Assembly (NCBI GenBank): GCA_036785375.1 | Contig: JAWMAR010000471.1 | Coordinates: forward strand, 558,001 to 622,000 | Direction: 5' to 3' | DNA length: 64,000 nt | Source: Leucoraja ocellata | Lineage: Eukaryota | Shown here: in pieces, positions 1 to 64,000 of the stretch | Layout: every line of letters starts with the position of its first letter | How positions within the stretch are numbered: the first letter of the stretch is position 1 | Program-made: the position numbers and the translations under genes | The notes under the pieces: generated by a model | The model's database searches: none | The model's input: only the letters and a program-made list of their open reading frames with translations | Told to the model about the DNA's origin: nothing

Positions 1-548
1 AACCCTGTGCAGTTTATTCTTTATGGGGCATAGATGGACCCACAACAAGCTTTGTGCGGCACCGTTGTTGAGAATTATTGTGGAAGGGTGTTACCACTAA
101 TTCTCTCGGTTTATTCTTTAGGAAGTTGAGTATCCATTCGCAAGCTGGTGCACTGATCGCTGGGCTCTGGAGTTTATCAATGGGTTTGGATGGGAGTAGT
201 GTTGAAGGCAAGTTCTCCAGCGGAGAAATGGGAATCCGACTTTCGACTCCTTGTTGGCCGGCTGGTCCCGGGAAGGGTTTAGGTCCAGGACGATGGCGTC
301 TGATGCGGACATGCTGCTGCAATATGCAGTCTGCGGTGCATCACGGGTGGCTGGGAGACAGCTCACGCTACCTGCGTAGACCGCTGCTAACTAATCCGCA
401 CAGCTCCTTGGCAAGCACCCAGGTTTGCATGTGGGCAGTTGTTTTCGAACAAATAAGCAAAGCGTAACCCAAGATTGACCCCCGCCTCCAAATTTGCATC
501 ACGTGTCCCTTACATGTAACTACAGTTTCCTCTTTTCTACACCCGCAG

Positions 549-1462
549 TGAACTTGCTGGCAATTGTGATCCTGGCCCGCAGAAATTGTGGTCTCTCCAA
601 ATGCACCACTCGGTACCTGGTGGCCATGGCGACGGCGGACCTCTCTGTGATTGTCTGCGAAGTGATATTAAATCGGATTGCCGACCTTTACTGGATGAAA
701 ACATTCCTCTTCCACAATACTGTGTGCAGGTCCATTATGTTCCTCGCTCCCGCGGCCGTTGCCTGTTCTGTGTGGCTCACGGTTGCTTTCACATTTGATC
801 GCTTTGTGGCCATTTCCACTCAGACTCTGAGAACCAGATACTGCACTGAGAGAACCGCGCTGGTGGTTATAGTGACCATAACTGCGTTCTTCTGTTTACA
901 GAACGTCCCCTGGCCTTTTGCGTACAATTATTATTTCAGGGATCTGCAGGGTATACAGTGGGGCTGCCTAATACGATATCAGTTTTATAGCCTATCCTCG
1001 TGGATAGCATTTTCCTGGACTCAACAGCTGCTAGTCCCAGTCATTCCATTTTGTTTAATTATGCTGATGAACGTGCTCACAGTCAGGCGCATTTTAGTGG
1101 CCAGTCGTGTCCGCAGAAAACTCCGCGATCTCAGTAATGAGGACCCCGAGATCGCAAACCGCAGACGGTCCGTAATTTTACTCCTTGCAATCTCCAGCAG
1201 TTTTATGGTGCTATGGGGCACAAATGTAGCATATTTCGTTTTCTATCGAATTACGAATGCATTTTGGGTCAGGGGGTTGAGGAACCAATTTGCAACATTT
1301 GAACAAACTGGAATTCTGCTACAACTGTTGAACACCTGCACAAACACGCTCATTTACACCGTGACTCAGAGGAGGTTCCGAGAGCATCTGCTCCAGGTAC
1401 TCATGTACCCCTTCACCCTAACTGTAAGTTTAATAAAATCGAGAACACCTGGTGTAAAATAA
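549..1462 (+). CDS. Class A orphan GPCR (GPR139/GPR142-like), copy 1, coding exon 2; exon 1 lies upstream of the window
   Basis: Acceptor cttttctacacccgcAG|tg at 547-548. Open frame VNLLAIVIL...AMATADL...FTFDRFVAI...WGC...LWGTN...NTLIY: hydrophobic TM segments, DRF (DRY-type) and NTLIY (NPxxY-type) motifs, TM3/ECL2 cysteines. Family assignment is from recalled similarity, not a search. Confidence 0.9.
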
Positions 1463-1894
1463 CATTACATTACTAATCCCACCGTGAGACAGTGCAAAAA
1501 CTAGGTAATGGAGGAGTTTTGGCTTAAAACTTTCCGCATCAATTTTCAAAAACATAGCTGAGAAATACAATCTGAACGCGTCCCCTGCACTGGAATGCAC
1601 ATTTGGCCATCAATTTAATATGCGACACGGGCACGTTGTTCAAAGTGCCCAGTGGGGAGGGCGGCCATGTGGAACCGAGTTATATGTTGTACTGGAGCAG
1701 ATCTCCAATGATTCCGGAATTGAGCCTCGCCGTTAACTGTCTCCACTTTCCTTTGAATCCAGCGGCAACGTCTCCAGCACGTAATGAAAACAGACATAGA
1801 GTTATGGTCCTAAACATTGCATGCTCCATTAATCTACAATTCTTTGAGACGTTCCATGGTTACGTATGTAAATGCCCAGTGCACCAATGTGTTT

Positions 1895-1900
1895 AATAAA
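1895..1900 (+). terminator. Putative polyadenylation signal of GPCR copy 1 (also 16763-16768, 32046-32051, 47146-47151 -)
   Basis: AATAAA about 420-430 nt after the stop in all four copies, followed by T/G-rich sequence. Confidence 0.4.
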
Positions 1901-2189
1901 ATTCTTGTTGCAACATTTACATTAATGAGAGTTCCATTCTATTTTTGCTTCTCGAACTGAATGTAATGCCTTGTTGCTTCTTACAGAGGCTTTCTGTTGC
2001 CAGTACAATTAGTAATTCTGCACCAGATGCAGCCAAAGGTAGTGGGTGCCGTTCAAACAAGTTGGCATTACTAACTATATGTTTTAATGGAAGCAGAGTG
2101 TCACACGCTAGTGTCCAGTAAACGGCTGTAAGGTGAGTAAGTTCGCCTGTGTGGTAAGCCAGAGCTTCTGCATCGTTTTGCATTAATCC

Positions 2190-3275
2190 CACCTCCATCT
2201 AGCTTGTCCATTTATAATTGTATATGTTTCTATAAGACCCCCCCCCCCCCCCATCATCTTTCTAAACTCCAATGAATACAAGCCCAGTCTTTTCAATCTT
2301 TCCTCATATGACAGTCCCGCCATCTCAGGGATCAATCTCGTGAACCTACGCTGAAATGCCTCAATCACAAGGATATCCTTCCTCAATTTAGGAGACCAAA
2401 ACTGCACACAATACCCCAGATATGGCCTTACCAGAGCTCTATACAACTGCAGAAGAACCTCTTTACTCCGATACTGAAATCCTCTTGTAATGAAGGCCAA
2501 CATTCCATTAGCTTTCTTCACCGCCTCCTGTACCTGAACGCCAACGTTCAATGACTGGTGTGCAAGGCCGCCCAGGTCTCGATGCACCCCCCCCCCCCCC
2601 CTAACCAAAACCCATTGAGATAATAATCTGCTCCCTTGCTTTTGCCGGCAAAGTGGATAACCTCATATTTATCTATATTATACTGCATTTGCCACGCAAC
2701 TGCCGATTCACTCTACCTGTCCAGATCACCCTGCAACCTCCTAACATCCTCTTCACAGTTCACACTGCCACACAGCTTTGTGTCATCTGCAAACCTGGTA
2801 GTGTTGCTCCTAATTCCCTCTTCCAAATCATTAATATATATGGTGAAAAGTTGCGGCCCCAACACCGAGACTTGAGGCACTTCACTCGCCACTGCCTGCC
2901 ATTCTGAAAATGACCCGTTCACTCCTACTCTTTGCTTCCTGTCTGCCAATCAATTTTCTATCCATGTCAACACCCTATCCCCAATACCATGTGCTCTAAT
3001 TTTAGTCACCAGTCTCCCGTGCGGCACCTTATCAAAGGCTTTCTGAAAGTCTAGATACTCTACATCCAATGGATCCCCTCCAACCATTTAACTTGTCACA
3101 ACCTCAAAAAAATCCCTTTCATAAATCCATGTATACTTGGACTAATCCTTTTGCTATCCAACTGCCCCATTATTACCTCTTTAGTAATTGACTCAGCATC
3201 TTATCCACCACCGAAGTCAGGCTAACTGGTCTGTAATTCCCCATTTTCTCTCTCGCTCCTTTCTTGAAAAGTGGG
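2190..3275 (-). mobile_element. CR1-clade LINE RT fragment
   Basis: [39 protein letters not shown]. Confidence 0.85.
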
Positions 3276-4057
3276 ACAAGGAAGACATAAATAATTTGCC
3301 GGAATAGCAGGGGACCGGCGATCAAATAAGATGGAGGAGCGGAGTGAAATGCATGTTACTCGGGAAATTGAATGGATTAAAGGCCGATAAATCCCCAGGG
3401 CCATATAGGCTGCATCGTAGAGTGCTAAAGGATGTAGCCCCAGAAATAGTGGATGTATTAGTGATAATTTTTCAAAACTCTTCAGATTCTGGAGTTGTTC
3501 CTGAGGATTGGCGGGTAGCTAATGTAACCCCACATTTTAAAAAGGGAGGGAGCGAGAAAACGGGGAATTACAGACAAGTTAGTCTAACATCGGTAGTGGG
3601 GTAAATGCTAGAGTCAATTATTAAAGATGGGATAGCAGCACATTTGGAAAGTGGAGAAATCATTGGACAGTCAGCATGGATTTATGAAAGGTAAATCATG
3701 TCTGACGAATCTTATATAATTTTTCGAGGATGTAACTAGTAGAGTGGATAAGGGAGATCCAGTGAATGTGTCATATCTGGACTTTCAGAAGGCTTTCGAC
3801 AAGGTCCCACATAAGAGATTAGTACGCAAACTTAAAGCACACTGTATTGGGGCTTCAGTATTGATGTGGATAGATAACTTCTTGGCAGACGGGAAGCAAA
3901 CTGTAGGAGTAAACGGGTCCTTTTCAGAATGGCAGGCAGTGACTAGTGAGGTACCGCATGGCTCAGTGCTGAGACCCCAGCTATTGACTATATATATACA
4001 TGTTTTGGACGAGGGAATTAAATGCAACGTCTCCAGGTTTGTGGATCACACGAAGCT

Positions 4058-4094
<37 letters not shown>

Positions 4095-4940
4095 CTGTAT
4101 TACTGTGAGGAGGATGCTAGGACGCTGCAAGGTAACTTGGATAGGCTGGGCGATTGGGCAAATGCATGGCAGATGCAGTATAATGTGGATAAATGTGAGG
4201 TTATCCACTTTAGTGGCAAGAACAGGTAAGTAGACTATTACCTGAATGGTGGTCGATTAGGAAAAGGGGATATGCAACGAGACCTGGGTGTCATGGTACA
4301 CCAGTCATTGAAAGTAGGCATGCAGGTGCAGCAGGCAGTGAAGAAGGCGAATTGTATGTTGGCATTCATAGCAAAAAGATTTTGAGAATAGGAGCAGGGA
4401 GGTTCTACCGCAGCTGTACAGGGCCTAGGTGAGACCACACCTGGAGTATTCCGTACAGTTTTGGTCTCCTATTCTGAGGAAATACATTCTTGCCATAGAG
4501 GGAGTACAGAGAAGGTTCACCACACTGATTCATGGGATGGCAGGACTTCCATATGAAGCACGACTGGATAGACTCGGCTTGTACTCGCTAGAATTTTGAA
4601 GATTGAGGGGGGATCTTATAGAAACTTACAACATCCATAACGGGTTGGGCAGGCTAGATTGTTCCCGATTTTGGGGGAGTCCAGAACAAGGGGTCACAGT
4701 TTAAGGATAAGGGGAACTTCTTTACTCAGAGAGTGGTAGCGGTGTGGAATGAGCTTCCAGTGGAAGTGGTGGAGGCACGTTCGTTGGTATAATTTAAAAA
4801 TAAATTGGATAGGCATATGGATGAGAAGGGAATGGAGGGTTATGGTATGAGTGCAGGCAGGTAGAACTAAGGGAAAATAATTGTTCGGCACGGACTTGTA
4901 GGGCCGGGATGGCCTGTTTCCATGCAGTAATTGTTACATG
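3276..4940 (+). mobile_element. CR1-clade LINE RT fragment, ending in the 3' end of a second CR1 family (about 4710-4940)
   Basis: KSPGP, YLDFQKAFDKVPH, WQMQYNVDKCEV; frameshifted. Confidence 0.85.
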
Positions 4941-5519
4941 GAGAAGGTTCGCGTTTGTGATTGGTCATAGAGCAAATTGGTCTGGCATTTATCTCCCAAG
5001 CCATTACCCCAGGTAAACGCTGAAGTTCTGCAGATGCGAAGTGTTGAGAATGAAAACAAGGGGAAACAGCTTGAAAGGATGATTCTCGGACTCGTGTGCA
5101 TCGTGCGTAGAACTCCGCAGTTGGGAAGACATTGAGAATGATGGAAGAGGCTTCCAATATAAAATGTAACTGATTACGAAAAACAAGGAATCTTTCTGTT
5201 GTTAGTGCCAGCTAAGATATTTATGAGGGTCAGGGTTGATTGGTGACTTTTAACTTGGCGGCAACTTCTGCACAAATCTTTCCATAACATTATTTACAAT
5301 CAAACCCTCCATACTTTGAATGCAACAGCCAAGCCTTCAGCTCTCAATGCCAATAGGTCCACAATTCCGTTCCACAACCGTTCCATGCCCACCACTCTTT
5401 TCTATTTGCGGCCATCTATTTTCCATGTAAGTACCCAGACCACAATACTTGATTCACATCTTGTAAACAGCTTCTCCTACTATAATTTGTGCAATAATAT
5501 GCATATAAACACATACATT

Positions 5520-5815
5520 TCGTTTAGGGATACAGCGCGGAAACAGGCCCCTCGGCTCATAAAGTCCGCGTTGCTCAGCGATTCCCGCACACTAACACAA
5601 TTCTGCGCACTGGAGATATTTTACCATTTTACCGAAACTACAAACTGATACGTCTTTGGAGTATTCGAAGAGACCAGGACAAAACGCTTCTTGGAGAACG
5701 GACAACTCGCCACGCGGATAACGGACAAATTCCGTGCCGGGAACAACCGTGATCAGGATCAAACCCGGATCTCTGGCTGTTTCGGACAGCAACATTACCG
5801 CTGCGGCGCGTGGTC
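5520..5815 (-). mobile_element. tRNA-derived SINE (HE1-like); paralogue at 23320-23612
   Basis: Head GCAGCGGTAATGTTGCTG..GATCCGGGTTTGATCC with A/B-box-like motifs; CR1-like 3' end GGGGCCTGTTTCCGCGCTGTATC. Confidence 0.7.
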
Positions 5816-6397
5816 CCCGTCCCCGTTCTGCAGCGGGCGAAGCAGTCATACCGGGCTGGTCATCCTTTTTAGGCGATAGAGGTCTGGCCAAGCCGGTGAT
5901 ACTCTGTCGGCGGTGGGCTGCCTACTGCTGGGTTTGGCTGCGGCTAAATCAAATTTGGCCGCGCTTTGGACACATTCGAGACACATGCAGGTTTGCCGTT
6001 TAATTGGTCTCTGTAACTGTTCCTGTGTGCAGGAGAGAGGCTGTGTGCGGATACTTGCCGGACGGCGCGGACGTGATGGAGCGAAGGGACAGTTTTCACT
6101 CTGTAAACCAAACTTAAGGAAACTCAAGCAATGTATTATAGTTCACTTTATAATTCGCTCTCTTCAGAAACGGCTCGAATTAGATTGTTTCCCTTTCAAA
6201 GTCAGTATCGTGTAACTGAAATGTAACTAGCAGATGGAAGAGTTGTCACCGGAAGTAAAGATGATGATATGTTTCTGTCTTCCTCTTCACAATTCTTTAT
6301 TCTTCCAAGTACTTTTTAGATTGAAAGAACAAAAGATGAAAAACGAGTTTGTTCTCAACACAAATCCTATTAAATCGCAGACAGAAATATATGCGGG

Positions 6398-9063
6398 GAG
6401 GCTTTGGCATGATAGATTGGAGGGCTCATCTAGGGAGGCTATTTGGGTGGAATTGAGAAGTGGGAAAGTTGTAGCAACACTTATAGGGGTGTATTATAGA
6501 CCGCCAAACGGGGAACGAGAATTGGAAGAGCAAATATGTAAGGAGATAGCAGAGATTAGTAGTAAGCACAAGGTAGTGATTGTGGGAGATTTCAACTTTC
6601 CACACATAGACTGGGAAACACATTCTGTAAATGGGCTGGATGGGTTGGAGTTTGTAAAATGTGTGCAGGATAGTTTTTTGCAGCAACACATAGAGGTACC
6701 TACTAGAGGAGGGGCAGTGCTGGACCTCCTGTTAGGAAATGAGACTGGACAGGTGGCGGAGGTATGCGTTGGGGAGCACTTCGGGTCCAGTGATCACAAT
6801 ACCATTAGTTTCAATATAACTATGGAGAGGGTCAGAACTGGACCTAGGGTTGAGATTTTTGATTGGAGAAAGGCTAACTTTGATGCGATGCGAGATGATT
6901 TAAAAGGAGTGAACTGGGACATTTTGTTTTATGGGAAAGGTGTAGAAGAGAAATGGAGGACATTTAAAGGGGAAATTTTAAGAGTACATAATCTTTATGT
7001 TCCTGTTCGGTTGAAAGGAAACAGTAAAAATTGGAAAGAGCCCTGGTTTTCAAGGGAAATTGGACATCTTGTTCGGAAAAAGAGGGAGATCTACAATAAT
7101 TATAGGCAGCATGAAGTAAATGAGGTGCTTGAGGAGTATAAGGAATGTAAAAAGAATCTTAAGAAAGAAATTAGAAAAGCTAAAAGAAGATATGAAGTTG
7201 CTTTGGCAAGTAAGGTGAAAGTCAATCCAAAGGGTTTCTACAGCTATATTAATAGCAAAAGGATAAGGAGGGACAAAATTGGTCCATTGGAGAGACAGAG
7301 TGGACAGCTATCTGCAGAGCCAAAAGAGATGGGGGAGATATTGAACAATTTTTTTCTTCGGTATTAACCAAGGAGAAGGATATTGAATTATGTGAGGTAA
7401 GGGAAACTAGTAGAGTAGCTATGGATACTATGAGGTTCAAAGTAAAATAAGTACTGACACTTTTGAAAAATATAAAAGTGGATAAGTCTCCAGGTCCTGA
7501 CAGGATATTCCCTAGGACATTGAGGGAAGTTAGTGTAGAAATAGCCGGGGCTATGACAGAAATATTTCAAATGTCATTAGGAACGGGAATAGTCCCCGAG
7601 GATTGGCGTACTGCGCATGTTGTTCCATTGTTTAAAAAGGGTTCTAAGAGTAAACCTAGCAATTATAGACCTGTTAGTTTGACTTCAGTGGTGGGCAAAT
7701 TAATGGAAAAGATACTTAGAGATAATATATATAAGCATCTAGATAAACAGGGTCTGATTAGGAACAGTCAACATGGATTTGTGCCTGGAAGGTCATGTTT
7801 GACTAATCTTCTTGAATTTTTTGAAGAGGTTACTAGGGAAATTGACGAGCGTAAAGCAGTGGATGTTGTCTATATGGACTTTAGTAAGGCCTTTGACAAG
7901 GTTCCTCATGGAAGGTTGGTTAAGAAGGTTCAACTGTTGGGTATAAATGCAGGAATAGCAAGATGGATTCAACAGTGGCTGAATGGGAGAAGCCAGAGGG
8001 TAATGGTGGATGGCTGTTTATCGGGTTGGAGGCAGGTGACTAGCGGGGTGCCTCGGGGATCTGTGTTGGGTCCTTTGTTGTTTGTCATGTACATCAATGA
8101 TCTGGATGAAGGTGTGGTAAATTGGATTAGTAAGTATGCAGATGATACCAAGATAGGGGGTGTTGTGGATAATGAAGAGGATTTCCAAAGTCTACAGAGT
8201 GATTTAGGCCATTTGGAAAAATGGGCTGAAAGATGGCAGATGGAGTTTAATGCTGATAAATGTGAGGTGCTACACCTTGGCAGGACAAATCAAAATAGGA
8301 GGTACATGGTAAATGGTAGGGAATTGAAGAATACAGTTGAACAGAGGGATCTGGGTATAACCGTGCATAGTTCCTTGAAGGTGGAATCTCATATAGATAG
8401 GGTGGTAAAGAAAGCTTTTGGTATGCTAGCCTTTATAAATCAGAGCGTTGAGTATAGAAGCTGGGATGTAATGTTAAAATTGTACAAGGCATTGGTGAGG
8501 CCAAATCTGGAGTATGGTGTACAATTTTGGTCGCCAAATTATAGGAAGGATGTCAACAAAATAGAGAGAGTACAGAGGAGATTTACTAGAATGTTGCCTG
8601 GGTTTCAGCAACTAAGTTACAGAGAAAGGTTGAACAAGTTAGGGCTTTATTCTTTGGAGCGCAGAAGGTTAAGGGGGGACCTGATATAGGTCTTTAAAAT
8701 GATGAGAGGGATAGACATATTTGATGTGGACAAGCTTTTCCCTTTGAGAATAGGGAAGATTCAAACAAGAGGACATGACTTCAGAATTAAGGGACAGAAG
8801 TTTAGGGGTAATATGAGGGGGAACTTCTTTACGCAGAGAGTGGTGGCGGTGTGGAATGAGCTCCCAGTGGAAGTGGTGGAGGCAGGTTCATTGGTATCAT
8901 TTAAAAATAAATTGGATAGGCATATGGATGAGAAGGGAATGGAGGGTTATGGTACGAGTGCAGGCAGGTGGGACTAAGGGGAAAAAAATTGTTCGGCATG
9001 GACTTGTAGGGCCGAGATAGCCTGTTTCCGTGCTGTAATTGTTATATGGTTATATGGTTATAT
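6398..9063 (+). mobile_element. 5'-truncated young CR1-clade LINE (endonuclease C-half + RT), tail (TTATATGG)n
   Basis: GVYYRPP, VGDFNFP, SSDHN, YMDFSKAFDKVPH, YADDTK; one frameshift and two stops; empty site seen in the paralogous unit at 24191-24210. Confidence 0.95.
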
Positions 9064-9606
9064 GGGATTGATTCGAGTTGATCAAGAGCACCTTGGTCAC
9101 ATTGAATAATTAAAATTGTTGAAACAGAATCTCTTGCTTGTTTCATATTGCTCGTGTTCAGAGTTCTTCAACGACGAAGACATATCCACCTGGTTAACTT
9201 CGCCAACACATTCCTAAGTATTCATAATTTGAGTGTTAATAATAAATAGATCTTGGACTAAATCGACTAAACCTGGTGTTTTTATTCCTGTATTGAAATA
9301 AGTTGCGCAACTTCTGGGGGCTGATAAATCCTCGGTAACCCGTCATGGTCAATGTGTATCTGCAACAACAGAGGTGCAGCTGTAGAAACGCTGCCGAATA
9401 TGACCGTGCCCCAAAGCTTTATTTCATCGAATCTGCTTTTTAACATTAGGACCGAACTCTCTCTTCAGTACATGAATGTATTTGTATTGCTAATATTATG
9501 CCAATCTCTGTTCAGTCACCATTCAAATACACTTTACTGATTGCAACTGGCGAATTCCGTTTTGTAGAAAAATAATTAGCCTTGAACATTAAATGTATTT
9601 TTCACC

Positions 9607-10095
9607 TTGCGGGCGGCACTGGATTTCAACACCGCGGGGCCTGGTGTCCGAGTTCTCCAGTGTCAGATGTCCGGCCAGCGCGGCCTGAGAACTTTGGACA
9701 TTGCAGTCTTCAGGGAGGAAGCGGCCGCTTCAGCCCAGGCCGCTGAAGAATGTTCACCCGACGCCGATGATCCAGCTTCGCGGCAGAGGGCCTGAGAACA
9801 TCGAGTTGGCTGAGGAGGCCACATATAGACCCCGACCTCGGGTGGACTATGAGGGGGGAGAACTGGATATTTTTAGTGCCTTCCCTCACAGTGAATTCTG
9901 CTGTGGGGGGACGTTTCATGTTGATTTCTATAGTGTACTGTTCTGTGTCTTTTTTTCTTTTTCTCTTTTTTGTTTTGTATGGATTTATTGACATTTGATC
10001 TGTTCAATTAATTTAATCAATCTCTGTAAAGCACTTTGGTTCAAATACTGGTTTTGTTGAAAAGTGCTATACAAATAAACATTATTATTATTATT
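9607..10095 (+). mobile_element. Non-autonomous retroposon with L2-type 3' stem-loop and (ATT)n tail
   Basis: AGCACTTT...AAAGTGCT hairpin, AATAAA, ATT repeats; absent at paralogous sites ~24745 and ~26330. Confidence 0.7.
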
Positions 10096-11269
10096 ACAAC
10101 TGCTGCCTTGCCGTTGGAGATTTATTTTATTTTCTGTGCAGTTGTACATGTTCAGTATCTGCGGTATTTTGTATTTTATTAAACTACGCCCTATTGCAGC
10201 TGGTCCAAATTCGGCGCATGTTCTGCTGTATAAGCCAAACATGCAGGGTTCAGCCATTGCCTGAAAATGAAATACTTCGTTTAATAGCAGGCGCAATCAC
10301 GTTCACAATCACTGCACCTCTTCGGACTTCCTGTTAGCCATTGCGAAATTAATACCAAACTTCCTAAACCTGGTCCAGACTCTGTCTGTATTGGAACTTA
10401 GAACATAGAACATACAGCAAAAGAACGTTCAGTTTAGTTTATTGCCTCGTGTACCGAGGTACATTGGAAAGCTTTTGTTGCGTGCTATCCAGACAACAGA
10501 AAGACAACACATGATTGTAATCGAGCCATTCGCAGTATTAAAGATACATGATAAGGGAACAAGGTTTAATGAAAGGTGAAGCCAGCATAGCCCGATCAAA
10601 CATGGTGCTCGGGTCAGCATTTAGATAGATCAGTTGAAGAACAGATTTTTAGTTCACAATGTTCCTGTCGACCCGATACCAAGACCAGCTCCGATCCACC
10701 TGCGCGTAATCAATATCCTTCCATTCCCTGCAGAATCATATCTCCATCCAAAACTATTTTACACTCTACTATCGTATCCGCCTTAACCAGCAGCGCGTTA
10801 TAAACACTCGCCACACTTTGTGTAAAACGTTGCGCCGCATATTTTCTTTAAATGTTGCCCTTCTTAGCATAAAGCTGTGCCCTCTTCGATACAGTTTTTT
10901 CCATTCTGGGAAAATCAACATTCTGACAATCTACCGGGTCTCATAAGTTTACATAACTAAACCAGTTGTACCCGCAATCTCCGACGTTCCAGTGGGATAA
11001 AATCCAAACATGACCAATCTCCCCCTGTATCTAATACCCGCTAATCCAGCCACCATGCGCAACTGAGCAACTGCGGCTGTAAAACAAGCTGTTCTTATTA
11101 ATTTCTCCATCTTGCTGAATTGGCAGTCATTCACTAATGGCCTTGTTGCCGGTCACCAGTTTGTGCAGCGTTGTAGTTTAGTTATTTTACATTAGTTTGG
11201 TGTAGTTCAAGTAAACTAAACAAATACAATTACACAAACAATACTATACAAAAAACAAAACAAATGAAT

Positions 11270-11875
11270 GCCCAGGTACACTACACGCACAGGCTCTACC
11301 TTGTCCATTGTCCTACTACCTTCCTTAAAAAAATCGAGAACATTAGTCAAGCGTGATTTCCCCTTCGTAAATCCATGCTGACTCGGACCGATCATGCTAC
11401 TGCTATCCAAATGTGCGGCTATGTAGTCTTTTATAATTGATTCCAGCATCTTCCCCACAACCGATGTCAGGCTAACTGGTCTACAATTCCCTGTTTTATC
11501 TCTCCCGGCTTTCTTAAAAAGTTGGAAAACATTAGCTACCCTCCAATCCACAGGAACTGATCCTGAATCTATGGAACATTGGAAAATTATTACCAATGCA
11601 ACCACGATTTCTAGAGCAATTTCCTTAAGTACCCTGGGATGCAGACTATCGGGCCTTGGGGCTTTATCAGCCTGCAGTCCCATCAGTCAACCCAACACCA
11701 TTTCATGCCTGATGTGGATTTCCTTCAGTTCCTTCGTTAACCCAGATCCCCTGGCCACTACTACATCAGGAAAATTGTTTGTGTCCTCCTTAGTGAAGAC
11801 GGATCCAAAGTAACTGTTCAACTCGTCTGCCATTTTCTTGTTCCCCATAATAAATTCACTTTTTTCAGTCTTCTT
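11270..11875 (-). mobile_element. CR1-clade LINE fragment
   Basis: LHPRVLKE, RPVSLTSVVGK, SQHGFTKGKS. Confidence 0.85.
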
Positions 11876-13870
11876 GAACCCAGTCTTCAAGGATCTAGTT
11901 GAGGCAGGTACTGTCGCAAAGTTTATGAAATAATGCGACAGGTACATGGATAAGATATGTTCGGAGGAATATGGCCACTCGTAGGCAGGTGTGGTGTGCA
12001 GATGGGGTGCAATGGTCATCGTGGGCAGGTTGTGCCGGAGGACTATTTTTCACGATGTATGACACTAGAACACTATGCCAAGATCGAAGAACAACAAGTC
12101 ACTTCCCGCTGGTGCAAGGCACATGTTTCTGGAGTTAACATCCGAGTGTTCAACGTTGCTAAATCTCTCTTTCTGCTCATCTGGAAGACAATTCGGCATA
12201 TCGACGCCTGTCTTGATTATATTGTCTCTCCTGGTAACGTCCACAACGTGAAATGCCAATTCACCACATCGTTCGTTCCAGAGAATTGATATATCCTGAC
12301 CTATAAAGCCCCTCTCAGAAGTGAACGTCTCCAGTCCTGCACAAACGTTGTCGTTAATACGCTGCCACTCCCCAGATTAATCGTATCAATGCGAACATAT
12401 TGCGATCTGGAGAACATCGCACGTGCGGTCTCGCCAACGTCCCAGACCAGATTGTTAAACTCCACTTATACCCAACTGCGTGCGACTCCAGCAGTGAAAT
12501 AAGCCGACACATCAAGCTGGCTGAGGTGGAAAAAATCCTACCATCCACATTCAAATTTACTCGCATTGGTTGGAAGCAAATTGTTCATGAACAAGATGGA
12601 GAAAAGGCCCTGTTTCTGTGCTGTGTAACATGCAAATACCACTTACAGTGAGAGTTGGTTCAATATACCTGCCCCCCCCCCCCCCCCCCCCCCGTGAGGG
12701 AGAGTATGCGCTGCGTCCCTTTAAATATTTACCGTCTTATTTTATACTCCCGTCCTCTTTTAGAGACCTACATCCGAGGAACACATTAAAATATTTCAAC
12801 TGATCACCTTGTTATATTTTAATTCTGCATAACTCCTCATGGTTTTATTCGCTGCTGAGAGATACAGTTTCTGCATTCTGCAGTCCATCTCATAATTCAC
12901 ACTGTCCAATATTAGTACCATTCGTGGGAGGAGAGTTGCATACTCCCTCGTTTAAATGGATCCTTAATAAATTATTTCGAAAAATAATATCCCTCCTCCT
13001 GTGGTGTACTGCTTTGTGAAGTTTTTGTCTGTGAATTGCTTAGGTCGAGTGCAGCAAACATGAAATTTGTTTCTTTGGTCAAGACTTTCTTCAGGATGAT
13101 CTATCCCCAAACATTTACAGCCGGTGAGATTCTCCATAACCGATTCAATCATCTTGTACATCAACATTCTTGATATCTCCAACGGATCATTGAATTGAGA
13201 AGATTTCGTCCTAATATCTGGATTAATATCAAATGCTGTTCTCCTCTGTGTTTTATGAATGAACACATTTCTTTAAAGATAATCTGTTGATCAAGAATAT
13301 TTCTAGCCGCTGTTTATTTCCAGTCAGTTATCACGTTACACATTATATTCGCCTATTCTTTACTTCATGAAGTGGCAACAGTTGAAATACATTAATGCTG
13401 CTCTTGTAGCTGAATTGTATACGATGTCGTCTAGAAGGTTCCCTGTGGTTTACATCATTTAGACCCTGCCAAAAAATGATTATCTTTCCGTTTGAAAGGC
13501 AGCTACACGGATAATGCAAGATGACATTATTAATGGGTGCATATTAAATGATGGGAACGGTGTCTCGAAAATGCATTGCAAATTCGACAAGTAATATACT
13601 GTATTAAATCGTAGCTTGTGTGCATAAATGATACATTACACGAATTTTGCTGCATCTGTGTGCCACGCGTTAAAAGTTAAAAATAGAATGTTCACTCGTA
13701 TTTTACAGTTCCTTAGTTCTGTTGGTGTTCAGCTGTTGCCTGAGTAGTGAGCGGTCGCATAATGAGTTTGATCGCTTTGCATCACATGGGAGCAAACTAT
13801 TTGTTCAACGGTCCACAATAAATGTCCGCGGGGAGGTGAACGCACGCAGTCCTTAAGTTTTTTCTAAGAA

Positions 13871-13878
13871 TATAAATA
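13871..13878 (+). promoter_or_regulatory. Putative TATA box of GPCR copy 2 (also 29157-29164 +, 50374-50381 -)
   Basis: TATAAATA about 80 nt upstream of the ATG in all three copies with exon 1 visible. Confidence 0.45.
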
Positions 13879-13951
13879 TAGCGCTGTTTGACTTCTCACT
13901 TTGACTCCTATAAGTTTTGCACTGCATAACTGCGGACGGCTTGGAGGAAAA

Positions 13952-14021
13952 ATGAGTTGGAAGCGGCATTTGGAAGTTGAATATTATTATTATCCAATTC
14001 TGGCAGCAATCGGAGTATCTG
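13952..14021 (+). CDS. GPCR copy 2, coding exon 1 (MSWKRHLEVEYYYYPILAAIGVS)
   Basis: ATG at 13952, 70-nt exon, donor G|gtaggt at 14022. Phase 1 joins exon 2 in frame (G+TG=Val) and completes TM1. Confidence 0.88.
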
Positions 14022-14199
14022 GTAGGTCAAGGGAACGCTGTAAGTGGGACTGAGATGTGGGATGATGTGTTGATAAAGACAATGTCAAAGGTAAAGTGTA
14101 AATAGTGTGCGAAACACGGGAATGCTAGACTGCATTCTTCAGGTTAGGGCGGTATTAACTAGAAAATGTTTGTTTAAGAAATTACTGCAGTTACTGGAG

Positions 14200-14340
14200 A
14201 TAATCGAATCTAGACAAAAATGCTGGAGAATTAGACAGCGGGTGAAGCGGCATCTAGGAAGCGACAGAATAGGTGACGTTTCGGGTCGAGACTGATCAGT
14301 CTGAAGAAGGGTCTCGACCCGAAACGTCACCTATTCCTTT
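14200..14340. mobile_element. Penelope-like pLTR-derived hairpin with minimal hammerhead core, in GPCR intron
   Basis: Perfect 26-bp inverted repeat 14267-14292 / 14311-14336; CTGAAGA-a-GGGTctcgACCC-GAAAC-GTC at 14301-14328. Confidence 0.7.
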
Positions 14341-14394
14341 GTTAAGCTAATTGATCGTTGGTCGTTCATTGGATCTGGCACAGGTTAATTCTCT

Positions 14395-15340
14395 TCAGAT
14401 TCAGGTTTAGGTGCATTGTTGTCATGTCTCTCCGGGAGCTGCAAAAAGCTATGGTTTGCAAGAAATCAAAATTAGATCAAATAATATTGAATAACAGTAC
14501 AAACAATTCAATCTCAGAAACAGGTAGTGTAAAAGTGGAAATCGGAGTGCAGAGCGTAGTTCAAGTTTGGGAGCGCGCTGCAGCGTATCACATCCACAAA
14601 GCCCAATGTCCGCAAGGGGATATAGGTGAAACGGCAATGCCCTGGCATATGGAAGAGCGGCTCAGAATCCAGAGAGCAGAGGGGAAAGAGCTGTTCTGGA
14701 GTCTTGTGGAGCGAGCTTTAAGCCTTCTCCATTTTCTGCCCGACGAGAGCAGGAAGTAGAAGGAATGAGCGGGGTGAAACATGTCGCCGTTTCCAAGGGA
14801 TTGTGAAGTGCGAACGCAGTCAACAGTGTGGAGTCCATTTCGTGATATGGACCCGGCGTCTTCCAGAACCCTGTGCAATTTATTCTTTATTGGGCACAAG
14901 CTTTGTGCGGCACCGTTGTTGAGAATTATTGTGGAAGGGTGTTACCACTAATTCTCTCGGTTTATTCTTTAGGAAGTTGAGTATCCATTCGCAAGCTGGT
15001 GCACTGATCGCTGGGATCTGGAGTTTATCAATGGGGTTGGAATGGAGTAGTGTTGAAGGATGGTTCTCCAGCGGATAAATGGAATCCGACTTTCGACTCC
15101 TTGTTGCCCGGCTGTTCCCGGGAAGGGTTTAGGTCCAGGACGATGGCGTCTGATGCGGACATGTTGCTGCAATATAGAGTCTGCGGTGCATTACGGGTGG
15201 CTGGGAGACAGCTCACGCTACCTGCGTAGACCGCTGCTAATTAATCCGCACAGCTCCTTGGCAAGCACACAGGTTTGCATGTGGGCCAGATGTTTTCGAA
15301 CAAATAAGCAAAGCGTAACCCAAGTTTGACCCCCGCCTCC
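14395..15340 (-). mobile_element. Degenerate Rex1/Babar-type LINE fragment filling the GPCR intron (also 1-490, 29680-30640; 48550-49855 on +)
   Basis: Broken RT-like peptides (KLIDKLQ..CEWILNFL; RRLKARSTRLQNSSFPSA; WITGQQQ/VEVIEDVKFL in copy 4). Confidence 0.7.
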
Positions 15341-15399
15341 AAATTTACATCACGTGTCCCTTACATGTAACTACAGTTTCCTCTTTTCTACACCCGCAG

Positions 15400-16349
15400 T
15401 GAACTTGCTGGCAATTGTGATCCTGTCCCGCAGAAATTGTGGTCTCTCCAAATGCATCACTCGATACCTGGTGGCCATGGCGACGGCGGACCTCTCGGTG
15501 ATTGTCTGCGAAGTGATATTAAATCAGATTGCCGACCTATACTGGATGAAAACATTCCTCTTCCACAATACTGTGTGCAGGTCCATTATGTTCCTCGCTC
15601 CCGCGGCCGTTGCCTGTTCTGTGTGGCTCACGGTTGCTTTCACATTTGATCGCTTTGTGGCCATTTCCACTCAGGCTCTGAGAACCAGATACTGCACTGA
15701 GAGAACCGCGCTGGTGGTTATAGTGACCCTAACTGCGTTCTTCTGTTTACAGAACGTCCCCTGGCCTTTTGCGTACAATTATTATTTCAGGGATCAGCAG
15801 GGTATACAGTGGGGCTGCCTAATACGATATCAGTTTTATAGCCTATCCTGGTGGCTAGCTTTTTCCTGGACTCAACAGCTGCTAGTCCCAGTCATTCCAT
15901 TTTGTTTGATTATGCTGATGAACGTGCTCACAGTCAGACGCATTTTAGTGGCCAGTCGTGTCCGCAGAAATCTCCGCGATCTCAGTAGTGAGGACCCCGA
16001 GATCGCAAACCGCAGACGGTCCGTAATTGTACTCCTTGCAATCTCCAGCAGTTTTATGCTACTCTGGGGCACAAATGTGGTATATTTCGTTTTCTATCGA
16101 ATTACGAATGCATTTATGCCCAGGGGGTTCAAGAACCCATATGCAAAATTTGATCAAACAGGAATTCTGCTACAACTGTTGAACACCTGCACAAACACGC
16201 TCATTTACACCGTGACACAGAAGAGGTTCAGACAGCATCTGCTCCAGGTACTCATGTACCCCTTCACCCTAACTGTAAGTTTAATAAAATCGAGAAATCT
16301 GGTGTTAAATAACATTACAAATCCCTTTGTGAGTAAGTGCAAAAACTAG
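15400..16349 (+). CDS. GPCR copy 2, coding exon 2 (spliced product 339 aa, frameshift-extended C-terminus)
   Basis: Acceptor AG at 15398-15399; intact 7TM frame; about 92% amino-acid identity to copy 1 by manual comparison. Confidence 0.9.
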
Positions 16350-17069
16350 GTAATGAAGGAGGTTACACAAAAAAGCTGGAGGTTTTCTCGGATATCTTTC
16401 CGCATCAATTTTCCAAAAAATAGCTTAGAAATACAATCTGAACGCGCCCCTTGCACTGGAATGCACATTTGGCCATCTATTTAACCTGCGACACGGGCGC
16501 GTTGTTCAAAATGCCCAGTGGGAAGGGCGGCCATGTGGAACCGAGTGCTATGTTGTACTGGAGCAGACCTCCAATGATTCCGGAATTGAGCCTCGCCGTT
16601 AACTGTTACACATTCCTTTGGCAACGGCAACGGCAACGTCTCCAGCACGCAATGAAAACAGACATAGAGTTATGGTCCTAAACATTGCACGCTCCATTTC
16701 TCTACAATTCTTTGAGCCGTTCCATGGTTACGTATGTAAATGCCCAGTGCATCAATGTGTTTAATAAAATTCTTGTTGCAACATTTACGTTAATGAGAGT
16801 TCCATTCTATTTTTCCTTCTCGCACTGAATGTTATGCCTCATTGCTTCTTACAAAGGCCTTCGGTTTTCAGTACAATCAGTAATTCTGCACCAGATGCAG
16901 CCAAAGGTAGTGGGTGCCGTTCAAACAAGTTGGCATTACTAACTATATTTTTTAATGGAAGAAGAGTGTCACAAGCTAGTGTCCAGTAGATGGCTGTAAG
17001 GTGAGTATGTTCGCCTGTGTGATAAGCCAGAGATTCTGCATCGTTTTGCATTAATGCCCCACCTCCATC

Positions 17070-19870
17070 TAGCTTGTCCATTTATAATTGTATATGTTTC
17101 TATAAGACACCCCCCCCCCCCCCCTCATCTTTCTAAACTCCAGTGAATACAAGCCCAGTCTTTTCAATCTTTCCTCATATGACAGTCCCGCCATCTCAGG
17201 GATCAATCTCGTGAACCTACGCTGAAATGCGTCAATCACAAGGATGTCCTTCCTCAATTTAGGAGACCAAAACTGCACACAATACTCCAGATATGGCCTT
17301 ACCAGAGCTCTATACAACTGCAGAAGAACCTCTTTACTCCGATACTGAAATCTTCTTGTTATGAAGGCCAACATTCCATTGGCTTTCTTCACTGCCTCCT
17401 GTATCTGCACGCCAACGTTCAATGACTGGTGTACAAGGCCGCCCAGGTCTCGATGCACCCCCCCCCCCCCCCCTTACCTAACCTAAACCCATTGAGATAG
17501 TAATCTGCTCCCTTGCGTTTGCCGGCAAAGTGGATAACCTCATATTTATCTATATTATACTGCATCTGCCACGCAACTGCCCATTCACTCTACCTGTCCA
17601 GGTCACCCTGCAACCTCCTAACATCTTCTTCACAGTTCACACTGCCACCCAGCTTTGTGTCATCTGCAAACCTGCTAGTTTTGCTCCTAATTCCCTCTTC
17701 CAAATCATTAATATATATGGTGAAATGTTGCGGCCCCAACACCGAGACTTGAGGCACTCCACTCGCCACTGCCTGCCATTCTGAAAATGACCCGTTCACT
17801 CCTACTCGTTGCTTCCTGCCTGCCAATCAATTTTCTATCCATGTCAACTCCCTATCACCAATACCATGTGCTCTAATTTTAGTCACCAGTCTCCCGTGCG
17901 GCACCTTATCAAAGGCTTTCTGAAAGACTAGATACTCTACATCCAACGGATCCCCTCCAACCATTTAACTTGTCGCACCTCAAAAAATTCCCGAAGATTA
18001 GTCAAGCGTGATTTCCCTTTTCATAAATCCATGTAGACTTGGAGTAATCCTTTTGCTATCCAAATTCCCCATTATTACCTCTTTATTAATTGACTCCAGC
18101 ATCTCATCTACCACCGAAGTCAAGCTAACTTGTCTGTAAGTCCCTGTTTACTCTCTCGCTCCTTTCTTGAAAAGTGGGATGAGGAAGACATAAATAATTT
18201 GCCGGAATTAGCAGGGGACCGAGGGTCAAATAAGATGGAGGAGCGGAGTGAAATGCATGTTAGTCGGGAAGTGGTGTGAGGTAAATTGAATGGATTAAAG
18301 GCCGAGAAATCCCCAGGGCCAGATAGGCGGCATCGTAGAGTGCTAAAGGATGTAGCCCCAGAAATAGTGGATGCATTCGTGATCATTTTTCAAAACTCTT
18401 CAGATTTTGGAGTAGTTCCTGAGGATTGGAGGGTAGCTAATGTAACCCCACTTTTTAAGAAGGGAGGGAGAGAGAAAACGGGGAATTACAAATAAGTCAG
18501 TCTAACATCGGTAGTGGGGAAATGCTCGAGTCAGTTATTAAAGATGGGATAGCAGCACATTTGGAAAGTGGTGAAACCATTGGACAGTCAGCATGGATTT
18601 ATGAAAGGTAAATCATATCTGACGAATCTCATTGCATTTTTCGAAGATGAAACTAATAGAGTGGATAAGGAAGAACCAGTGGATGTGTATATCTGGACTT
18701 TCAGAATGCTTTCGACATGGCCCCACATAAAAGATTAGTACGCAAACTTAAAGCACACGGTATTGGGGCTTCACTATTGATGTGGATAGAGAACTTGCTG
18801 GCAGACAGGAAGCAAAGAGTAGGAGTAAACGGGTCCTTTTCAGAATGGCAGGCAGTGACTAGTGGGGTACCGCATGGCTCGGTGCTGGGACCCCAGCTAT
18901 TTACTATATATATTGATGATTTGGACGAGGCAATTGAATGCAACCTCCATGTTTGTGGATCACACGAAGCTGGGGGGCAGTGTTAGCTGTGAGGAGGATG
19001 CTAGGAGGCTAGAAGATAACTTGGATAGGCTGGGTGAATGGGCAAATGCATGGCAGATGCAGTATGATGTGGATAAATGTGAGGTTATCCACTTTGGTGG
19101 CAAGACAGGTGAGTAGACTAATATCTGAATGGTGGCCGATTAGGAAAAGGGGAGATGGAACGAGACCTGGGTGTCATGGTACACCAGTCATTGAAAGTTG
19201 GCATGCAGGTGCAGCAGGCAGTGAAGAAAGCGAATGGTATGTTGGCATTCATAGCAAAAATGTTTTGAGTGTAGGAGCAGGGAGGTTCTATTGCAGCTGT
19301 ACAGGGCCTTGGTGAGACCACACCTGGAGTATTTCGTACAGTTTTGATTTCCTAATCGGAGGAAAGACATTCTTGCCATAGAGGGAGTACAGAGAAGGTT
19401 CACCACACTGATTCATGGGATGGCAGGACTTCCATATGAAGCACGACTGGATAGACTCGGCTTGTACTCGCTAGAATTTGGAACATTGAGGGGGGGGGGG
19501 GGTTATAGTAACTTACAACACTTATAACGGGTTGGACAGGCTAGATTGTTCCCGATTTTGGGGATTCCAGAACAAGGGGTCACAGTTTAAGGATAAGGGG
19601 GAAGTATTTTAGGACCGAGATGAGAAAGAAAAATCAATCTGAGAGTAGTGAATCTGTGGAATTGTCTGCCACAAAAAGTAATCGACGTCAGCTCATTGGC
19701 TATATTTAAGATGGAGTTGGATGTGGCCCTTGTGGCTAAAGGGATCTTGAGGTATGGAGTGAACGCAGGTACATGATACTGAGTTGGACGATCAGCCATG
19801 GTCATATTGAATGGCGGTGCAGGCTTGCAGGGCCGAATGGCCTACTCCTGCACCTATTTTCAATGTGTCT
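17070..19870. mobile_element. Head-to-head CR1 fragments (17070-18180 -, 18180-19870 +), paralogous to 2190-4710
   Basis: Same RT motifs and same junction as in unit 1. Confidence 0.85.
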
Positions 19871-19879
19871 ATGTTACTA

Positions 19880-21945
19880 TAACATTAGCTATACTTCCAT
19901 CCACAGGAACTGACCCTGAATCGTTTGAACATTGGACAATGGTCACCAATGCGTCCACTATTTGTAGAGCCACCTCCATGAGGATCAAGAGATGCAGACC
20001 ATCAGACCCAGGGGATTTATCATCCTTCCGTCCCATTCGCCTACCCAATTCTATTTCTCGCCTAAAGAAAATGTATTTCAGTTCTTCTACGCCTCAGATC
20101 CTCTGTCCTCCAGTACATCTGGGAGATTGTTTGTGTCTTCTTCAGTGAAGACAGATCCGAAGTACCAGTTCAACTATTCTGCCATTTCATTATCACCCAT
20201 AATAATTTCACCCGTGTCCGTCTTCAAGAGACCCACATTTGACTTTGCGACTTTTTCCTCTTAATATATCTAAAGAAGCTTTTATAGTCCCTCCTGATAT
20301 TCTTGACCAACTTCCACTCACACTTCATCTTCTCAGCCCCTATTGCACGTTTTGTTTCCTTCTGTTGCCCTATGAACGTTTCCCAATCCTATGGCTTATG
20401 GCTACTTTTTGCTGTGTCATACATCTTTTCTTTGACTTTTATTCTATTCTGAACTTCTCTTGTCAGCCGCGGTTGCCTCCTACTCCCCTTAGAATCTTTC
20501 TTCCTTTTTCGAATGAAATTATCCTGCGTCTTCCGGATTATGCCCAAACATTCCTGCCATTGCTGTTCCATCGTCATTCCTGCTAGGATCCCTTTCCGGG
20601 CTACCTTGGCGAGCTCCCCTCTCATGCCTTCATAGTCCCCTTTGTTCAACTACATCACTGACATTTCCGATTTAATCTTCTCCTTCTCAAATTGCAGATT
20701 AAAACTAATCATATTATGATCACTACCCCCAAACGGTTCCTTTCCTCGAGTTCTCTTATCAAATCTGGATGATTGGACACCACTAAATCTAGAATTCTCT
20801 GGTCGCCTCCATTACAAGCTGCTATAATAACCCATCTCGGAGGCACCAGAGTAGCATTACCTTAGTTACATGGCCGATTTAACTCCTGCTGCAACTTACA
20901 CGCTACATCCGGGCTACTATTTGGGGGTCTGTAGATAACACCAGTTAGTGTTCTTGCCTTTACAATTATTCAACTGCAGCCACGTCTCAGTAATCCCCAC
21001 AATGTAATATCTACCAACCACTAACTGAGCCTTAAGCTCATCTACTTTACTTCTTATACTTTGCGCATTCATATACAATACTTTTAATTCCTTACGCATC
21101 TTACCTTTCAAATCGATCCCTATTAAACTTGGCCTTAGTCTCCTATCCCTTTGTGAGTTTTCTTTCCCGTTAATTCTGGGGGTCATTAACTATCAATTTA
21201 TTCTTGTTTCCCTTTAACTCCGTCCTTGACTATCCTATTTGACAACCCCCCCCCCCCCCCCCCGCTTAGTCAGTTTAAAACCACCAGTGTAGCAGTGCCA
21301 AACCTGCCTGCCAGAATTCTAGTGTCCCACCTGATAAAGTGCAATCAGTCCCTTTTGTACAGTTACCCCTTACTCCAAAAGATCCCAGTGATTTAAGAAT
21401 CTAAATCCCTGCCCCCTGCACCAGGTCCTCAGCCACGCATTCATGACATGTATCTCCCTGTTCCAGATCTCGCCAGCACGAGGAAATGGAAGCAACCCGG
21501 AGATAACAACCCTGGAGGTCCTGCCCTTCAGCAATTTTCCGAGCTCTCTCAAGTCACGTTAAAGAATATTCATCCCCTTCTTTCCGATATCGTTTGTGCC
21601 GACATGCACAATTAAGGGACATAAGTTTAGGGGTTACATGAGGGGAAACATCTTTATTCAGAGAGTGGTAGCAGTGTGGAATGAGCTTCCAGTGAAGGTG
21701 GTGGAGGCAGGTTCGTTTTTATCATTTAAAAATACATTGGATAGTTATATGGACTGGAAAGGAATGGAGGGGTATGGTCTGAGCGCCGCTCACTGTGTTA
21801 ACGTCTTCTGTCCCGACAGCTTCTAAGTGGGTTAGCCTGTTCTCAAGAGGTACAATACCCGTGGACCTTTGCATTCCATGTGTCCTTCCCTTTCTCACCG
21901 TCATCCACCTTCTCTCTTCCAGTACCGTAGGTTTAGTTACCTGCT
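19880..21945 (-). mobile_element. CR1-clade LINE 5' portion (ORF1 esterase-like + ORF2 endonuclease start), fragmented
   Basis: RVVISGLLP..NAWLRTWCRGQGFRFL (SGNH-like ORF1); VLYMNAQSIRSK..VGITETWL (APE endonuclease). Confidence 0.85.
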
Positions 21946-22684
21946 GCAAAAAATGGAGAATGATGAATAACACTTTTATCGAAATATAAACTGATAACAA
22001 AAGTATTTTGGGGACAAATGTGTTTTCCTTCAGCTGCTTGCGCCAGTTGTGATCTCCATTGGGATCGGTGTCCATTTGTGACATGGCTCCACTTTCCACA
22101 GCAATCTGTTCTGAACTAGATTTACCAACAAACTCTGCATGCATCGTATCCAGCCGCCACGCCTCCAACTGAATGCCAATAGCTCTACTATTCCGGTCCT
22201 CGACTCTTCCCCCTGATCACACCATTCTTCTCCAAGCCCATCTCTGATTGCTCATGTAAGTACCCAGGTTACAAATCTGCTTAATATAATGAGTTTACAA
22301 TGCACATTAAAGATTCACTCTTCACCAGTTGCAACCAACGGTGGCGGATGGTGTTTATACAAGCAAGGGAATCTAATTATATTTTAAGGAAGCAGAGTCT
22401 AATAGTCGGGGGCGGTAAAACGAGAAGGTTCGCGATTGTGATTTGTCATGGAGCAAATTGGTCTGGCATTTATCTCCCAAGCCATTACCCCAGCGCATAC
22501 GCTGCAGTTCTGCAGATGCAAAGTGTTGAGAATGAAAATAAGAGGAAACAGCTTGAAAGGATGAGTCTCAGACTCGTGTGCATCGTACGTAGAACTCCGC
22601 AGTTGGGAAGACGTTGAGAATGATGGAGGATGCTTCCAATGAAATTGTAACCGATTACGAAAAATAAGGAACCGTTCTGCTGTT

Positions 22685-22987
22685 TTTTTTGTTTTTTTTA
22701 ATCAAAACATTTATTCAATTATTAAAAAATAATATTTACACTACAATAAAAGAAGCCAGAACCCACCACCATAAATACAATACAAACATATATCCATAAT
22801 AAACTATTATACAATTATGATACAATCCTTATTGAGGATACATTCAACACCCTGCGGAGCCCAGCGGTCACGGAACTCCGTCAGGGTGCCCACAGACAGG
22901 GCGTATTCCCTTTCTAATCCCACTCGGGCACGGACGTAACCCCGGAAAAGGGGCAGGCAGCTGGCCCGGGTAGAGCCCTCCGCCGCC
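22685..22987 (-). mobile_element. L1/Tx1-clade LINE 3' end with poly(A) and 14-bp TSD
   Basis: TSD ACCGTTCTGCTGTT at 22671-22684 and 22988-23001; FRGYVRARV..FRDRWAPQG peptide; absent in unit 1 (~5190). Confidence 0.85.
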
Positions 22988-25900
22988 ACCGTTCTGCTGT
23001 TAGTGCCAGCTAGGATATTTATGAGGATTAGGGTTGTTTGGTGACTTTTGACTTGGCGGCAACTTCTGCACAACTCTTTCCATAACATTATTTACAATCA
23101 AACCCTCCATACTTTGAATCCAACAGCCAAGCCTTCAGCTCTCAATGCCAATAGGTCCACAATTCCGTTCCTCAACCGTTCCATGCCCACCACTCTTTTC
23201 CTTTTGTGGCCATCTTTGATTTTCCATGTTAGTTCCCAGACCACAATACTTGATTCACATCTTGTAAATGGCTTCTCCCACATTCGTGCAATAATATGTA
23301 TATATAAACACATACATTTCGTTTAGGGATACAGCGCGGAAACAGGACCCTCGGCTCACAAAGTCCGCGTTGATCAGCGATTCCCGCACACTAACACAAT
23401 TCTGCGCAATGGAGATATTTTACCATTTTACCGAAACTACAAACTGATACGTCTTTGGAGTATTCGAGGAGACCAGGATAAAACGCTTCTTGGCGAACGG
23501 ACCACTCGTCACGCGGATAACGGACAAACTCCGTGCAGGCAACAACCGTGGTCAGGATCAAACCCGGATCTCTGGCTGTTTCGGACAGCAACATTACCGC
23601 TGCGGCGCGTGGCCTCCGTCCCCGTTCTGCAGCGGGCGAATCAGTCATACCGGGCTAATCATCAGTTATAGGTGATAAGCAGTTTAGGTCTGGCCTAGCC
23701 GGTGATACTCTGTCGGCGGTGGGCTGCCTACTGCTGGGTTTAGCCGCGGCTAAATCAAATTTGGCTGCGCTTTATACACATTCGAGACACATGCAGGTTT
23801 GCCGTTTAATTGGTCTCTGTAATTGTTCCTGCGTGCAGGAGGGAGGCTGTGTGCGGGTCCTTGCTGGTCGGCGCGGACGCGATGGAGCGAAGGGACAGTT
23901 TTCACTCTGTAAACTAAACTTAAGAAAACTCAAGGAATATATTATAGTTCACTTTATAATTCGCTCTCTTCAGAAACGGCTCGGTTAGATTGTTTCCCTT
24001 TCAAAGTCATTATCGTGTAACTGAAATGTAACTAGCAGATGGAAGAGTTGTCACCGGAAGTAAAGATAATGATATGTTTCTGTCTTCCTCTTCACACTTC
24101 TTTATTCTTCCAAGTACTTTTTAGATAGAAAGAACAACAGATGAAAAACTATTTTGGTCTCAACATGAATCCTATTAAATCGGAGACAAAAATATATGCG
24201 GGATTGATTCGAGTTGATCAAGAGCACCTTGGTTCGCATTGAATAATTAAAATTATTGAAACAGAATTTCTTGCTTGTTTCATATTGCTCGTGTTGACAG
24301 TGGTTCAACGACGAAGACATATTCACCTGGTTAACTTGGCCAACACATTCCTAAGTATTCATAATGTGAGTGTTAATAATAAATAGATTTTGGACTACAT
24401 CGACTAAACCTGGTGTTTTCATTCCAGTATTGAAAGAAGTTGCGCAACTTCTGGGGGCTGATAAATCCTCGGTAACCCGTCATTGTCAATGTGTATCTGC
24501 AACAACAGAGGTGCAGCTGTAGAAACGCTGCAGAATATGACAGTGCCCCAATGCTTTATTTCATCGAATCAGCTTTTTAACATTAAGACCGAACTCTCTC
24601 TTCAGTTCATGAATGTATTTTTTATTGCTAATATTATGCCAATCTCCGTTCAGTCACTATTCAAATACACATTTACTGATTGCACATGGTGAATTCCGTT
24701 TTGTAGAAAAATAAATAGCCTTGAACATTAAACCTATTTTTCGCCGTACAACTGCTGCATTGCCGCTGGAGATTTATTTTATTTTCTGTGCAATTGTACA
24801 TGTTCAGTATCTGCGGTATTTTGTATTTTATTAAACTACGCCCTATTGCAGCTGGTCCAAATTCGGCGCATGTTCTGCTGTATAAGCCAAGCATGCATGG
24901 TACAGCCATTGCCTGAAAATGAAATACTTCGTTTTATAGCAGGCACAATCACCGTTCACAATCACTGCACCTCTTCGGACTTCCTGTAGCCATTGCGAAA
25001 TGAATACCAAACTTCCTAAACCTGGTCCAGACTCTGTCTGTATTGGAACTTAGAACATAGAACATACAGCAAAAAATCGTTCAGTTTAGTTTATTGCCTC
25101 GTGTACCGAGGTACATTAGAAAGCTTTTGTTGCGTGCTATCCAGTCAGCAGAAAGACAGCACATGATTGAAATCGAGCCATTCGCAGTATTAAAGATACA
25201 TGGTAAGGGAACATGGTTTCATGCAAGGTGAAGCCAGCATAGCCCGATCAAACATGGTGCTCGGGTCAGCATTTCGATGGATCAGTTGAAGAACAGATTT
25301 TTAGTTCACAATGTTCCTGTCGACCCGATACCAAGACCAGCTCCGATCTACCTGCGCGTAATCAATATCCTTCCATTCCCTGCAGAATCATATCTCCATC
25401 CAAAACTATTTTACATTCTACTATCGTATCCGCCTTAACCAGCAGCGCGTTATAAACACTCGCCACACTTTGTGTAAAACCTTGCGCCGCACATTTTTTT
25501 TAAATGTTGCCCTTCTTAGCATAAAGCTGTGCCCTCTTCGATACATTTTTTCCATTCTGGGAAAATCAGGTCTCCCCGCAATCTCCGACGTTCCAGAGGG
25601 ATAAAAATCCAATTATGACCAATCTCTCCCTGTATCTAATACCCGCTAATCCAGCCACCATGCGCAACTGAGCAACTGCGTCTGTAAAACACGCTGTTCT
25701 TATTAATTTCGCCATCTTGCTGAATTGGCAAAGTCATTCACTAATGGCCTTGTTGCCGGTCACCAGTTTGTGCAGCGTTGTAGTTTAGTTATTTTACATT
25801 AGTTTGGTGGAGTTAAAGTAACCTAAACAAATACAATTACAAAAACAATACTAAACAAAAAAAAAACACAAATTAATGACCAGGTACACTACACCCACTG

Positions 25901-28900
25901 GCTCTCCCTTGTCCATTTTCCTACTACGATCCTTAAACAATAACGGGCTGGTCATCAGTTATAGGCGATTGAGGTCTGGCCTTGCCGGTAATACTCTGTC
26001 GGCGGTGGGCTGCCTACAGCTGGGTTTGACCGCGGCTAAATCAAATTTGGCCGCGCTTTGGCCACATTCGAGACACATGCAGGTTTGCCGTTTAATTGGT
26101 CTCTGTAATTGTCCCTGTGTGCAGGAGAGAGGCTGTGTGCGGGTACTTGCTGGACGGCGCGGACGTGATGGAGCGAAGGGACAGTTTTCACTCTGCGGGA
26201 TTGATTCGAATTGACCGGAGAGCACCTCGGTTCGCTTAACAATGGTTAAGTACACTTTACTGATTGCACCTGGCGAATTCCTTTTTGGAGAAAAATAAAT
26301 AGCCTTGAACATTAAACTTATTTTTCGCCTTACAACTGCTGCCTTGCCGCTGGAGATTTCTTTTATTTTCTGTGCAATTGTACGTGTTCAGTATCTGCGG
26401 TATTTTGTATTTGATTAAACTACGCCCTATTGCTGCTGGTCCTAATTCGGTGCATATTCTGCTGTATAAGCCAAACATGCAGGGTTCAGCCATTGCCTGA
26501 AAATAAAATACTTCGTTTTACATCAAGCACAATCACTGTTCACAATCACTGCACCTCTTCGGACTTCCTGTTAGCCATTGCGAAATTAATACCAAACTTC
26601 CTAAACCTGGTCCAGACTCTGTCTGTTTTGGAACTTAGAACATAGAACATACAGCAAAAGATCGTTCAGTTTAGTTTATTGCCACGTGCACCCAGGTACA
26701 TTGAAAAACGTGCTATCCTGTCAGCAGAAAGACAACACATGATTGTAATCGAGCCATTCGCAGTATTATAGATACAAGATAAGGGAACGTGGTTTAATGC
26801 AAGGTGAAGCCAGCATAGCCCGATCAAACATGGTGCTAGGGTCAGCATTTAGTTGGATCAGTTGAAGAACAGATTCTTAGTTCGCAATGTTCGTGTGGAC
26901 CCGATACCAAGAGCAGCTCCGATCTACCTGCGCGTAACCAATGTTCCTCCATTCACTGCAGAGTCATATCTCCATCCAAAACTATTTTACATTCTACTAT
27001 CGTATCCGCCTTAACCAGCAGCGCGTTATAAACACTCGCCACACTTTGTGTAAAACGTTGCGCCGCACATTGTCTTTCAATGTTGCCCTTCTTACCATAA
27101 AGCTGTGCCCTCTTCGATACATTTTTTCCATTCTGGGAAAATCAAAGTTCTGACAATCTACCGGGTTTCATAATTTTACATAACTCAACCAGTTGTGCCC
27201 GCAATCTCCGACGTTCCAGAGGGATAACAATCCAAATATGACCAATCTCTCACTGTATCTAATACCCTTGTTGCCGATCACCAGTTTGTGCAGCGTTGTA
27301 GTTTAGTTAGTTTACATTAGTTTGGTGTAGTTCAAGTAAACTAAACAAATACAATTACAAAAACAATACTATACAATTAACAAAACAAATGAATGCCCAG
27401 GTACACTACACCCACTGGCTCTTCGTAAATCCATGCTGACTCGGACCGAACCTGTTACTGCTATCCAAATGTGCCGCTATTTCGTCTTTTTATAATTGCT
27501 TCCAGCATCTTCCCCACCACCGATGTCAGGCTAACTGGTCTATAATTCCCTGGTTTCTCTCTCCCGCCTTTCTTAAAAAGTGCGATAACATTTGCTACCC
27601 TCCAATCCACAGGAACTGATCCTGAACATCTCCAGTCCTGGCAAACACTTTGTCATTAATAGTCTGCCACTCCCCAGATTCATGGTAATATCGCTAACAT
27701 ATTGCGATCTGGGTAACATCGCACGTGCGGTCTCGCCAACGTTCCAGACCAGATTGTTAAACTCCACTTATACCCAACTGCGTGCGACTCCTGCAGTGAA
27801 ATAAGCCGACACCTCCAGCTGGCTGAGGGAAACAAATCCTACCATCCACATTCAAATTGACTCGCATTGGTTGCAAGCAAATTGTTCATGAACAAGATGG
27901 AGAAAAGGTCATGTCTCTGTGCTGTGTAACATGCAAATACCACTTACTGTGAGAGTTGGTTCAATATACCTGCCCCTCCCGCGAGGGAGCGTTGGCATTG
28001 TGTCCCGTTAAATATGTACCGTCTCATTTTATACACTTGCTCTCTTTTAGAGACCTACATCAGAGGAACAAAATAAATACCTCAACTGATCACTTTGTCA
28101 TATTTTAACCCTCCACAACTCCTCAGGATTTTGTTCGCTGCAGAGGGATAAGGCTTCTGCATTAGCCAGTCCATCTCACAATTCACACTCTCCAATATTA
28201 GTACCATTTTATGAAGAGTGTTGCACACTCCCTAGTTTAAATGGATCCTTAATAAAGTATTTCGAAAAATAATATCCCTCCTCCTATGCTATACAGCTCT
28301 GTGAAGGTGTTGTCTGTGAATTGCTTAGGTCGAGTGCAGCAAACATGACACGTCTTTCTTCGGTCAATACTTTCTTCAGAATGATCTAACCCCAAACATT
28401 TACAGCCGGTGAGATTCTCCTTAACCGATTCAATCATCTTGTACATCAACATTCTTGATATCTCCAACGGATCATTGAATTGAGAAGATTTCGCCCTAAT
28501 ATCTAGAATAACATCAAAATCTGTTCATCTCTGTGTTTTAAGCATTAACACATTTCTTTAAAGATAACCTGTTGATCAAGAATATTTCTAGCCGTTGTAC
28601 ATTTCCAGTCAGTTGTCACGTTACACATTATATTCGCCTATTCTTTTCTTCATGAAGTGCGAACAGTTGAAAGACATCAATGCTGCTGTTGTATCTGAAT
28701 TGTATACGAAGTCGTCTAGAAGGTTCTCTGTGATTTACATAATTTAGGCCCTGCCCAAAAATGATTTTCTTTCATTTTGATAGGGAGCTCCACAGAACAT
28801 CCAAGATCTAATTATTAACGGGTGCATGTTAAATGAATGGAACGGTGCCTGGAAAATGCATTGCAAATACTGCAAATAAAATACTGTATTACAGCGCAGC

Positions 28901-29237
28901 ATGTGTGGATAAATGCTATACGACATGAATTCTGCTGCATCTGTGTGCCACGCGTTAAAATTTAAAAATAGAATGTTCACTCGTATTTTACAGTTCCTTA
29001 GTTCTGTTGGTGCTCAGCTGGTGCCTGAGTAGTGAGCGGTCGCATAATGAGTTTGATCGCTTTGCATCACCTGGGAGCAAACTATTTGTTCAACGGTCCA
29101 CAATAAATGTCCGTGGGGAGGTGAACGTACGCAGTCCTTAAGTTTTTTTCTAAGAATATAAATATAGCGCTGTTTGACTTTTCACTTTGACTCCTATAAG
29201 TTTTGCACTGCATAACTGCGGACGGCTTGAAGGAAAA

Positions 29238-29307
29238 ATGAGTTGGAAGCGGCACTTGGAAGTGGAATATTATTATTATCCAATTCTGGCAGCAATCGGA
29301 GTACCCG
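29238..29307 (+). CDS. GPCR copy 3, coding exon 1 (MSWKRHLEVEYYYYPILAAIGVP)
   Basis: ATG at 29238, donor G|gtaggt at 29308, 70 nt, phase 1. Confidence 0.88.
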
Positions 29308-29494
29308 GTAGGTGAAGGGAACGCAGTAAGAGGGACTGAGACGTGGAATGATGTGTTGATAAAAAAATTGTTAACGGTGAAGTGAAAATAGTGTGCGAAA
29401 CACGGGAATGTTAGACTGCAACCTTCAAGTTAGGGCGGTATTAACTAGAAAATGTTTGTTTAAGAACTTACTGCAGTTGCTGGAGAAATCGAAT

Positions 29495-29625
29495 CTAGAC
29501 AAAAATGCTGGAGAATTAGACAGCGGGTGAAGCGGCATCTATGAAGCGAATGAATAGGTGACGTTTCGGGTCGAGACTGATCAGTCTGAAGAAGGGTCTC
29601 ATCTCGAAACGTCACCTATTCCTTT
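29495..29625. mobile_element. Penelope-like hairpin, copy 3 intron
   Basis: Paralogue of 14200-14340; stem II weakened. Confidence 0.65.
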
Positions 29626-30699
29626 GTTAAGCTATTTGATCGTTGGTCGTTCATTGGATCTGGCACAGGTTAATTCTCTTCAAATTCAGGTTTAGGTGCA
29701 TTGTTGTCATGTCTCTCCGGGAGCTGCAAAAAGCTTTGGTTTGCAAGAAATCCAAATTAGATCAAATAATATTAAATATCAGTACAAACAATTCAATCTC
29801 AGAAACAGGTAGTGTGAGAGGGGAAATCGTAGTGCAGAGCGTAGTTCAAGTTTGGGAGCGCACTGCAGCGTATCACATCCACAAAGCCCAATGTCCGCAA
29901 GGGGATAGAGGTGAAACGGCAATGCCCTGGCATATGGAAGAGCGGCTCAGAAGCCTGACAACAGAGGGGAAAGAGATGTTCTGGAGTCTGGTGGAGCGAG
30001 CTTTAAGCCTTCTCTATTTTCTGCCCGATGGAGCAGGAAGTAGAAGGAATGAGCGGGGTGAGACATGTCTCCGTTTCCAAGAGATTGTGAAGTGCAAACG
30101 CAGTCAACAGTGCGGAGTCCATTTCGTTATATGGACCCGGCGTCTTCCAGAACCCTGTGCAATTTATTCTTTATGGGGCATAGATGGCCCCTCAACAAGC
30201 TTTGTGCGGCACCGTTGTTGAGAATTATTGTGGAAGGGTGTTACCACTAATTCTCTCGGTTTATTCTTTAGGACGTTGAGTATCCATTCGCAAGCTGGTG
30301 TGTTGAGCGCTGGGCTCTGGAGTTTATCAATGGGTTTGGATGGGAGTAGTGTTGAAGGCAAGTTCTCCAGCGGAGAAATGGGAATCTTACTTTCGACTCG
30401 TTTGTTGCCCGGCTGTTCCCGGGAAGGGTTTAGGTCCAGGACGATGTCGTCTGATGCGGACATGTTGCTGCAATATAGAGTCTGCGGTGCAACAAGTGTG
30501 GCTGGGAGACAGCTCACGCTACCTGCGTAGACCGCTGCTAACTAATCCGCACAGCTGCTTGGCAAGCACCCAGGTTTGCATGTGGGCCAGTTGTTTTCGA
30601 ACAAATAAGCAAAGCGTGCCTTAAATTGATCCCCGCCTCCAAATTAGCATCGCGTTTCCCTTACATGTAACTACAGTTTCCTCTTTTCTACACCCGCAG

Positions 30700-31613
30700 T
30701 GAACTTGCTGGCAATTGTGATCCTGTCGCGCAGAAATTGTGGTCTCTCCAAATGCACCACTCGGTACCTGGTGGCCATGGCGACTGTGGACCTCTCGGTG
30801 ATCGTCTGCGAAGTGATATTACATCGGATTGCCGACCTTTACTGGGGGCACTCATTCCTCTTCCACAATACTGTGTGCAGGTCCATTATGTTCCTCGCTC
30901 CCGCGGCCGTTGCCTGTTCTGTTTGGCTCGCGGTCGCTTTCACATTTGATCGCTTTGTGGCCATTTCCACTCAGAATCTGAGAACCAGATACTGCACTGA
31001 GAGAACCGCGCTGGTGGTTACAGTGACCCTAACTGCGTTCTTCTGTTTACTGAACGTCCCCTGGCCGTTTGCGTACATTTATTATTTCAGGGATCGTCAG
31101 GGTACATTGTGGGGTTGCCAAATACTATATCACTTCTACAGCCTATCCTCGTGGATAGCATTTTCTTGGACTCAACAGCTGCTAGTCCCAGTCATTCCAT
31201 TTTGTTTGATTATGCTGATGAACGTACTCACAGTCAGACGCATTTTATTGGCCAGTCGTGTCCGCAGAAAACTCCGCGATCTCAGTAGTGAGGACCCCGA
31301 GATCGCAAACCGCAGACTGTCCGTAATTTTACTCCTTGCAGTCTCCAGCAGTTTTATGCTGCTCTGGGGCACAAACGTGGCATATTTCGTTTTCTATCGA
31401 ATTACGATTGCATTTAAGTACAGGGGGTTGAAGAACCCATTTGCAACATTTGAACAAACTGGAATTCTGCTACAATTGTTGAACACCAGCACAAACACGC
31501 TCATTTACACCGTGACCCAGAGGAGGTTCAGAGAGCATTTGCTCCAGGTACTCATGTACCCCTTCACCCTAACTGTACGTTTAATAAAATCGAGAAATCC
31601 TAGTGTAAAATAA
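30700..31613 (+). CDS. GPCR copy 3, coding exon 2 (spliced product 327 aa)
   Basis: Acceptor AG at 30698-30699; intact 7TM frame with DRF and NTLIY. Confidence 0.9.
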
Positions 31614-33582
31614 CATTACATTACTGATCCCTCCGTGAGTCAGTGCAAACACTAGGTAATGAAGGAGTTTTCTCTGAAATCATTCCCCATCAATTTTCAA
31701 AGAAATAGTTGAGAAATAGAATCCGAACGCGTCCCCAGCACTGGAAAGCACATTTGGCCATCTATTTAACATGCGACACGGGCGCGTTGTTCAACGTGCC
31801 CAGTGGGGAGGGCGGCCATGTTTAACCGAGTTCTATGTTGTACTGGAGCAGACCTCCAATGATTCCGGAATTGAGTCTCGCCGTTAACTGTTTCCACCTT
31901 CCTTTGAATCGAGCGGCAACGTCTCCAGCGCGCAATGAAAACAGACATAGAATTATGGTCCTAAACATTGCATGCTCCATTACTCTACAATTCTTTGAGA
32001 CGTCCCATGGTTACGTATGTAAATGCCCAGTGCACAAATGTGTTTAATAAAATTCTTGCTGCAACATTTACGTTAATGAAAGTTCGATTTTATATTTGTT
32101 TCTCGCACTGAATGTAATGCCTCGTTGCTTCTTCCAGAGGCTTTCGGTTTTCAGTACAATTAGTAACTCTGCACCAGATGCAGCCAAAGGTACTGGGTGC
32201 TATTCATACAAGTTGGCATTACTAACTATATTTTTAATGCAAGCAGTGTGTAACAAGCGAGTGTCCAGTAGAGGGCGGTAAACTGAGTAAGTTCACCTGT
32301 GTGGTAAAGATATGCTGAATCTATTTACATTAATGTCCCACCTCCATTGATGCAGCGCCGACGCAGGAGATCTGCCTATTTTAGATTCGAGGGAATACTC
32401 AGAGAGTCGGATTTATCTCCTCCTGCAGGGCAAGGAAATGTGGGAAATCCATTAATTTATTTTCCCCACCGATGGCGGCTGAGATCTGTATATCTCCAAA
32501 TTTGAGTTGAGCACTCTCTCCCCAAATCCTCCTCTCCCGACGCGGTAACAATTACATTTTTACATATTCCGATTGACGTTTTTCCCCTCGAGTCCGAGAC
32601 ACCTTCACTGAACATTTTATGCTTTATTTATTGACTTATTACTGATTAAAAGTAAGTAAGAATTTTAAAAACGTCAAAAGAATTTGACTTTAAATCGACC
32701 AGCTGCTTAGTGGCACGGCTAGCAGTGAACAGCGTCCCTGAAGATTTCATCCTATATTTCACGTTATTCGCGATTAAAACATTAAAATTGTCAACTTTCA
32801 CAAGATTTTTACATATTCTGATCCACATTTATCCCCTCCAGGCAGAGAGCACCTTCGCTGAACATGAGATGCTTTGTTTTTCGGCATTACTGATTAAAGT
32901 TTTAAAAAATCAAAATACTTTGAAAATTAAAACGGCTAGCTGCCACTGATGACGTCACGATGTCTCTGCGAGCAGTGATCATCTTCACTTACGTTCGGGA
33001 ACGGCTTCTGTTGGAGGACCACGCCTCCTGTGGGGGCTACGGGTAGGGAACGGGTGCGTTGGGGGAGCAGACCCCATCGAAGCCTCTCATAACTTTACAT
33101 ACCTCAACCAGATCTTCCTGCAATCTCCGACATTCCAGAGGGAAAGAATCCAAATATGACCAATTTCTCCCTGCACCGCTAATCCAGCCACCATTCCGGT
33201 AAATGAGCAACTGCGGCTCTAAAACACGATGTTTTTAATAAATGTGTCAATTTTCCTGAATTGGCAAAGACATTCACTAATTGCTTTGCTACTGGTCACC
33301 AATTAGTACAGCGTGCAAGTTTAGTTAGTTTACATTAGTTCTTGATATGCGTGGATAGGGTAGACTGTCAGAACTTTGATTTTCCCAACGGTCGGTTCTA
33401 ACCGGGATGGCTGGACGACTGGAGCGACTGAGCTTGTATACACTGGAGTTTAGAAGGATGAGAGGGCATCTTATTGAAACATATAATGTTATTGAGTGTT
33501 TGGACACGCTAGAGGCAGGAAAATTGTTCCCGATGTTGGGGGAGCCCAGAACCAGGGCCACTGTTTAAGAATAAGGGGTAAG

Positions 33583-34365
33583 CCATATAACCATATAACC
33601 ATATAACCATATAACCATATAACAATTACAGCACGGAAACAGGCCATCTCGACCCGTCTAGTCCGTGCCGAACACGTATGCTGCCCTCGTCCCATCTACC
33701 TACGTTCAGACCATAACCCTCCATTCCTTTCCCGTCCATATAACTATCCAATTTATTTTTAAATGATAAAAACGAACCTGCCTCCACCACCTTCACTGGA
33801 AGCTCATTCCACACTGCCACCACTCTCTGAGTAAAGAAGTCTCCCCTCATGTTACCCCTAAACTTCTGTCCCTTAATTCTCAAGGCATGTCCCCTTGTTT
33901 GAATCTTCCCTACTCTCAGTGGAAAAAGCTTATCCACGTCAACTCTCTCTATCCCTCTCATCATTTAAAGACCTCTATCAAGACCCCCCTTAACCTTCTG
34001 CGCTCCAAAGAATAAAGCCCTAACTTGTTCAACCTTTCTCTGTAACTTAGTTGCTGAAACCCAGGCAACATTCTAGTAAATCTCCTCCGTACTCTCACTA
34101 TTTTGTTGACATCCTTCCTATAATTAGGCGACCAAAATTGTACACCATACTCCAGAATTGGCCTCACCACGCCTTGTACAATTTTAACATTACATCCCAA
34201 CTTCTATACTCAATGCTCTGATTTCTAAAAGCCAGCACACCAAAAGCTTTCTTTACCACCATATCTACATGAGATTCCACTTTCAGGGAACTGTTCACAG
34301 TTATTCCCAGATCCCTCTGTTCACCTGCATTCTTCAATTCCCTACCATTTACCATGTACGTCCTA
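33583..34365 (-). mobile_element. Young CR1 3' fragment, (TTATATGG)n family, nested in an older CR1 end (33370-34620)
   Basis: (CCATATAA)n at 33583-33625; high identity to 8290-9060; empty site at ~45575. Confidence 0.9.
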
Positions 34366-34720
34366 TTTAGATGGAGATGCGGAAACAAATGTTCACACAG
34401 TGTAGTAAGTATGTGGTATTCTCTGCCTCAGAGGGCGGTGGGTATCGGTTCTCTGGATACTGTCAAGAGAGAGCTGGAGAGGGTTCTTAAAAATAGAGTC
34501 AGGGGATATGATGAGAATGCAGGAACTGGGTACTGATTGGGGATGATCAGCCATGATCACATTGAATGGCGGTGTTGGCTCGAAGGGCCGAATGGACTAC
34601 TGCTGCACCTATTGTCTATTGATAGGAAGCTAATCAGCTATTTTCCATCTCCGTCTTATCTGCAGTATCTTCTCTCTCTGCTTCCAGACCCATAAACTAA
34701 TTTATTGCACAAACACATGT

Positions 34721-35481
34721 CGATAGATAGAGATAGATAAATATATATTACTTTATTAATCCCCTTATTCAGGGGAGATTCAGATGTCCTTGCACACTAA
34801 TAAAAATACAACATAGCATTCAAGAAGGTTAACATCAAAACTTAAAAACATCCCCCCACAATGATTCCCACTGGGTGAAGGCACAAAGTCCAGTCCCCAT
34901 CCTCTTGTCCACCCAGAGTCGGGCCTATTGAGGCCTCCACAGTCGCCGTTACGGGGCCCGATGTTCCCGGCCGTTCTCGCCGGGTGTTGGTACTCCGGCG
35001 TCGGGAGAACCTTCAGCGGTTTGGGGTACCAGGAACGGCCGCCCTCCTACCGGAGACCACGGCTTCCAAGCCAACAGACAGCGCCGAACGGAGCCCCACA
35101 CACTGGCGATCTCGGAGAGAGATCCCAGGCTCCGGTATGTAAAGTTCAGCTGGCCGGTCCACAGAACCTCGGCTGCACGATGTTAGTATCGGCGGTCGCT
35201 CCGCAACAGCGCGCCACCGCCGCGCCGCCGCCGAAGCCGAGGTTCTGGCCAGGTCCCCTCAGGAAATGTCGCTCCAGGACCCGCTGGTAGGCCGCGAGGA
35301 CTGGTCGAACGTGCTGCTCGGAGGAAGGCAGCCTCTCCGACCAGGTAGGGACTTGAAAAGCAGTTTCCCACTCCCCTCCACCACCCCCCACACATAAAAA
35401 GATTAGCCCCCCCAACTAAACACTTTAGCGTACTAAAAATAATTAAAAAAAAAGAAGTGAAAGAAAACGGACAGCTGCAGG
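34721..35481 (-). mobile_element. GC-rich non-autonomous retroposon, (TATC)n tail, 6-bp TSD
   Basis: TSD ACATGT at 34715-34720 and 35482-35487; empty site at ~45230. Confidence 0.75.
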
Positions 35482-35696
35482 ACATGTGTTACTTTTTAAG
35501 CTAGGGGGCTCGACTGTGGCAAGTAAATTAACAGGCACAATCCTCGGCAACAAGCAGGATCGTTTCGTTGAACACCTCCGCTCAATTCGCCTCCAACGTG
35601 TCCAATCCCTTAATAATCTATTATGTTTAAAAATATACCCTCTCATCCTACTAAATTCCAGTATATACACGCCCAGCCACTCCATTATATTCACAT

Positions 35697-36478
35697 ATTC
35701 AGATTCAGATTCAGATTCAGATTCAACTTTAATTGTCATTGTCAGTGTACAGTACAGAGACAACGAAATGCAGTTAGCATCTCCCTGGAAGAGCAACATA
35801 GAATACGATTCCAATAAATAAATCTATTTACATGCATACAGTCATAGTGTTTTTCCTGTAGGAGGAGTGTCCGGGCGGGTGTGGTGGGTGGGGGGGTGGG
35901 GTGGTGATTGGCAGTCACCGAGGTACATGGTTGAGTAGTGTGAGGGACCGGTGATGCGTTGGTCAATGTTCATCACCCTCTGCAGTGCTTTCCGGTCGGA
36001 GACAGAGCGGTTGTCATACCATACTGTGATACAGTTGGTAAGGATGCTCTCGATGGTGCAGCGGTAGAAGTTCACCAGAATCTGAGGAGACAGGTGGAAT
36101 TTCTTCACTCTGCTCAGGAAGAAGAGACGCCGGTGAGCCTTCTTGACCAGAGTTGAGGTATTGTGGGTCCAAGAGAGGTCATCGGAGATGGTTGACCCCC
36201 AGGGACCTGAAGCTGGAAACACGTTTCATCTCCGTCCCGTTGATGTGGATGGGGGTGTGCGTGCCGCCCCTAGACTTCCTGAAATCTGCAATGAGCTCCT
36301 TGGTCTTCTTGGAGTTAAGTATCCAAGTAGTTGTCAGCGCACCATGCTGGTAGGAGCTGGACCTCCTCCCTATACGCCGACTCGTCGTTGTTGCTGATGA
36401 GGCCAATCACCGTTGTATTATCTGCATACTTGATGATGCTGTTCAGTCGTAGGTGAATCTGAATCTGAATCTGAATCA
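35697..36478 (-). mobile_element. Rex1/Babar LINE 3' fragment, (GAATCT)n tail
   Basis: IIKYADNTTVIGLISNNDESAYREEV, FYRCTIESILT. Confidence 0.88.
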
Positions 36479-36969
36479 GAATGACCATATTTGCTCCTAT
36501 ACTCAATTCCACTTATTATGAAGGCCAACGTGCGATTAGCTTTCTTCATTGCCTGCTGTACCTGCATGCTTACTTTCAGTGAGTGATGTACAAGGACCCC
36601 AATTGATACCCATCACCTTCTCAAGAGCAAAAGTTTCCTTCCCGTTCCAGTTAAATATTTCCACTCTCGCCATAAAACCTAATTCCTCTGGTTCTTGATT
36701 CTCCAACTATGGGTAAAGTACAAGATACAAGATACATTTATTTGTCACATGTACCAGTTGGTACAGTGGAATGTGTGGTCACCATATCACGATACAATAA
36801 AATAAAGAACACAACACACGATAGAGTCCAACATAAAACATCCCCACACAGCAGAATCAAAGTTTCCCACTGAGATTCACGTGTGATTCACGTTGCCCAA
36901 TCGATAATGATTTCATATACTCAGCCTCCTCCGCCCAAGGAATATAGGCTCAAGATATCAAAGGTCCGC

Positions 36970-38005
36970 CGTGGACACAGGCCCTTCTTCCCACATAATC
37001 TGCGCTCACCCCACACAGTGGAACTCTACTACAAGCTGGAGACAAGTTACAATTTGCAGACATTAAAAAATACGCATTTCGAGTCTGGGAAGAATCCGGA
37101 GCACCCGGAGAAAACCCAGGCGGTCATCAGAATCAGAATCGGAATCAGAATGCGGTTTATTGTCATTATGTATTTAGCGAATGCAAAGTCCTTTAACCAA
37201 GCAGTTGCCTCTTGATCTGTTGTATGAAGGGTGGCAAGTCCTCCTTTGAGTCTTTGTTGAGGACATGCTTCAATGATGTGTTGCATTGTTTTCTGCTCAC
37301 CACATGCACACCGTGAGGTTGGACTGCCATTTAAATATAGGTTCAAACGAAATTACGTTCCTGCAGTCATAACAACAACAAAAAAAAAACACAATTATCT
37401 CAATTGCACACAAACATCCATCACAGTGAATCTCCAAACAACTCCTCACTGTGATGTGAGGCAAAAGTATTATCTCTTCCCTTCTCTGTTCTTTATTCTT
37501 CTTCCGCAGTCCAGCAGTCAAACTGCTACATCGAGCTGATCGAGGCTTTTGATGATGGAGCCCCCGGCGGGCGATGGTAAGTCCCGCGGCCGTTTAAGCC
37601 TCGTCGGGCGATAGAGAGTCCTGCTACGGGTCGATTTAAACCCCTCGATTCGAGCGGGAGATGTTACCGTTGCGCAAGCTCCGAAAAACGGTCTCCCGCC
37701 AGGGACCTGCGAGCTCCCGATGTTACTGTCCACGGGGTCTGCGTCGGCCCGCTCCGCGATCATTAAAAGCCCCCCCCCCCCCCCCACACACACACACACA
37801 CACCTCCCCCCGCAAACGTCCTCCCTCCACACACACAAATACAGCTAATAAACCAAAACATACACCTAACAAGACAAAAATAAATAAAAGACAGACCGTA
37901 GGGGCCGCTGCCGCGAGGCGCCGCCATTTTGTCCAAACGGGAGAATTTACTAAATCGTTACTGTCAGCACTGTACTCAGGATCTAAACGGGTCTCCGACA
38001 GTGTA
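36970..38005 (-). mobile_element. HE1-like SINE interrupted by a GC-rich retroposon (37125-37935), itself interrupted by an Ingi/Vingi-like 3' fragment (37172-37330)
   Basis: SINE halves flank an element starting CAAAATGGCGGCG and ending (ATTCTG)n; CACGEQKTMQHIIEACP zinc-knuckle peptide present only in this copy. Confidence 0.65.
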
Positions 38006-38990
38006 ATGCCCCTGTCCCACTTAGGAATTAGTTTACCTTCCGGTGGGTCTTCAGTGTAAGGGAGCAACTCTCCAGCTACGACACTATGCCGCCTAATTTA
38101 TTCCTACACTGCTCAAACTATCCTTTTTGCGAATTCCCTCGAGGGAGTATAGTAGAGCTATGATCTAGTGAAGGTGTTGTCATGTTGCTGTTGTGGAGGA
38201 ATCCCCAGACTATTGCGATGCAGAGAAGTAATTCAGTACCGGCTCATGGAGCAAAAACAGTAATTACTGCATTAAGGTATTTGCACATTTGTGCAGTCAC
38301 CCATTGGGAAAGGCGCCAGGCGTATTCAAAGTGTTTAATTTTACTTACCTCACGGGCATATCCATCAGGGTATTTATTTTAGCAGTTGCTGTAGCTATGC
38401 ATCTGGTGTCTAGTGATATATCCAGCGACACAGATCTGGATTACTCAGCAAGGCCCAATGGTGAACTACCCATCTGCATTACTGCATCCGCCATTTGCGG
38501 TAACTAGTTTGGTTTATTGACTTCCTATTCTTCCCGCGTCCCGGACGATTTTTCTGCAATAAGTGAAGGCCAATGACCACCTGAAATTAGAAAGTCTGTC
38601 AGGGTGTTGGTGAAGTGGAATTGGTTAACGTAATTGTGACAATTCCCGGCCAGCCAATCCTCCATCCAGTGACACCCTAGTTTTTCTGATAAAAAACAGA
38701 ACCTTCTACAGTTATTAACCAGGTTCTCCAGAACTGAGAGAGAATGAAAATGAACACACGTTCCAGACCTCTGGTCACATGTTCTATCCCGCTGTCATAA
38801 GAGCTCTTGTAATTCTCTGCAGCTAGCGGCTAATGTTATGGAAACGGATTCCGGAGAAGCAGCTCGCAGTTGGAAACAATAAAACCACCAGGACACCTGC
38901 ACACAATGAAAGCAAACCGACAACTGAGAGATAACAGGAAAGCAGGCACATCCAACCGCATCAGCGGAGCAGAGAGCAAGAGAAAGGCAA

Positions 38991-39028
38991 TGTTTTTGTA
39001 AGGGGCTTAACTTGTTTCCATCACTGTG
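38991..39028 (-). promoter_or_regulatory. Recombination signal sequence (23-type; 22-bp spacer) of V segment 1
   Basis: CACAGTG + atggaaacaagttaagcccctt (22 nt) + ACAAAAACA. Confidence 0.93.
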
Positions 39029-39335
39029 CGCCACAGTGCGCAGTAGTAGACTGCAGAGTCGCTGAGATCCAGCCCTGAGATACTCAAGCTGGTGAACTTA
39101 GTCGCGGTATTGAGCTCAATAGAGAAACGAGTATCAGCGTGTTGGGACTTATCTTCATTGTTGCCGGTGTCTCTCGACATAGTAAACTCGGGCTGCATGC
39201 CTGGATATTGTCGGTACCAGGATAAAGCATATGCTGTCCATGTGGTATCATAGTTACAGGTTAAAGTCACCGCTTCTCCTTTTGTCTTCGTCACCGAGGG
39301 CAGTGGCTGTGTGACAGATTCTCCGTGAATGGTGA
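39029..39335 (-). CDS. TCR alpha/delta-type V segment 1, V exon (apparently functional)
   Basis: Acceptor ttttacAG; ESVTQP...VTLTCNY...WYRQYPG...RFS...SLSISGLDLSDSAVYYCALW with both Cys and the Trp of an IgV domain; YYCAL ending typical of TRAV/TRDV; immediately followed by an RSS. Confidence 0.9.
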
Positions 39336-39453
39336 CTGTAAAATAAATATATTTAGATAGTAACAGATACCTGAGTGCCATAAAATTGCACTTCTCAAGC
39401 CAACATCTCACTGAGTAGGGCGAGGGGAACTGAAAATATTGATCCAGAATTAC

Positions 39454-39499
39454 CTGTCAGAAACGCTCCCCACACGACACAGATGCCGAGGAAACGCAT
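39454..39499 (-). CDS. TCR alpha/delta-type V segment 1, leader exon (MRFLGICVVWGAFLT)
   Basis: 46-nt hydrophobic leader, donor G|gtaatt, 118-nt intron, phase 1: the canonical antigen-receptor L-V layout. Confidence 0.9.
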
Positions 39500-40122
39500 T
39501 TTGCCCGTTCACTATGTACTGGCTGAGTTCGAAACTTGAAGAGACAAAAACTGGATCGTGTCTGCTGGTCTCCGGATGTTCGCTGTCACTGCCATGTGCC
39601 CCCAGTGATGGAGTCAGAGATGTGGGTGGGCAGCGGGGTCTCTGCCAATTAAAATACACGTAGCCGGAATCCAGCTTCCCCCCGAGAGTATTCGCATCCG
39701 CTTGAATAAACCGTGATTGAGGAAGGCATATTTGTTCTTGTAACCGGTGGTGAAGGTGCGAAGCCTGACATTGTTAAGCGAAATAATAATAGGTGCATAT
39801 TCACAAATGGAATAGATCGGGTAAACTCACAGAGTCTCTTGGCCAGATTAGGTGGATCGAGAAACAGAGAACATAGATTCAAAGTGAGTGTGGAGTAGAT
39901 TTAATAGAGACCCGAAGGGTAACTTTTTCATACAAAGGGGGCGGCGCTTGGAACGAGCTGCCGGAGGCAGTAGTTAAGGCAGGCACAATCGCAGAGTTTA
40001 TGAAGAGCGTTGACATATACATGGATAGAACGGATGTTGAGGATATGGACGAAATGCATGCAGGTAGGAATAGTGTAGATGGAACATGTTGGCTGGTGTT
40101 GGCAATTTGGGCCGAAGGGTGT

Positions 40123-40657
40123 ACAGGGTCTTGGTGAGACCACACATGGAGTATTGTGTACAGTTTTGGTTTCCTAATCTGAGGAAAGACATTCTTGTAC
40201 AGAGATGGTTCACCAGACTGATTCCTGGGATGTCAGGACTTTGATATGAAGAAAGACTGGATAGACTCGACTTGTACGCGCTAGAATTTAGAAGATTGAG
40301 GGGGGATCTTCTAGAAACTTACAAAATTCTTAAGGGGTTGGACAGATTAGATGCAGGAAGCTTATTCCCGATGTTGGGGAAGTCCAGAACAAGGGGTCAC
40401 AGTTTAAGGATAAGGGGGAAATATTTTAGGACCGAGATGAGGAAAACATTTTTCACACAGAGAGTGGTGAATCTCTGGAAGTATCTGCCACAGAAGGCAG
40501 TTGAGGCCAGTTCATTGGCTATATTCAAGAGGGAGTTAGAGGTGGCAGGTACAGGATACTGAGTTGGATGATCAGCCATGATCATATTGAATGGCGGTGC
40601 AGGCTCGAAGGGCCGAATAGCCTACTTCTGCACCTATTTTTATGTTTCTATGTTTCT
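40123..40657 (+). mobile_element. CR1 3' fragment with 8-bp TSD, nested in an older CR1 end (39800-40690)
   Basis: TSD AAGGGTGT at 40115-40122 and 40658-40665; (TATGTTTC)n tail; empty site at ~57550. Confidence 0.88.
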
Positions 40658-40841
40658 AAGGGTGTGTTTCCACGCAGTAAGACTCTATGATGCCACGATT
40701 CTAAAAAGAAACACCACAGTATTAACGTCATCCGTCCAAAGGCTACGGGCAGATGTGCAGTCGCTTCGGCCGTGTGGAGAAAATGGGAATTATTACGATG
40801 TTTTGATGTATACATTGAGAAATGCACGTGATTTCTATACG

Positions 40842-41595
40842 AGTCAAGTCAAGTCAAGTCAAGTTTATTCGTCACATACACGTACGAGATGTCAGTGAAA
40901 TGAAAAGTGCTGCGGCGTGTGATGTCCATGTCATATCCTCAGAGATGTGGACTCCCAGATATTTAAAAGAGTTCACCCTATCCACAGTATCCCCATTTAT
41001 GCTCAATGGCGTGTAGGTCCTCGGATGATGTGCCCTCCTAAAGTCCATGATCAGCTATTTAGTTTTTTGATGTTCAATCGGAGGCTGTTGTCCTGACCCC
41101 AGAGTGCTAGATCAGCCACCTCCTCTCGGTCGGCATTCTCATCGTTGTCTGAGATCCGGCCCACTACCACAGTGTCATCAGCAAACTTGATTATTGAGTT
41201 GGAGCTGAACCTAGCCACACAGTCATGTGTGTACAGGGAGTACAATAGGGGGCTGAGGACGCAACCCTGGGGCGATCCTGTGCTCAGGGTGAGGGACTTC
41301 GATGTATTTCCTCCCATCTTGACTACCTGGGGATTGGCGGTGAGAAAGTACAGGGCCCAGGCACACAGTGGGGTGTTGAGCCCCAATTCTATTAGCTTCC
41401 CGGCCAGTCTATGAACAGCATCCTCACGTAGCCCCACTTCTGGCTGTCCAGGTGGGAGAGAGCGGTGTGCAAAACCTGGGAGACCGCATCGTCCGTGGAT
41501 CTGTTCGGACGGTATGCGAACTGTAACAGGTCTATGTTGCGAGGGAGGAAGGCGCAGATGTGTTTCTTCACCAGCCTCTCGAAGCATTTCATGAA
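40842..41595 (-). mobile_element. Rex1/Babar LINE fragment, (ACTTG)n tail
   Basis: [42 protein letters not shown]. Confidence 0.9.
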
Positions 41596-41734
41596 TACCG
41601 AGGAAAATAAGTAAATAAGTGAAGTAAATTACAAGCAAAGCCAGAAGGATGTGCAAGGAGCCATTTTCAATGAATGTGTTCAGTTCCACTCCCCCACATC
41701 TGCCATGTTTTGGCATATGAAATTAATTCCTGAG

Positions 41735-42017
41735 GACCTCACCCCGCCGAGTCCACGCCGACCATCGATGACCGGATCACTTTCGTTCCGTGTTATTCCA
41801 CCTTTCCATCTATGCCTTACACACTTGGTGCATGTTTACAGAGGCCAATTAACCTAAAACAAACACACGTATTGGGGATACGGGAGGAAATCAGAGCACC
41901 TGGACGATACCTACACGGTCACAGCGAGACGGGAAAACTACACTCAGACATTACCCGAGTACAGGATTGATCCCGGGTGTCTGAAGCTTTGAGGCAGCAG
42001 CAGCTGCGCCACTGTGC
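41735..42017 (-). mobile_element. HE1-like SINE; paralogue at 56972-57245 (+)
   Basis: Head CAGTGGCGCAGCTGCTGCTGCCTC..CCCGGGATCAATCCTG. Confidence 0.7.
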
Positions 42018-42126
42018 CGACAAAACGTGTGATTTGTTTTTAAAAGCGTGCAGCTGGGTGATTGTTGAAATTTAACCACAGCTAGCCGGCAAAATAGGTT
42101 TGTAATTTCCATGAGTTGCAGCAGTG

Positions 42127-42198
42127 TATCGAGTGGCCTAGTGATCTGCATTCTGCGCACCGACCGTTGCTGCCTGAATTCGGTTCGTGGTCAGGCAG
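42127..42198 (+). pseudogene. Decayed tRNA-Glu-derived sequence
   Basis: 72 nt colinear with vertebrate tRNA-Glu(CTC): GTGGCCTAGTGA..ATTCTGCGC..ACCG..GCC..TTCGGTTC..GGTCAGG; acceptor stem and anticodon degraded. Confidence 0.65.
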
Positions 42199-42964
42199 TA
42201 TGGCGGCATCTTTCTGTCTCCAGCGGCAACATTATTAGACCGCGCATCGTTCACTCTGTGTACTTTCAGCGTCGCCTCAACCACGTGAACAGTCAGCAGC
42301 TCACAAACATTTAAAATAATATACTTATGCAAAATACATAAACATTATTGCTACCAACGGCTAACATTGCCATAACCCCGACTGGTTCATGCAGCCAGGG
42401 GTCTCAGATTCAAATTAATATTGAGATTCACATTCAAAATATATCTCCAAAATCGAAAAAAATATATACCAACAATGGCCCATAAATAATATTTTCGAAT
42501 ATGCTAACTATACAACGTGTTGTCCATCATGGAAACAAACCACTAGAGATTGGATGATAATTGAAATGCACTCTCGCTCACCTGCTCGCGGAGTGGCGTG
42601 GATATCAGTGCAGTTGGGGAGGAGCAGCCATAAAGTGTGAAATCGCCACATTTGACTGGGTCTTTACATGGAAACAGTTCCGCCTTCACTGACCTCGACT
42701 ATGGGAAACACAACTGGGATTATTGTGAATTGTGGGAACAGTCATAGTGCGTCAATTCTTTGGATTTCGAAATATATAGTTTATTCGAGAAATAAATATG
42801 TACAATACATGATCCTTACAAAACCCCCATCCGACATTCTCGGAGGCTAAACATACATTCAATACTGTTTACACAAATTACACAATTTTACCTCCCACCT
42901 AAGGGATCACAAATAACATTAGCAAATGTGCAGACGACACAAAGCTGGGTGGCAGTGTGAACAG

Positions 42965-42965
42965 T

Positions 42966-43043
<78 letters not shown>

Positions 43044-43045
43044 GT
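42965..43045. repeat. (TG)n microsatellite at the inversion junction
   Basis: About 40 TG units, seen directly. Confidence 0.95.
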
Positions 43046-43214
43046 GGTGGGTCGTGTATGATTTTTGGTCGGTAGATGCAGCTCACGCTTCGGTCGATCG
43101 AGCTCGAGGCTTTCCAGGCGATTAACCAAAACATCTGGCAACCTCATGGAAACCTTGGGTTGCGGGCAATGTCACCAGAGTTTTCCGTTCAAGTTTCCTA
43201 AGAGGGACAGAGGC

Positions 43215-43410
43215 ATTACACTGCCGGAGACCCGGGTTAGAACCTGAGTACCGTGTTGTCAGTATCGATGTTGCAAGTTCTGACGATTGGACAAGATGGC
43301 GGCGCATCGCGGCAGCGGCCTCTGCTGTACGTCTGTCTTTCCCTTCTTCTTGTCTCGTTAGGTGTTTGTTTTGGTTTCGTTTTATATACTTTTTAGCTGT
43401 GTATATGTGT

Positions 43411-43441
<31 letters not shown>

Positions 43442-44265
43442 GTCGTGGAGGGGGGGGGGGGGGTTAAATCTCTTCCCTGTACGAATATTCGACCTTTTCC
43501 CTGTCAAGTGTCCGTTGTCGTTGGGGCCCAACATTGTGTAGCCGGCGGCCTCCAACCGGAATCGACCTGGGTCTCGAGTCGCGGAGCCTGCGGACTAGGA
43601 CTTCGGAGCTTCGGAGTCTCCGTCTGCAGGCTCTGTGGACGGTAACAGCGGGAGCTCGCAGGTCCCTGGTAGGAGACCTCTTTTTGGAGCTCCCGCAACG
43701 GTAACTTCTCCCGACCGAATCGAGAGGATTAAATCGACCCGTAGCAGGTCCTTATATCGCCCGGCGCGGTTTCAACGGACGTTGGACTTACCGTCAACCG
43801 CTGAGGGCTCTAACATAAAAAGCCTCGATCAGCTCGATGCAGCAGTTTGACTGCTTGACTGTGGGAGAAGAATAAAGAACCGAGAACAGCGAAGAGAAAA
43901 TACTTTTTCCTTCCATCACAGTGAGGGGGTGTTTGGAGAATCACTGTGATGGATGTTTGTGTGGAATTGTGTTAATTTTGTGTATTGTTTTTTGTTGTTG
44001 GTATGACTGCAGGACCGTAATTTCGTTTGAGCCTGTGTTTCAATGACAATAAACGGCATGCTGATTCTGACTCTGATTCCGATGACTGCCTGGGTTTTCT
44101 CCGGGTGCTCCGGTTTCCTCACAGACTCGAAATACGTACAGGCATATAGTTTATTTTTAATGTCTGTAAATTGTAACTATTCTCCAGCTTGTAGTAGAGT
44201 GCTGCTGTCTGGGGTGATCGTTGGTAAGCGCTGATTGTGTGGGACGAAGGGCCTGTGTCCACAGC
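43215..44265 (+). mobile_element. HE1-like SINE interrupted by a GC-rich retroposon (43289-44080); paralogue at 60035-61085
   Basis: Inner element starts CAAGATGGCGGCG (YY1-like motif) and ends AATAAA..(ATTCTG)n. Confidence 0.65.
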
Positions 44266-44499
44266 GGATCTCTGATTTCTTGAGCCTATGTTCCTTGGGC
44301 GCAGGAGGCGGAGTGTACGGGATCATTAGCGGATCGGACAACGTGAATCACGCGAGAATCACAGTGGGAAACTTTGATTCTGCTGTGTGGGGATATTTTA
44401 TGTTGGACTCTATCGTGTGTTGTGTTCTTTATTTTATTGTATGGTTATATGGTGACCACACATTTCACTGTAGCAACTGGTACATGTGACAAATAAATG

Positions 44500-45095
44500 C
44501 ATCTCGTATCGTGTCCTTTGCCCAGAGTTGGAGAATCAGCAACCAGAGGAATTAGGTTAAAGGTGAGAGGGGAAATATTTAACAGGAACGGGAGGGAAAC
44601 TTTTGCACTTGAGAAGGTGATGGGTATCACCTGGGGTCATTGTACATCACTCACTGAAAGTAAGCATTCAGGTACAGCAGGCAGTGAAGAAAGCTAATTG
44701 CACGTTGAGCTTCATAACAAGCGCAGTTGAGTATAGGAGCAAAGAGGTCCTTCTGCAGTTGTACAGGGCCCTAGTGAGACAACACCAGGAGTAATGTGTG
44801 CAGTTTTGGTCTCCAGATTTGACGAACGGCATTCTTGCTATTGAAGGAGTGCACCGTGGGTTGGGAGTGCACCGTGGGTTCACCTGGTTAATTCCCGGGA
44901 TGGCGGGACTATCATATCTGGATACAATGGAGCGGCGGGGCTTGTATACAATGGAATTTAGTAGGACGAGAGGGGATCTTTTTGAAACATAAAATATTAT
45001 TAAGGGATTGGAGACGTCGGAGGCAGGAACCATGTCCCCGATGTTGAGAGAGTCAAGACCTAGGGACCGCAGTTTAAGAATAGGTTGTAGGTTAT
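44500..45095 (+). mobile_element. CR1 fragments; paralogue at 61340-61895
   Basis: QFWSPDL, ILAIEGVHR, LQLYRALVRP. Confidence 0.75.
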
Positions 45096-47581
45096 TTAGC
45101 AAGCGGGAGATCATGCTGTTTTAGGCGAATTGAGCGGAGATGTTCAACGAAACGATCCTGCACGTTGCCGAGGATCGTGCCAGTTAATTTACTTGCCACA
45201 GTCGAGCCCCCTAGCTTAAAAAGTAACACATGTGTTTGTGCAATAAATTAGTTTATGGGTCTGGAAGCGGAGAGAGAAGGTCCTGTGATAGGACACAGAT
45301 GGAAATTAGCTGATTAGCTTATTTTCAATAGACAATAGGTGCAGGAGTAGGCCATTCGGCCCTCCTAGCCAACACAGCCATTCTATGTGATCATCCCCAA
45401 TCACTACCCCGTTCCTGCCTTCTCCTTATATCCCCTGACTCCGCTATCTTTAAGAGCCCTATCTAGCTCGCTTTTGACATTATCCAGAGAACCGGTCTCC
45501 ACCACCGTCTGAGGCAGAGAATACCACAGACTCATTACTCTCTGTGTGAAAATTTGTTGCCGCATCTCCATCTAAATGGCTTACCCCTTATTCTTAAACA
45601 GTGGCCCTGGTTCTGGACTCCCCCAACATCGGGAACATGTTTCCTGCCTCGAGCGTGTCCAAACCCTCAATGACATTATATGTTTCAATAAAATGCCCTC
45701 TCAACCTTCTAATTTCCAGTATATACAAGCCCAGTCGCTCCATTATTTCAACATATGTCAGTCCAGCCATACTGGTTAGAACCGCCCGTTGGGAAAATTA
45801 AAGTTCTGACAGTCTACCCTATCGACACCTGTCGTAAACTAACTAACGTAAACTAACTAAACTTGCACGCTGTACAAATTGGTGACCAGCAGCAAAGCCA
45901 TTAGTGAATGTCTTTGCCAATTCGGAAAGATGGACACATTTACTAAGTACAGCGTGTTTTAGAGTCGGAGTTGCTCATTTACCGGAATGGTGGCTGGATT
46001 AGCGGTGCAGGGAGAGATTGGTCATATTTGGATTCTTTCCCTCGGGAATGTCGGAGATTGCAGGAAGATCTGGTTGAGGTATGTAAAGTTTCGAGAGGGT
46101 CGAAAGGGTCGCTCCCCCAACGCACCCGTTCCCTACCCGTGGCCACCACAGGAGGCGTGGTCCTCCAACTCAAGCCGTTCCTGAACGTAAGTGAAGCTGA
46201 TCACTGCTAGCCGAGCCATCGTGACGTCATCAGTTGAAGCTAGTAGTTTTATATTCAATCTTTTGATTTTTATTAAAACTTTAATCAGTAATGTCGAGAA
46301 ATAAAGCATAAAATGGTCAGCGAAGGTGCTCGCTGCTGGCTGGAGGGGATAAGTGTGGATCAGGATATGTAAAAATCTTATGAAAGTTGGCCTTTTTAAT
46401 GCTTTAATCGCGAATAACGTTAAATATAGGATGAAATTTTCAGGGAAGCTGATCACTGCTAGCCGAGCCATTGCGACGTCATCAGTTGCAGCTGGTCGTT
46501 TTAAATTCAAAGTATTTTGATGATTTTAAACTTCTTACTTACTTTGAATCAGAAATTTGTCAAGAAATAAGGCATAAAATGTCCAGTGAAGGTATGTATT
46601 CACGGCCTCGAGGGGATAAACGTCAATCAGAATATGTAAAAATGTAATCGTTACCGCTTCGGGAGCGGAGGATTTGGGGAGAGAGTACTCAACTCAAATT
46701 TGGAGCTATACAAATCTCAGCCGCCATCGGTGGTGAAAATAAATTAATGGATTTCTCACATTATCTTGCCCTGCAAGAGGAGATAAATCCGACTCTTGCC
46801 CACTCCCTCGAATCTCAAATAGGCAGAGCTCCAGCGCCGGCGCTGCATCAAAGGAGGTGGGACATTAATGCAAATCGATTTTCAGCATATCTTTACCACA
46901 CAGGCGAACTTACTCACTTTACCGCCCTCTACTGGACACTCGCTGTTACACACTGCTTGCATTAACAAAATAATTTGTAATGCCAACGTATGAATAACAC
47001 CCACTACCTTTGGCTGCATCTGGTGCAGAGTTACTAATTGTACTGAAAACCGTAAGGCTCTGTAAGAAGCAACGTGGCATTACATTCAGTGCGAGAAACA
47101 AATATAAAATGGAACTCTCATTAACATAACTGTTGCAGCAAGAATTTTATTAAACACATTGGCGCACTGGGCATTTACATACGTAAACATGGAACGTCTC
47201 AAATAATTATAGAGTAATGGAGCATGCAATGTTTAGGACCATAACTCTATGTCTGTTTTCATTGCGTGTTGGAGAAGTTACCGCTGGATTCAAAGGAAGG
47301 TGGAAACAGTTAACGGCGAGGCTCAATTCCTGAATCATTGGAGGTCTGTTCCAATACAACATAGCACTCGGTTCCACATGGCCGCCCTTCCCACTGGGCT
47401 CTTTGAACAATGCGCCCGTGTCGCATGTTAAATAGATGGCGAGATGTGCATTCCAGTGCAGGGGACGCGTTCACATTGTATTTCTAAACTATTTTTTGAA
47501 AATTGAGGCGGACACTTTTCAGAGAAAACCCTTCATTACCTAATTTTTTCACTCACTCACGGAGGGATTAGTATTGTAATG

Positions 47582-50300
47582 TTAATTTACATATGGTGTT
47601 CTCGATTTTATTAAGCTTACAGTTAGGGTGAAGGGGTACATGAGTACCTGGAGCAGATGCTCTCTGAACCTCCTCTGGGTCACGGTGTAAATGAGCGTGT
47701 TTGTGCAGGTGTTCAACAGTTGTAGCAGAATTCCAGTTTGTTCAAATGTTGGAAATGGGTTCTTCAACCCCCTGGACATAAATGCATTCGTAATTCGATA
47801 TAAAACGAAATATACCACGTTTGTGCCCCAGAGCAGCATAAAACTGCTGGAGATTGCAAGGAGTAAAATTACGGACCGTCTGCGGTTTGCGATCTCGGGG
47901 TCCTCATTACTGAGATCGCGGAGTTTCCTGCGGACACGACTGGCCACTAAAATGCGTCTGACAGTGAGCACGTTCATTAGCATAATCAAGCAAAATGGAA
48001 TGACTGGGACTAGCAGCTGTTGAGTCCAGGAAAATGCTATCCACGAGGATAGGCTATAAAAGTGATATCTTATTAGGCAGCCCCACTGTATACCCTGCTG
48101 ATCCCTGACATAATAATTGTACGCAAACGGCCAGGGGACGCTCAGTAAACAGAATAACGCAGTTAGGGTCACTATAACCACCAGCGCGGTTCTCTCGGTG
48201 CAGTATCTGGTTCTCAGATTCTGAGTGGAAATGGCCACAAAGCGATCAAATGTGAAAGCGACCGTGAGCCAAACAGAACAGGCAACGGCCGCGGGAGCGA
48301 GGAACATAATGGACCTGCACACAGTATTGTGGACGAGGAATGAGTGCGCCCAGTAAAGGTCAGCAATCCGTTGTAATATCACTTCGCAGACGATCACCGA
48401 GAGGTCCACAGTCGCCATGGCCACCAGGTACCGAGTGGTGCATTTGGAGAGACCACAATTTCTGCTGGACAGGATCACAATCGCCTACAAGTTCACTGGA
48501 AAAGAGAAAACTGTCGTTACATGTAAGGGAAACACGATGCTCATTTGGAAGCGGGGTCAAACTTGGGTACGCTTGGCTTATTTGTTCTAAAAAAACTGGC
48601 CCACATACAAACATGGGTGCGTGCTAAGGAGCTGTGCGGATTACGTAGCAGCGGTCTACGAAGGCAGCGTGAGCTGTCTCACAGCCACACTTGTTTCACC
48701 GCAGACTGCATATTGCAGCAACATGTCCGCATCAGACGCCATCGTCCTGGACCTAAACCCTTCCTGGGAACAGCCGGGCAGCAAGGAGTCGAAAGTCAGA
48801 TTCCCATTCCCAACACTACTCCCATCCAACCCATTGATAAGCTCCCGAGCCTAGCGATCAGCACACCAGCTTCTAATGTTCAAATGAACGTACCTTAATC
48901 AGAGAGTAGTAGTTATAACACCCCTTCCACAATAATTCTCTACAACGGTGCCGCATAAAGACGTCTCATCCGGTTCCGGGTTCTTCCTCCCATGCACTCA
49001 CGATCCCGCGGCCAAATGCGGCTGTGACTGCTCCCACAAGCTCCCAGATGATGACAATCTCTATGTCTGTATCAACGAGGCCAAGGAGCAAGTTATCGAT
49101 ATCAGGGAATGCGGGTGGATCACCGGTCAGCAACAACGGTGCTGAAGTGGAAGTGATTGAGGACGTCAAGTTCCTCGTAGTTAATATTACCAACGATGTT
49201 TGTTGGACGACCACATCGAAGGGACAGCCAGCGGCAGACCAACACCTTTACGGAGAAGTCTGAGGAACTTTGACCTGCCTCTGATGACTCAAACATGCTG
49301 CGGCAGATTAGCATAGAACGCATACTGTTGGTGTATCACAGCTTGTTGTGGGGATATCTATGCCCTATAAAGAGTAAATTGCGCATGGTTCTGGAAGATG
49401 CCGGGTCGTTATCAACAAATAGACTCCGCACTGTTGACTGCGTTTCCACTTCACAATCCCTTGGAAACGGAGACATGTCTCACCCCGCTCATTCCTTCTA
49501 CTCCCTGCACCCGTCGGGCAGAAGATACAGAAGGCTTATAGCTCGCACCACCAGACTCCAGAACTGCTTCTTCCCCTCTGTTGTCAGGCTTCTGAGCCGC
49601 TCTTCCATATGCGAGGGTATTGCCGTTTCACCTCTATCCCCTTGCGGACATTGGGCTTTGTGGATGTGATACGCTGCAGTGCGCTCCCAAACTTGTACTA
49701 CGTTCTGCACTCCGATTTCCCCTATTACACTACCTGTTACTGAGATTGAATTGTTTGTACTTGTATTATTTGATCTGATTGGATTTCTTGCAAACCAAAG
49801 CTTTATGCAGCTCCCGGAGAGACATGACTACAATGCACCTAAACCTGAATCTGAAGAGAATTAACCTGTGCCAGATCCAATGAACTACCAACGATCAAGT
49901 ATATTAAGAAAGGAATAGGTGACGTGTCGGTTCGAGACCCTTCTTCAGACTGATCACTCGACCCGAAACGTCACCTATTCCTTCGCTTCATAGATGCTGC
50001 TTCACTCGCCGAGGTTCTCCAACATTTTTGTCCGGCTTTGATTTCTTCAGCAAATTCAGTTCGTTCTGATGCAGGTATATTAGCATTTTATGGTTAATAC
50101 CGCCCTAACCTGAATGATACAGTCTAGCATTCCCGTGTTTCGCACACTATTATCACTTTACCTTTAACATTCTCTTTATCAACAGAGCATCCCACGTGTC
50201 AGTCCCACTTACTGCGTTCTCTTGACCTACCGGGTATTGCGATTGCTGCTAGAATTGGATAATAATAATATTCAACTGTCAAGTGCCGCTTCAAACTCAT
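47582..50300 (-). pseudogene. GPCR copy 4 (exon 1 50300-50231, exon 2 48495-47582) with premature TAG at codon 27
   Basis: Exon 1 MSLKRHLTVEYYYYPILAAIAIP with gtaggt donor; acceptor ttttccAG. Exon 2 reads V-N-L-TAG (48487-48485) where paralogues have CTG; the rest of the frame is intact. Confidence 0.8.
49910..50035. mobile_element. Penelope-like hairpin, copy 4 intron
   Basis: Paralogue; GAAA core mutated to GACA on the gene's sense strand. Confidence 0.65.
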
Positions 50301-51524
50301 TTTTCCTTCAAGCCGTCCGCAGTTATGCAGTGCAATACATATAGAAGTCAAAGTGAGAAGTAAAACAACGCTATATTTATATTCTTAGGACAAACTGAAG
50401 GACTGCGTGCGTTCACCTCCCCGCGGACATTTATTGTGGACCGTTGAACAAATAGTTTGCTCCCAGGTGATGCAAAGCGATCAAACTCATTATGCGATCG
50501 CTCGCTACTCAGGCACGAGCTGAGCACCAACAGAACAAAGGAACTGTAAAATACGACTGCACATGCTATTTTTAAATTTGAACGCGTGGCACACAGATGC
50601 AGCAAAATTCATGTTAGCAAAATTCATGTTATGTAGCATTTATCCGCACAAGCTGCGATGTAATACAGTATATTATTTGTAGCATTTGTAATGCATTTTC
50701 CAGACACCGTTCCATTCATTTAACATGCGCCCATTAATAATTTGATCTGGGATTTTCCGTGGAGCTCCCTTTCAAAAGGAAAGATAATCATTTTTGGGCA
50801 GGGTCTAAATTAAATAAATCACAGGGAACCTTCTAGACGACAACGTATACAATTCTGCTACAACAACAGTATTAATGTCTTTCAACTGTTGGCACTTCAT
50901 GAAGTAAAGAATAGGCGAATATAATGTGTAACGTAACAACTGACTGGAAATAAACAGCGGCTAGAAATATTCTTGATCAGGTTATCTTTAAATGAATGTG
51001 TTAAATCATAAAACACAGAGGTGAACAGCTTTTGGTGTTATTCCAGATATTAGGGCGAAATCTTCTCAATGCATTAATCCGTTTGAGATATCACGAATGT
51101 TGATGTGCAAGATAATAGAACGAATTGAATGGGTCTGATCGGCTGTAAATGTTTGGGGATAGATCATTCTGAAGAAAGATTTGACCTAAGAAAGAAGTGT
51201 CATGTTTGCTGCACTCGACCTAGGGAATTCACAGAAAAAATACCTGAATGATTTAAGGATCAATTTAAACTAGGGAGTATGCAACTCTCCTCACACGAAT
51301 GATACTAGTATTGGACAGTGTGAATTGTGAGATGGACTGGATAATGCAGAATTGTTTTCCCTCTGCAGCGAACAAAACCATGATGAGTTATGGTGGGTTA
51401 AATTATGACAAGATGATCAGTTCAGGTATTACCTACTGAAGCTTCTGAATTTTGAAGTAGGCAGGGCAGTACTCTGCATATCGCCAAGTTGGATAATTTA
51501 ACGTTTTTTTATCAAGCCAATTAA

Positions 51525-54500
51525 CATAGAAACATAGACACATAGAAAATAGTTGCAGGAGTAGGCCATTCGGCCCTTCGAGCCTGACCGCCATTCAATA
51601 TGATCATGGCTGATCATCCAACTCAGTATCCTGTTCCTGCTATCTTTCCATACCCCCTGATCCATTTACCCACAAGGGCCACATCAAACCCCCTCTTAAA
51701 TATAGCCAATGAACTGTCCTCAACTACCTTCTGTGACAGATAATTCCACAGATTCACCGCTGTCTGTGCGAAAAAATGTTTTTCTTATCTGGGTACAAAA
51801 AGAATTCCCCTTTATCGTTAAACTGTCACCCCTTGTCCTGGACTTCCCCAACAACGGGGACAATCTTCCTGCATCTAGCCTGTCCAACCCCTTAAGATTT
51901 TTGCAAGTTTCTATAAGATCCCCCCTCAATCTTCTAAAGTGTAGCGAGTACAAGCCGAGTCTATCCAGTCTTTCTTCATATGAACGTCCTGGCATCCCAG
52001 GAGTCAGTCTGGTGAACCTTATCTGTACTCCCTCTATGGTAAGAATGTCTTTCCTCAGATTTGGAGAACAAACTGTACGCAATACTCCTGGTGTTGTCTC
52101 ACCAAGCCCCTGTCAACTGCAGTAGAACCTCTCTGCTCCTATACTCAAATCATTTTTCTATGAATGCTAACATACCATTCGTCTTCTTCACTGCCTGCTG
52201 CACCTGTATGTCTACTTTAAATGACTGGTGTACCTTGACACCCAGGTCTCGTTGCATCTCCCCTTTTCCTAATCGGCTACAATTCAGATAATAGTCTACT
52301 TTCTTGGTTTTGCCACCAAAATGGATAACCTCACATGTATCCACATTATATCGCATCTGCCATGCATTTGCCCACTCACCCAGCCTATCCAAGTCACCCT
52401 GCAGCCTCTTAGCATCCTCCTCACAGTTAACATTGCCCCCCTCCCCCCCTCCACCTTCGTGTCATCACAAAATTGGATATGTTGCATTCAATTCCCTTGT
52501 CCAAATCATTAATATATATTGTGAATAGCTGGGGTCCCAGCACTGAGCCTTGCGGTACCCCACTAGTCACTGCCTGCCATTCTGAAAAGGACCCGTTTAC
52601 TCCTAATCTTTGCTTCCTGTTTGCAAGCCAGTTCTCTATCCACATAAATACTGAACCCCCAATACTGTGTGCTTTAAGTTTGTATACTAATCTATTATGT
52701 GGGACCTTGTCGAAAGTCTTCTGGAAGTCCAGATATAACACATCCACTGGTTCTCCCATATCCACTCCATTAGCTACATCCTCGTTAAATTCCATACGAT
52801 TCGTCAGACATATAACCATATAACAATTACAGCACGGAAACAGGCCATCTCGGCCCTACAAGCCCGTGCCGAACAACTTTCTTTCCCTTAGTCCCACCTG
52901 CCTGCACTCATACCATAACCCTCCATTCCCTTCTCATCCATATGCCTATCCAATTTATGCTTAAATGATACCAACGAACCTGCCTCCACCACTTCCACTG
53001 GAAGCTCATTCCACACAGCCACCACTCTCTGAGTAAAGAAGTTCCCCGTCATGTTACCCCTAAACTTCTGTCCCTTAATTCTGAAATCATGTCCTCTTGT
53101 TTGAATTTCCCCTATTCTCAAAGGGAAAAGCTTGTCCACATCAACTCTGTCTATCCCTCTCATCATTTCAAAGACCTCTATCGAGTCCCCCCTTAACCTT
53201 CTGCGCTCAAGAGAATAAAGACCTAACTTATTCAACCTATCTCTGTAACTTAGTTGTTGAAACCCAGGCAACATTCTAGTAAATCTCTTCTGTATTCTCT
53301 CTATTTTGTTGACATCCTTCCTATAATTGGGGGACCAAATTGTACACCATACTCCAGATTTGGTCTCACCAATCCCTTGTACAATTTAACATTACATCCC
53401 AGCTTCTATACTCAATGCTCTGATTTATAAAGTCTAGCATACCAAAAGCTTTCTTTACCACCCTATCTATATGAGATTCCACCTTCAAGGAACTATGCCC
53501 GATTATTCCCAGATCCCTCTGCTCAACTGGATTTGCCATTCGTAAATCCATGCTGACTTTCTCCAATGATTTCACCACTTTCCAAATGTGCTGCTATCCC
53601 ATCTTTAATAACAGACTCTAGCAGTTTCCCCACTACCGATGCTAGATTAACTGGTCTGTAATTCCCAGTTTTCTCTCTCCCTATTTTTTTAAAAAGTGGG
53701 GTTAAATTAGCTACCCTCCAATCCACAGGAACTACTCCAGAATTTAAGGAGTTTTTAAAAATTATCACTACTGCATCCATTATTTCTGGGGCTACTTCCT
53801 TAAGTACTCTGGGATGCGGCCTATCTGGCGCTGGGGGTTTATCGGCCTTTAATCCATTCAATTTACCACACACCACTTCCCGGCTAACCTGGATTTCACT
53901 CAGTTCCCCCATCTCAATTATCCCGCGGTCCCCTACGATTTCCGGCAGATTATTGATTTCTTCCTTACTGAAGACAGAACCAACGTAGTTATTCAATTGG
54001 TCTGCCAGTACCTTGTTCCCTATGATTAATTCACCTGTTTCTGACTGCAAGGGACCTACATTTGTTTTAACTAATCGTTTTCTCTTCACATATCTATATC
54101 AACTTTTCCAGTCCGTTTTTATGTTCCCTGCCAGTAATCTATGTTACATTTCCTAATTAAGCCCTTTGTCCTCCTCTGCTGGACTGGAACATTTCTCCCA
54201 GTCCTCTGATAGGCTGCTTTTTCTTGCTAATTTGTACGCTTCATCTTTTGTTTTGATACTATCCTGATTTCCCTTGTTATCCACGGATGCACTACCTTCC
54301 CTGATTTATTCTTTTGCCAAACTGGGATAAACAATTGTTGTAGTTCATCCATGCAGTCTTTAAATGCATTCCATTGCATATCCACCGTCAACCCTTTAAG
54401 AATCAAAATGCCAATCACCTTGGCCAACTCACGTCTCATATCCTCAAAGTTACTTTTCTTTAAGTTCACAATCCTTGTTTCTGAATTGAAAATGTCACTC

Positions 54501-54525
54501 TCCAATCCTAATGAAGAACTCAACC
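51525..54525 (-). mobile_element. CR1-clade LINE (5'-truncated) with nested young CR1 at 52808-53529
   Basis: (CATAGAAA)n tail at left; [23 protein letters not shown]; nested copy ends in (CCATATAA). Confidence 0.9.
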
Positions 54526-54599
54526 ATATTATTGTCGCAATATTTCTTAACCGTTGCGACAGCACCTGCCTCAACTACCTTCACCGGCAGCATGCTCCA

Positions 54600-55500
54600 T
54601 ACATAGGTGGTGGAGAGAAAGCTGGGTTCTTTACATAAGGACTTAGATAGGTTGGGAGAGTGGGCAGAGAAGTGGCAGATGGAATATTGAGTAACAAAGT
54701 GTGGAGTCATGCATTTTGGTAGAAGGCGTAGAATATTTCAAAAAATGGGGAGAGAATCAAGAAATCAAAGGTGCAAAGGGACATGAGAGGGCTATTGCAG
54801 GATTCCCAAACCAGGTAATTTGCAAATCGAATTGGTAGTAAAGAAGGCAAACGCAATGCTAGCATTTACTTCAATCGGGAAAGAATACAACAACAGGTAT
54901 GTAATACTGAGGCACTACAAAGGCGCTGGTCAGCTCGCCTTTGGAGTATTGTGAGCAATTGTGGGTACCATATCTGAGGAAGGATGAGCCAGCTGCGGAG
55001 AGGGTTCAGAGGACGTTTACAACAACGATTTCAAGAATGAGGCAGTTAAAATATGTTGATAGTTTGAAGACACTGAGCCTGTACTCGCTGGTGACTGAAG
55101 CATCAGGGGGGGGGGGGGGGGGGGGTAGGGCAAATTGAAACTTACCGAATCGTGAAACGTTTGCATAGAATGTACGTGGAGAGGATGATTCCACTAGACG
55201 AAGAATCTACGACCATAGGCCATAACCTCAGAATAGAATGGCGTTACTTTGGCAATAAGGAGGGACGAATTTCTTTAATTAATGGGTGGTGAATCTGTGG
55301 AGTTCTTTGCCACGCCAAGCTGTGGATGCCGTTAATTTATATATTTAAGGCAGAGATAGACAGATTCCGGATTAGTCGAGTGTTCTGGGTTAAGGGGAGA
55401 AGTGCACGAGAATGGGGTTGGGGGGGAGTGGGAGATTGATCTTCCATGATTAAATGGCAGAGTAGACATTGATGGGCCCAGGCCTAATTCTGCACCATCA
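54600..55500 (+). mobile_element. Degenerate CR1 3' fragment
   Basis: LDRLGEWAEKWQME, EYCEQLWVPYLRKD. Confidence 0.75.
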
Positions 55501-56791
55501 CGTATGACCTTGTCATCACTTATCAACACATGCTGCGATGTAATAATGTATTTGCAACCTTTCTACTGCTCTCCCCAGACACTGTTGAATTCACTTGACA
55601 TTTAACCAGTAATAATATTTTCCTGGATTCGCTTGGAGCTCCTCTTGAAAACAAAGGAGAATGGTCCTGTGCAGCGGTCTAAATGATGCAAATCACATGG
55701 ACCTTTCCAGTTGGCAGTGAATACAATTGGATACAGCAGCGGAATTAATATATTTCATGATGAAAATGATATGAGTATATAACGCATAACGTGCCAAATG
55801 ACCAGGAATAAATATCAGCAAGGAATGTCCTTGATCAAAGAGTTATATTTCGAGCTTATGTTTTTATCAATAAAAACAGACAGGCATGTGACGTTATTAC
55901 AGATATTAGGGGAAATCATCGGAATGCGTTGATAATGCATTGATGTGGAATTACTTGGCTAACCTCACATTAATTAAGTGGCTCACCTACATTTACTCAC
56001 ATTAAATTGCTGCTGCCATGCATCTGCCCACTCACCCCACCTGTCGAAGTCATTCTCACCGCATCCTCCTCACTGTTCACACTGTCACCCAGATTTGTGT
56101 CATCTGCAAATGTGCTAATGTTATTTGTGACCCCTTAGGTGGGAGGTAAAATTGTGTAATTTGTGTAAACAGTATTGGATGTATGCTTAGCCTCCGTGAA
56201 TGTCGGATGGGGTTTTGTAAGGATCATGTATTGGACATATTAATTTCTCGCATAAAGTATATTTTGAAATTCAAAAACGTGACGTACTATAATTCCACAA
56301 TTCACAATAATCGCAGTTGTTTTTCCCATAGTTCGAGATCTGTGAAGGCGGAACCATTTCCATGTAAAGACCTAGCCAAATGTTACGATTTCTCAATGTA
56401 TGGCTGCTCCTCCCCAACTGCCCTGATATCCACGCCATTCCGCGAACAAGTTGTTACATGTAGTTTACATGACGTCACAACACGTGTATAGTTAGCATAT
56501 TCGAAAAGATGATTTGTGGGCATTGTTGGCATATATTTCTTCGATTTTGGAGATGTATTTTGAATGTGAATCTCAATATTAATTTGTATCTGAACGCCCT
56601 CGCCGCCTGATCCTGATTATGGTGTTGTTAGCCGTTGGTAGCAATAACGTTTGTGTATTTTGCATAAGTGCATTATTTTAATGTTAATCAGCTGCTGACT
56701 GTTCACGTGGTGGAGACGACGCTGAAACTACACAGAGTGAACGATGCGCGGTCTAATAATGTTTCCACTGGAGGCAGAATACACCGCCCTA

Positions 56792-56863
56792 CTCCCTGAC
56801 CACAGAACCGAATCCAGGCAGCAGCGTCGGTGCGCAGAATGCAGATCACTAGACCACTCGATA
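56792..56863 (-). pseudogene. Decayed tRNA-Glu-derived sequence (paralogue)
   Basis: GTGGTCTAGTGA..ATTCTGCGC..GCCTGGATTCGGTTC..GGTCAGGGA; same position in the duplicated unit. Confidence 0.65.
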
Positions 56864-58188
56864 TACTGCTGCAACTCATGGACATTACAAACCTATTTTG
56901 CCGGCTAGCAGTGGTTAAAGTTCAATAATCACCCAGCTGCAATCTTTAAAAAACAAATCACACATTTTGTCGGTTCAGTGGTGCAGCTGCTGCCTCAAAG
57001 CTTCAGAGATCCGGATCAATCCTGTCCTCGGGTAATGTCTGAGTGGAGTTTTCCCGTCTCGCTGTGACCGTGTCGGTATCGTCCAGGTGCTCTGATTTCC
57101 TCCCGTATCAAAATACGTGTGGTTATTTTAGGTGAATTGGCCTGTGTAAACATGCACCAAGTGTGTGGGAATAGATGGAAAAAGTGGAATAACATGGAAC
57201 GAAAGTGATCGGGTCATCGATGGTTGGCGTGGACTCGGTGGGGTGAGGTCCTCAGGAATTAATTTCATTGGTCAAAACATGGCAGATGGAGGGGAGTGGA
57301 ACTGAAAACTGATTGAAATTTGCTCCTTGCACATTCTTCCGGCTTTGCGTGTAATTACTTCATATAGAAACCACGTGCATTTCTCAATGAAAACATCAAA
57401 ACATCGTAATAACTCCCATGTTCTCGACAGGGCCGAATCGACTGTAGATCTGACCACTGCCTGTCGCCTTTGGACGGATGCCGATAATACTGTGGTGTTT
57501 TGTTTTTAGAATCAAGGCATCATAGAGTCTTACAGCGTTGAAACATACCCTTCGGCCCAGCATGCCAACACCGGCCAACATGTTCCATCCACACCAGTCC
57601 TACCCGCAAGCGTTTCGCCCATATCCTCAACATCAGTTCTATTCATGTACATGTCAATGTTCTTCTTAAACTTTGCTATTTTACCTGCCTTAACTACTAC
57701 CTCCGCCAGCGCGTTCCGTGCGCCAAGCCCCCTCTTGCATGAAAAAGTTACCATTCTGGTCTCTATTAAATCTTCCTCCCCACTCAACTTCAATCTATGT
57801 TCTCTGTTTCTCGATCCCCCAATCTGGCCAAGGAGACTCTGTGAGTTTACCCGATCTATTCCATTTGTGAATATGCACCTTATTATTGTTTCGCTTAACA
57901 ATCTCAGGCTTAGCACCTTCACTACCGGTTTCCAAGAACAAATATGCCTTCCTCAATCAAGGTTTGTTCAAGCGGATGCGACTACTCTCGGGGGGGGGGG
58001 AAGCTGGATTCCAGCTACGTGTATTTCAATTGGCTGAGATCCCGCTGCCCCCCCCACATCTCTGACGACATCGCTGGGGGCACGGGGCAGTGACAGGGAG
58101 ACCAGCAGACGCCCTTCAACTGAGAAAACGCTCCTGTTACGAGTCTCGTCAAGTTTAGAACTCAGCTAGTACATAGTGAACGGGTAAA

Positions 58189-58655
58189 ATGCGTTTCATC
58201 GGCATCTGTGTTGTGTGGGGAGCGTTTCTGACAGGTAATTCTGGATCAATATTTTCAGTTCCCTCGCCCTCCTCAGTGAGATTTTGGCTTGAGAAGTGCA
58301 ATCTCATGGCACTCCGGTGTCTGTTACTATCTCAATATATTTTATTTTACAGTCACTATTCACGAGAATCTGTCACACAGCCACTACCCTCGGCGACGAA
58401 GACAAAAGGAGAAGCGGTGACTTTAACCTGTAACTATGATACCACATGGACTGGATATGCTTTATTCTTGTACCGACAATATCCAGGCATGCAGCCCGAG
58501 TTTACTATGTCGAGAGACACCAGCAACAAGAAGACAAGGCCCAATACGCTGATACTCGTTTCTCTATGAGCTCAATACCGCGACTAAGTTCACCAGCTTG
58601 AGTATCTCAGGCTGGATCTCAGCGACTCTGCAGTATATTACTGCGCACTGTGGCT
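58189..58655 (+). pseudogene. TCR alpha/delta-type V segment 2 (leader 58189-58234, V exon 58353-58655), frameshifted as assembled
   Basis: Close paralogue of V1 with splice sites retained; four 1-nt deletions relative to V1; conserved Trp of WYRQ changed to Leu (tgg>ttg). Confidence 0.85.
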
Positions 58656-58693
58656 CACAGTGATGGAAACAAGTTAAGCCCCTTACAAAACAC
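58656..58693 (+). promoter_or_regulatory. RSS of V segment 2
   Basis: CACAGTG + identical 22-nt spacer + ACAAAACAC (one A short of the V1 nonamer). Confidence 0.88.
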
Positions 58694-59512
58694 TCGCCTT
58701 TGTCTTGCTCTCTGCTCCGCTGATGCGGTTGGATGTGCCTGCTTTCCTGTTCTCTCTCAGTTGTCGGTTTGCTTTCATTTGTGCAGGTGTCCTGTGGTTT
58801 TATTGTTTCCAACTGCGAGCTGCTTCTCCGGAATCCGTTTCCATAACATTAGCCGCTAGCTGCAGAGATTACAAGAGTTCTGACGACCCGCGGGATAGGA
58901 CATGTGACCAGAGATCTGAAACGTGTGTTCTGTTTTACTCTCTCTCAGTCCTGGATAACCTGTTTAATAACTGCAGATTTTACAGTTTAGTTATTAAAAC
59001 GAGGGTGTCTCTGGATGGAGGATGGGCTGGCCCTGATTGTCACAATTACGTTACCCAATTCCACTTCACCGACACCCTGACAGACTTTCCAATTTCAGGT
59101 GATTGACCTTCACTAATAGCAGCAAAATCGTCCCGGACGCGGAAGAACAGGAAGTCAATAAAACAAACTATTTACCGCAAATGGCGGATTAGCTGTAATG
59201 CAGATGGATAGTTCACCATTGGGTCCTACTGAGTAATCCACATCTGTGTCGCAGGATATATCACTGGACACCAGATACATAGCTACAGCAACTGCTGAAA
59301 TAAATCCCCTGATGATATTCACGTGAGGGCAGTAAAATTAAACACTTTAAATACGCATGGCGCCTTTCCCAATGGGCGACTGCACAAATGTGCAAATACC
59401 TTAAGGCCGTAATTACTGTTTTGCTCAATGATCCGGTACTGAATTACTTCTCGACATCGCCATAGTCTGGGGAATTCCTTCACAACAGGAACATGACAAC
59501 ACCTTCACTAGA

Positions 59513-59943
59513 AGATTGTTCCTTCGCTAGAATTTAGTAGATTGAGGGGGGATCTTATGGAAACTTACAAAATTCTTAAGGGGTTGGACAGGCTAGATGC
59601 AGGAAGATTATTCCCGATGTTGGGGAAGTCATGAACAAGGGGTCACAGTTTAAGGATAAGAGGGAAGTCTTTTAGGACCGAGATGAGAAAATCATTTTTT
59701 ACACAAAGAGTGGTGATATCTGTGGAATTCTCTGCCAGAGAAGGTAGTTGAGGCCAGTTCATTGGCTATATTTAAGATGCAGTTAGATGTGGCCCTTGTG
59801 GCTAAAGGGATCGGGGGGTATAGAGAGGAGGCAGGTAAAGGATACTGAGTTGGATGAGCAGCCATGATCATATCGAATGGCGGTGCAGGCTCGAAGGGCC
59901 GAATGGCCTACTCCAGCACCTATTTTCTATGTTTCTATGTTCC
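59513..59943 (+). mobile_element. CR1 3' fragment
   Basis: (TTTCTATG)n tail; empty site at ~38165. Confidence 0.85.
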
Positions 59944-62900
59944 AGATCATAGCTCTACTATACTACCTCCATTGGGACTCGCTGAAAGGATAGGTTGAAC
60001 AGGCTAGGAATAAATTAGGCGGCGTAGTGTCGTAGATGTCGGTAACGATTTTGCAAGTTCTCACGGTTGGACAAGAAGGCGGGCGCCTCGCGGCAATGGC
60101 CTCCGCAGTCTATCTCTCTTTTATTTCTTTTTGTCTTGTTAGATGTATGTTTTGGTTTAGTTTTATAATTATTTTTAGCTGTGTATATGTGGGCGGGAGG
60201 GGGGGGGGGTGCAGGGGGATTTTTAAATTCTCTTCTCCGTTCTGGGACTCGAACCTTTTTCCCTCTCGAGTCTCCGTTGTTGTTGGGGCCTAACATCGTG
60301 CAGCAGGCGGCCTCAACCGGAATCGACCTGGGGCTCCAGTCGCACAGCCTGCGGACTCGCTATCGCGGAGCTGGCCGACATCGGTACGCGGAACGCTGCG
60401 GTGGCCGCGGCTGCGACCCGACTACGGCGCTTCGGAGGCTCCGGCTGCAGGCCCCGTGGAGGTAACATCGGGAGCTCGCGGGTCCCTTGTGGGGGACCAC
60501 TTTTCGGAGCTCCCGGTACGGCAGCTTTCCGCCCGAATCAAGGGGTTTAAATCTACCAGTAGCAGGCCTTATATCGCCCGGCACGGCGTAAACGAACGTG
60601 GGGCTTACCAGCGTCCGCCGGGGTCTCGAACATCAAAAGCGTCGATCAGCTTGATGCAGCAGTTTGACTGCTTGACTGCGGGACAAGAATAAAGAACAGA
60701 GAACAGGGAAGAGATAAGACTTTTGCCTTCCATCACAATGAGGAGGTGTTTGGAGATTCAATGTGATGTATGTTTGTGTGGAATTGTGCTAATTGTGTGT
60801 TTTTTGTTGTTGTTGTTCTGTCTGCAGGAAGTAATTTTCGTCCGAACCTACTTTAAAATGACAATACACATAATTCTGATTCCGATTCTGATTCTGATGA
60901 CTGCCTGGGTTTTCTTCCGCGTGCTCCGGTTTCCTCCCAGACTCGAAGCACGTACAGAAATATAATTTATTTTTAATGTCCTATATAAATAGTAAATTGT
61001 TTCCAGCTTGTAGTACAGTGCTACTGTATGGGGTGATCGATGGTAAACGCAGATTGTGTGGGACGAAGGGCCTATGTGCACAGCGGATCTCTGATATCTT
61101 GAGCCTATGTTCCTTGGGCGCAGGAGGCAGAGTGTATGAAGTCAATAGCGGATTGGACAAACGTGAATCACACGTGAATCACAGTGGAGAAACTTTATTC
61201 TGCTGTGTGGGGATGTTTTATGTTGGACTCATATTTGACTGTGTGTGTGTTCTTTATTTTATTGTATGGCTGTATGTTGACAACATTTTCCTGTACCAAC
61301 TGGCACATGAGACAAGTAAATGTATATTGTATCTTGTCCTTTACCCAGAGTTGGAGAATCAAGAACAGAGGAATTAGGTTAAAGGTGAGAGGGGAAATGT
61401 TTATCAGGAACGGGAGGGAAACTTTTGCACTTGAGAAGGTGATGGGTATCACTTGGGGTCCGTGTACATCACCACTGAAAATAAGCATGCGGGTACAGCA
61501 GGCAGTGAAGAAAGCGATTGCACGTTTGCCTTCATAACAAGAGGAATTGGGTATTGGAGTAAAGAGGCCATTCTGCAGTTGTACAGGGCCCTAGTGAGGC
61601 CACACCAGGAGTATTGTGCGCAGTTTTTGTCTCCAGATTTGAGGAACGACATTCTTGCTATTGAAGGAGTGCACCGTAGGTTCGCGGGTTAATTCCCGGG
61701 ATGGCGGGACTGTCATATGTGGATATAACGGAGCGGCTTGGGCTTGTATACACTGGAATTTAGTATGCTGAGATTAGCTCTTTTTGAAACGTAAAATATT
61801 ATTAAGGGATTGGGCCTTTGGAGGCAGGAACCATGTTCCGATGTTGAGAGGGTCCAGGCCTAGGGACCACAGTTTAAGAATAAGTTGTAGGCTATTTAGC
61901 AAGCGGGAGATCATGCAGTTTTATGCGAATTTAGCGGAGGTGTTCCACGAAACATTCCTGCACGTTACCGAGGGCTGTGCCTGTTAATTTACTTGCAAAT
62001 GTTGAGCACCCTAGCTTAAAAAGTAACACAGGTGTTTGTGCAATAAATTAGTGTATGGGTCTGGAAGCAGAGAGAGAAGGTCCTGCAGATAGGACAACAG
62101 TTGGAAATTAGGCTGATATAGCTTATTTTCAATAGACAATAAGTGCAGGTGTAGGCCATTCGGCCTTCGAGCCACCACCGTCATTCATGTGATCAAGGTT
62201 GATCATCCACAATCAGTACCCCGTTCCTGTCTTCTCCCCTTTTCTTCCCTGACTCCACTATCCTTTAAGGGACCTATCTAGCTCTCCTCTTGACAGTATC
62301 CAGAACCGGCCTCCACAGACTCAGTACTATGTGTGAAAATTTGTTTCGGTATCTCCATCAAAATGGCGTACCCCTTATTATTAAACCGTGGACCTGGTTC
62401 TGGACTCTCCCAACATCGGGAACATGTTTCCTGCCTCGAGCGCGTCCAACCCCTCAATAACATTATATGTTTCAAAAATAATCCCTCTCATCCTTCTAAA
62501 TTCCAATATATACAAGCCCAGTCACTCCATTATTTCAACATCTGCCAGTGCAGCCATCCCGGTTAGAACCGACCGTTGAGAAAATCAAAGTTCTGAAGTC
62601 TACCTGTAGACGCCTATCATGAACTAATGTAACTAACTAAACTAGCACGCTGTACTAATTGGTGGCCAGTAATAAAGCCATTAGTGAATGTCTTTGCCAA
62701 TTCGGCATTTGGACACATTTACTAAGTACACCGTGTTTTAGAGTCGCTGTTGCTCATTTACCGGAGTGGTGCTGGATTAGCGTTGCAGGGAGAGATTGGT
62801 CATATTTGGATTCTTTCCCTCTGGAATGTCGGAGATTGCAGGAAGATCTGGTTGAGGTATGTAACGTTATGAGAGGCTACGGTAGGGTCTGCTCCCCCAA

Positions 62901-63639
62901 CGCACCCGTTCCCTACCCGTAGCCCCACAGGAGGCGTGGTCCCCAACTCAAGCCGTTCCCGAACGTAAGTGAAGCTGATCACTGCTAGCCGAGCCATTGT
63001 GACATCATCAGTAGAAGCTAGTCGGTTTACAATTCAGTCTTTTGATTTTTTTAGAACTTCAATCAGTAATGTCGAGAAATAAAGCATAACATGTTCAGCG
63101 AAGGTATTTTCGGCCTCGAGAGGGAAAATGTCAATCAGAATATGTAAAAATGTAATCGTTACCGCGTCGGGAGCGGAGGATTTGGAGAGAGAGTACTCAA
63201 CTCAAATTTGGAGCTATACAATTCTCAGCCGCCATCGGTGAAGAAAATAATTAATGAATTTCTCACATTTCTTTGCCCTGCTGGAGGAAATAAATCCGAC
63301 TGTGAGCACTCACTCGAATCTCCAATAGGCAGAGCTCCAACGTCGGCGCTGCATCAATGGAGGTGGGACATTAATGCAAATCGATTCAGCATCTCTTTAC
63401 CACACAGGTGGAACTTACTCACTTTACCGCCCTCTACTGGACACTCGCTTGTTACTCATTGCTTGCATTAAAAATATAATTAGTAATGCCAACTTGTATG
63501 AATAACACCTCACTCACTACATTTGGCTGCATCTGGCACTGAATTACTAATTGTACTGAAAACCGAACACATCTGTAAGAAGCAACGGGGCATTACATTC
63601 AGTGCGAGAAACAAATATAAAATGGAACTCTCATTAACG

Positions 63640-64000
63640 TACCGCTGTATCCATCGAAAGCATCCTGATCACCTGCTTCACGGTATGGTACAGCAGTTGC
63701 CACCGTAGCGGACAGGAAGGCACTACAACGGGTGGTGAAAACCGCTCAGTATATCATCGGTGCCCGCTCCCTGCCATGGATGCCCTGCACCGAAAACGGT
63801 GTCTGAGACGGGCCGGGAAGTTCATCAAAGACCCCTCCCCACCCTAACCAGGGACTGTTTGCCCACCTCCCATGAGGGAGGCGGTACAGGAGCCTCGGGT
63901 CTCGTACTAGTAGGACGAGGAACAGCTTCTACAAGAACACTATCACATTGCTGAACTCGGAGTCCCGCCGATAGATTTCTCCAGTCTCTCCGTCCGCATT
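63640..64000 (+). mobile_element. Rex1/Babar LINE 3' fragment (runs off the window)
   Basis: YRC..ESIL..CFTVWYSSC..DRKALQRVVKTAQYII..GRRYRS..RNSFY-like peptides across frames. Confidence 0.8.

Follow-up and report, generated by a model that had tools for sequence, protein, structure and literature searches.

The 64-kb window considered here, which is the whole stretch of Leucoraja ocellata DNA that was analyzed, contains four tandem two-exon class A G protein-coupled receptor (GPCR) genes, and the locus raises the question of why the copies differ from one another mostly where they are predicted to face the outside of the cell. The first-pass annotation attributed the pattern to diversifying selection on the recognition of ligands or pathogens, as expected of an immune or chemosensory repertoire rather than of a conserved neuronal GPR139.

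The open reading frame (ORF) list and a Pfam scan yielded four 7tm_1 ORFs, and tblastn revealed no fifth copy within the 64-kb window. Copies 1 to 3 lie on the plus strand, and copy 4 is inverted. The gene layout consists of a 70-base exon 1 that encodes a very short N terminus and the start of TM1, a phase 1 intron of ∼1.4 to 1.7 kb, and an exon 2 that codes for the remainder. Exon 2 of copy 1 (549 to 1462, plus strand; 7tm_1 E value, 1.3e-18) is an open frame from the second half of TM1 to the stop codon, with the splice acceptor ...CCCGCAG/TG AAC; its exon 1 lies beyond the left edge of the window. Copy 2 has an exon 1 at 13952 to 14021 (plus strand), made of 23 codons plus one base and followed by the donor GTAGGT, and an intact 7tm_1 exon 2 at 15400 to 16349 (plus strand), in which the usual stop codon is lost and the frame is extended by 9 residues to the next stop. 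Copy 3 has an exon 1 at 29238 to 29307 and an intact 7tm_1 exon 2 at 30700 to 31613, both on the plus strand, and copy 4 has an exon 1 at 50231 to 50300 and a 7tm_1 exon 2 at 47582 to 48495, both on the minus strand. The first exons were located by tblastn with the Amblyraja N terminus, supplemented by reading of the sequence. Exon 1, with its 23 codons plus one base, makes the conserved Asn of TM1 residue 25 and leaves about 10 residues or fewer ahead of TM1, in agreement with the N terminus of only ∼10 residues proposed initially. The MHHVSLTCNYSFLFSTPA found upstream in the mechanical ORFs comes from reading through the intron.

Exon 2 of copy 4 is interrupted in frame by a TAG at 48487 to 48485, three codons in, and the polypyrimidine tract has lost 8 bases; this copy is probably a young pseudogene. 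By a hand count from the codon table, synonymous and replacement changes are roughly equal in number on its own branch, which argues that the stop codon is recent. Self-comparison of the window indicated a duplication unit of several kilobases. In long flank matches, copies 1 to 3 are 90 to 92% identical to one another and 85 to 89% identical to the flanks of copy 4, and synonymous divergence between copies is ∼0.06 to 0.12. With the unit at 85 to 92% identity and a stop codon in copy 4, the locus has the features of a birth-and-death array with a pseudogene. T-cell receptor (TCR) V segments are present in the same duplicated region as the receptor copies.

Three sequencing runs of unrecorded kind matched the stretch, with 0.31 to 0.34 of words, and none is on record as RNA. 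These runs look like DNA, giving short contigs that cover introns as well as exons. Among the best 15 of 31 joints, none connects exon 1 to exon 2, which is uninformative on expression either way. The single run guessed to be RNA matched only a 45-base repeat at 14296 to 14340. The peptide VPVNLLATV (35512 to 35538, 45177 to 45203, and 61977 to 62003), considered as a spliced-junction-like match, was rejected as chance because it occurs in three copies of one repeat that has no DNA similarity to the exons.

All four copies scored above the Pfam 7tm_1 gathering cutoff (55.6 to 70.1 bits versus 30.5), and no other Pfam model was returned. An AlphaFold model of exon 2 only, to which the start of TM1 encoded by exon 1 was not joined, comprised the end of TM1, TM2 to TM7, and H8 (pLDDT, 86.4; pTM, 0.83), and its best Foldseek matches were class A receptors. 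The highest of these were the peptide receptors CCK1R and GALR1 (TM-score, 0.69 to 0.73). They resemble the skate model in an ECL2 modeled as a β-hairpin that a conserved Cys pair links to TM3, but the identity is only ∼20 to 21% and the skate N terminus is much shorter. The sequence landmarks of class A receptors are N1.50, D2.50, D/E-R-Y, the Cys pair between position 3.25 and ECL2, W6.48, and NPxxY. N1, D30, DRF at 83 to 85, C59 and C139, and W222 do not vary among the four copies; the departures are Phe for Y3.51 and NTLIY, with Thr at 7.50, in place of NPxxY.

The gene models of the wider family carry the NCBI name "probable GPR139." GPR139 is a single gene, strongly conserved among vertebrates, with an intron inside the TM1 coding region; its product is activated by aromatic amino acids and by certain peptides. 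The window copies share the class A fold and the short N terminus with the orphan class A receptors human GPR139 and GPR142, and among the solved structures of the PDB the top match by sequence is human GPR139. However, that match is weak (28.9 bits; E value, 8e-6), and in the Foldseek alignment, where GPR139 ranked 7th, identity is ∼21 to 22%. The copies have A and P at positions 3.32 and 3.33, where GPR139 has E and F, and they differ from it in Thr for Pro at 7.50 and in DRF for DRY. Copy number also separates the two, with four genes in 64 kb, and hundreds of tandem copies in the chondrichthyan family, versus one gene. Indeed, the family search returned 881 database proteins at an E value of ≤1e-10, and 119 of the 119 named matches among the 120 matches listed were chondrichthyan. 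The window genes are not GPR139 orthologues, as had been suspected. The family to which they belong is large and tandemly duplicating, with the window copies as a young skate clade inside it, and the array consists of young duplicates of a chondrichthyan-expanded class A GPCR family.

Between copies 1 and 2 there are 37 nucleotide differences and, on recounting, 23 differing codons among the 298 aligned in exon 2, close to the ∼23 of ∼299 residues reported at first. A 13-codon ECL3 patch (exon 2 residues 239 to 251) reads WVRGLRNQFATFE in copy 1 (1265 to 1303, plus strand) and MPRGFKNPYAKFD in copy 2 (16116 to 16154, plus strand), and we reproduced the earlier count of 10 nucleotide changes in 8 codons, all replacement and none synonymous. 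The patch reads KYRGLKNPFATFE and MSRGLKNPFPTFE in copy 3 (31416 to 31454, plus strand) and copy 4 (47741 to 47779, minus strand), respectively. By DSSP on the AlphaFold model, ECL1 of copy 1 spans residues 48 to 55 (692 to 715, plus strand), ECL2 spans residues 125 to 148 (923 to 994, plus strand), and ECL3 spans residues 235 to 247 (1253 to 1291, plus strand), overlapping the patch. ECL1 in copies 1 to 4 reads WMKT, WMKT, WGHS, and WAHS, with MKT, MKT, GHS, and AHS at residues 49 to 51. ECL2, the modeled β-hairpin, contains Cys139, whose predicted partner is Cys59 at position 3.25, and differs between copies 3 and 1 at 7 of 19 residues (126, 132, 135, 136, 140, 142, and 144, within 126 to 144). 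Both loop readings agree with those given before.

Summed pN is 0.007 in TM3, 0.021 in TM5, and 0.036 in TM7, versus 0.200 in ECL1 and 0.176 in ECL3. The near-invariance ascribed to these three helices holds in terms of pN but not for the first turn of TM7 (residues 248 to 251), which is variable. Summed pS in ECL1 is 0, and neither ECL1 nor ECL3 has a synonymous change among the four copies. The 45 loop codons, 15% of the 298, contain 19 of the 50 replacement-variable codons (binomial P = 6.5e-5) and, showing no enrichment, 3 of the 31 synonymous-only variable codons; the comparison of the two classes between loops and the rest gave a Fisher odds ratio of 5.7 (P = 0.005). The extracellular loops have a pN of 0.130 and a pS of 0.109, and ω is 0.39 for the outer and 0.24 for the inner TM halves and 0.55 for the intracellular loops and H8. 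Purifying selection acts on the helical core, the intracellular loops, and helix 8, and replacements are concentrated in ECL1, ECL3, and the ECL2 hairpin, where they occur at or above the neutral rate. The replacements thus map preferentially to the extracellular side.

Codon likelihood, computed with our own implementation on the four window copies, one of them with a stop codon, and on a loop partition picked after the pattern had been seen, gave an ω of 1.96 in the loops versus 0.39 elsewhere, with equality rejected (P = 4e-9). A loop ω of 1 was rejected by chi-square (P = 0.006), and 4 of 300 parametric bootstrap simulations under that value reached the observed statistic. Over three topologies and two codon-frequency models, loop ω was 1.8 to 1.96 (P = 0.003 to 0.013), and the loop results were unchanged without copy 4. 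ECL1 and ECL3 together gave an ω of 2.55 (P = 0.001), and ECL3 gave 2.7, or 3.65 without copy 4; ECL2 alone gave 1.29, not significantly different from neutral. In site models, M2a was better than M1a (2ΔlnL = 9.47; P = 0.009) and M8 was better than M7 (2ΔlnL = 9.48; P = 0.009). Four sites had posteriors above 0.8, namely, 49 (0.97), 132 (0.95), 239 (0.96), and 240 (0.999), and all four are in loops.

The excess over neutrality is fragile in that it depends on codons 239 and 240 and on the counting of events. Without those two codons, loop ω is 1.53 (P = 0.068) and the advantage of M2a over M1a is lost (P = 0.43), and without all 13 multihit codons, loop ω is 1.08. When each codon change is taken as one event, 24 are observed versus 17.4 expected (P = 0.078), so that multinucleotide mutations could create the replacement excess. 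What stands of the proposed diversifying selection is the contrast between loops and core; that selection pushes the loops past neutrality is only suggestive.

The results obtained with fewer codons or events would be expected if the loops were merely unconstrained, with an ω of ∼1, and if a few multinucleotide events in ECL1 and ECL3 inflated the counts with no adaptive diversification. In copy 1, 4 of the 5 neighboring bases that span codons 239 and 240 are different, which looks like one complex event, and the nonsignificant ω of ECL2 points in the same direction. We consider this explanation rather unlikely. Dropping the fastest codons lowers ω by construction, and codons 239 and 240 show 4 and 5 different residues among six close paralogues (the four window copies plus P0001 and P0002), which need several independent events. 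The loops also contain positions that are conserved family-wide (W137, C139, and P246), and amino acid changes among the four copies are limited to 19 of the 45 loop codons, fewer than half. With the unchanged codons included, an average at or above 1 implies a higher ω at the variable subset. A local mutation hot spot predicts synonymous changes, and ECL1 and ECL3 have none.

Short gene conversion tracts from divergent paralogues elsewhere in the genome might also bring clustered differences into ECL3 and perhaps ECL1. The divergence would then be the history of the donors, a dN/dS from a single tree would mislead, and selection may or may not retain the mosaics. F243, Y247, and K249 of copy 2 and W239 and V240 of copy 1 are the states found in Amblyraja P0003, and two of these are rare in the other family members (Y247 in 4 of 89 and K249 in 7 of 89). 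These shared ECL3 states would fit conversion from paralogues outside the window or retained ancestral states. The large, tandem nature of the family favors conversion as well, as do the different histories of the exon 2 halves: exon 2 is a mosaic, with copies 1 and 2 close in the 5′ half and a star-like pattern in the 3′ half. When each half was given its own branch lengths, the ω of ECL3 was 2.59 (P = 0.009). Among the four window copies, a single tree accommodates 43 of the 51 informative sites, and the permutation test for long shared tracts was significant only in intron positions 54 to 162, where copy 4 is divergent. Conversion among the window copies was rejected on these grounds, and both results also argue against outside donors. 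The 150-base window at 1250 to 1399, which includes the ECL3 patch, contains none of the 51 parsimony-informative sites; since its variable sites are single-copy or multistate, each copy changed on its own branch. Every unchanged codon in the ECL3 tract is identical at the third position in all copies, which is unexpected from a distant donor. Together with the private changes of each copy in this tract, these observations make outside donors an unlikely source of the pattern.

It is very improbable that the array consists of decaying, nonfunctional duplicates passively amplified with the neighboring TCR V segments, as the premature stop of copy 4, a fairly high gene-wide ω between copies (0.40 to 0.64), the V segments in the duplicated region, and the lack of a transcript in the DNA-like matching runs would allow, and decay of the whole array was rejected, because copies 1 to 3 retain open frames, splice sites, and class A landmarks, the stop codon of copy 4 is recent, and decay would not spare the helices (ω of 0.39 outside the loops and 0.24 in the inner TM halves) and hit the loops.

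The explanation that we favor, and to which we give an even chance of being right, is postduplication selection around the entrance of the ligand pocket, over a constrained core, in a tandem chondrichthyan GPCR array. After each duplication, selection would favor changes at a few residues around the pocket mouth, chiefly exon 2 residues 49 to 51, 132, 239 to 240, and 243 to 251, and new copies would differ in the ligand admitted, with G-protein coupling unchanged. The loop pattern hints at new copies tuned to new ligands, and four copies alone are no proof. Outside the window, the further close paralogues P0001 and P0002 have new states at the same variable sites, and among the six close paralogues, 12 of the 13 sites with at least three states are on the extracellular side. 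Loop enrichment was observed in 3 of 6 other subclades (P = 0.003 to 0.006), and across 90 family members mean entropy peaks in ECL3 (2.69 bits). The deeper pocket positions 3.29, 3.32, 3.33, 5.43, 6.51, and 7.39 are fixed among the four copies and vary family-wide, and the 30 sites of highest entropy across the 90 members include pocket positions invariant in the window. It would follow that old splits altered the pocket and recent ones its entrance.

By analogy with known receptor repertoires, the family may be a ligand-diversified sensory or chemoattractant-type repertoire. The MRGPR, TAS2R, and vomeronasal FPR families have fast-evolving extracellular domains over a constrained core. The skate array resembles them in its tandem birth-and-death organization with pseudogenes and in extracellular replacements at or above the neutral rate over a constrained core; it differs in having no homology to them beyond class A and in statistics that rest on four copies. 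OR and TAAR genes likewise form large tandem families, in which, as in the chondrichthyan family, pocket-lining positions of TM3, TM5, TM6, and TM7 vary between subfamilies. In contrast to those, the skate copies matched only 7tm_1 in the Pfam scan and have two coding exons, and the young copies change in the loops and not in the pocket. Chemosensory repertoires are expressed in sensory cells, usually with one receptor per cell. Sharks and rays have very small OR and TAAR sets.

We found no description of the chondrichthyan family in the literature searched, which covered journals other than those by subscription. A more specific proposal, which we regard as tentative and somewhat doubtful, is that this is an undescribed ligand-diversified repertoire under recurrent positive selection at the pocket mouth, either chemosensory, offsetting the small OR and TAAR sets, or of the leukocyte chemoattractant type, amplified together with TCR V segments. 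A family of hundreds of orphan class A receptors in which young duplicates alter the ligand entrance over a constrained core would rank as a strong candidate for an immune or sensory recognition system so far missing. A concrete gain from the present comparison is a set of candidate specificity residues, at exon 2 positions 41, 49 to 51, 132, 239 to 240, and 243 to 251.

The window holds exactly four class-A GPCR relatives, with second exons at 549 to 1462 (copy 1, plus strand), 15400 to 16349 (copy 2, plus), 30700 to 31613 (copy 3, plus), and 48495 to 47582 (copy 4, minus). A search that used an Amblyraja homologue's N-terminus as query placed exon 1 at 13952 to 14021 (copy 2, plus), 29238 to 29307 (copy 3, plus), and 50231 to 50300 (copy 4, minus); that of copy 1 must lie beyond the left edge of the window. 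Exon 1 consists of 70 bases, or 23 codons and a single extra base, with the donor GTAGGT after it; the distance to exon 2 is about 1.4 kb in copies 2 and 3, and in copy 4 it is about 1.7 kb. The splice acceptor, ...CCCGCAG/TG AAC, is common to all four copies. Exon 2 has the conserved TM1 Asn as its first complete codon, making this Asn residue 25 of the protein, so the N-terminus of about 10 residues proposed in the first-pass annotation is reasonable. Exons 1 and 2 were analyzed separately, with family searches and folding run on the exon 2 product. Exon 2 of copy 4 has a TAG in frame three codons from its start, and this copy's polypyrimidine tract has lost 8 bases to a deletion. In copy 2 the stop codon shared by copies 1, 3, and 4 is lost (16296 to 16349), and the tail, open to the next in-frame stop, is 9 residues longer. 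The exon 1 product of copies 2 to 4 has, at the outer end of TM1, a conserved acidic stretch that runs into four tyrosines (EVEYYYY); Amblyraja homologues share it, and it could be a candidate tyrosine-sulfation-like site.

The duplication unit that contains the copies is several kilobases long. A self-comparison of the window shows long matches of 90 to 92% identity among the flanks of copies 1 to 3, and of 85 to 89% between those flanks and the flanks of copy 4. Noncoding divergence beside exon 2 is 0.073 for copies 1 and 2 and 0.085 to 0.15 for other pairs, and synonymous divergence between copies is 0.059 to 0.116, with a gene-wide omega (dN/dS) of 0.40 to 0.64. Over 2.2 kb there are 51 parsimony-informative sites, and 43 of them back the tree ((1,2),(3,4)).

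The loop differences described earlier were reproduced: copies 1 and 2 differ at 23 of 298 residues; their ECL3 holds 10 nucleotide changes across 8 of 13 codons, all replacements; ECL2 of copies 1 and 3 differs at 7 of 19 residues; and the ECL1 and ECL3 sequences of all four copies read as reported. Exon 2 was modeled with AlphaFold from 89 homologues (pLDDT 86.4, pTM 0.83), and DSSP on the model placed ECL1 at exon 2 residues 48 to 55, ECL2, a beta-hairpin, at 125 to 148, and ECL3 at 235 to 247. Which side faces outward is fixed by the invariant Cys59/Cys139 pair together with the DRF motif. With these loop boundaries, 19 of the 50 replacement-variable codons fall among the 45 extracellular-loop codons (P = 6.5e-5); codons with synonymous variation only are not enriched there (3 of 31). 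ECL1 and ECL3 lack synonymous changes, and their summed replacement divergence (pN) is 0.200 and 0.176, respectively; TM3 and TM5 are nearly invariant (0.007 and 0.021).

The first-pass annotation attributed this pattern to diversifying selection and proposed comparing M7 with M8. Using our own Goldman-Yang type likelihood on the four window copies, M8 was favored (2dlnL = 9.48, P = 0.009), as was M2a over M1a (2dlnL = 9.47, P = 0.009), with omega near 6.9 at about 4.8% of sites. Four sites (49, 132, 239, and 240), all in loops, had a posterior above 0.8. A fixed-partition model with a shared synonymous rate gave a loop omega of 1.96 versus 0.39 elsewhere, rejecting both equality (P = 4e-9) and a loop omega of 1 (one-sided P = 0.006); omega was 2.55 for ECL1 plus ECL3 (P = 0.001), 2.7 for ECL3 by itself (P = 0.004), and a nonsignificant 1.29 for ECL2. 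These fixed-partition results were unchanged without copy 4. Across three topologies and two codon-frequency models, loop omega stayed at 1.8 to 1.96 (P = 0.003 to 0.013), and simulation under a loop omega of 1 reached the observed statistic in 4 of 300 data sets.

The proteins appear equipped to signal as class-A receptors. The young duplicates hold the core and G-protein side constant and alter residues around the pocket mouth, and we infer, with confidence evenly balanced, post-duplication tuning of ligand access or selectivity. The family may serve a sensory or an immune role. One main rival is relaxed loops plus multinucleotide mutation. With codons 239 and 240 dropped, loop omega fell to 1.53 (P = 0.068), and M2a was no better than M1a. 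Removing every codon in which any two copies differ by at least two bases (13 codons) lowered loop omega to 1.08, which still exceeds the value elsewhere (P = 0.004). When each codon change was scored as a single event, 24 events were observed where neutrality predicts 17.4 (P = 0.078); scoring by nucleotide gave 30 (P = 0.004). The claim of omega above 1 therefore hinges on treating multinucleotide codon changes as independent hits.

The other main rival is conversion from paralogues lying outside the window. Exon 2 is a mosaic, its 5' half having short terminal branches for copies 1 and 2 and its 3' half being star-like. With separate branch lengths for each half, omega was 2.59 for ECL3 (P = 0.009) and 1.77 for ECL1 plus ECL2 (P = 0.055). 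Among the four copies, long shared tracts were significant by permutation solely in an intron stretch in which copy 4 is divergent. Copy 2 matches the Amblyraja homologue P0003 at F243, Y247, and K249, and copy 1 matches it at W239 and V240; among 89 other family members, Y247 occurs in 4 and K249 in 7. Such states could reflect outside conversion or ancestral states retained.

A conserved GPR139 identity was rightly doubted: the best solved-structure match by sequence, human GPR139, scores just 28.9 bits, CCK1R, GALR1, and GPR139 are alike in fold score with the exon 2 model at about 21% identity, and the copies are not GPR139 orthologues. At E ≤ 1e-10, a database search with the exon 2 protein found 881 relatives; among the 120 matches listed, all 119 named ones come from sharks, rays, skates, or a chimaera, and nearly all are labeled "probable GPR139". 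The four copies group with the Leucoraja erinacea protein P0002 and its fellow close paralogue P0001 (support 1.0), and two Amblyraja proteins are sister to that clade (0.98), which is therefore young and skate-specific. P0001 and P0002, the closest gene models in public databases, both seem flawed: P0001 begins in sequence that is intron in the window (unspliced read-through), and P0002 is missing TM1 and ends in an unrelated C-terminus, so public counts of the family may mislead. Mean entropy, computed over 90 family members, is 2.69, 2.08, and 1.92 bits in ECL3, ECL2, and ECL1 and 1.05 to 1.35 bits in TM2 to TM7. The 30 most variable family sites include what we take, by landmark rules, to be positions 2.61, 2.64, 2.65, 3.29, 3.32, 3.33, 5.43, 6.51, 6.58, and 7.39, all except 2.61 invariant in the window copies. 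In six other subclades, defined by at least 80% identity, loop enrichment gave P values of 0.003 to 0.006 in three; the remaining subclades gave 0.056, 0.15, and 0.17. A search of openly accessible papers, main texts only, found no paper on this receptor expansion.

Between copies 3 and 4 lies an intact V gene segment (38991 to 39499, minus strand) with a leader exon and a V-set exon ending in ...YYCALWR (Pfam V-set, E = 3.8e-15); CACAGTG and then ACAAAAACA follow, separated by a 22-base spacer. The segment resembles a TCR V of the alpha/delta type. A second segment (58189 to 58693, plus strand), about 89% identical, sits within an inverted duplication (38164 to 40120 versus 59512 to 57547); its frame is broken by several single-base deletions, its recombination signal is retained, and it is probably a pseudogene. 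In the copy 2 intron, a 45-base element (14296 to 14340) had a word depth of millions in each of three sequencing runs and was the sole part of the window present in the one run guessed to be RNA. It probably belongs to a short interspersed repeat of very high abundance. Retroelement open reading frames lie between the genes at 3720 to 4226, 6231 to 8686, 41054 to 41722, and 52430 to 54098; RVT_1 was confirmed for 41054 to 41722 only, the other three being judged by translation.

Follow-up and report, generated by a model that had tools for sequence, protein, structure and literature searches.

GPCR paralogues and a TCR alpha/delta-type V gene as neighbours in locally duplicated skate DNA

A 64-kb window of skate sequence, the whole stretch of DNA analysed here, holds reading frames for four class-A GPCR paralogues, an intact V gene of TCR alpha/delta type (V1) and a broken V copy (V2), and the copy structure of the window supports the GPCR paralogues and the V gene being true neighbours. 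We consider it likely that the window belongs to the V region of the skate TRA/TRD locus, where local segmental duplication is expanding a skate-specific GPCR subfamily and now and then takes V genes with it. Self-alignment, reading frames and V searches gave the gene order GPCR, GPCR, GPCR, V, GPCR, V pseudogene (G G G V G Vpsi), with G1–G3 on the forward and G4 on the reverse strand of a sequence that is free of N. G4 (47582-48544) sits between V1 (39029-39499) and V2 (58189-58655). The initial annotation had the two gene types alternating; a pattern in which every GPCR has its own V fails, as only G3 has one. The genes are:

494..1462, + strand: G1, class-A GPCR frame, uninterrupted from just ahead of TM1 to its stop codon (7tm_1, E 1.3e-18)
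15354..16349, + strand: G2, paralogue (7tm_1, E 2.6e-19)
30654..31613, + strand: G3, paralogue tail-to-tail with V1 (7tm_1, E 7.2e-15; homology over 30654-31652)
39029-39499, - strand: V1, intact TCR alpha/delta-type V gene with split leader and 23-type RSS
47582..48544, - strand: G4, paralogue (7tm_1, E 3.9e-18)
58189..58693, + strand: V2 pseudogene (leader 58189-58234; V exon 58353-58655; RSS 58656-58693)

Self-comparison of the window brought out both an inverted duplication (units A and C) and a tandem series (G1–G3). As the initial annotation had it for 32070-42966, a block recurs inverted downstream together with V2 and a GPCR 3' flank: 32069-42966 is found again at 63641-56071 in eight collinear alignments of 83.5-89.4% identity, with the V block starting at 38164 in unit A and at 59512 in unit C. 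Both blocks include a V and the flank 3' of the GPCR, which supports one inverted segmental duplication having moved the two together. V2 has no adjoining GPCR within the window; the GPCR of unit C would lie past the LINE insertion at 63641, and the partner of V2, if any, beyond this insertion at the window end. The third copy, comprising G4 and its flank, is indeed cut before its V, as previously noted: it spans 48960 down to 43626, or to 43257 when aligned against copy C, and stops at a (GT)41 junction, some 0.4 kb before it would reach the V block. The breakpoints of the copied units lie at the (GT)41 repeat and in LINE sequence:

41620..42966, no strand assigned: block W, the far end of unit A, recurring inverted at 57362-56071 (K2P 0.126)
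42964..43046, no strand assigned: (GT)41 microsatellite, junction of unit A with the inverted, V-less unit B
43257..51240, - strand: unit B, running opposite to unit A, with upstream region, G4 and 3' flank blocks F1-F3, and breaking off ahead of the V block (self-alignment, K2P)
51240..56071, no strand assigned: LINE-derived filler between units B and C (self-alignment, domain search)
56071..63641, - strand: unit C, inverted copy of 32069-42966 with W, V2 and flank blocks F3, F2 and F1
63642..64000, + strand: LINE ORF2, 3' portion, inserted at the point (63641) beyond which unit C loses its homology to the GPCR flank

Within the filler, 53523-54089 matches RVT_1 weakly, at 18.4 bits, which is under the Pfam cut-off. 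By eye, the LINE ORF2 at 63642..64000 resembles an ALKBH8_N-matching ORF at 35842-36222.

The tandem units G1, G2 and G3 follow each other at offsets of 14851 and 15301 bases, a period of about 15 kb, and in the self-alignment of the window no V lies inside these repeats. A tblastn search with V1 over the window gave nine rows at E<=10, two of which were V1 and V2, the other seven having E>=0.32; together with the self-alignment, this means that G1, G2 and G4 are without a V or V remnant in the window. The search thus recovered a second V, and no further ones at the other GPCR copies. The proposal that the duplication unit is GPCR plus V may hold for units A and C, which share GPCR flank and V, and falls for the G1–G3 and G4 units, which have no V. 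The three units A, B and C are roughly equidistant, at K2P values of 0.10-0.16 (G1-G2, 0.058), and the repeat copies are therefore old paralogues rather than assembly duplicates.

All four GPCR frames match PF00001 (7tm_1), the class-A 7TM domain, and no other Pfam entry. In a protein search, 1350 of 3538 candidates matched at E<=1e-3; every named protein among the 120 matches listed is from a cartilaginous fish, the best of those listed being from Leucoraja erinacea (87%) and one unnamed protein (90%). G1–G4 form one clade with P0045, the closest named model, and P0044 (support 1.0). RefSeq calls homologues of the skate GPCR "probable G-protein coupled receptor 139", and human GPR139 (7vug and others) is the only solved receptor aligning over nearly the whole frame (residues 13-297). 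However, it does so at only 30.2 bits (E 3e-6), about the same as the cholecystokinin receptors (CCK-B, 31.1 bits; CCK-A, 28.5 bits), and the skate family has hundreds of cartilaginous-fish members. The skate GPCR is therefore not specifically similar to GPR139 above other class-A receptors, and the earlier label "GPR139/142-like" is a loose one. Olfactory-receptor family membership was likewise rejected, given 7tm_1 as the only Pfam match and nearest named relatives labelled GPR139. Judged from these comparisons, the family is divergent and lineage-specific, and not a GPR139 orthologue.

The coding status of the four copies is less plain. None has an ATG-started frame covering TM1-TM7: G1, G2 and G3 lack an in-frame ATG ahead of TM1, in G3 a stop lies four codons ahead of the position at which the G1 frame becomes open, and in G4 an ATG at 48544 is followed by an in-frame TAG at 48487-48485, inside TM1. 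The G2 tail is nine residues longer than that of G1, the usual stop being lost. As a normal start is absent in all four, the copies are not plainly intact and could be recently dead, in which case they would be pseudogenes copied only by way of duplication-prone DNA. This reading overlaps with the one we prefer and concerns GPCR status only. It fits the observation that 38 of 101 motif-matching proteins (from the 120 listed) start exactly 24 residues before an NLLAIVIL-type motif, and that P0045 begins at an internal Met after TM1. On the other hand, there is not one indel event in 888 coding columns, whereas the 1202 flank columns have 24; at the flank rate, some 10 to 18 would be expected in the coding part. 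Variable columns number 95 of 888 in coding and 230 of 1202 in flank sequence, and dN/dS lies below 1 in all six pairs (0.40-0.64). The frame is thus clearly under constraint, kept open by purifying selection. Moreover, a pyrimidine-rich, acceptor-like ...cag site directly precedes TM1 in all four copies, and an upstream coding exon is therefore possible. We thus regard death of all four copies as possible but doubtful.

The prediction of an intact V with RSS, tail-to-tail with G3, was borne out by a leader, an intron, a V exon and an RSS at V1:

39454..39499, - strand: V1 leader exon, 46 nt, MRFLGICVVWGAFLT plus one base
39336-39453, - strand: V1 intron, 118 nt, gt..ag, with the V exon in phase
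39029..39335, - strand: V1 V exon, intact, V-set domain (Pfam E 2.7e-15)
38991..39028, - strand: V1 RSS, heptamer CACAGTG at 39028, 22-nt spacer, nonamer ACAAAAACA
58656-58693, + strand: V2 RSS, CACAGTG, 22 nt, ACAAAACAC

The V1 exon carries Cys23 (LTC), Trp41 (WYRQ), Cys104 (YYC) and a YYC...ALW end, and compared to the consensus its RSS matches at 7/7 heptamer and 8/9 nonamer positions. Among solved structures of a single domain, a human TRA@ chimeric chain (4mng_E, E 4e-20) and human V-delta-1 (3omz_A, E 8e-20) match best. In a protein search, 43 of 47 candidates matched at E<=1e-3, the best, from Callorhinchus, at 50% identity, and one teleost match bears the name "T-cell receptor alpha/delta variable". 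In the ESM Atlas, the nearest clusters bear the names TCR alpha/delta variable, TVA4 and TVAZ2 (scores 0.96-0.97), and a TCR gamma cluster ranks 19th. These similarity rankings type V1 as a predicted TCR alpha/delta-type V, and from its sequence features it should be a usable germline V. The V1 exon/RSS boundary also occurs, with about 97-98% identity, in independent contigs labelled as three different organisms; the V block is low-copy. V2, in contrast to the intact V1, is a decayed pseudogene, with four 1-nt deletions in its V exon, Trp41 changed to Leu and a spliced frame that stops after 22 codons.

V1 and V2 might also be orphons, moved out of a functional TCR locus into a GPCR array by segmental duplication and not used for rearrangement. 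The window contains no D, J or C element in its 64 kb, V2 is already a pseudogene, and V1 and V2 are oppositely oriented, all of which would suit such a history. However, V arrays normally extend over hundreds of kilobases without J or C, and V1 has kept its leader, splice sites, domain hallmarks and near-consensus RSS in surroundings that have diverged to K2P 0.10-0.16. We therefore consider an orphon origin improbable.

Returning to the preferred reading, a TRA/TRD V region with an expanding GPCR subfamily, we suggest that a large family of class-A GPCRs in cartilaginous fishes has a young, skate-specific subfamily, which multiplied locally in transposon-rich DNA in two modes. In one, a tandem GPCR-only unit, comprising the GPCR with its upstream region and about 0.7 kb on the 3' side, stretched to about 15 kb by transposon insertions, would have given rise to G1, G2 and G3. 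In the other, a larger inverted or direct unit, reaching from the GPCR flank through the convergent V gene, would have produced units A, B and C, with unit B having lost, or never received, its V at the (GT)n junction. The V genes would then be occasional passengers or neighbours of GPCR duplication, hitch-hiking being the probable cause of the co-copying, and not an obligate half of one cassette.

A functional coupling, in which the GPCRs share lymphoid or V-locus regulation (for example through loops anchored by CTCF or a stochastic choice of one gene) and selection favours the pairing, could draw on the constrained GPCR frames and on a CTCF-type core motif. By its consensus, this motif has 13 matches at <=2 mismatches, compared to 5.04 expected. 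An exact match lies at 32265..32279 (+), some 650 bases downstream of the G3 stop, with paralogous exact matches at 46921-46935 (-) and 63426-63440 (-) and a one-mismatch copy at 16983-16997 (+); all three units (A, B and C) thus retain the exact motif in the flank 3' of the GPCR, between GPCR and V in the layout. However, these are motif matches only, and the three exact copies, being paralogous, count as one event. In addition, GPCR-only units duplicate without a V. Among sequencing runs containing the stretch, none is on record as RNA, and one run guessed to be RNA covers only transposon parts of the stretch, with a depth of 0 on V1. Finally, V(D)J joining excises or inverts the DNA between the used V and J, and interspersed genes would therefore commonly be lost from T cells. 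Shared lymphoid regulation of the GPCR and V genes thus finds no support; we think coupling quite improbable, and GPCR and V genes probably have no functional tie.

The stretch between G3 and V1 bears on how their adjacency is known:

33599..38078, no strand assigned: transposon-rich spacer from G3 flank to V block, with LINE fragments, very high-copy in DNA runs
35842-36222: ALKBH8_N-like LINE tail within this spacer (Pfam match)

From 33900 to 38078, summed depth is about 10^3 to 10^6 in nearly all bins, compared to tens in the V block for X1 and X4, and no contig or read bridges G3 to V1, the longest among the listed pieces having at most 544 letters. With a high-copy spacer and no spanning piece, the G3-V1 adjacency is therefore given by the assembly alone. 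While this 4.5-kb spacer leaves room for a misjoin, false duplication of the blocks or a false join of GPCR and V is very improbable: the copies are 6-16% apart, each with private transposon insertions and indels, which is far beyond alleles; there is no N in the window; and contigs of three other organism labels contain the V block too.

Our literature searches, partly by title and abstract, returned no account of GPR139-like receptors as a family of cartilaginous fishes, nor of such receptors next to the TCR genes of these fishes, in line with the suggestion that the pairing is possibly undescribed. The skate family is not among the olfactory receptors of a catshark sensory-organ paper, as far as the retrieved part of that paper goes (PMC11979771). 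For elasmobranchs, the parts of Flajnik et al. 2025 that we consulted describe linkage of IgH clusters, UrIg2 and TCR alpha/delta, and in sharks and rays TCR alpha/delta V exons over a large region, mixed with other genes, as here (PMC12227049); the main text contains neither "GPR" nor "G protein". Chemoreceptor arrays (OR, TAAR, V2R) resemble the skate copies in their tandem single-exon GPCR paralogues, moderate dN/dS and signs of birth and death, such as the stop in G4. Trypsinogen genes are embedded in the TRB locus, co-duplicated with the V/D-J region; the likeness is an unrelated multigene family inside an antigen-receptor region, and the difference lies in gene family and locus. The mammalian parallel drawn by the initial annotation is real: the sections of PMC4574546 retrieved place human OR10G2 and OR4E2 between TRAV genes and mouse Olfr1507-1509 between TRAV1 and TRAV2, likewise an intronless class-A GPCR multigene family between TCR alpha/delta V genes. 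There, two or three OR genes lie at the 5' edge, whereas the skate has four copies in 64 kb, from another family (Pfam match to 7tm_1 alone; nearest solved relatives, GPR139 and CCK receptors), duplicated locally together with V-bearing DNA. It is in the mixing of GPCR and V genes that the skate window resembles the mammalian smell-receptor genes among TCR V genes.

Two kinds of gene are at issue in the window, four rhodopsin-type GPCR paralogues and two V-type segments, which the initial annotation had read as one tail-to-tail GPCR-V cassette that was duplicated as a whole, the two gene types alternating. We find the underlying observation partly confirmed and the interpretation partly supported. 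The 64-kb window contains no N bases. Its GPCR frames, all four with a Pfam 7tm_1 domain, are:

494-1462, plus strand: G1, rhodopsin-type GPCR frame
15354-16349, plus strand: G2, rhodopsin-type GPCR frame
30654-31613, plus strand: G3, rhodopsin-type GPCR frame
47582-48544, minus strand: G4, rhodopsin-type GPCR frame

In G2 (16290-16349), the stop codon used by the other three copies is lost, and the frame continues 9 residues beyond that of G1. They belong to a large cartilaginous-fish family labelled "probable G-protein coupled receptor 139" in RefSeq; at E<=1e-3, matches were obtained for 1350 of 3538 candidates, and the named homologues among the 120 matches listed were all from skates, rays, sharks or chimaeras. 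The closest homologues among the matches listed were an unnamed protein (90%) and a Leucoraja erinacea protein (87%), followed by Amblyraja (66%). In a tree, one clade (support 1.0) united G1-G4 with the unnamed protein and the one from Leucoraja; this clade is a young local subfamily. The GPR139 label, likewise proposed initially, is a loose one, since the score of human GPR139 was just 30 bits (E 3e-6) and did not exceed that of cholecystokinin receptors.

An ATG-started frame including TM1 was found in none of the four GPCR copies (440-520, 15290-15370, 30590-30700, 48485-48544), which was unexpected. Within the family, the Met precedes the NLLAIVIL-type motif by exactly 24 residues in 38 of 101 motif-matching proteins, from the 120 listed. 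At this position, an ATG is lacking in G1-G3, which carry a stop; in G4, the ATG at 48544 is followed by a TAG inside TM1. In the Leucoraja gene model, translation begins past TM1, at an internal Met. Two other candidates for the start were discarded: a more upstream ATG (MWA...) opens a frame that is interrupted by a stop in G2 and G3 and by a frameshift in G1, and a donor/acceptor pair near this ATG gives an immediate stop, as judged by eye. Since a pyrimidine-rich ...cag acceptor-like site lies directly 5' of TM1 in all four copies, it is possible that an upstream coding exon supplies the missing start.

The alignment of the copies clearly points to constraint on the GPCR frame. No indel event was seen across the 888 coding columns, versus 24 in 1202 flanking columns, where by our own arithmetic the flank rate predicts 10 to 18 indels for the coding part. 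In addition, 95 of 888 coding versus 230 of 1202 flanking columns were variable, and dN/dS was 0.40-0.64 in all six GPCR pairs. A stop-codon neutrality test is weak, as 95 changes placed at random give at most one stop in 18% of trials; the constraint argument therefore rests on the coding/flank indel contrast. The competence of the GPCR copies of the window is uncertain.

The V-type segments are an intact gene, V1, which lies tail-to-tail with G3, and its broken copy, V2:

39499-39454, minus strand: V1 leader exon, 46 nt, translation MRFLGICVVWGAFLT
between leader and V exon, minus strand: V1 intron, 118 nt, gt..ag
39335-39029, minus strand: V1 V exon, ending in CALW and bearing the hallmarks LTC, WYRQ and YYC
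directly 3' of the V exon, minus strand: V1 RSS, CACAGTG, 22-nt spacer, ACAAAAACA
58189-58655, plus strand: V2, with leader, intron and RSS retained (CACAGTG, 22 nt, ACAAAACAC)

The window holds exactly these two: tblastn with V1 returned nine rows at E<=10, comprising two real matches (E 3e-68 and 1e-37) and seven at E>=0.32. Neither this search nor blastn of the V1 unit (801 nt) at low stringency revealed V remnants beside G1, G2 or G4. The V exon of V1 is a Pfam V-set domain (E 2.7e-15). Its best single-domain matches among solved structures were a human TRA@ chimeric chain (4mng_E) and human V-delta-1 (3omz_A), the rows ranked above them being two-domain antibody constructs scored over several stretches. 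In a large protein collection, 43 of 47 candidates matched V1, the best from Callorhinchus (50% identity) and teleost V regions next, one of which carries the name "T-cell receptor alpha/delta variable"; the nearest ESM Atlas clusters were TCR alpha/delta variable, TVA4 and TVAZ2. Assignment of V1 to the TCR alpha/delta type is well supported but not proven.

The initial description of an intact V with RSS holds for V1. V2 has decayed. Compared with V1, its V exon bears four 1-nt deletions and a Trp41 to Leu exchange, and in the spliced phase a stop follows after 22 codons. It is conceivable that the frame breaks are sequencing errors, as three of the four deletions fall in short homopolymers; the loss of the Trp, however, is a substitution rather than a homopolymer deletion, and for this reason V2 is read as a pseudogene. 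A scan for J-like elements (nonamer, spacer and heptamer, then an FGxG/WGxG frame) found none in the window, its single match at about 43.4 kb being a low-complexity G-rich false positive.

Three large duplicated segments (units A, B and C) relate these genes to each other, with F1-F3 denoting GPCR 3' flank blocks and W a far-end block:

27623 (upstream of G3) to 42966: unit A, in the order G3, F1, transposon insertions, F2, F3, V block, transposon sequence, W
ending at 33589: flank F1 of unit A
38164-40120: V block of unit A
ending at 42966: block W of unit A
63641-56071: unit C, inverted copy of 32069-42966
ending at 43626 (43257 against C): unit B, inverted relative to A, holding G4

The reported inverted recurrence of the A-side block was recovered, units A and C aligning in eight collinear pieces at 83.5-89.4% identity. 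Homology of unit C to the GPCR flank breaks off at 63641 and gives way to LINE ORF2 sequence (its 3' part); any GPCR partner of V2 would therefore lie outside the window. It likewise proved correct that a third copy, G4 plus flank, is cut short of its V: unit B has the upstream region, the GPCR and F1-F3 in common with A and stops about 0.4-0.5 kb before the V block. The boundary between the inverted units A and B coincides with a (GT)41 repeat (42964-43046), and a 39-base G-rich run (43425-43463) follows 0.4 kb past it. G1, G2 and G3 form a direct tandem series in which successive units are offset by 14851 and 15301 bases; the homology they have in common with unit A ends at 32347, and F2, F3, V and W are absent from them. 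Of the GPCR+V duplication unit proposed initially, joint copying of the GPCR flank and V is seen between A and C, but the G1-G3 tandem units and unit B are without V.

K2P distances were 0.058 for G1-G2 and 0.08-0.11 for the other GPCR cores, 0.10-0.16 among units A, B and C, and 0.096 for the V block. A, B and C are about equidistant, with nearly star-like pairwise distances. At such divergence the duplicated copies are old paralogues. The inversion between units A and C gives V1 and V2 opposite orientations, and whichever of them faces away from the J segments could be joined by inversion only.

The window is rich in transposon sequence. Among 10 ORFs scanned for domains, a reverse transcriptase was recognized in five (in two cases below the Pfam cut-off), an endonuclease domain in one and a LINE-tail motif filed as ALKBH8_N in another; three gave no match. 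A nearly complete LINE ORF2 (6234-8689, plus strand), consisting of an endonuclease ORF of 377 aa and then a reverse-transcriptase ORF of 408 aa, occupies the spacer after G1, and related fragments lie at 33599-34372 and 52809-53533.

A sequencing-run search with 30200-40000 gave a best share of words in any run of 0.40, and reads or contigs of four runs were mapped to 33900-39850, on the V1 side only. None of the matching runs is on record as RNA; the one presumed RNA run, X20, covered only transposon parts of 33900-39850, with zero depth on V1. Summed depth was about 10^3 to 10^6 in nearly all bins of 33900-38078, which is high-copy transposon DNA. Across the V block (38079-39670), depth was about 20-80 in runs X1 and X4 and 159-1013 in run X6. 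The V exon/RSS boundary lies inside contigs under three organism labels (405 letters with 9 differences, 390 with 13, 243 with 4); the V block is therefore real and common to relatives or close paralogues. Contigs under all three labels share four differences from the window within 38728-39132, in the RSS and V exon end (38932, 38982, 38989 and 39046), and may stem either from relatives of the source species or from a closer V1 paralogue elsewhere in the genome. No read or contig in the four mapped runs spans G3 to V1, and the G3-V1 adjacency rests on the assembly.

The flank common to the duplication units also contains a CTCF-type motif site some 650 bases downstream of the GPCR stop codon:

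32265-32279, plus strand: exact CTCF-type core match, motif match only
46921-46935, minus strand: exact CTCF-type core match, motif match only
63426-63440, minus strand: exact CTCF-type core match, motif match only
16983-16997, plus strand: CTCF-type core match with one mismatch (G2 unit), motif match only

The exact matches belong to units A, B and C and are paralogous copies. At up to two mismatches, the window contains 13 matches versus 5.04 expected, with none behind the RSS of V1 or V2. The motif is of note because CTCF sites organize V arrays in mammals.

We suggest that hitch-hiking by segmental duplication most likely explains the window. GPCR paralogues and V genes are neighbors in duplication-prone, transposon-rich DNA, where most of the visible copying involves the GPCR unit alone and at least one larger event copied GPCR flank and V jointly, one such unit being without V. 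Birth-and-death decay would have accompanied this process, as V2 is dead and G4 carries a stop. Functional GPCR-V coupling is unsupported. V(D)J joining excises or inverts whatever separates the V in use from J. T cells would accordingly tend to lose embedded GPCR copies, which would argue against a T-cell role. We consider it very improbable that V-region chromatin, through the CTCF-type site of each unit, drives stochastic or lymphoid GPCR expression in a megabase-scale mixed array of V genes and a large orphan GPCR family, and that the mammalian OR-TRAV arrangement is what remains of an ancient pairing between chemoreceptor-type GPCR and alpha/delta V arrays.

Taken alone, the window has modest implications: it shows a single co-duplication event and one V that is usable, next to GPCR copies whose competence is uncertain. 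A locus-wide arrangement of this kind would, if real, be noteworthy at the descriptive level. A cartilaginous-fish TRA/TRD V region with dozens of lineage-specific GPCR copies would exceed all known cases in extent. Such a region would bear on locus annotation, on the reading of V-region looping and V usage and on the approach to a large unstudied GPCR family. It would also serve as a natural experiment on whether lymphocytes silence, delete or co-opt genes that lie within V arrays. Moreover, since T cells excise or invert V-J DNA, T-cell clones would then differ in GPCR gene content.

Trypsinogen genes within TRB are foreign genes in an antigen-receptor locus. Human OR10G2 and OR4E2 are placed between TRAV genes and mouse Olfr1507-1509 between TRAV1 and TRAV2 (PMC4574546). 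For elasmobranchs, an antigen-receptor complex is described in which TCR alpha/delta V exons are spread among Ig clusters, and "GPR" and "G protein" are absent from the main-text part of that article (PMC12227049); the catshark olfactory families named in part of another are OR, TAAR, ORA and V2R only (PMC11979771). Literature searches found nothing on topic for GPR139 in sharks or cartilaginous fishes, and, at the level of titles and abstracts, no locus paper on elasmobranch TCR alpha/delta, NAR-TcR or TCR-delta that names such GPCRs. The skate arrangement would resemble the ORs of mammalian TRA/TRD and the trypsinogens of TRB in placing a foreign multigene family within an antigen-receptor locus. 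While such families in antigen-receptor loci are already known, the skate case would, if the locus-wide picture holds, far exceed the mammalian one in scale, and its GPCRs belong to a family other than the ORs among mammalian TRAV genes.
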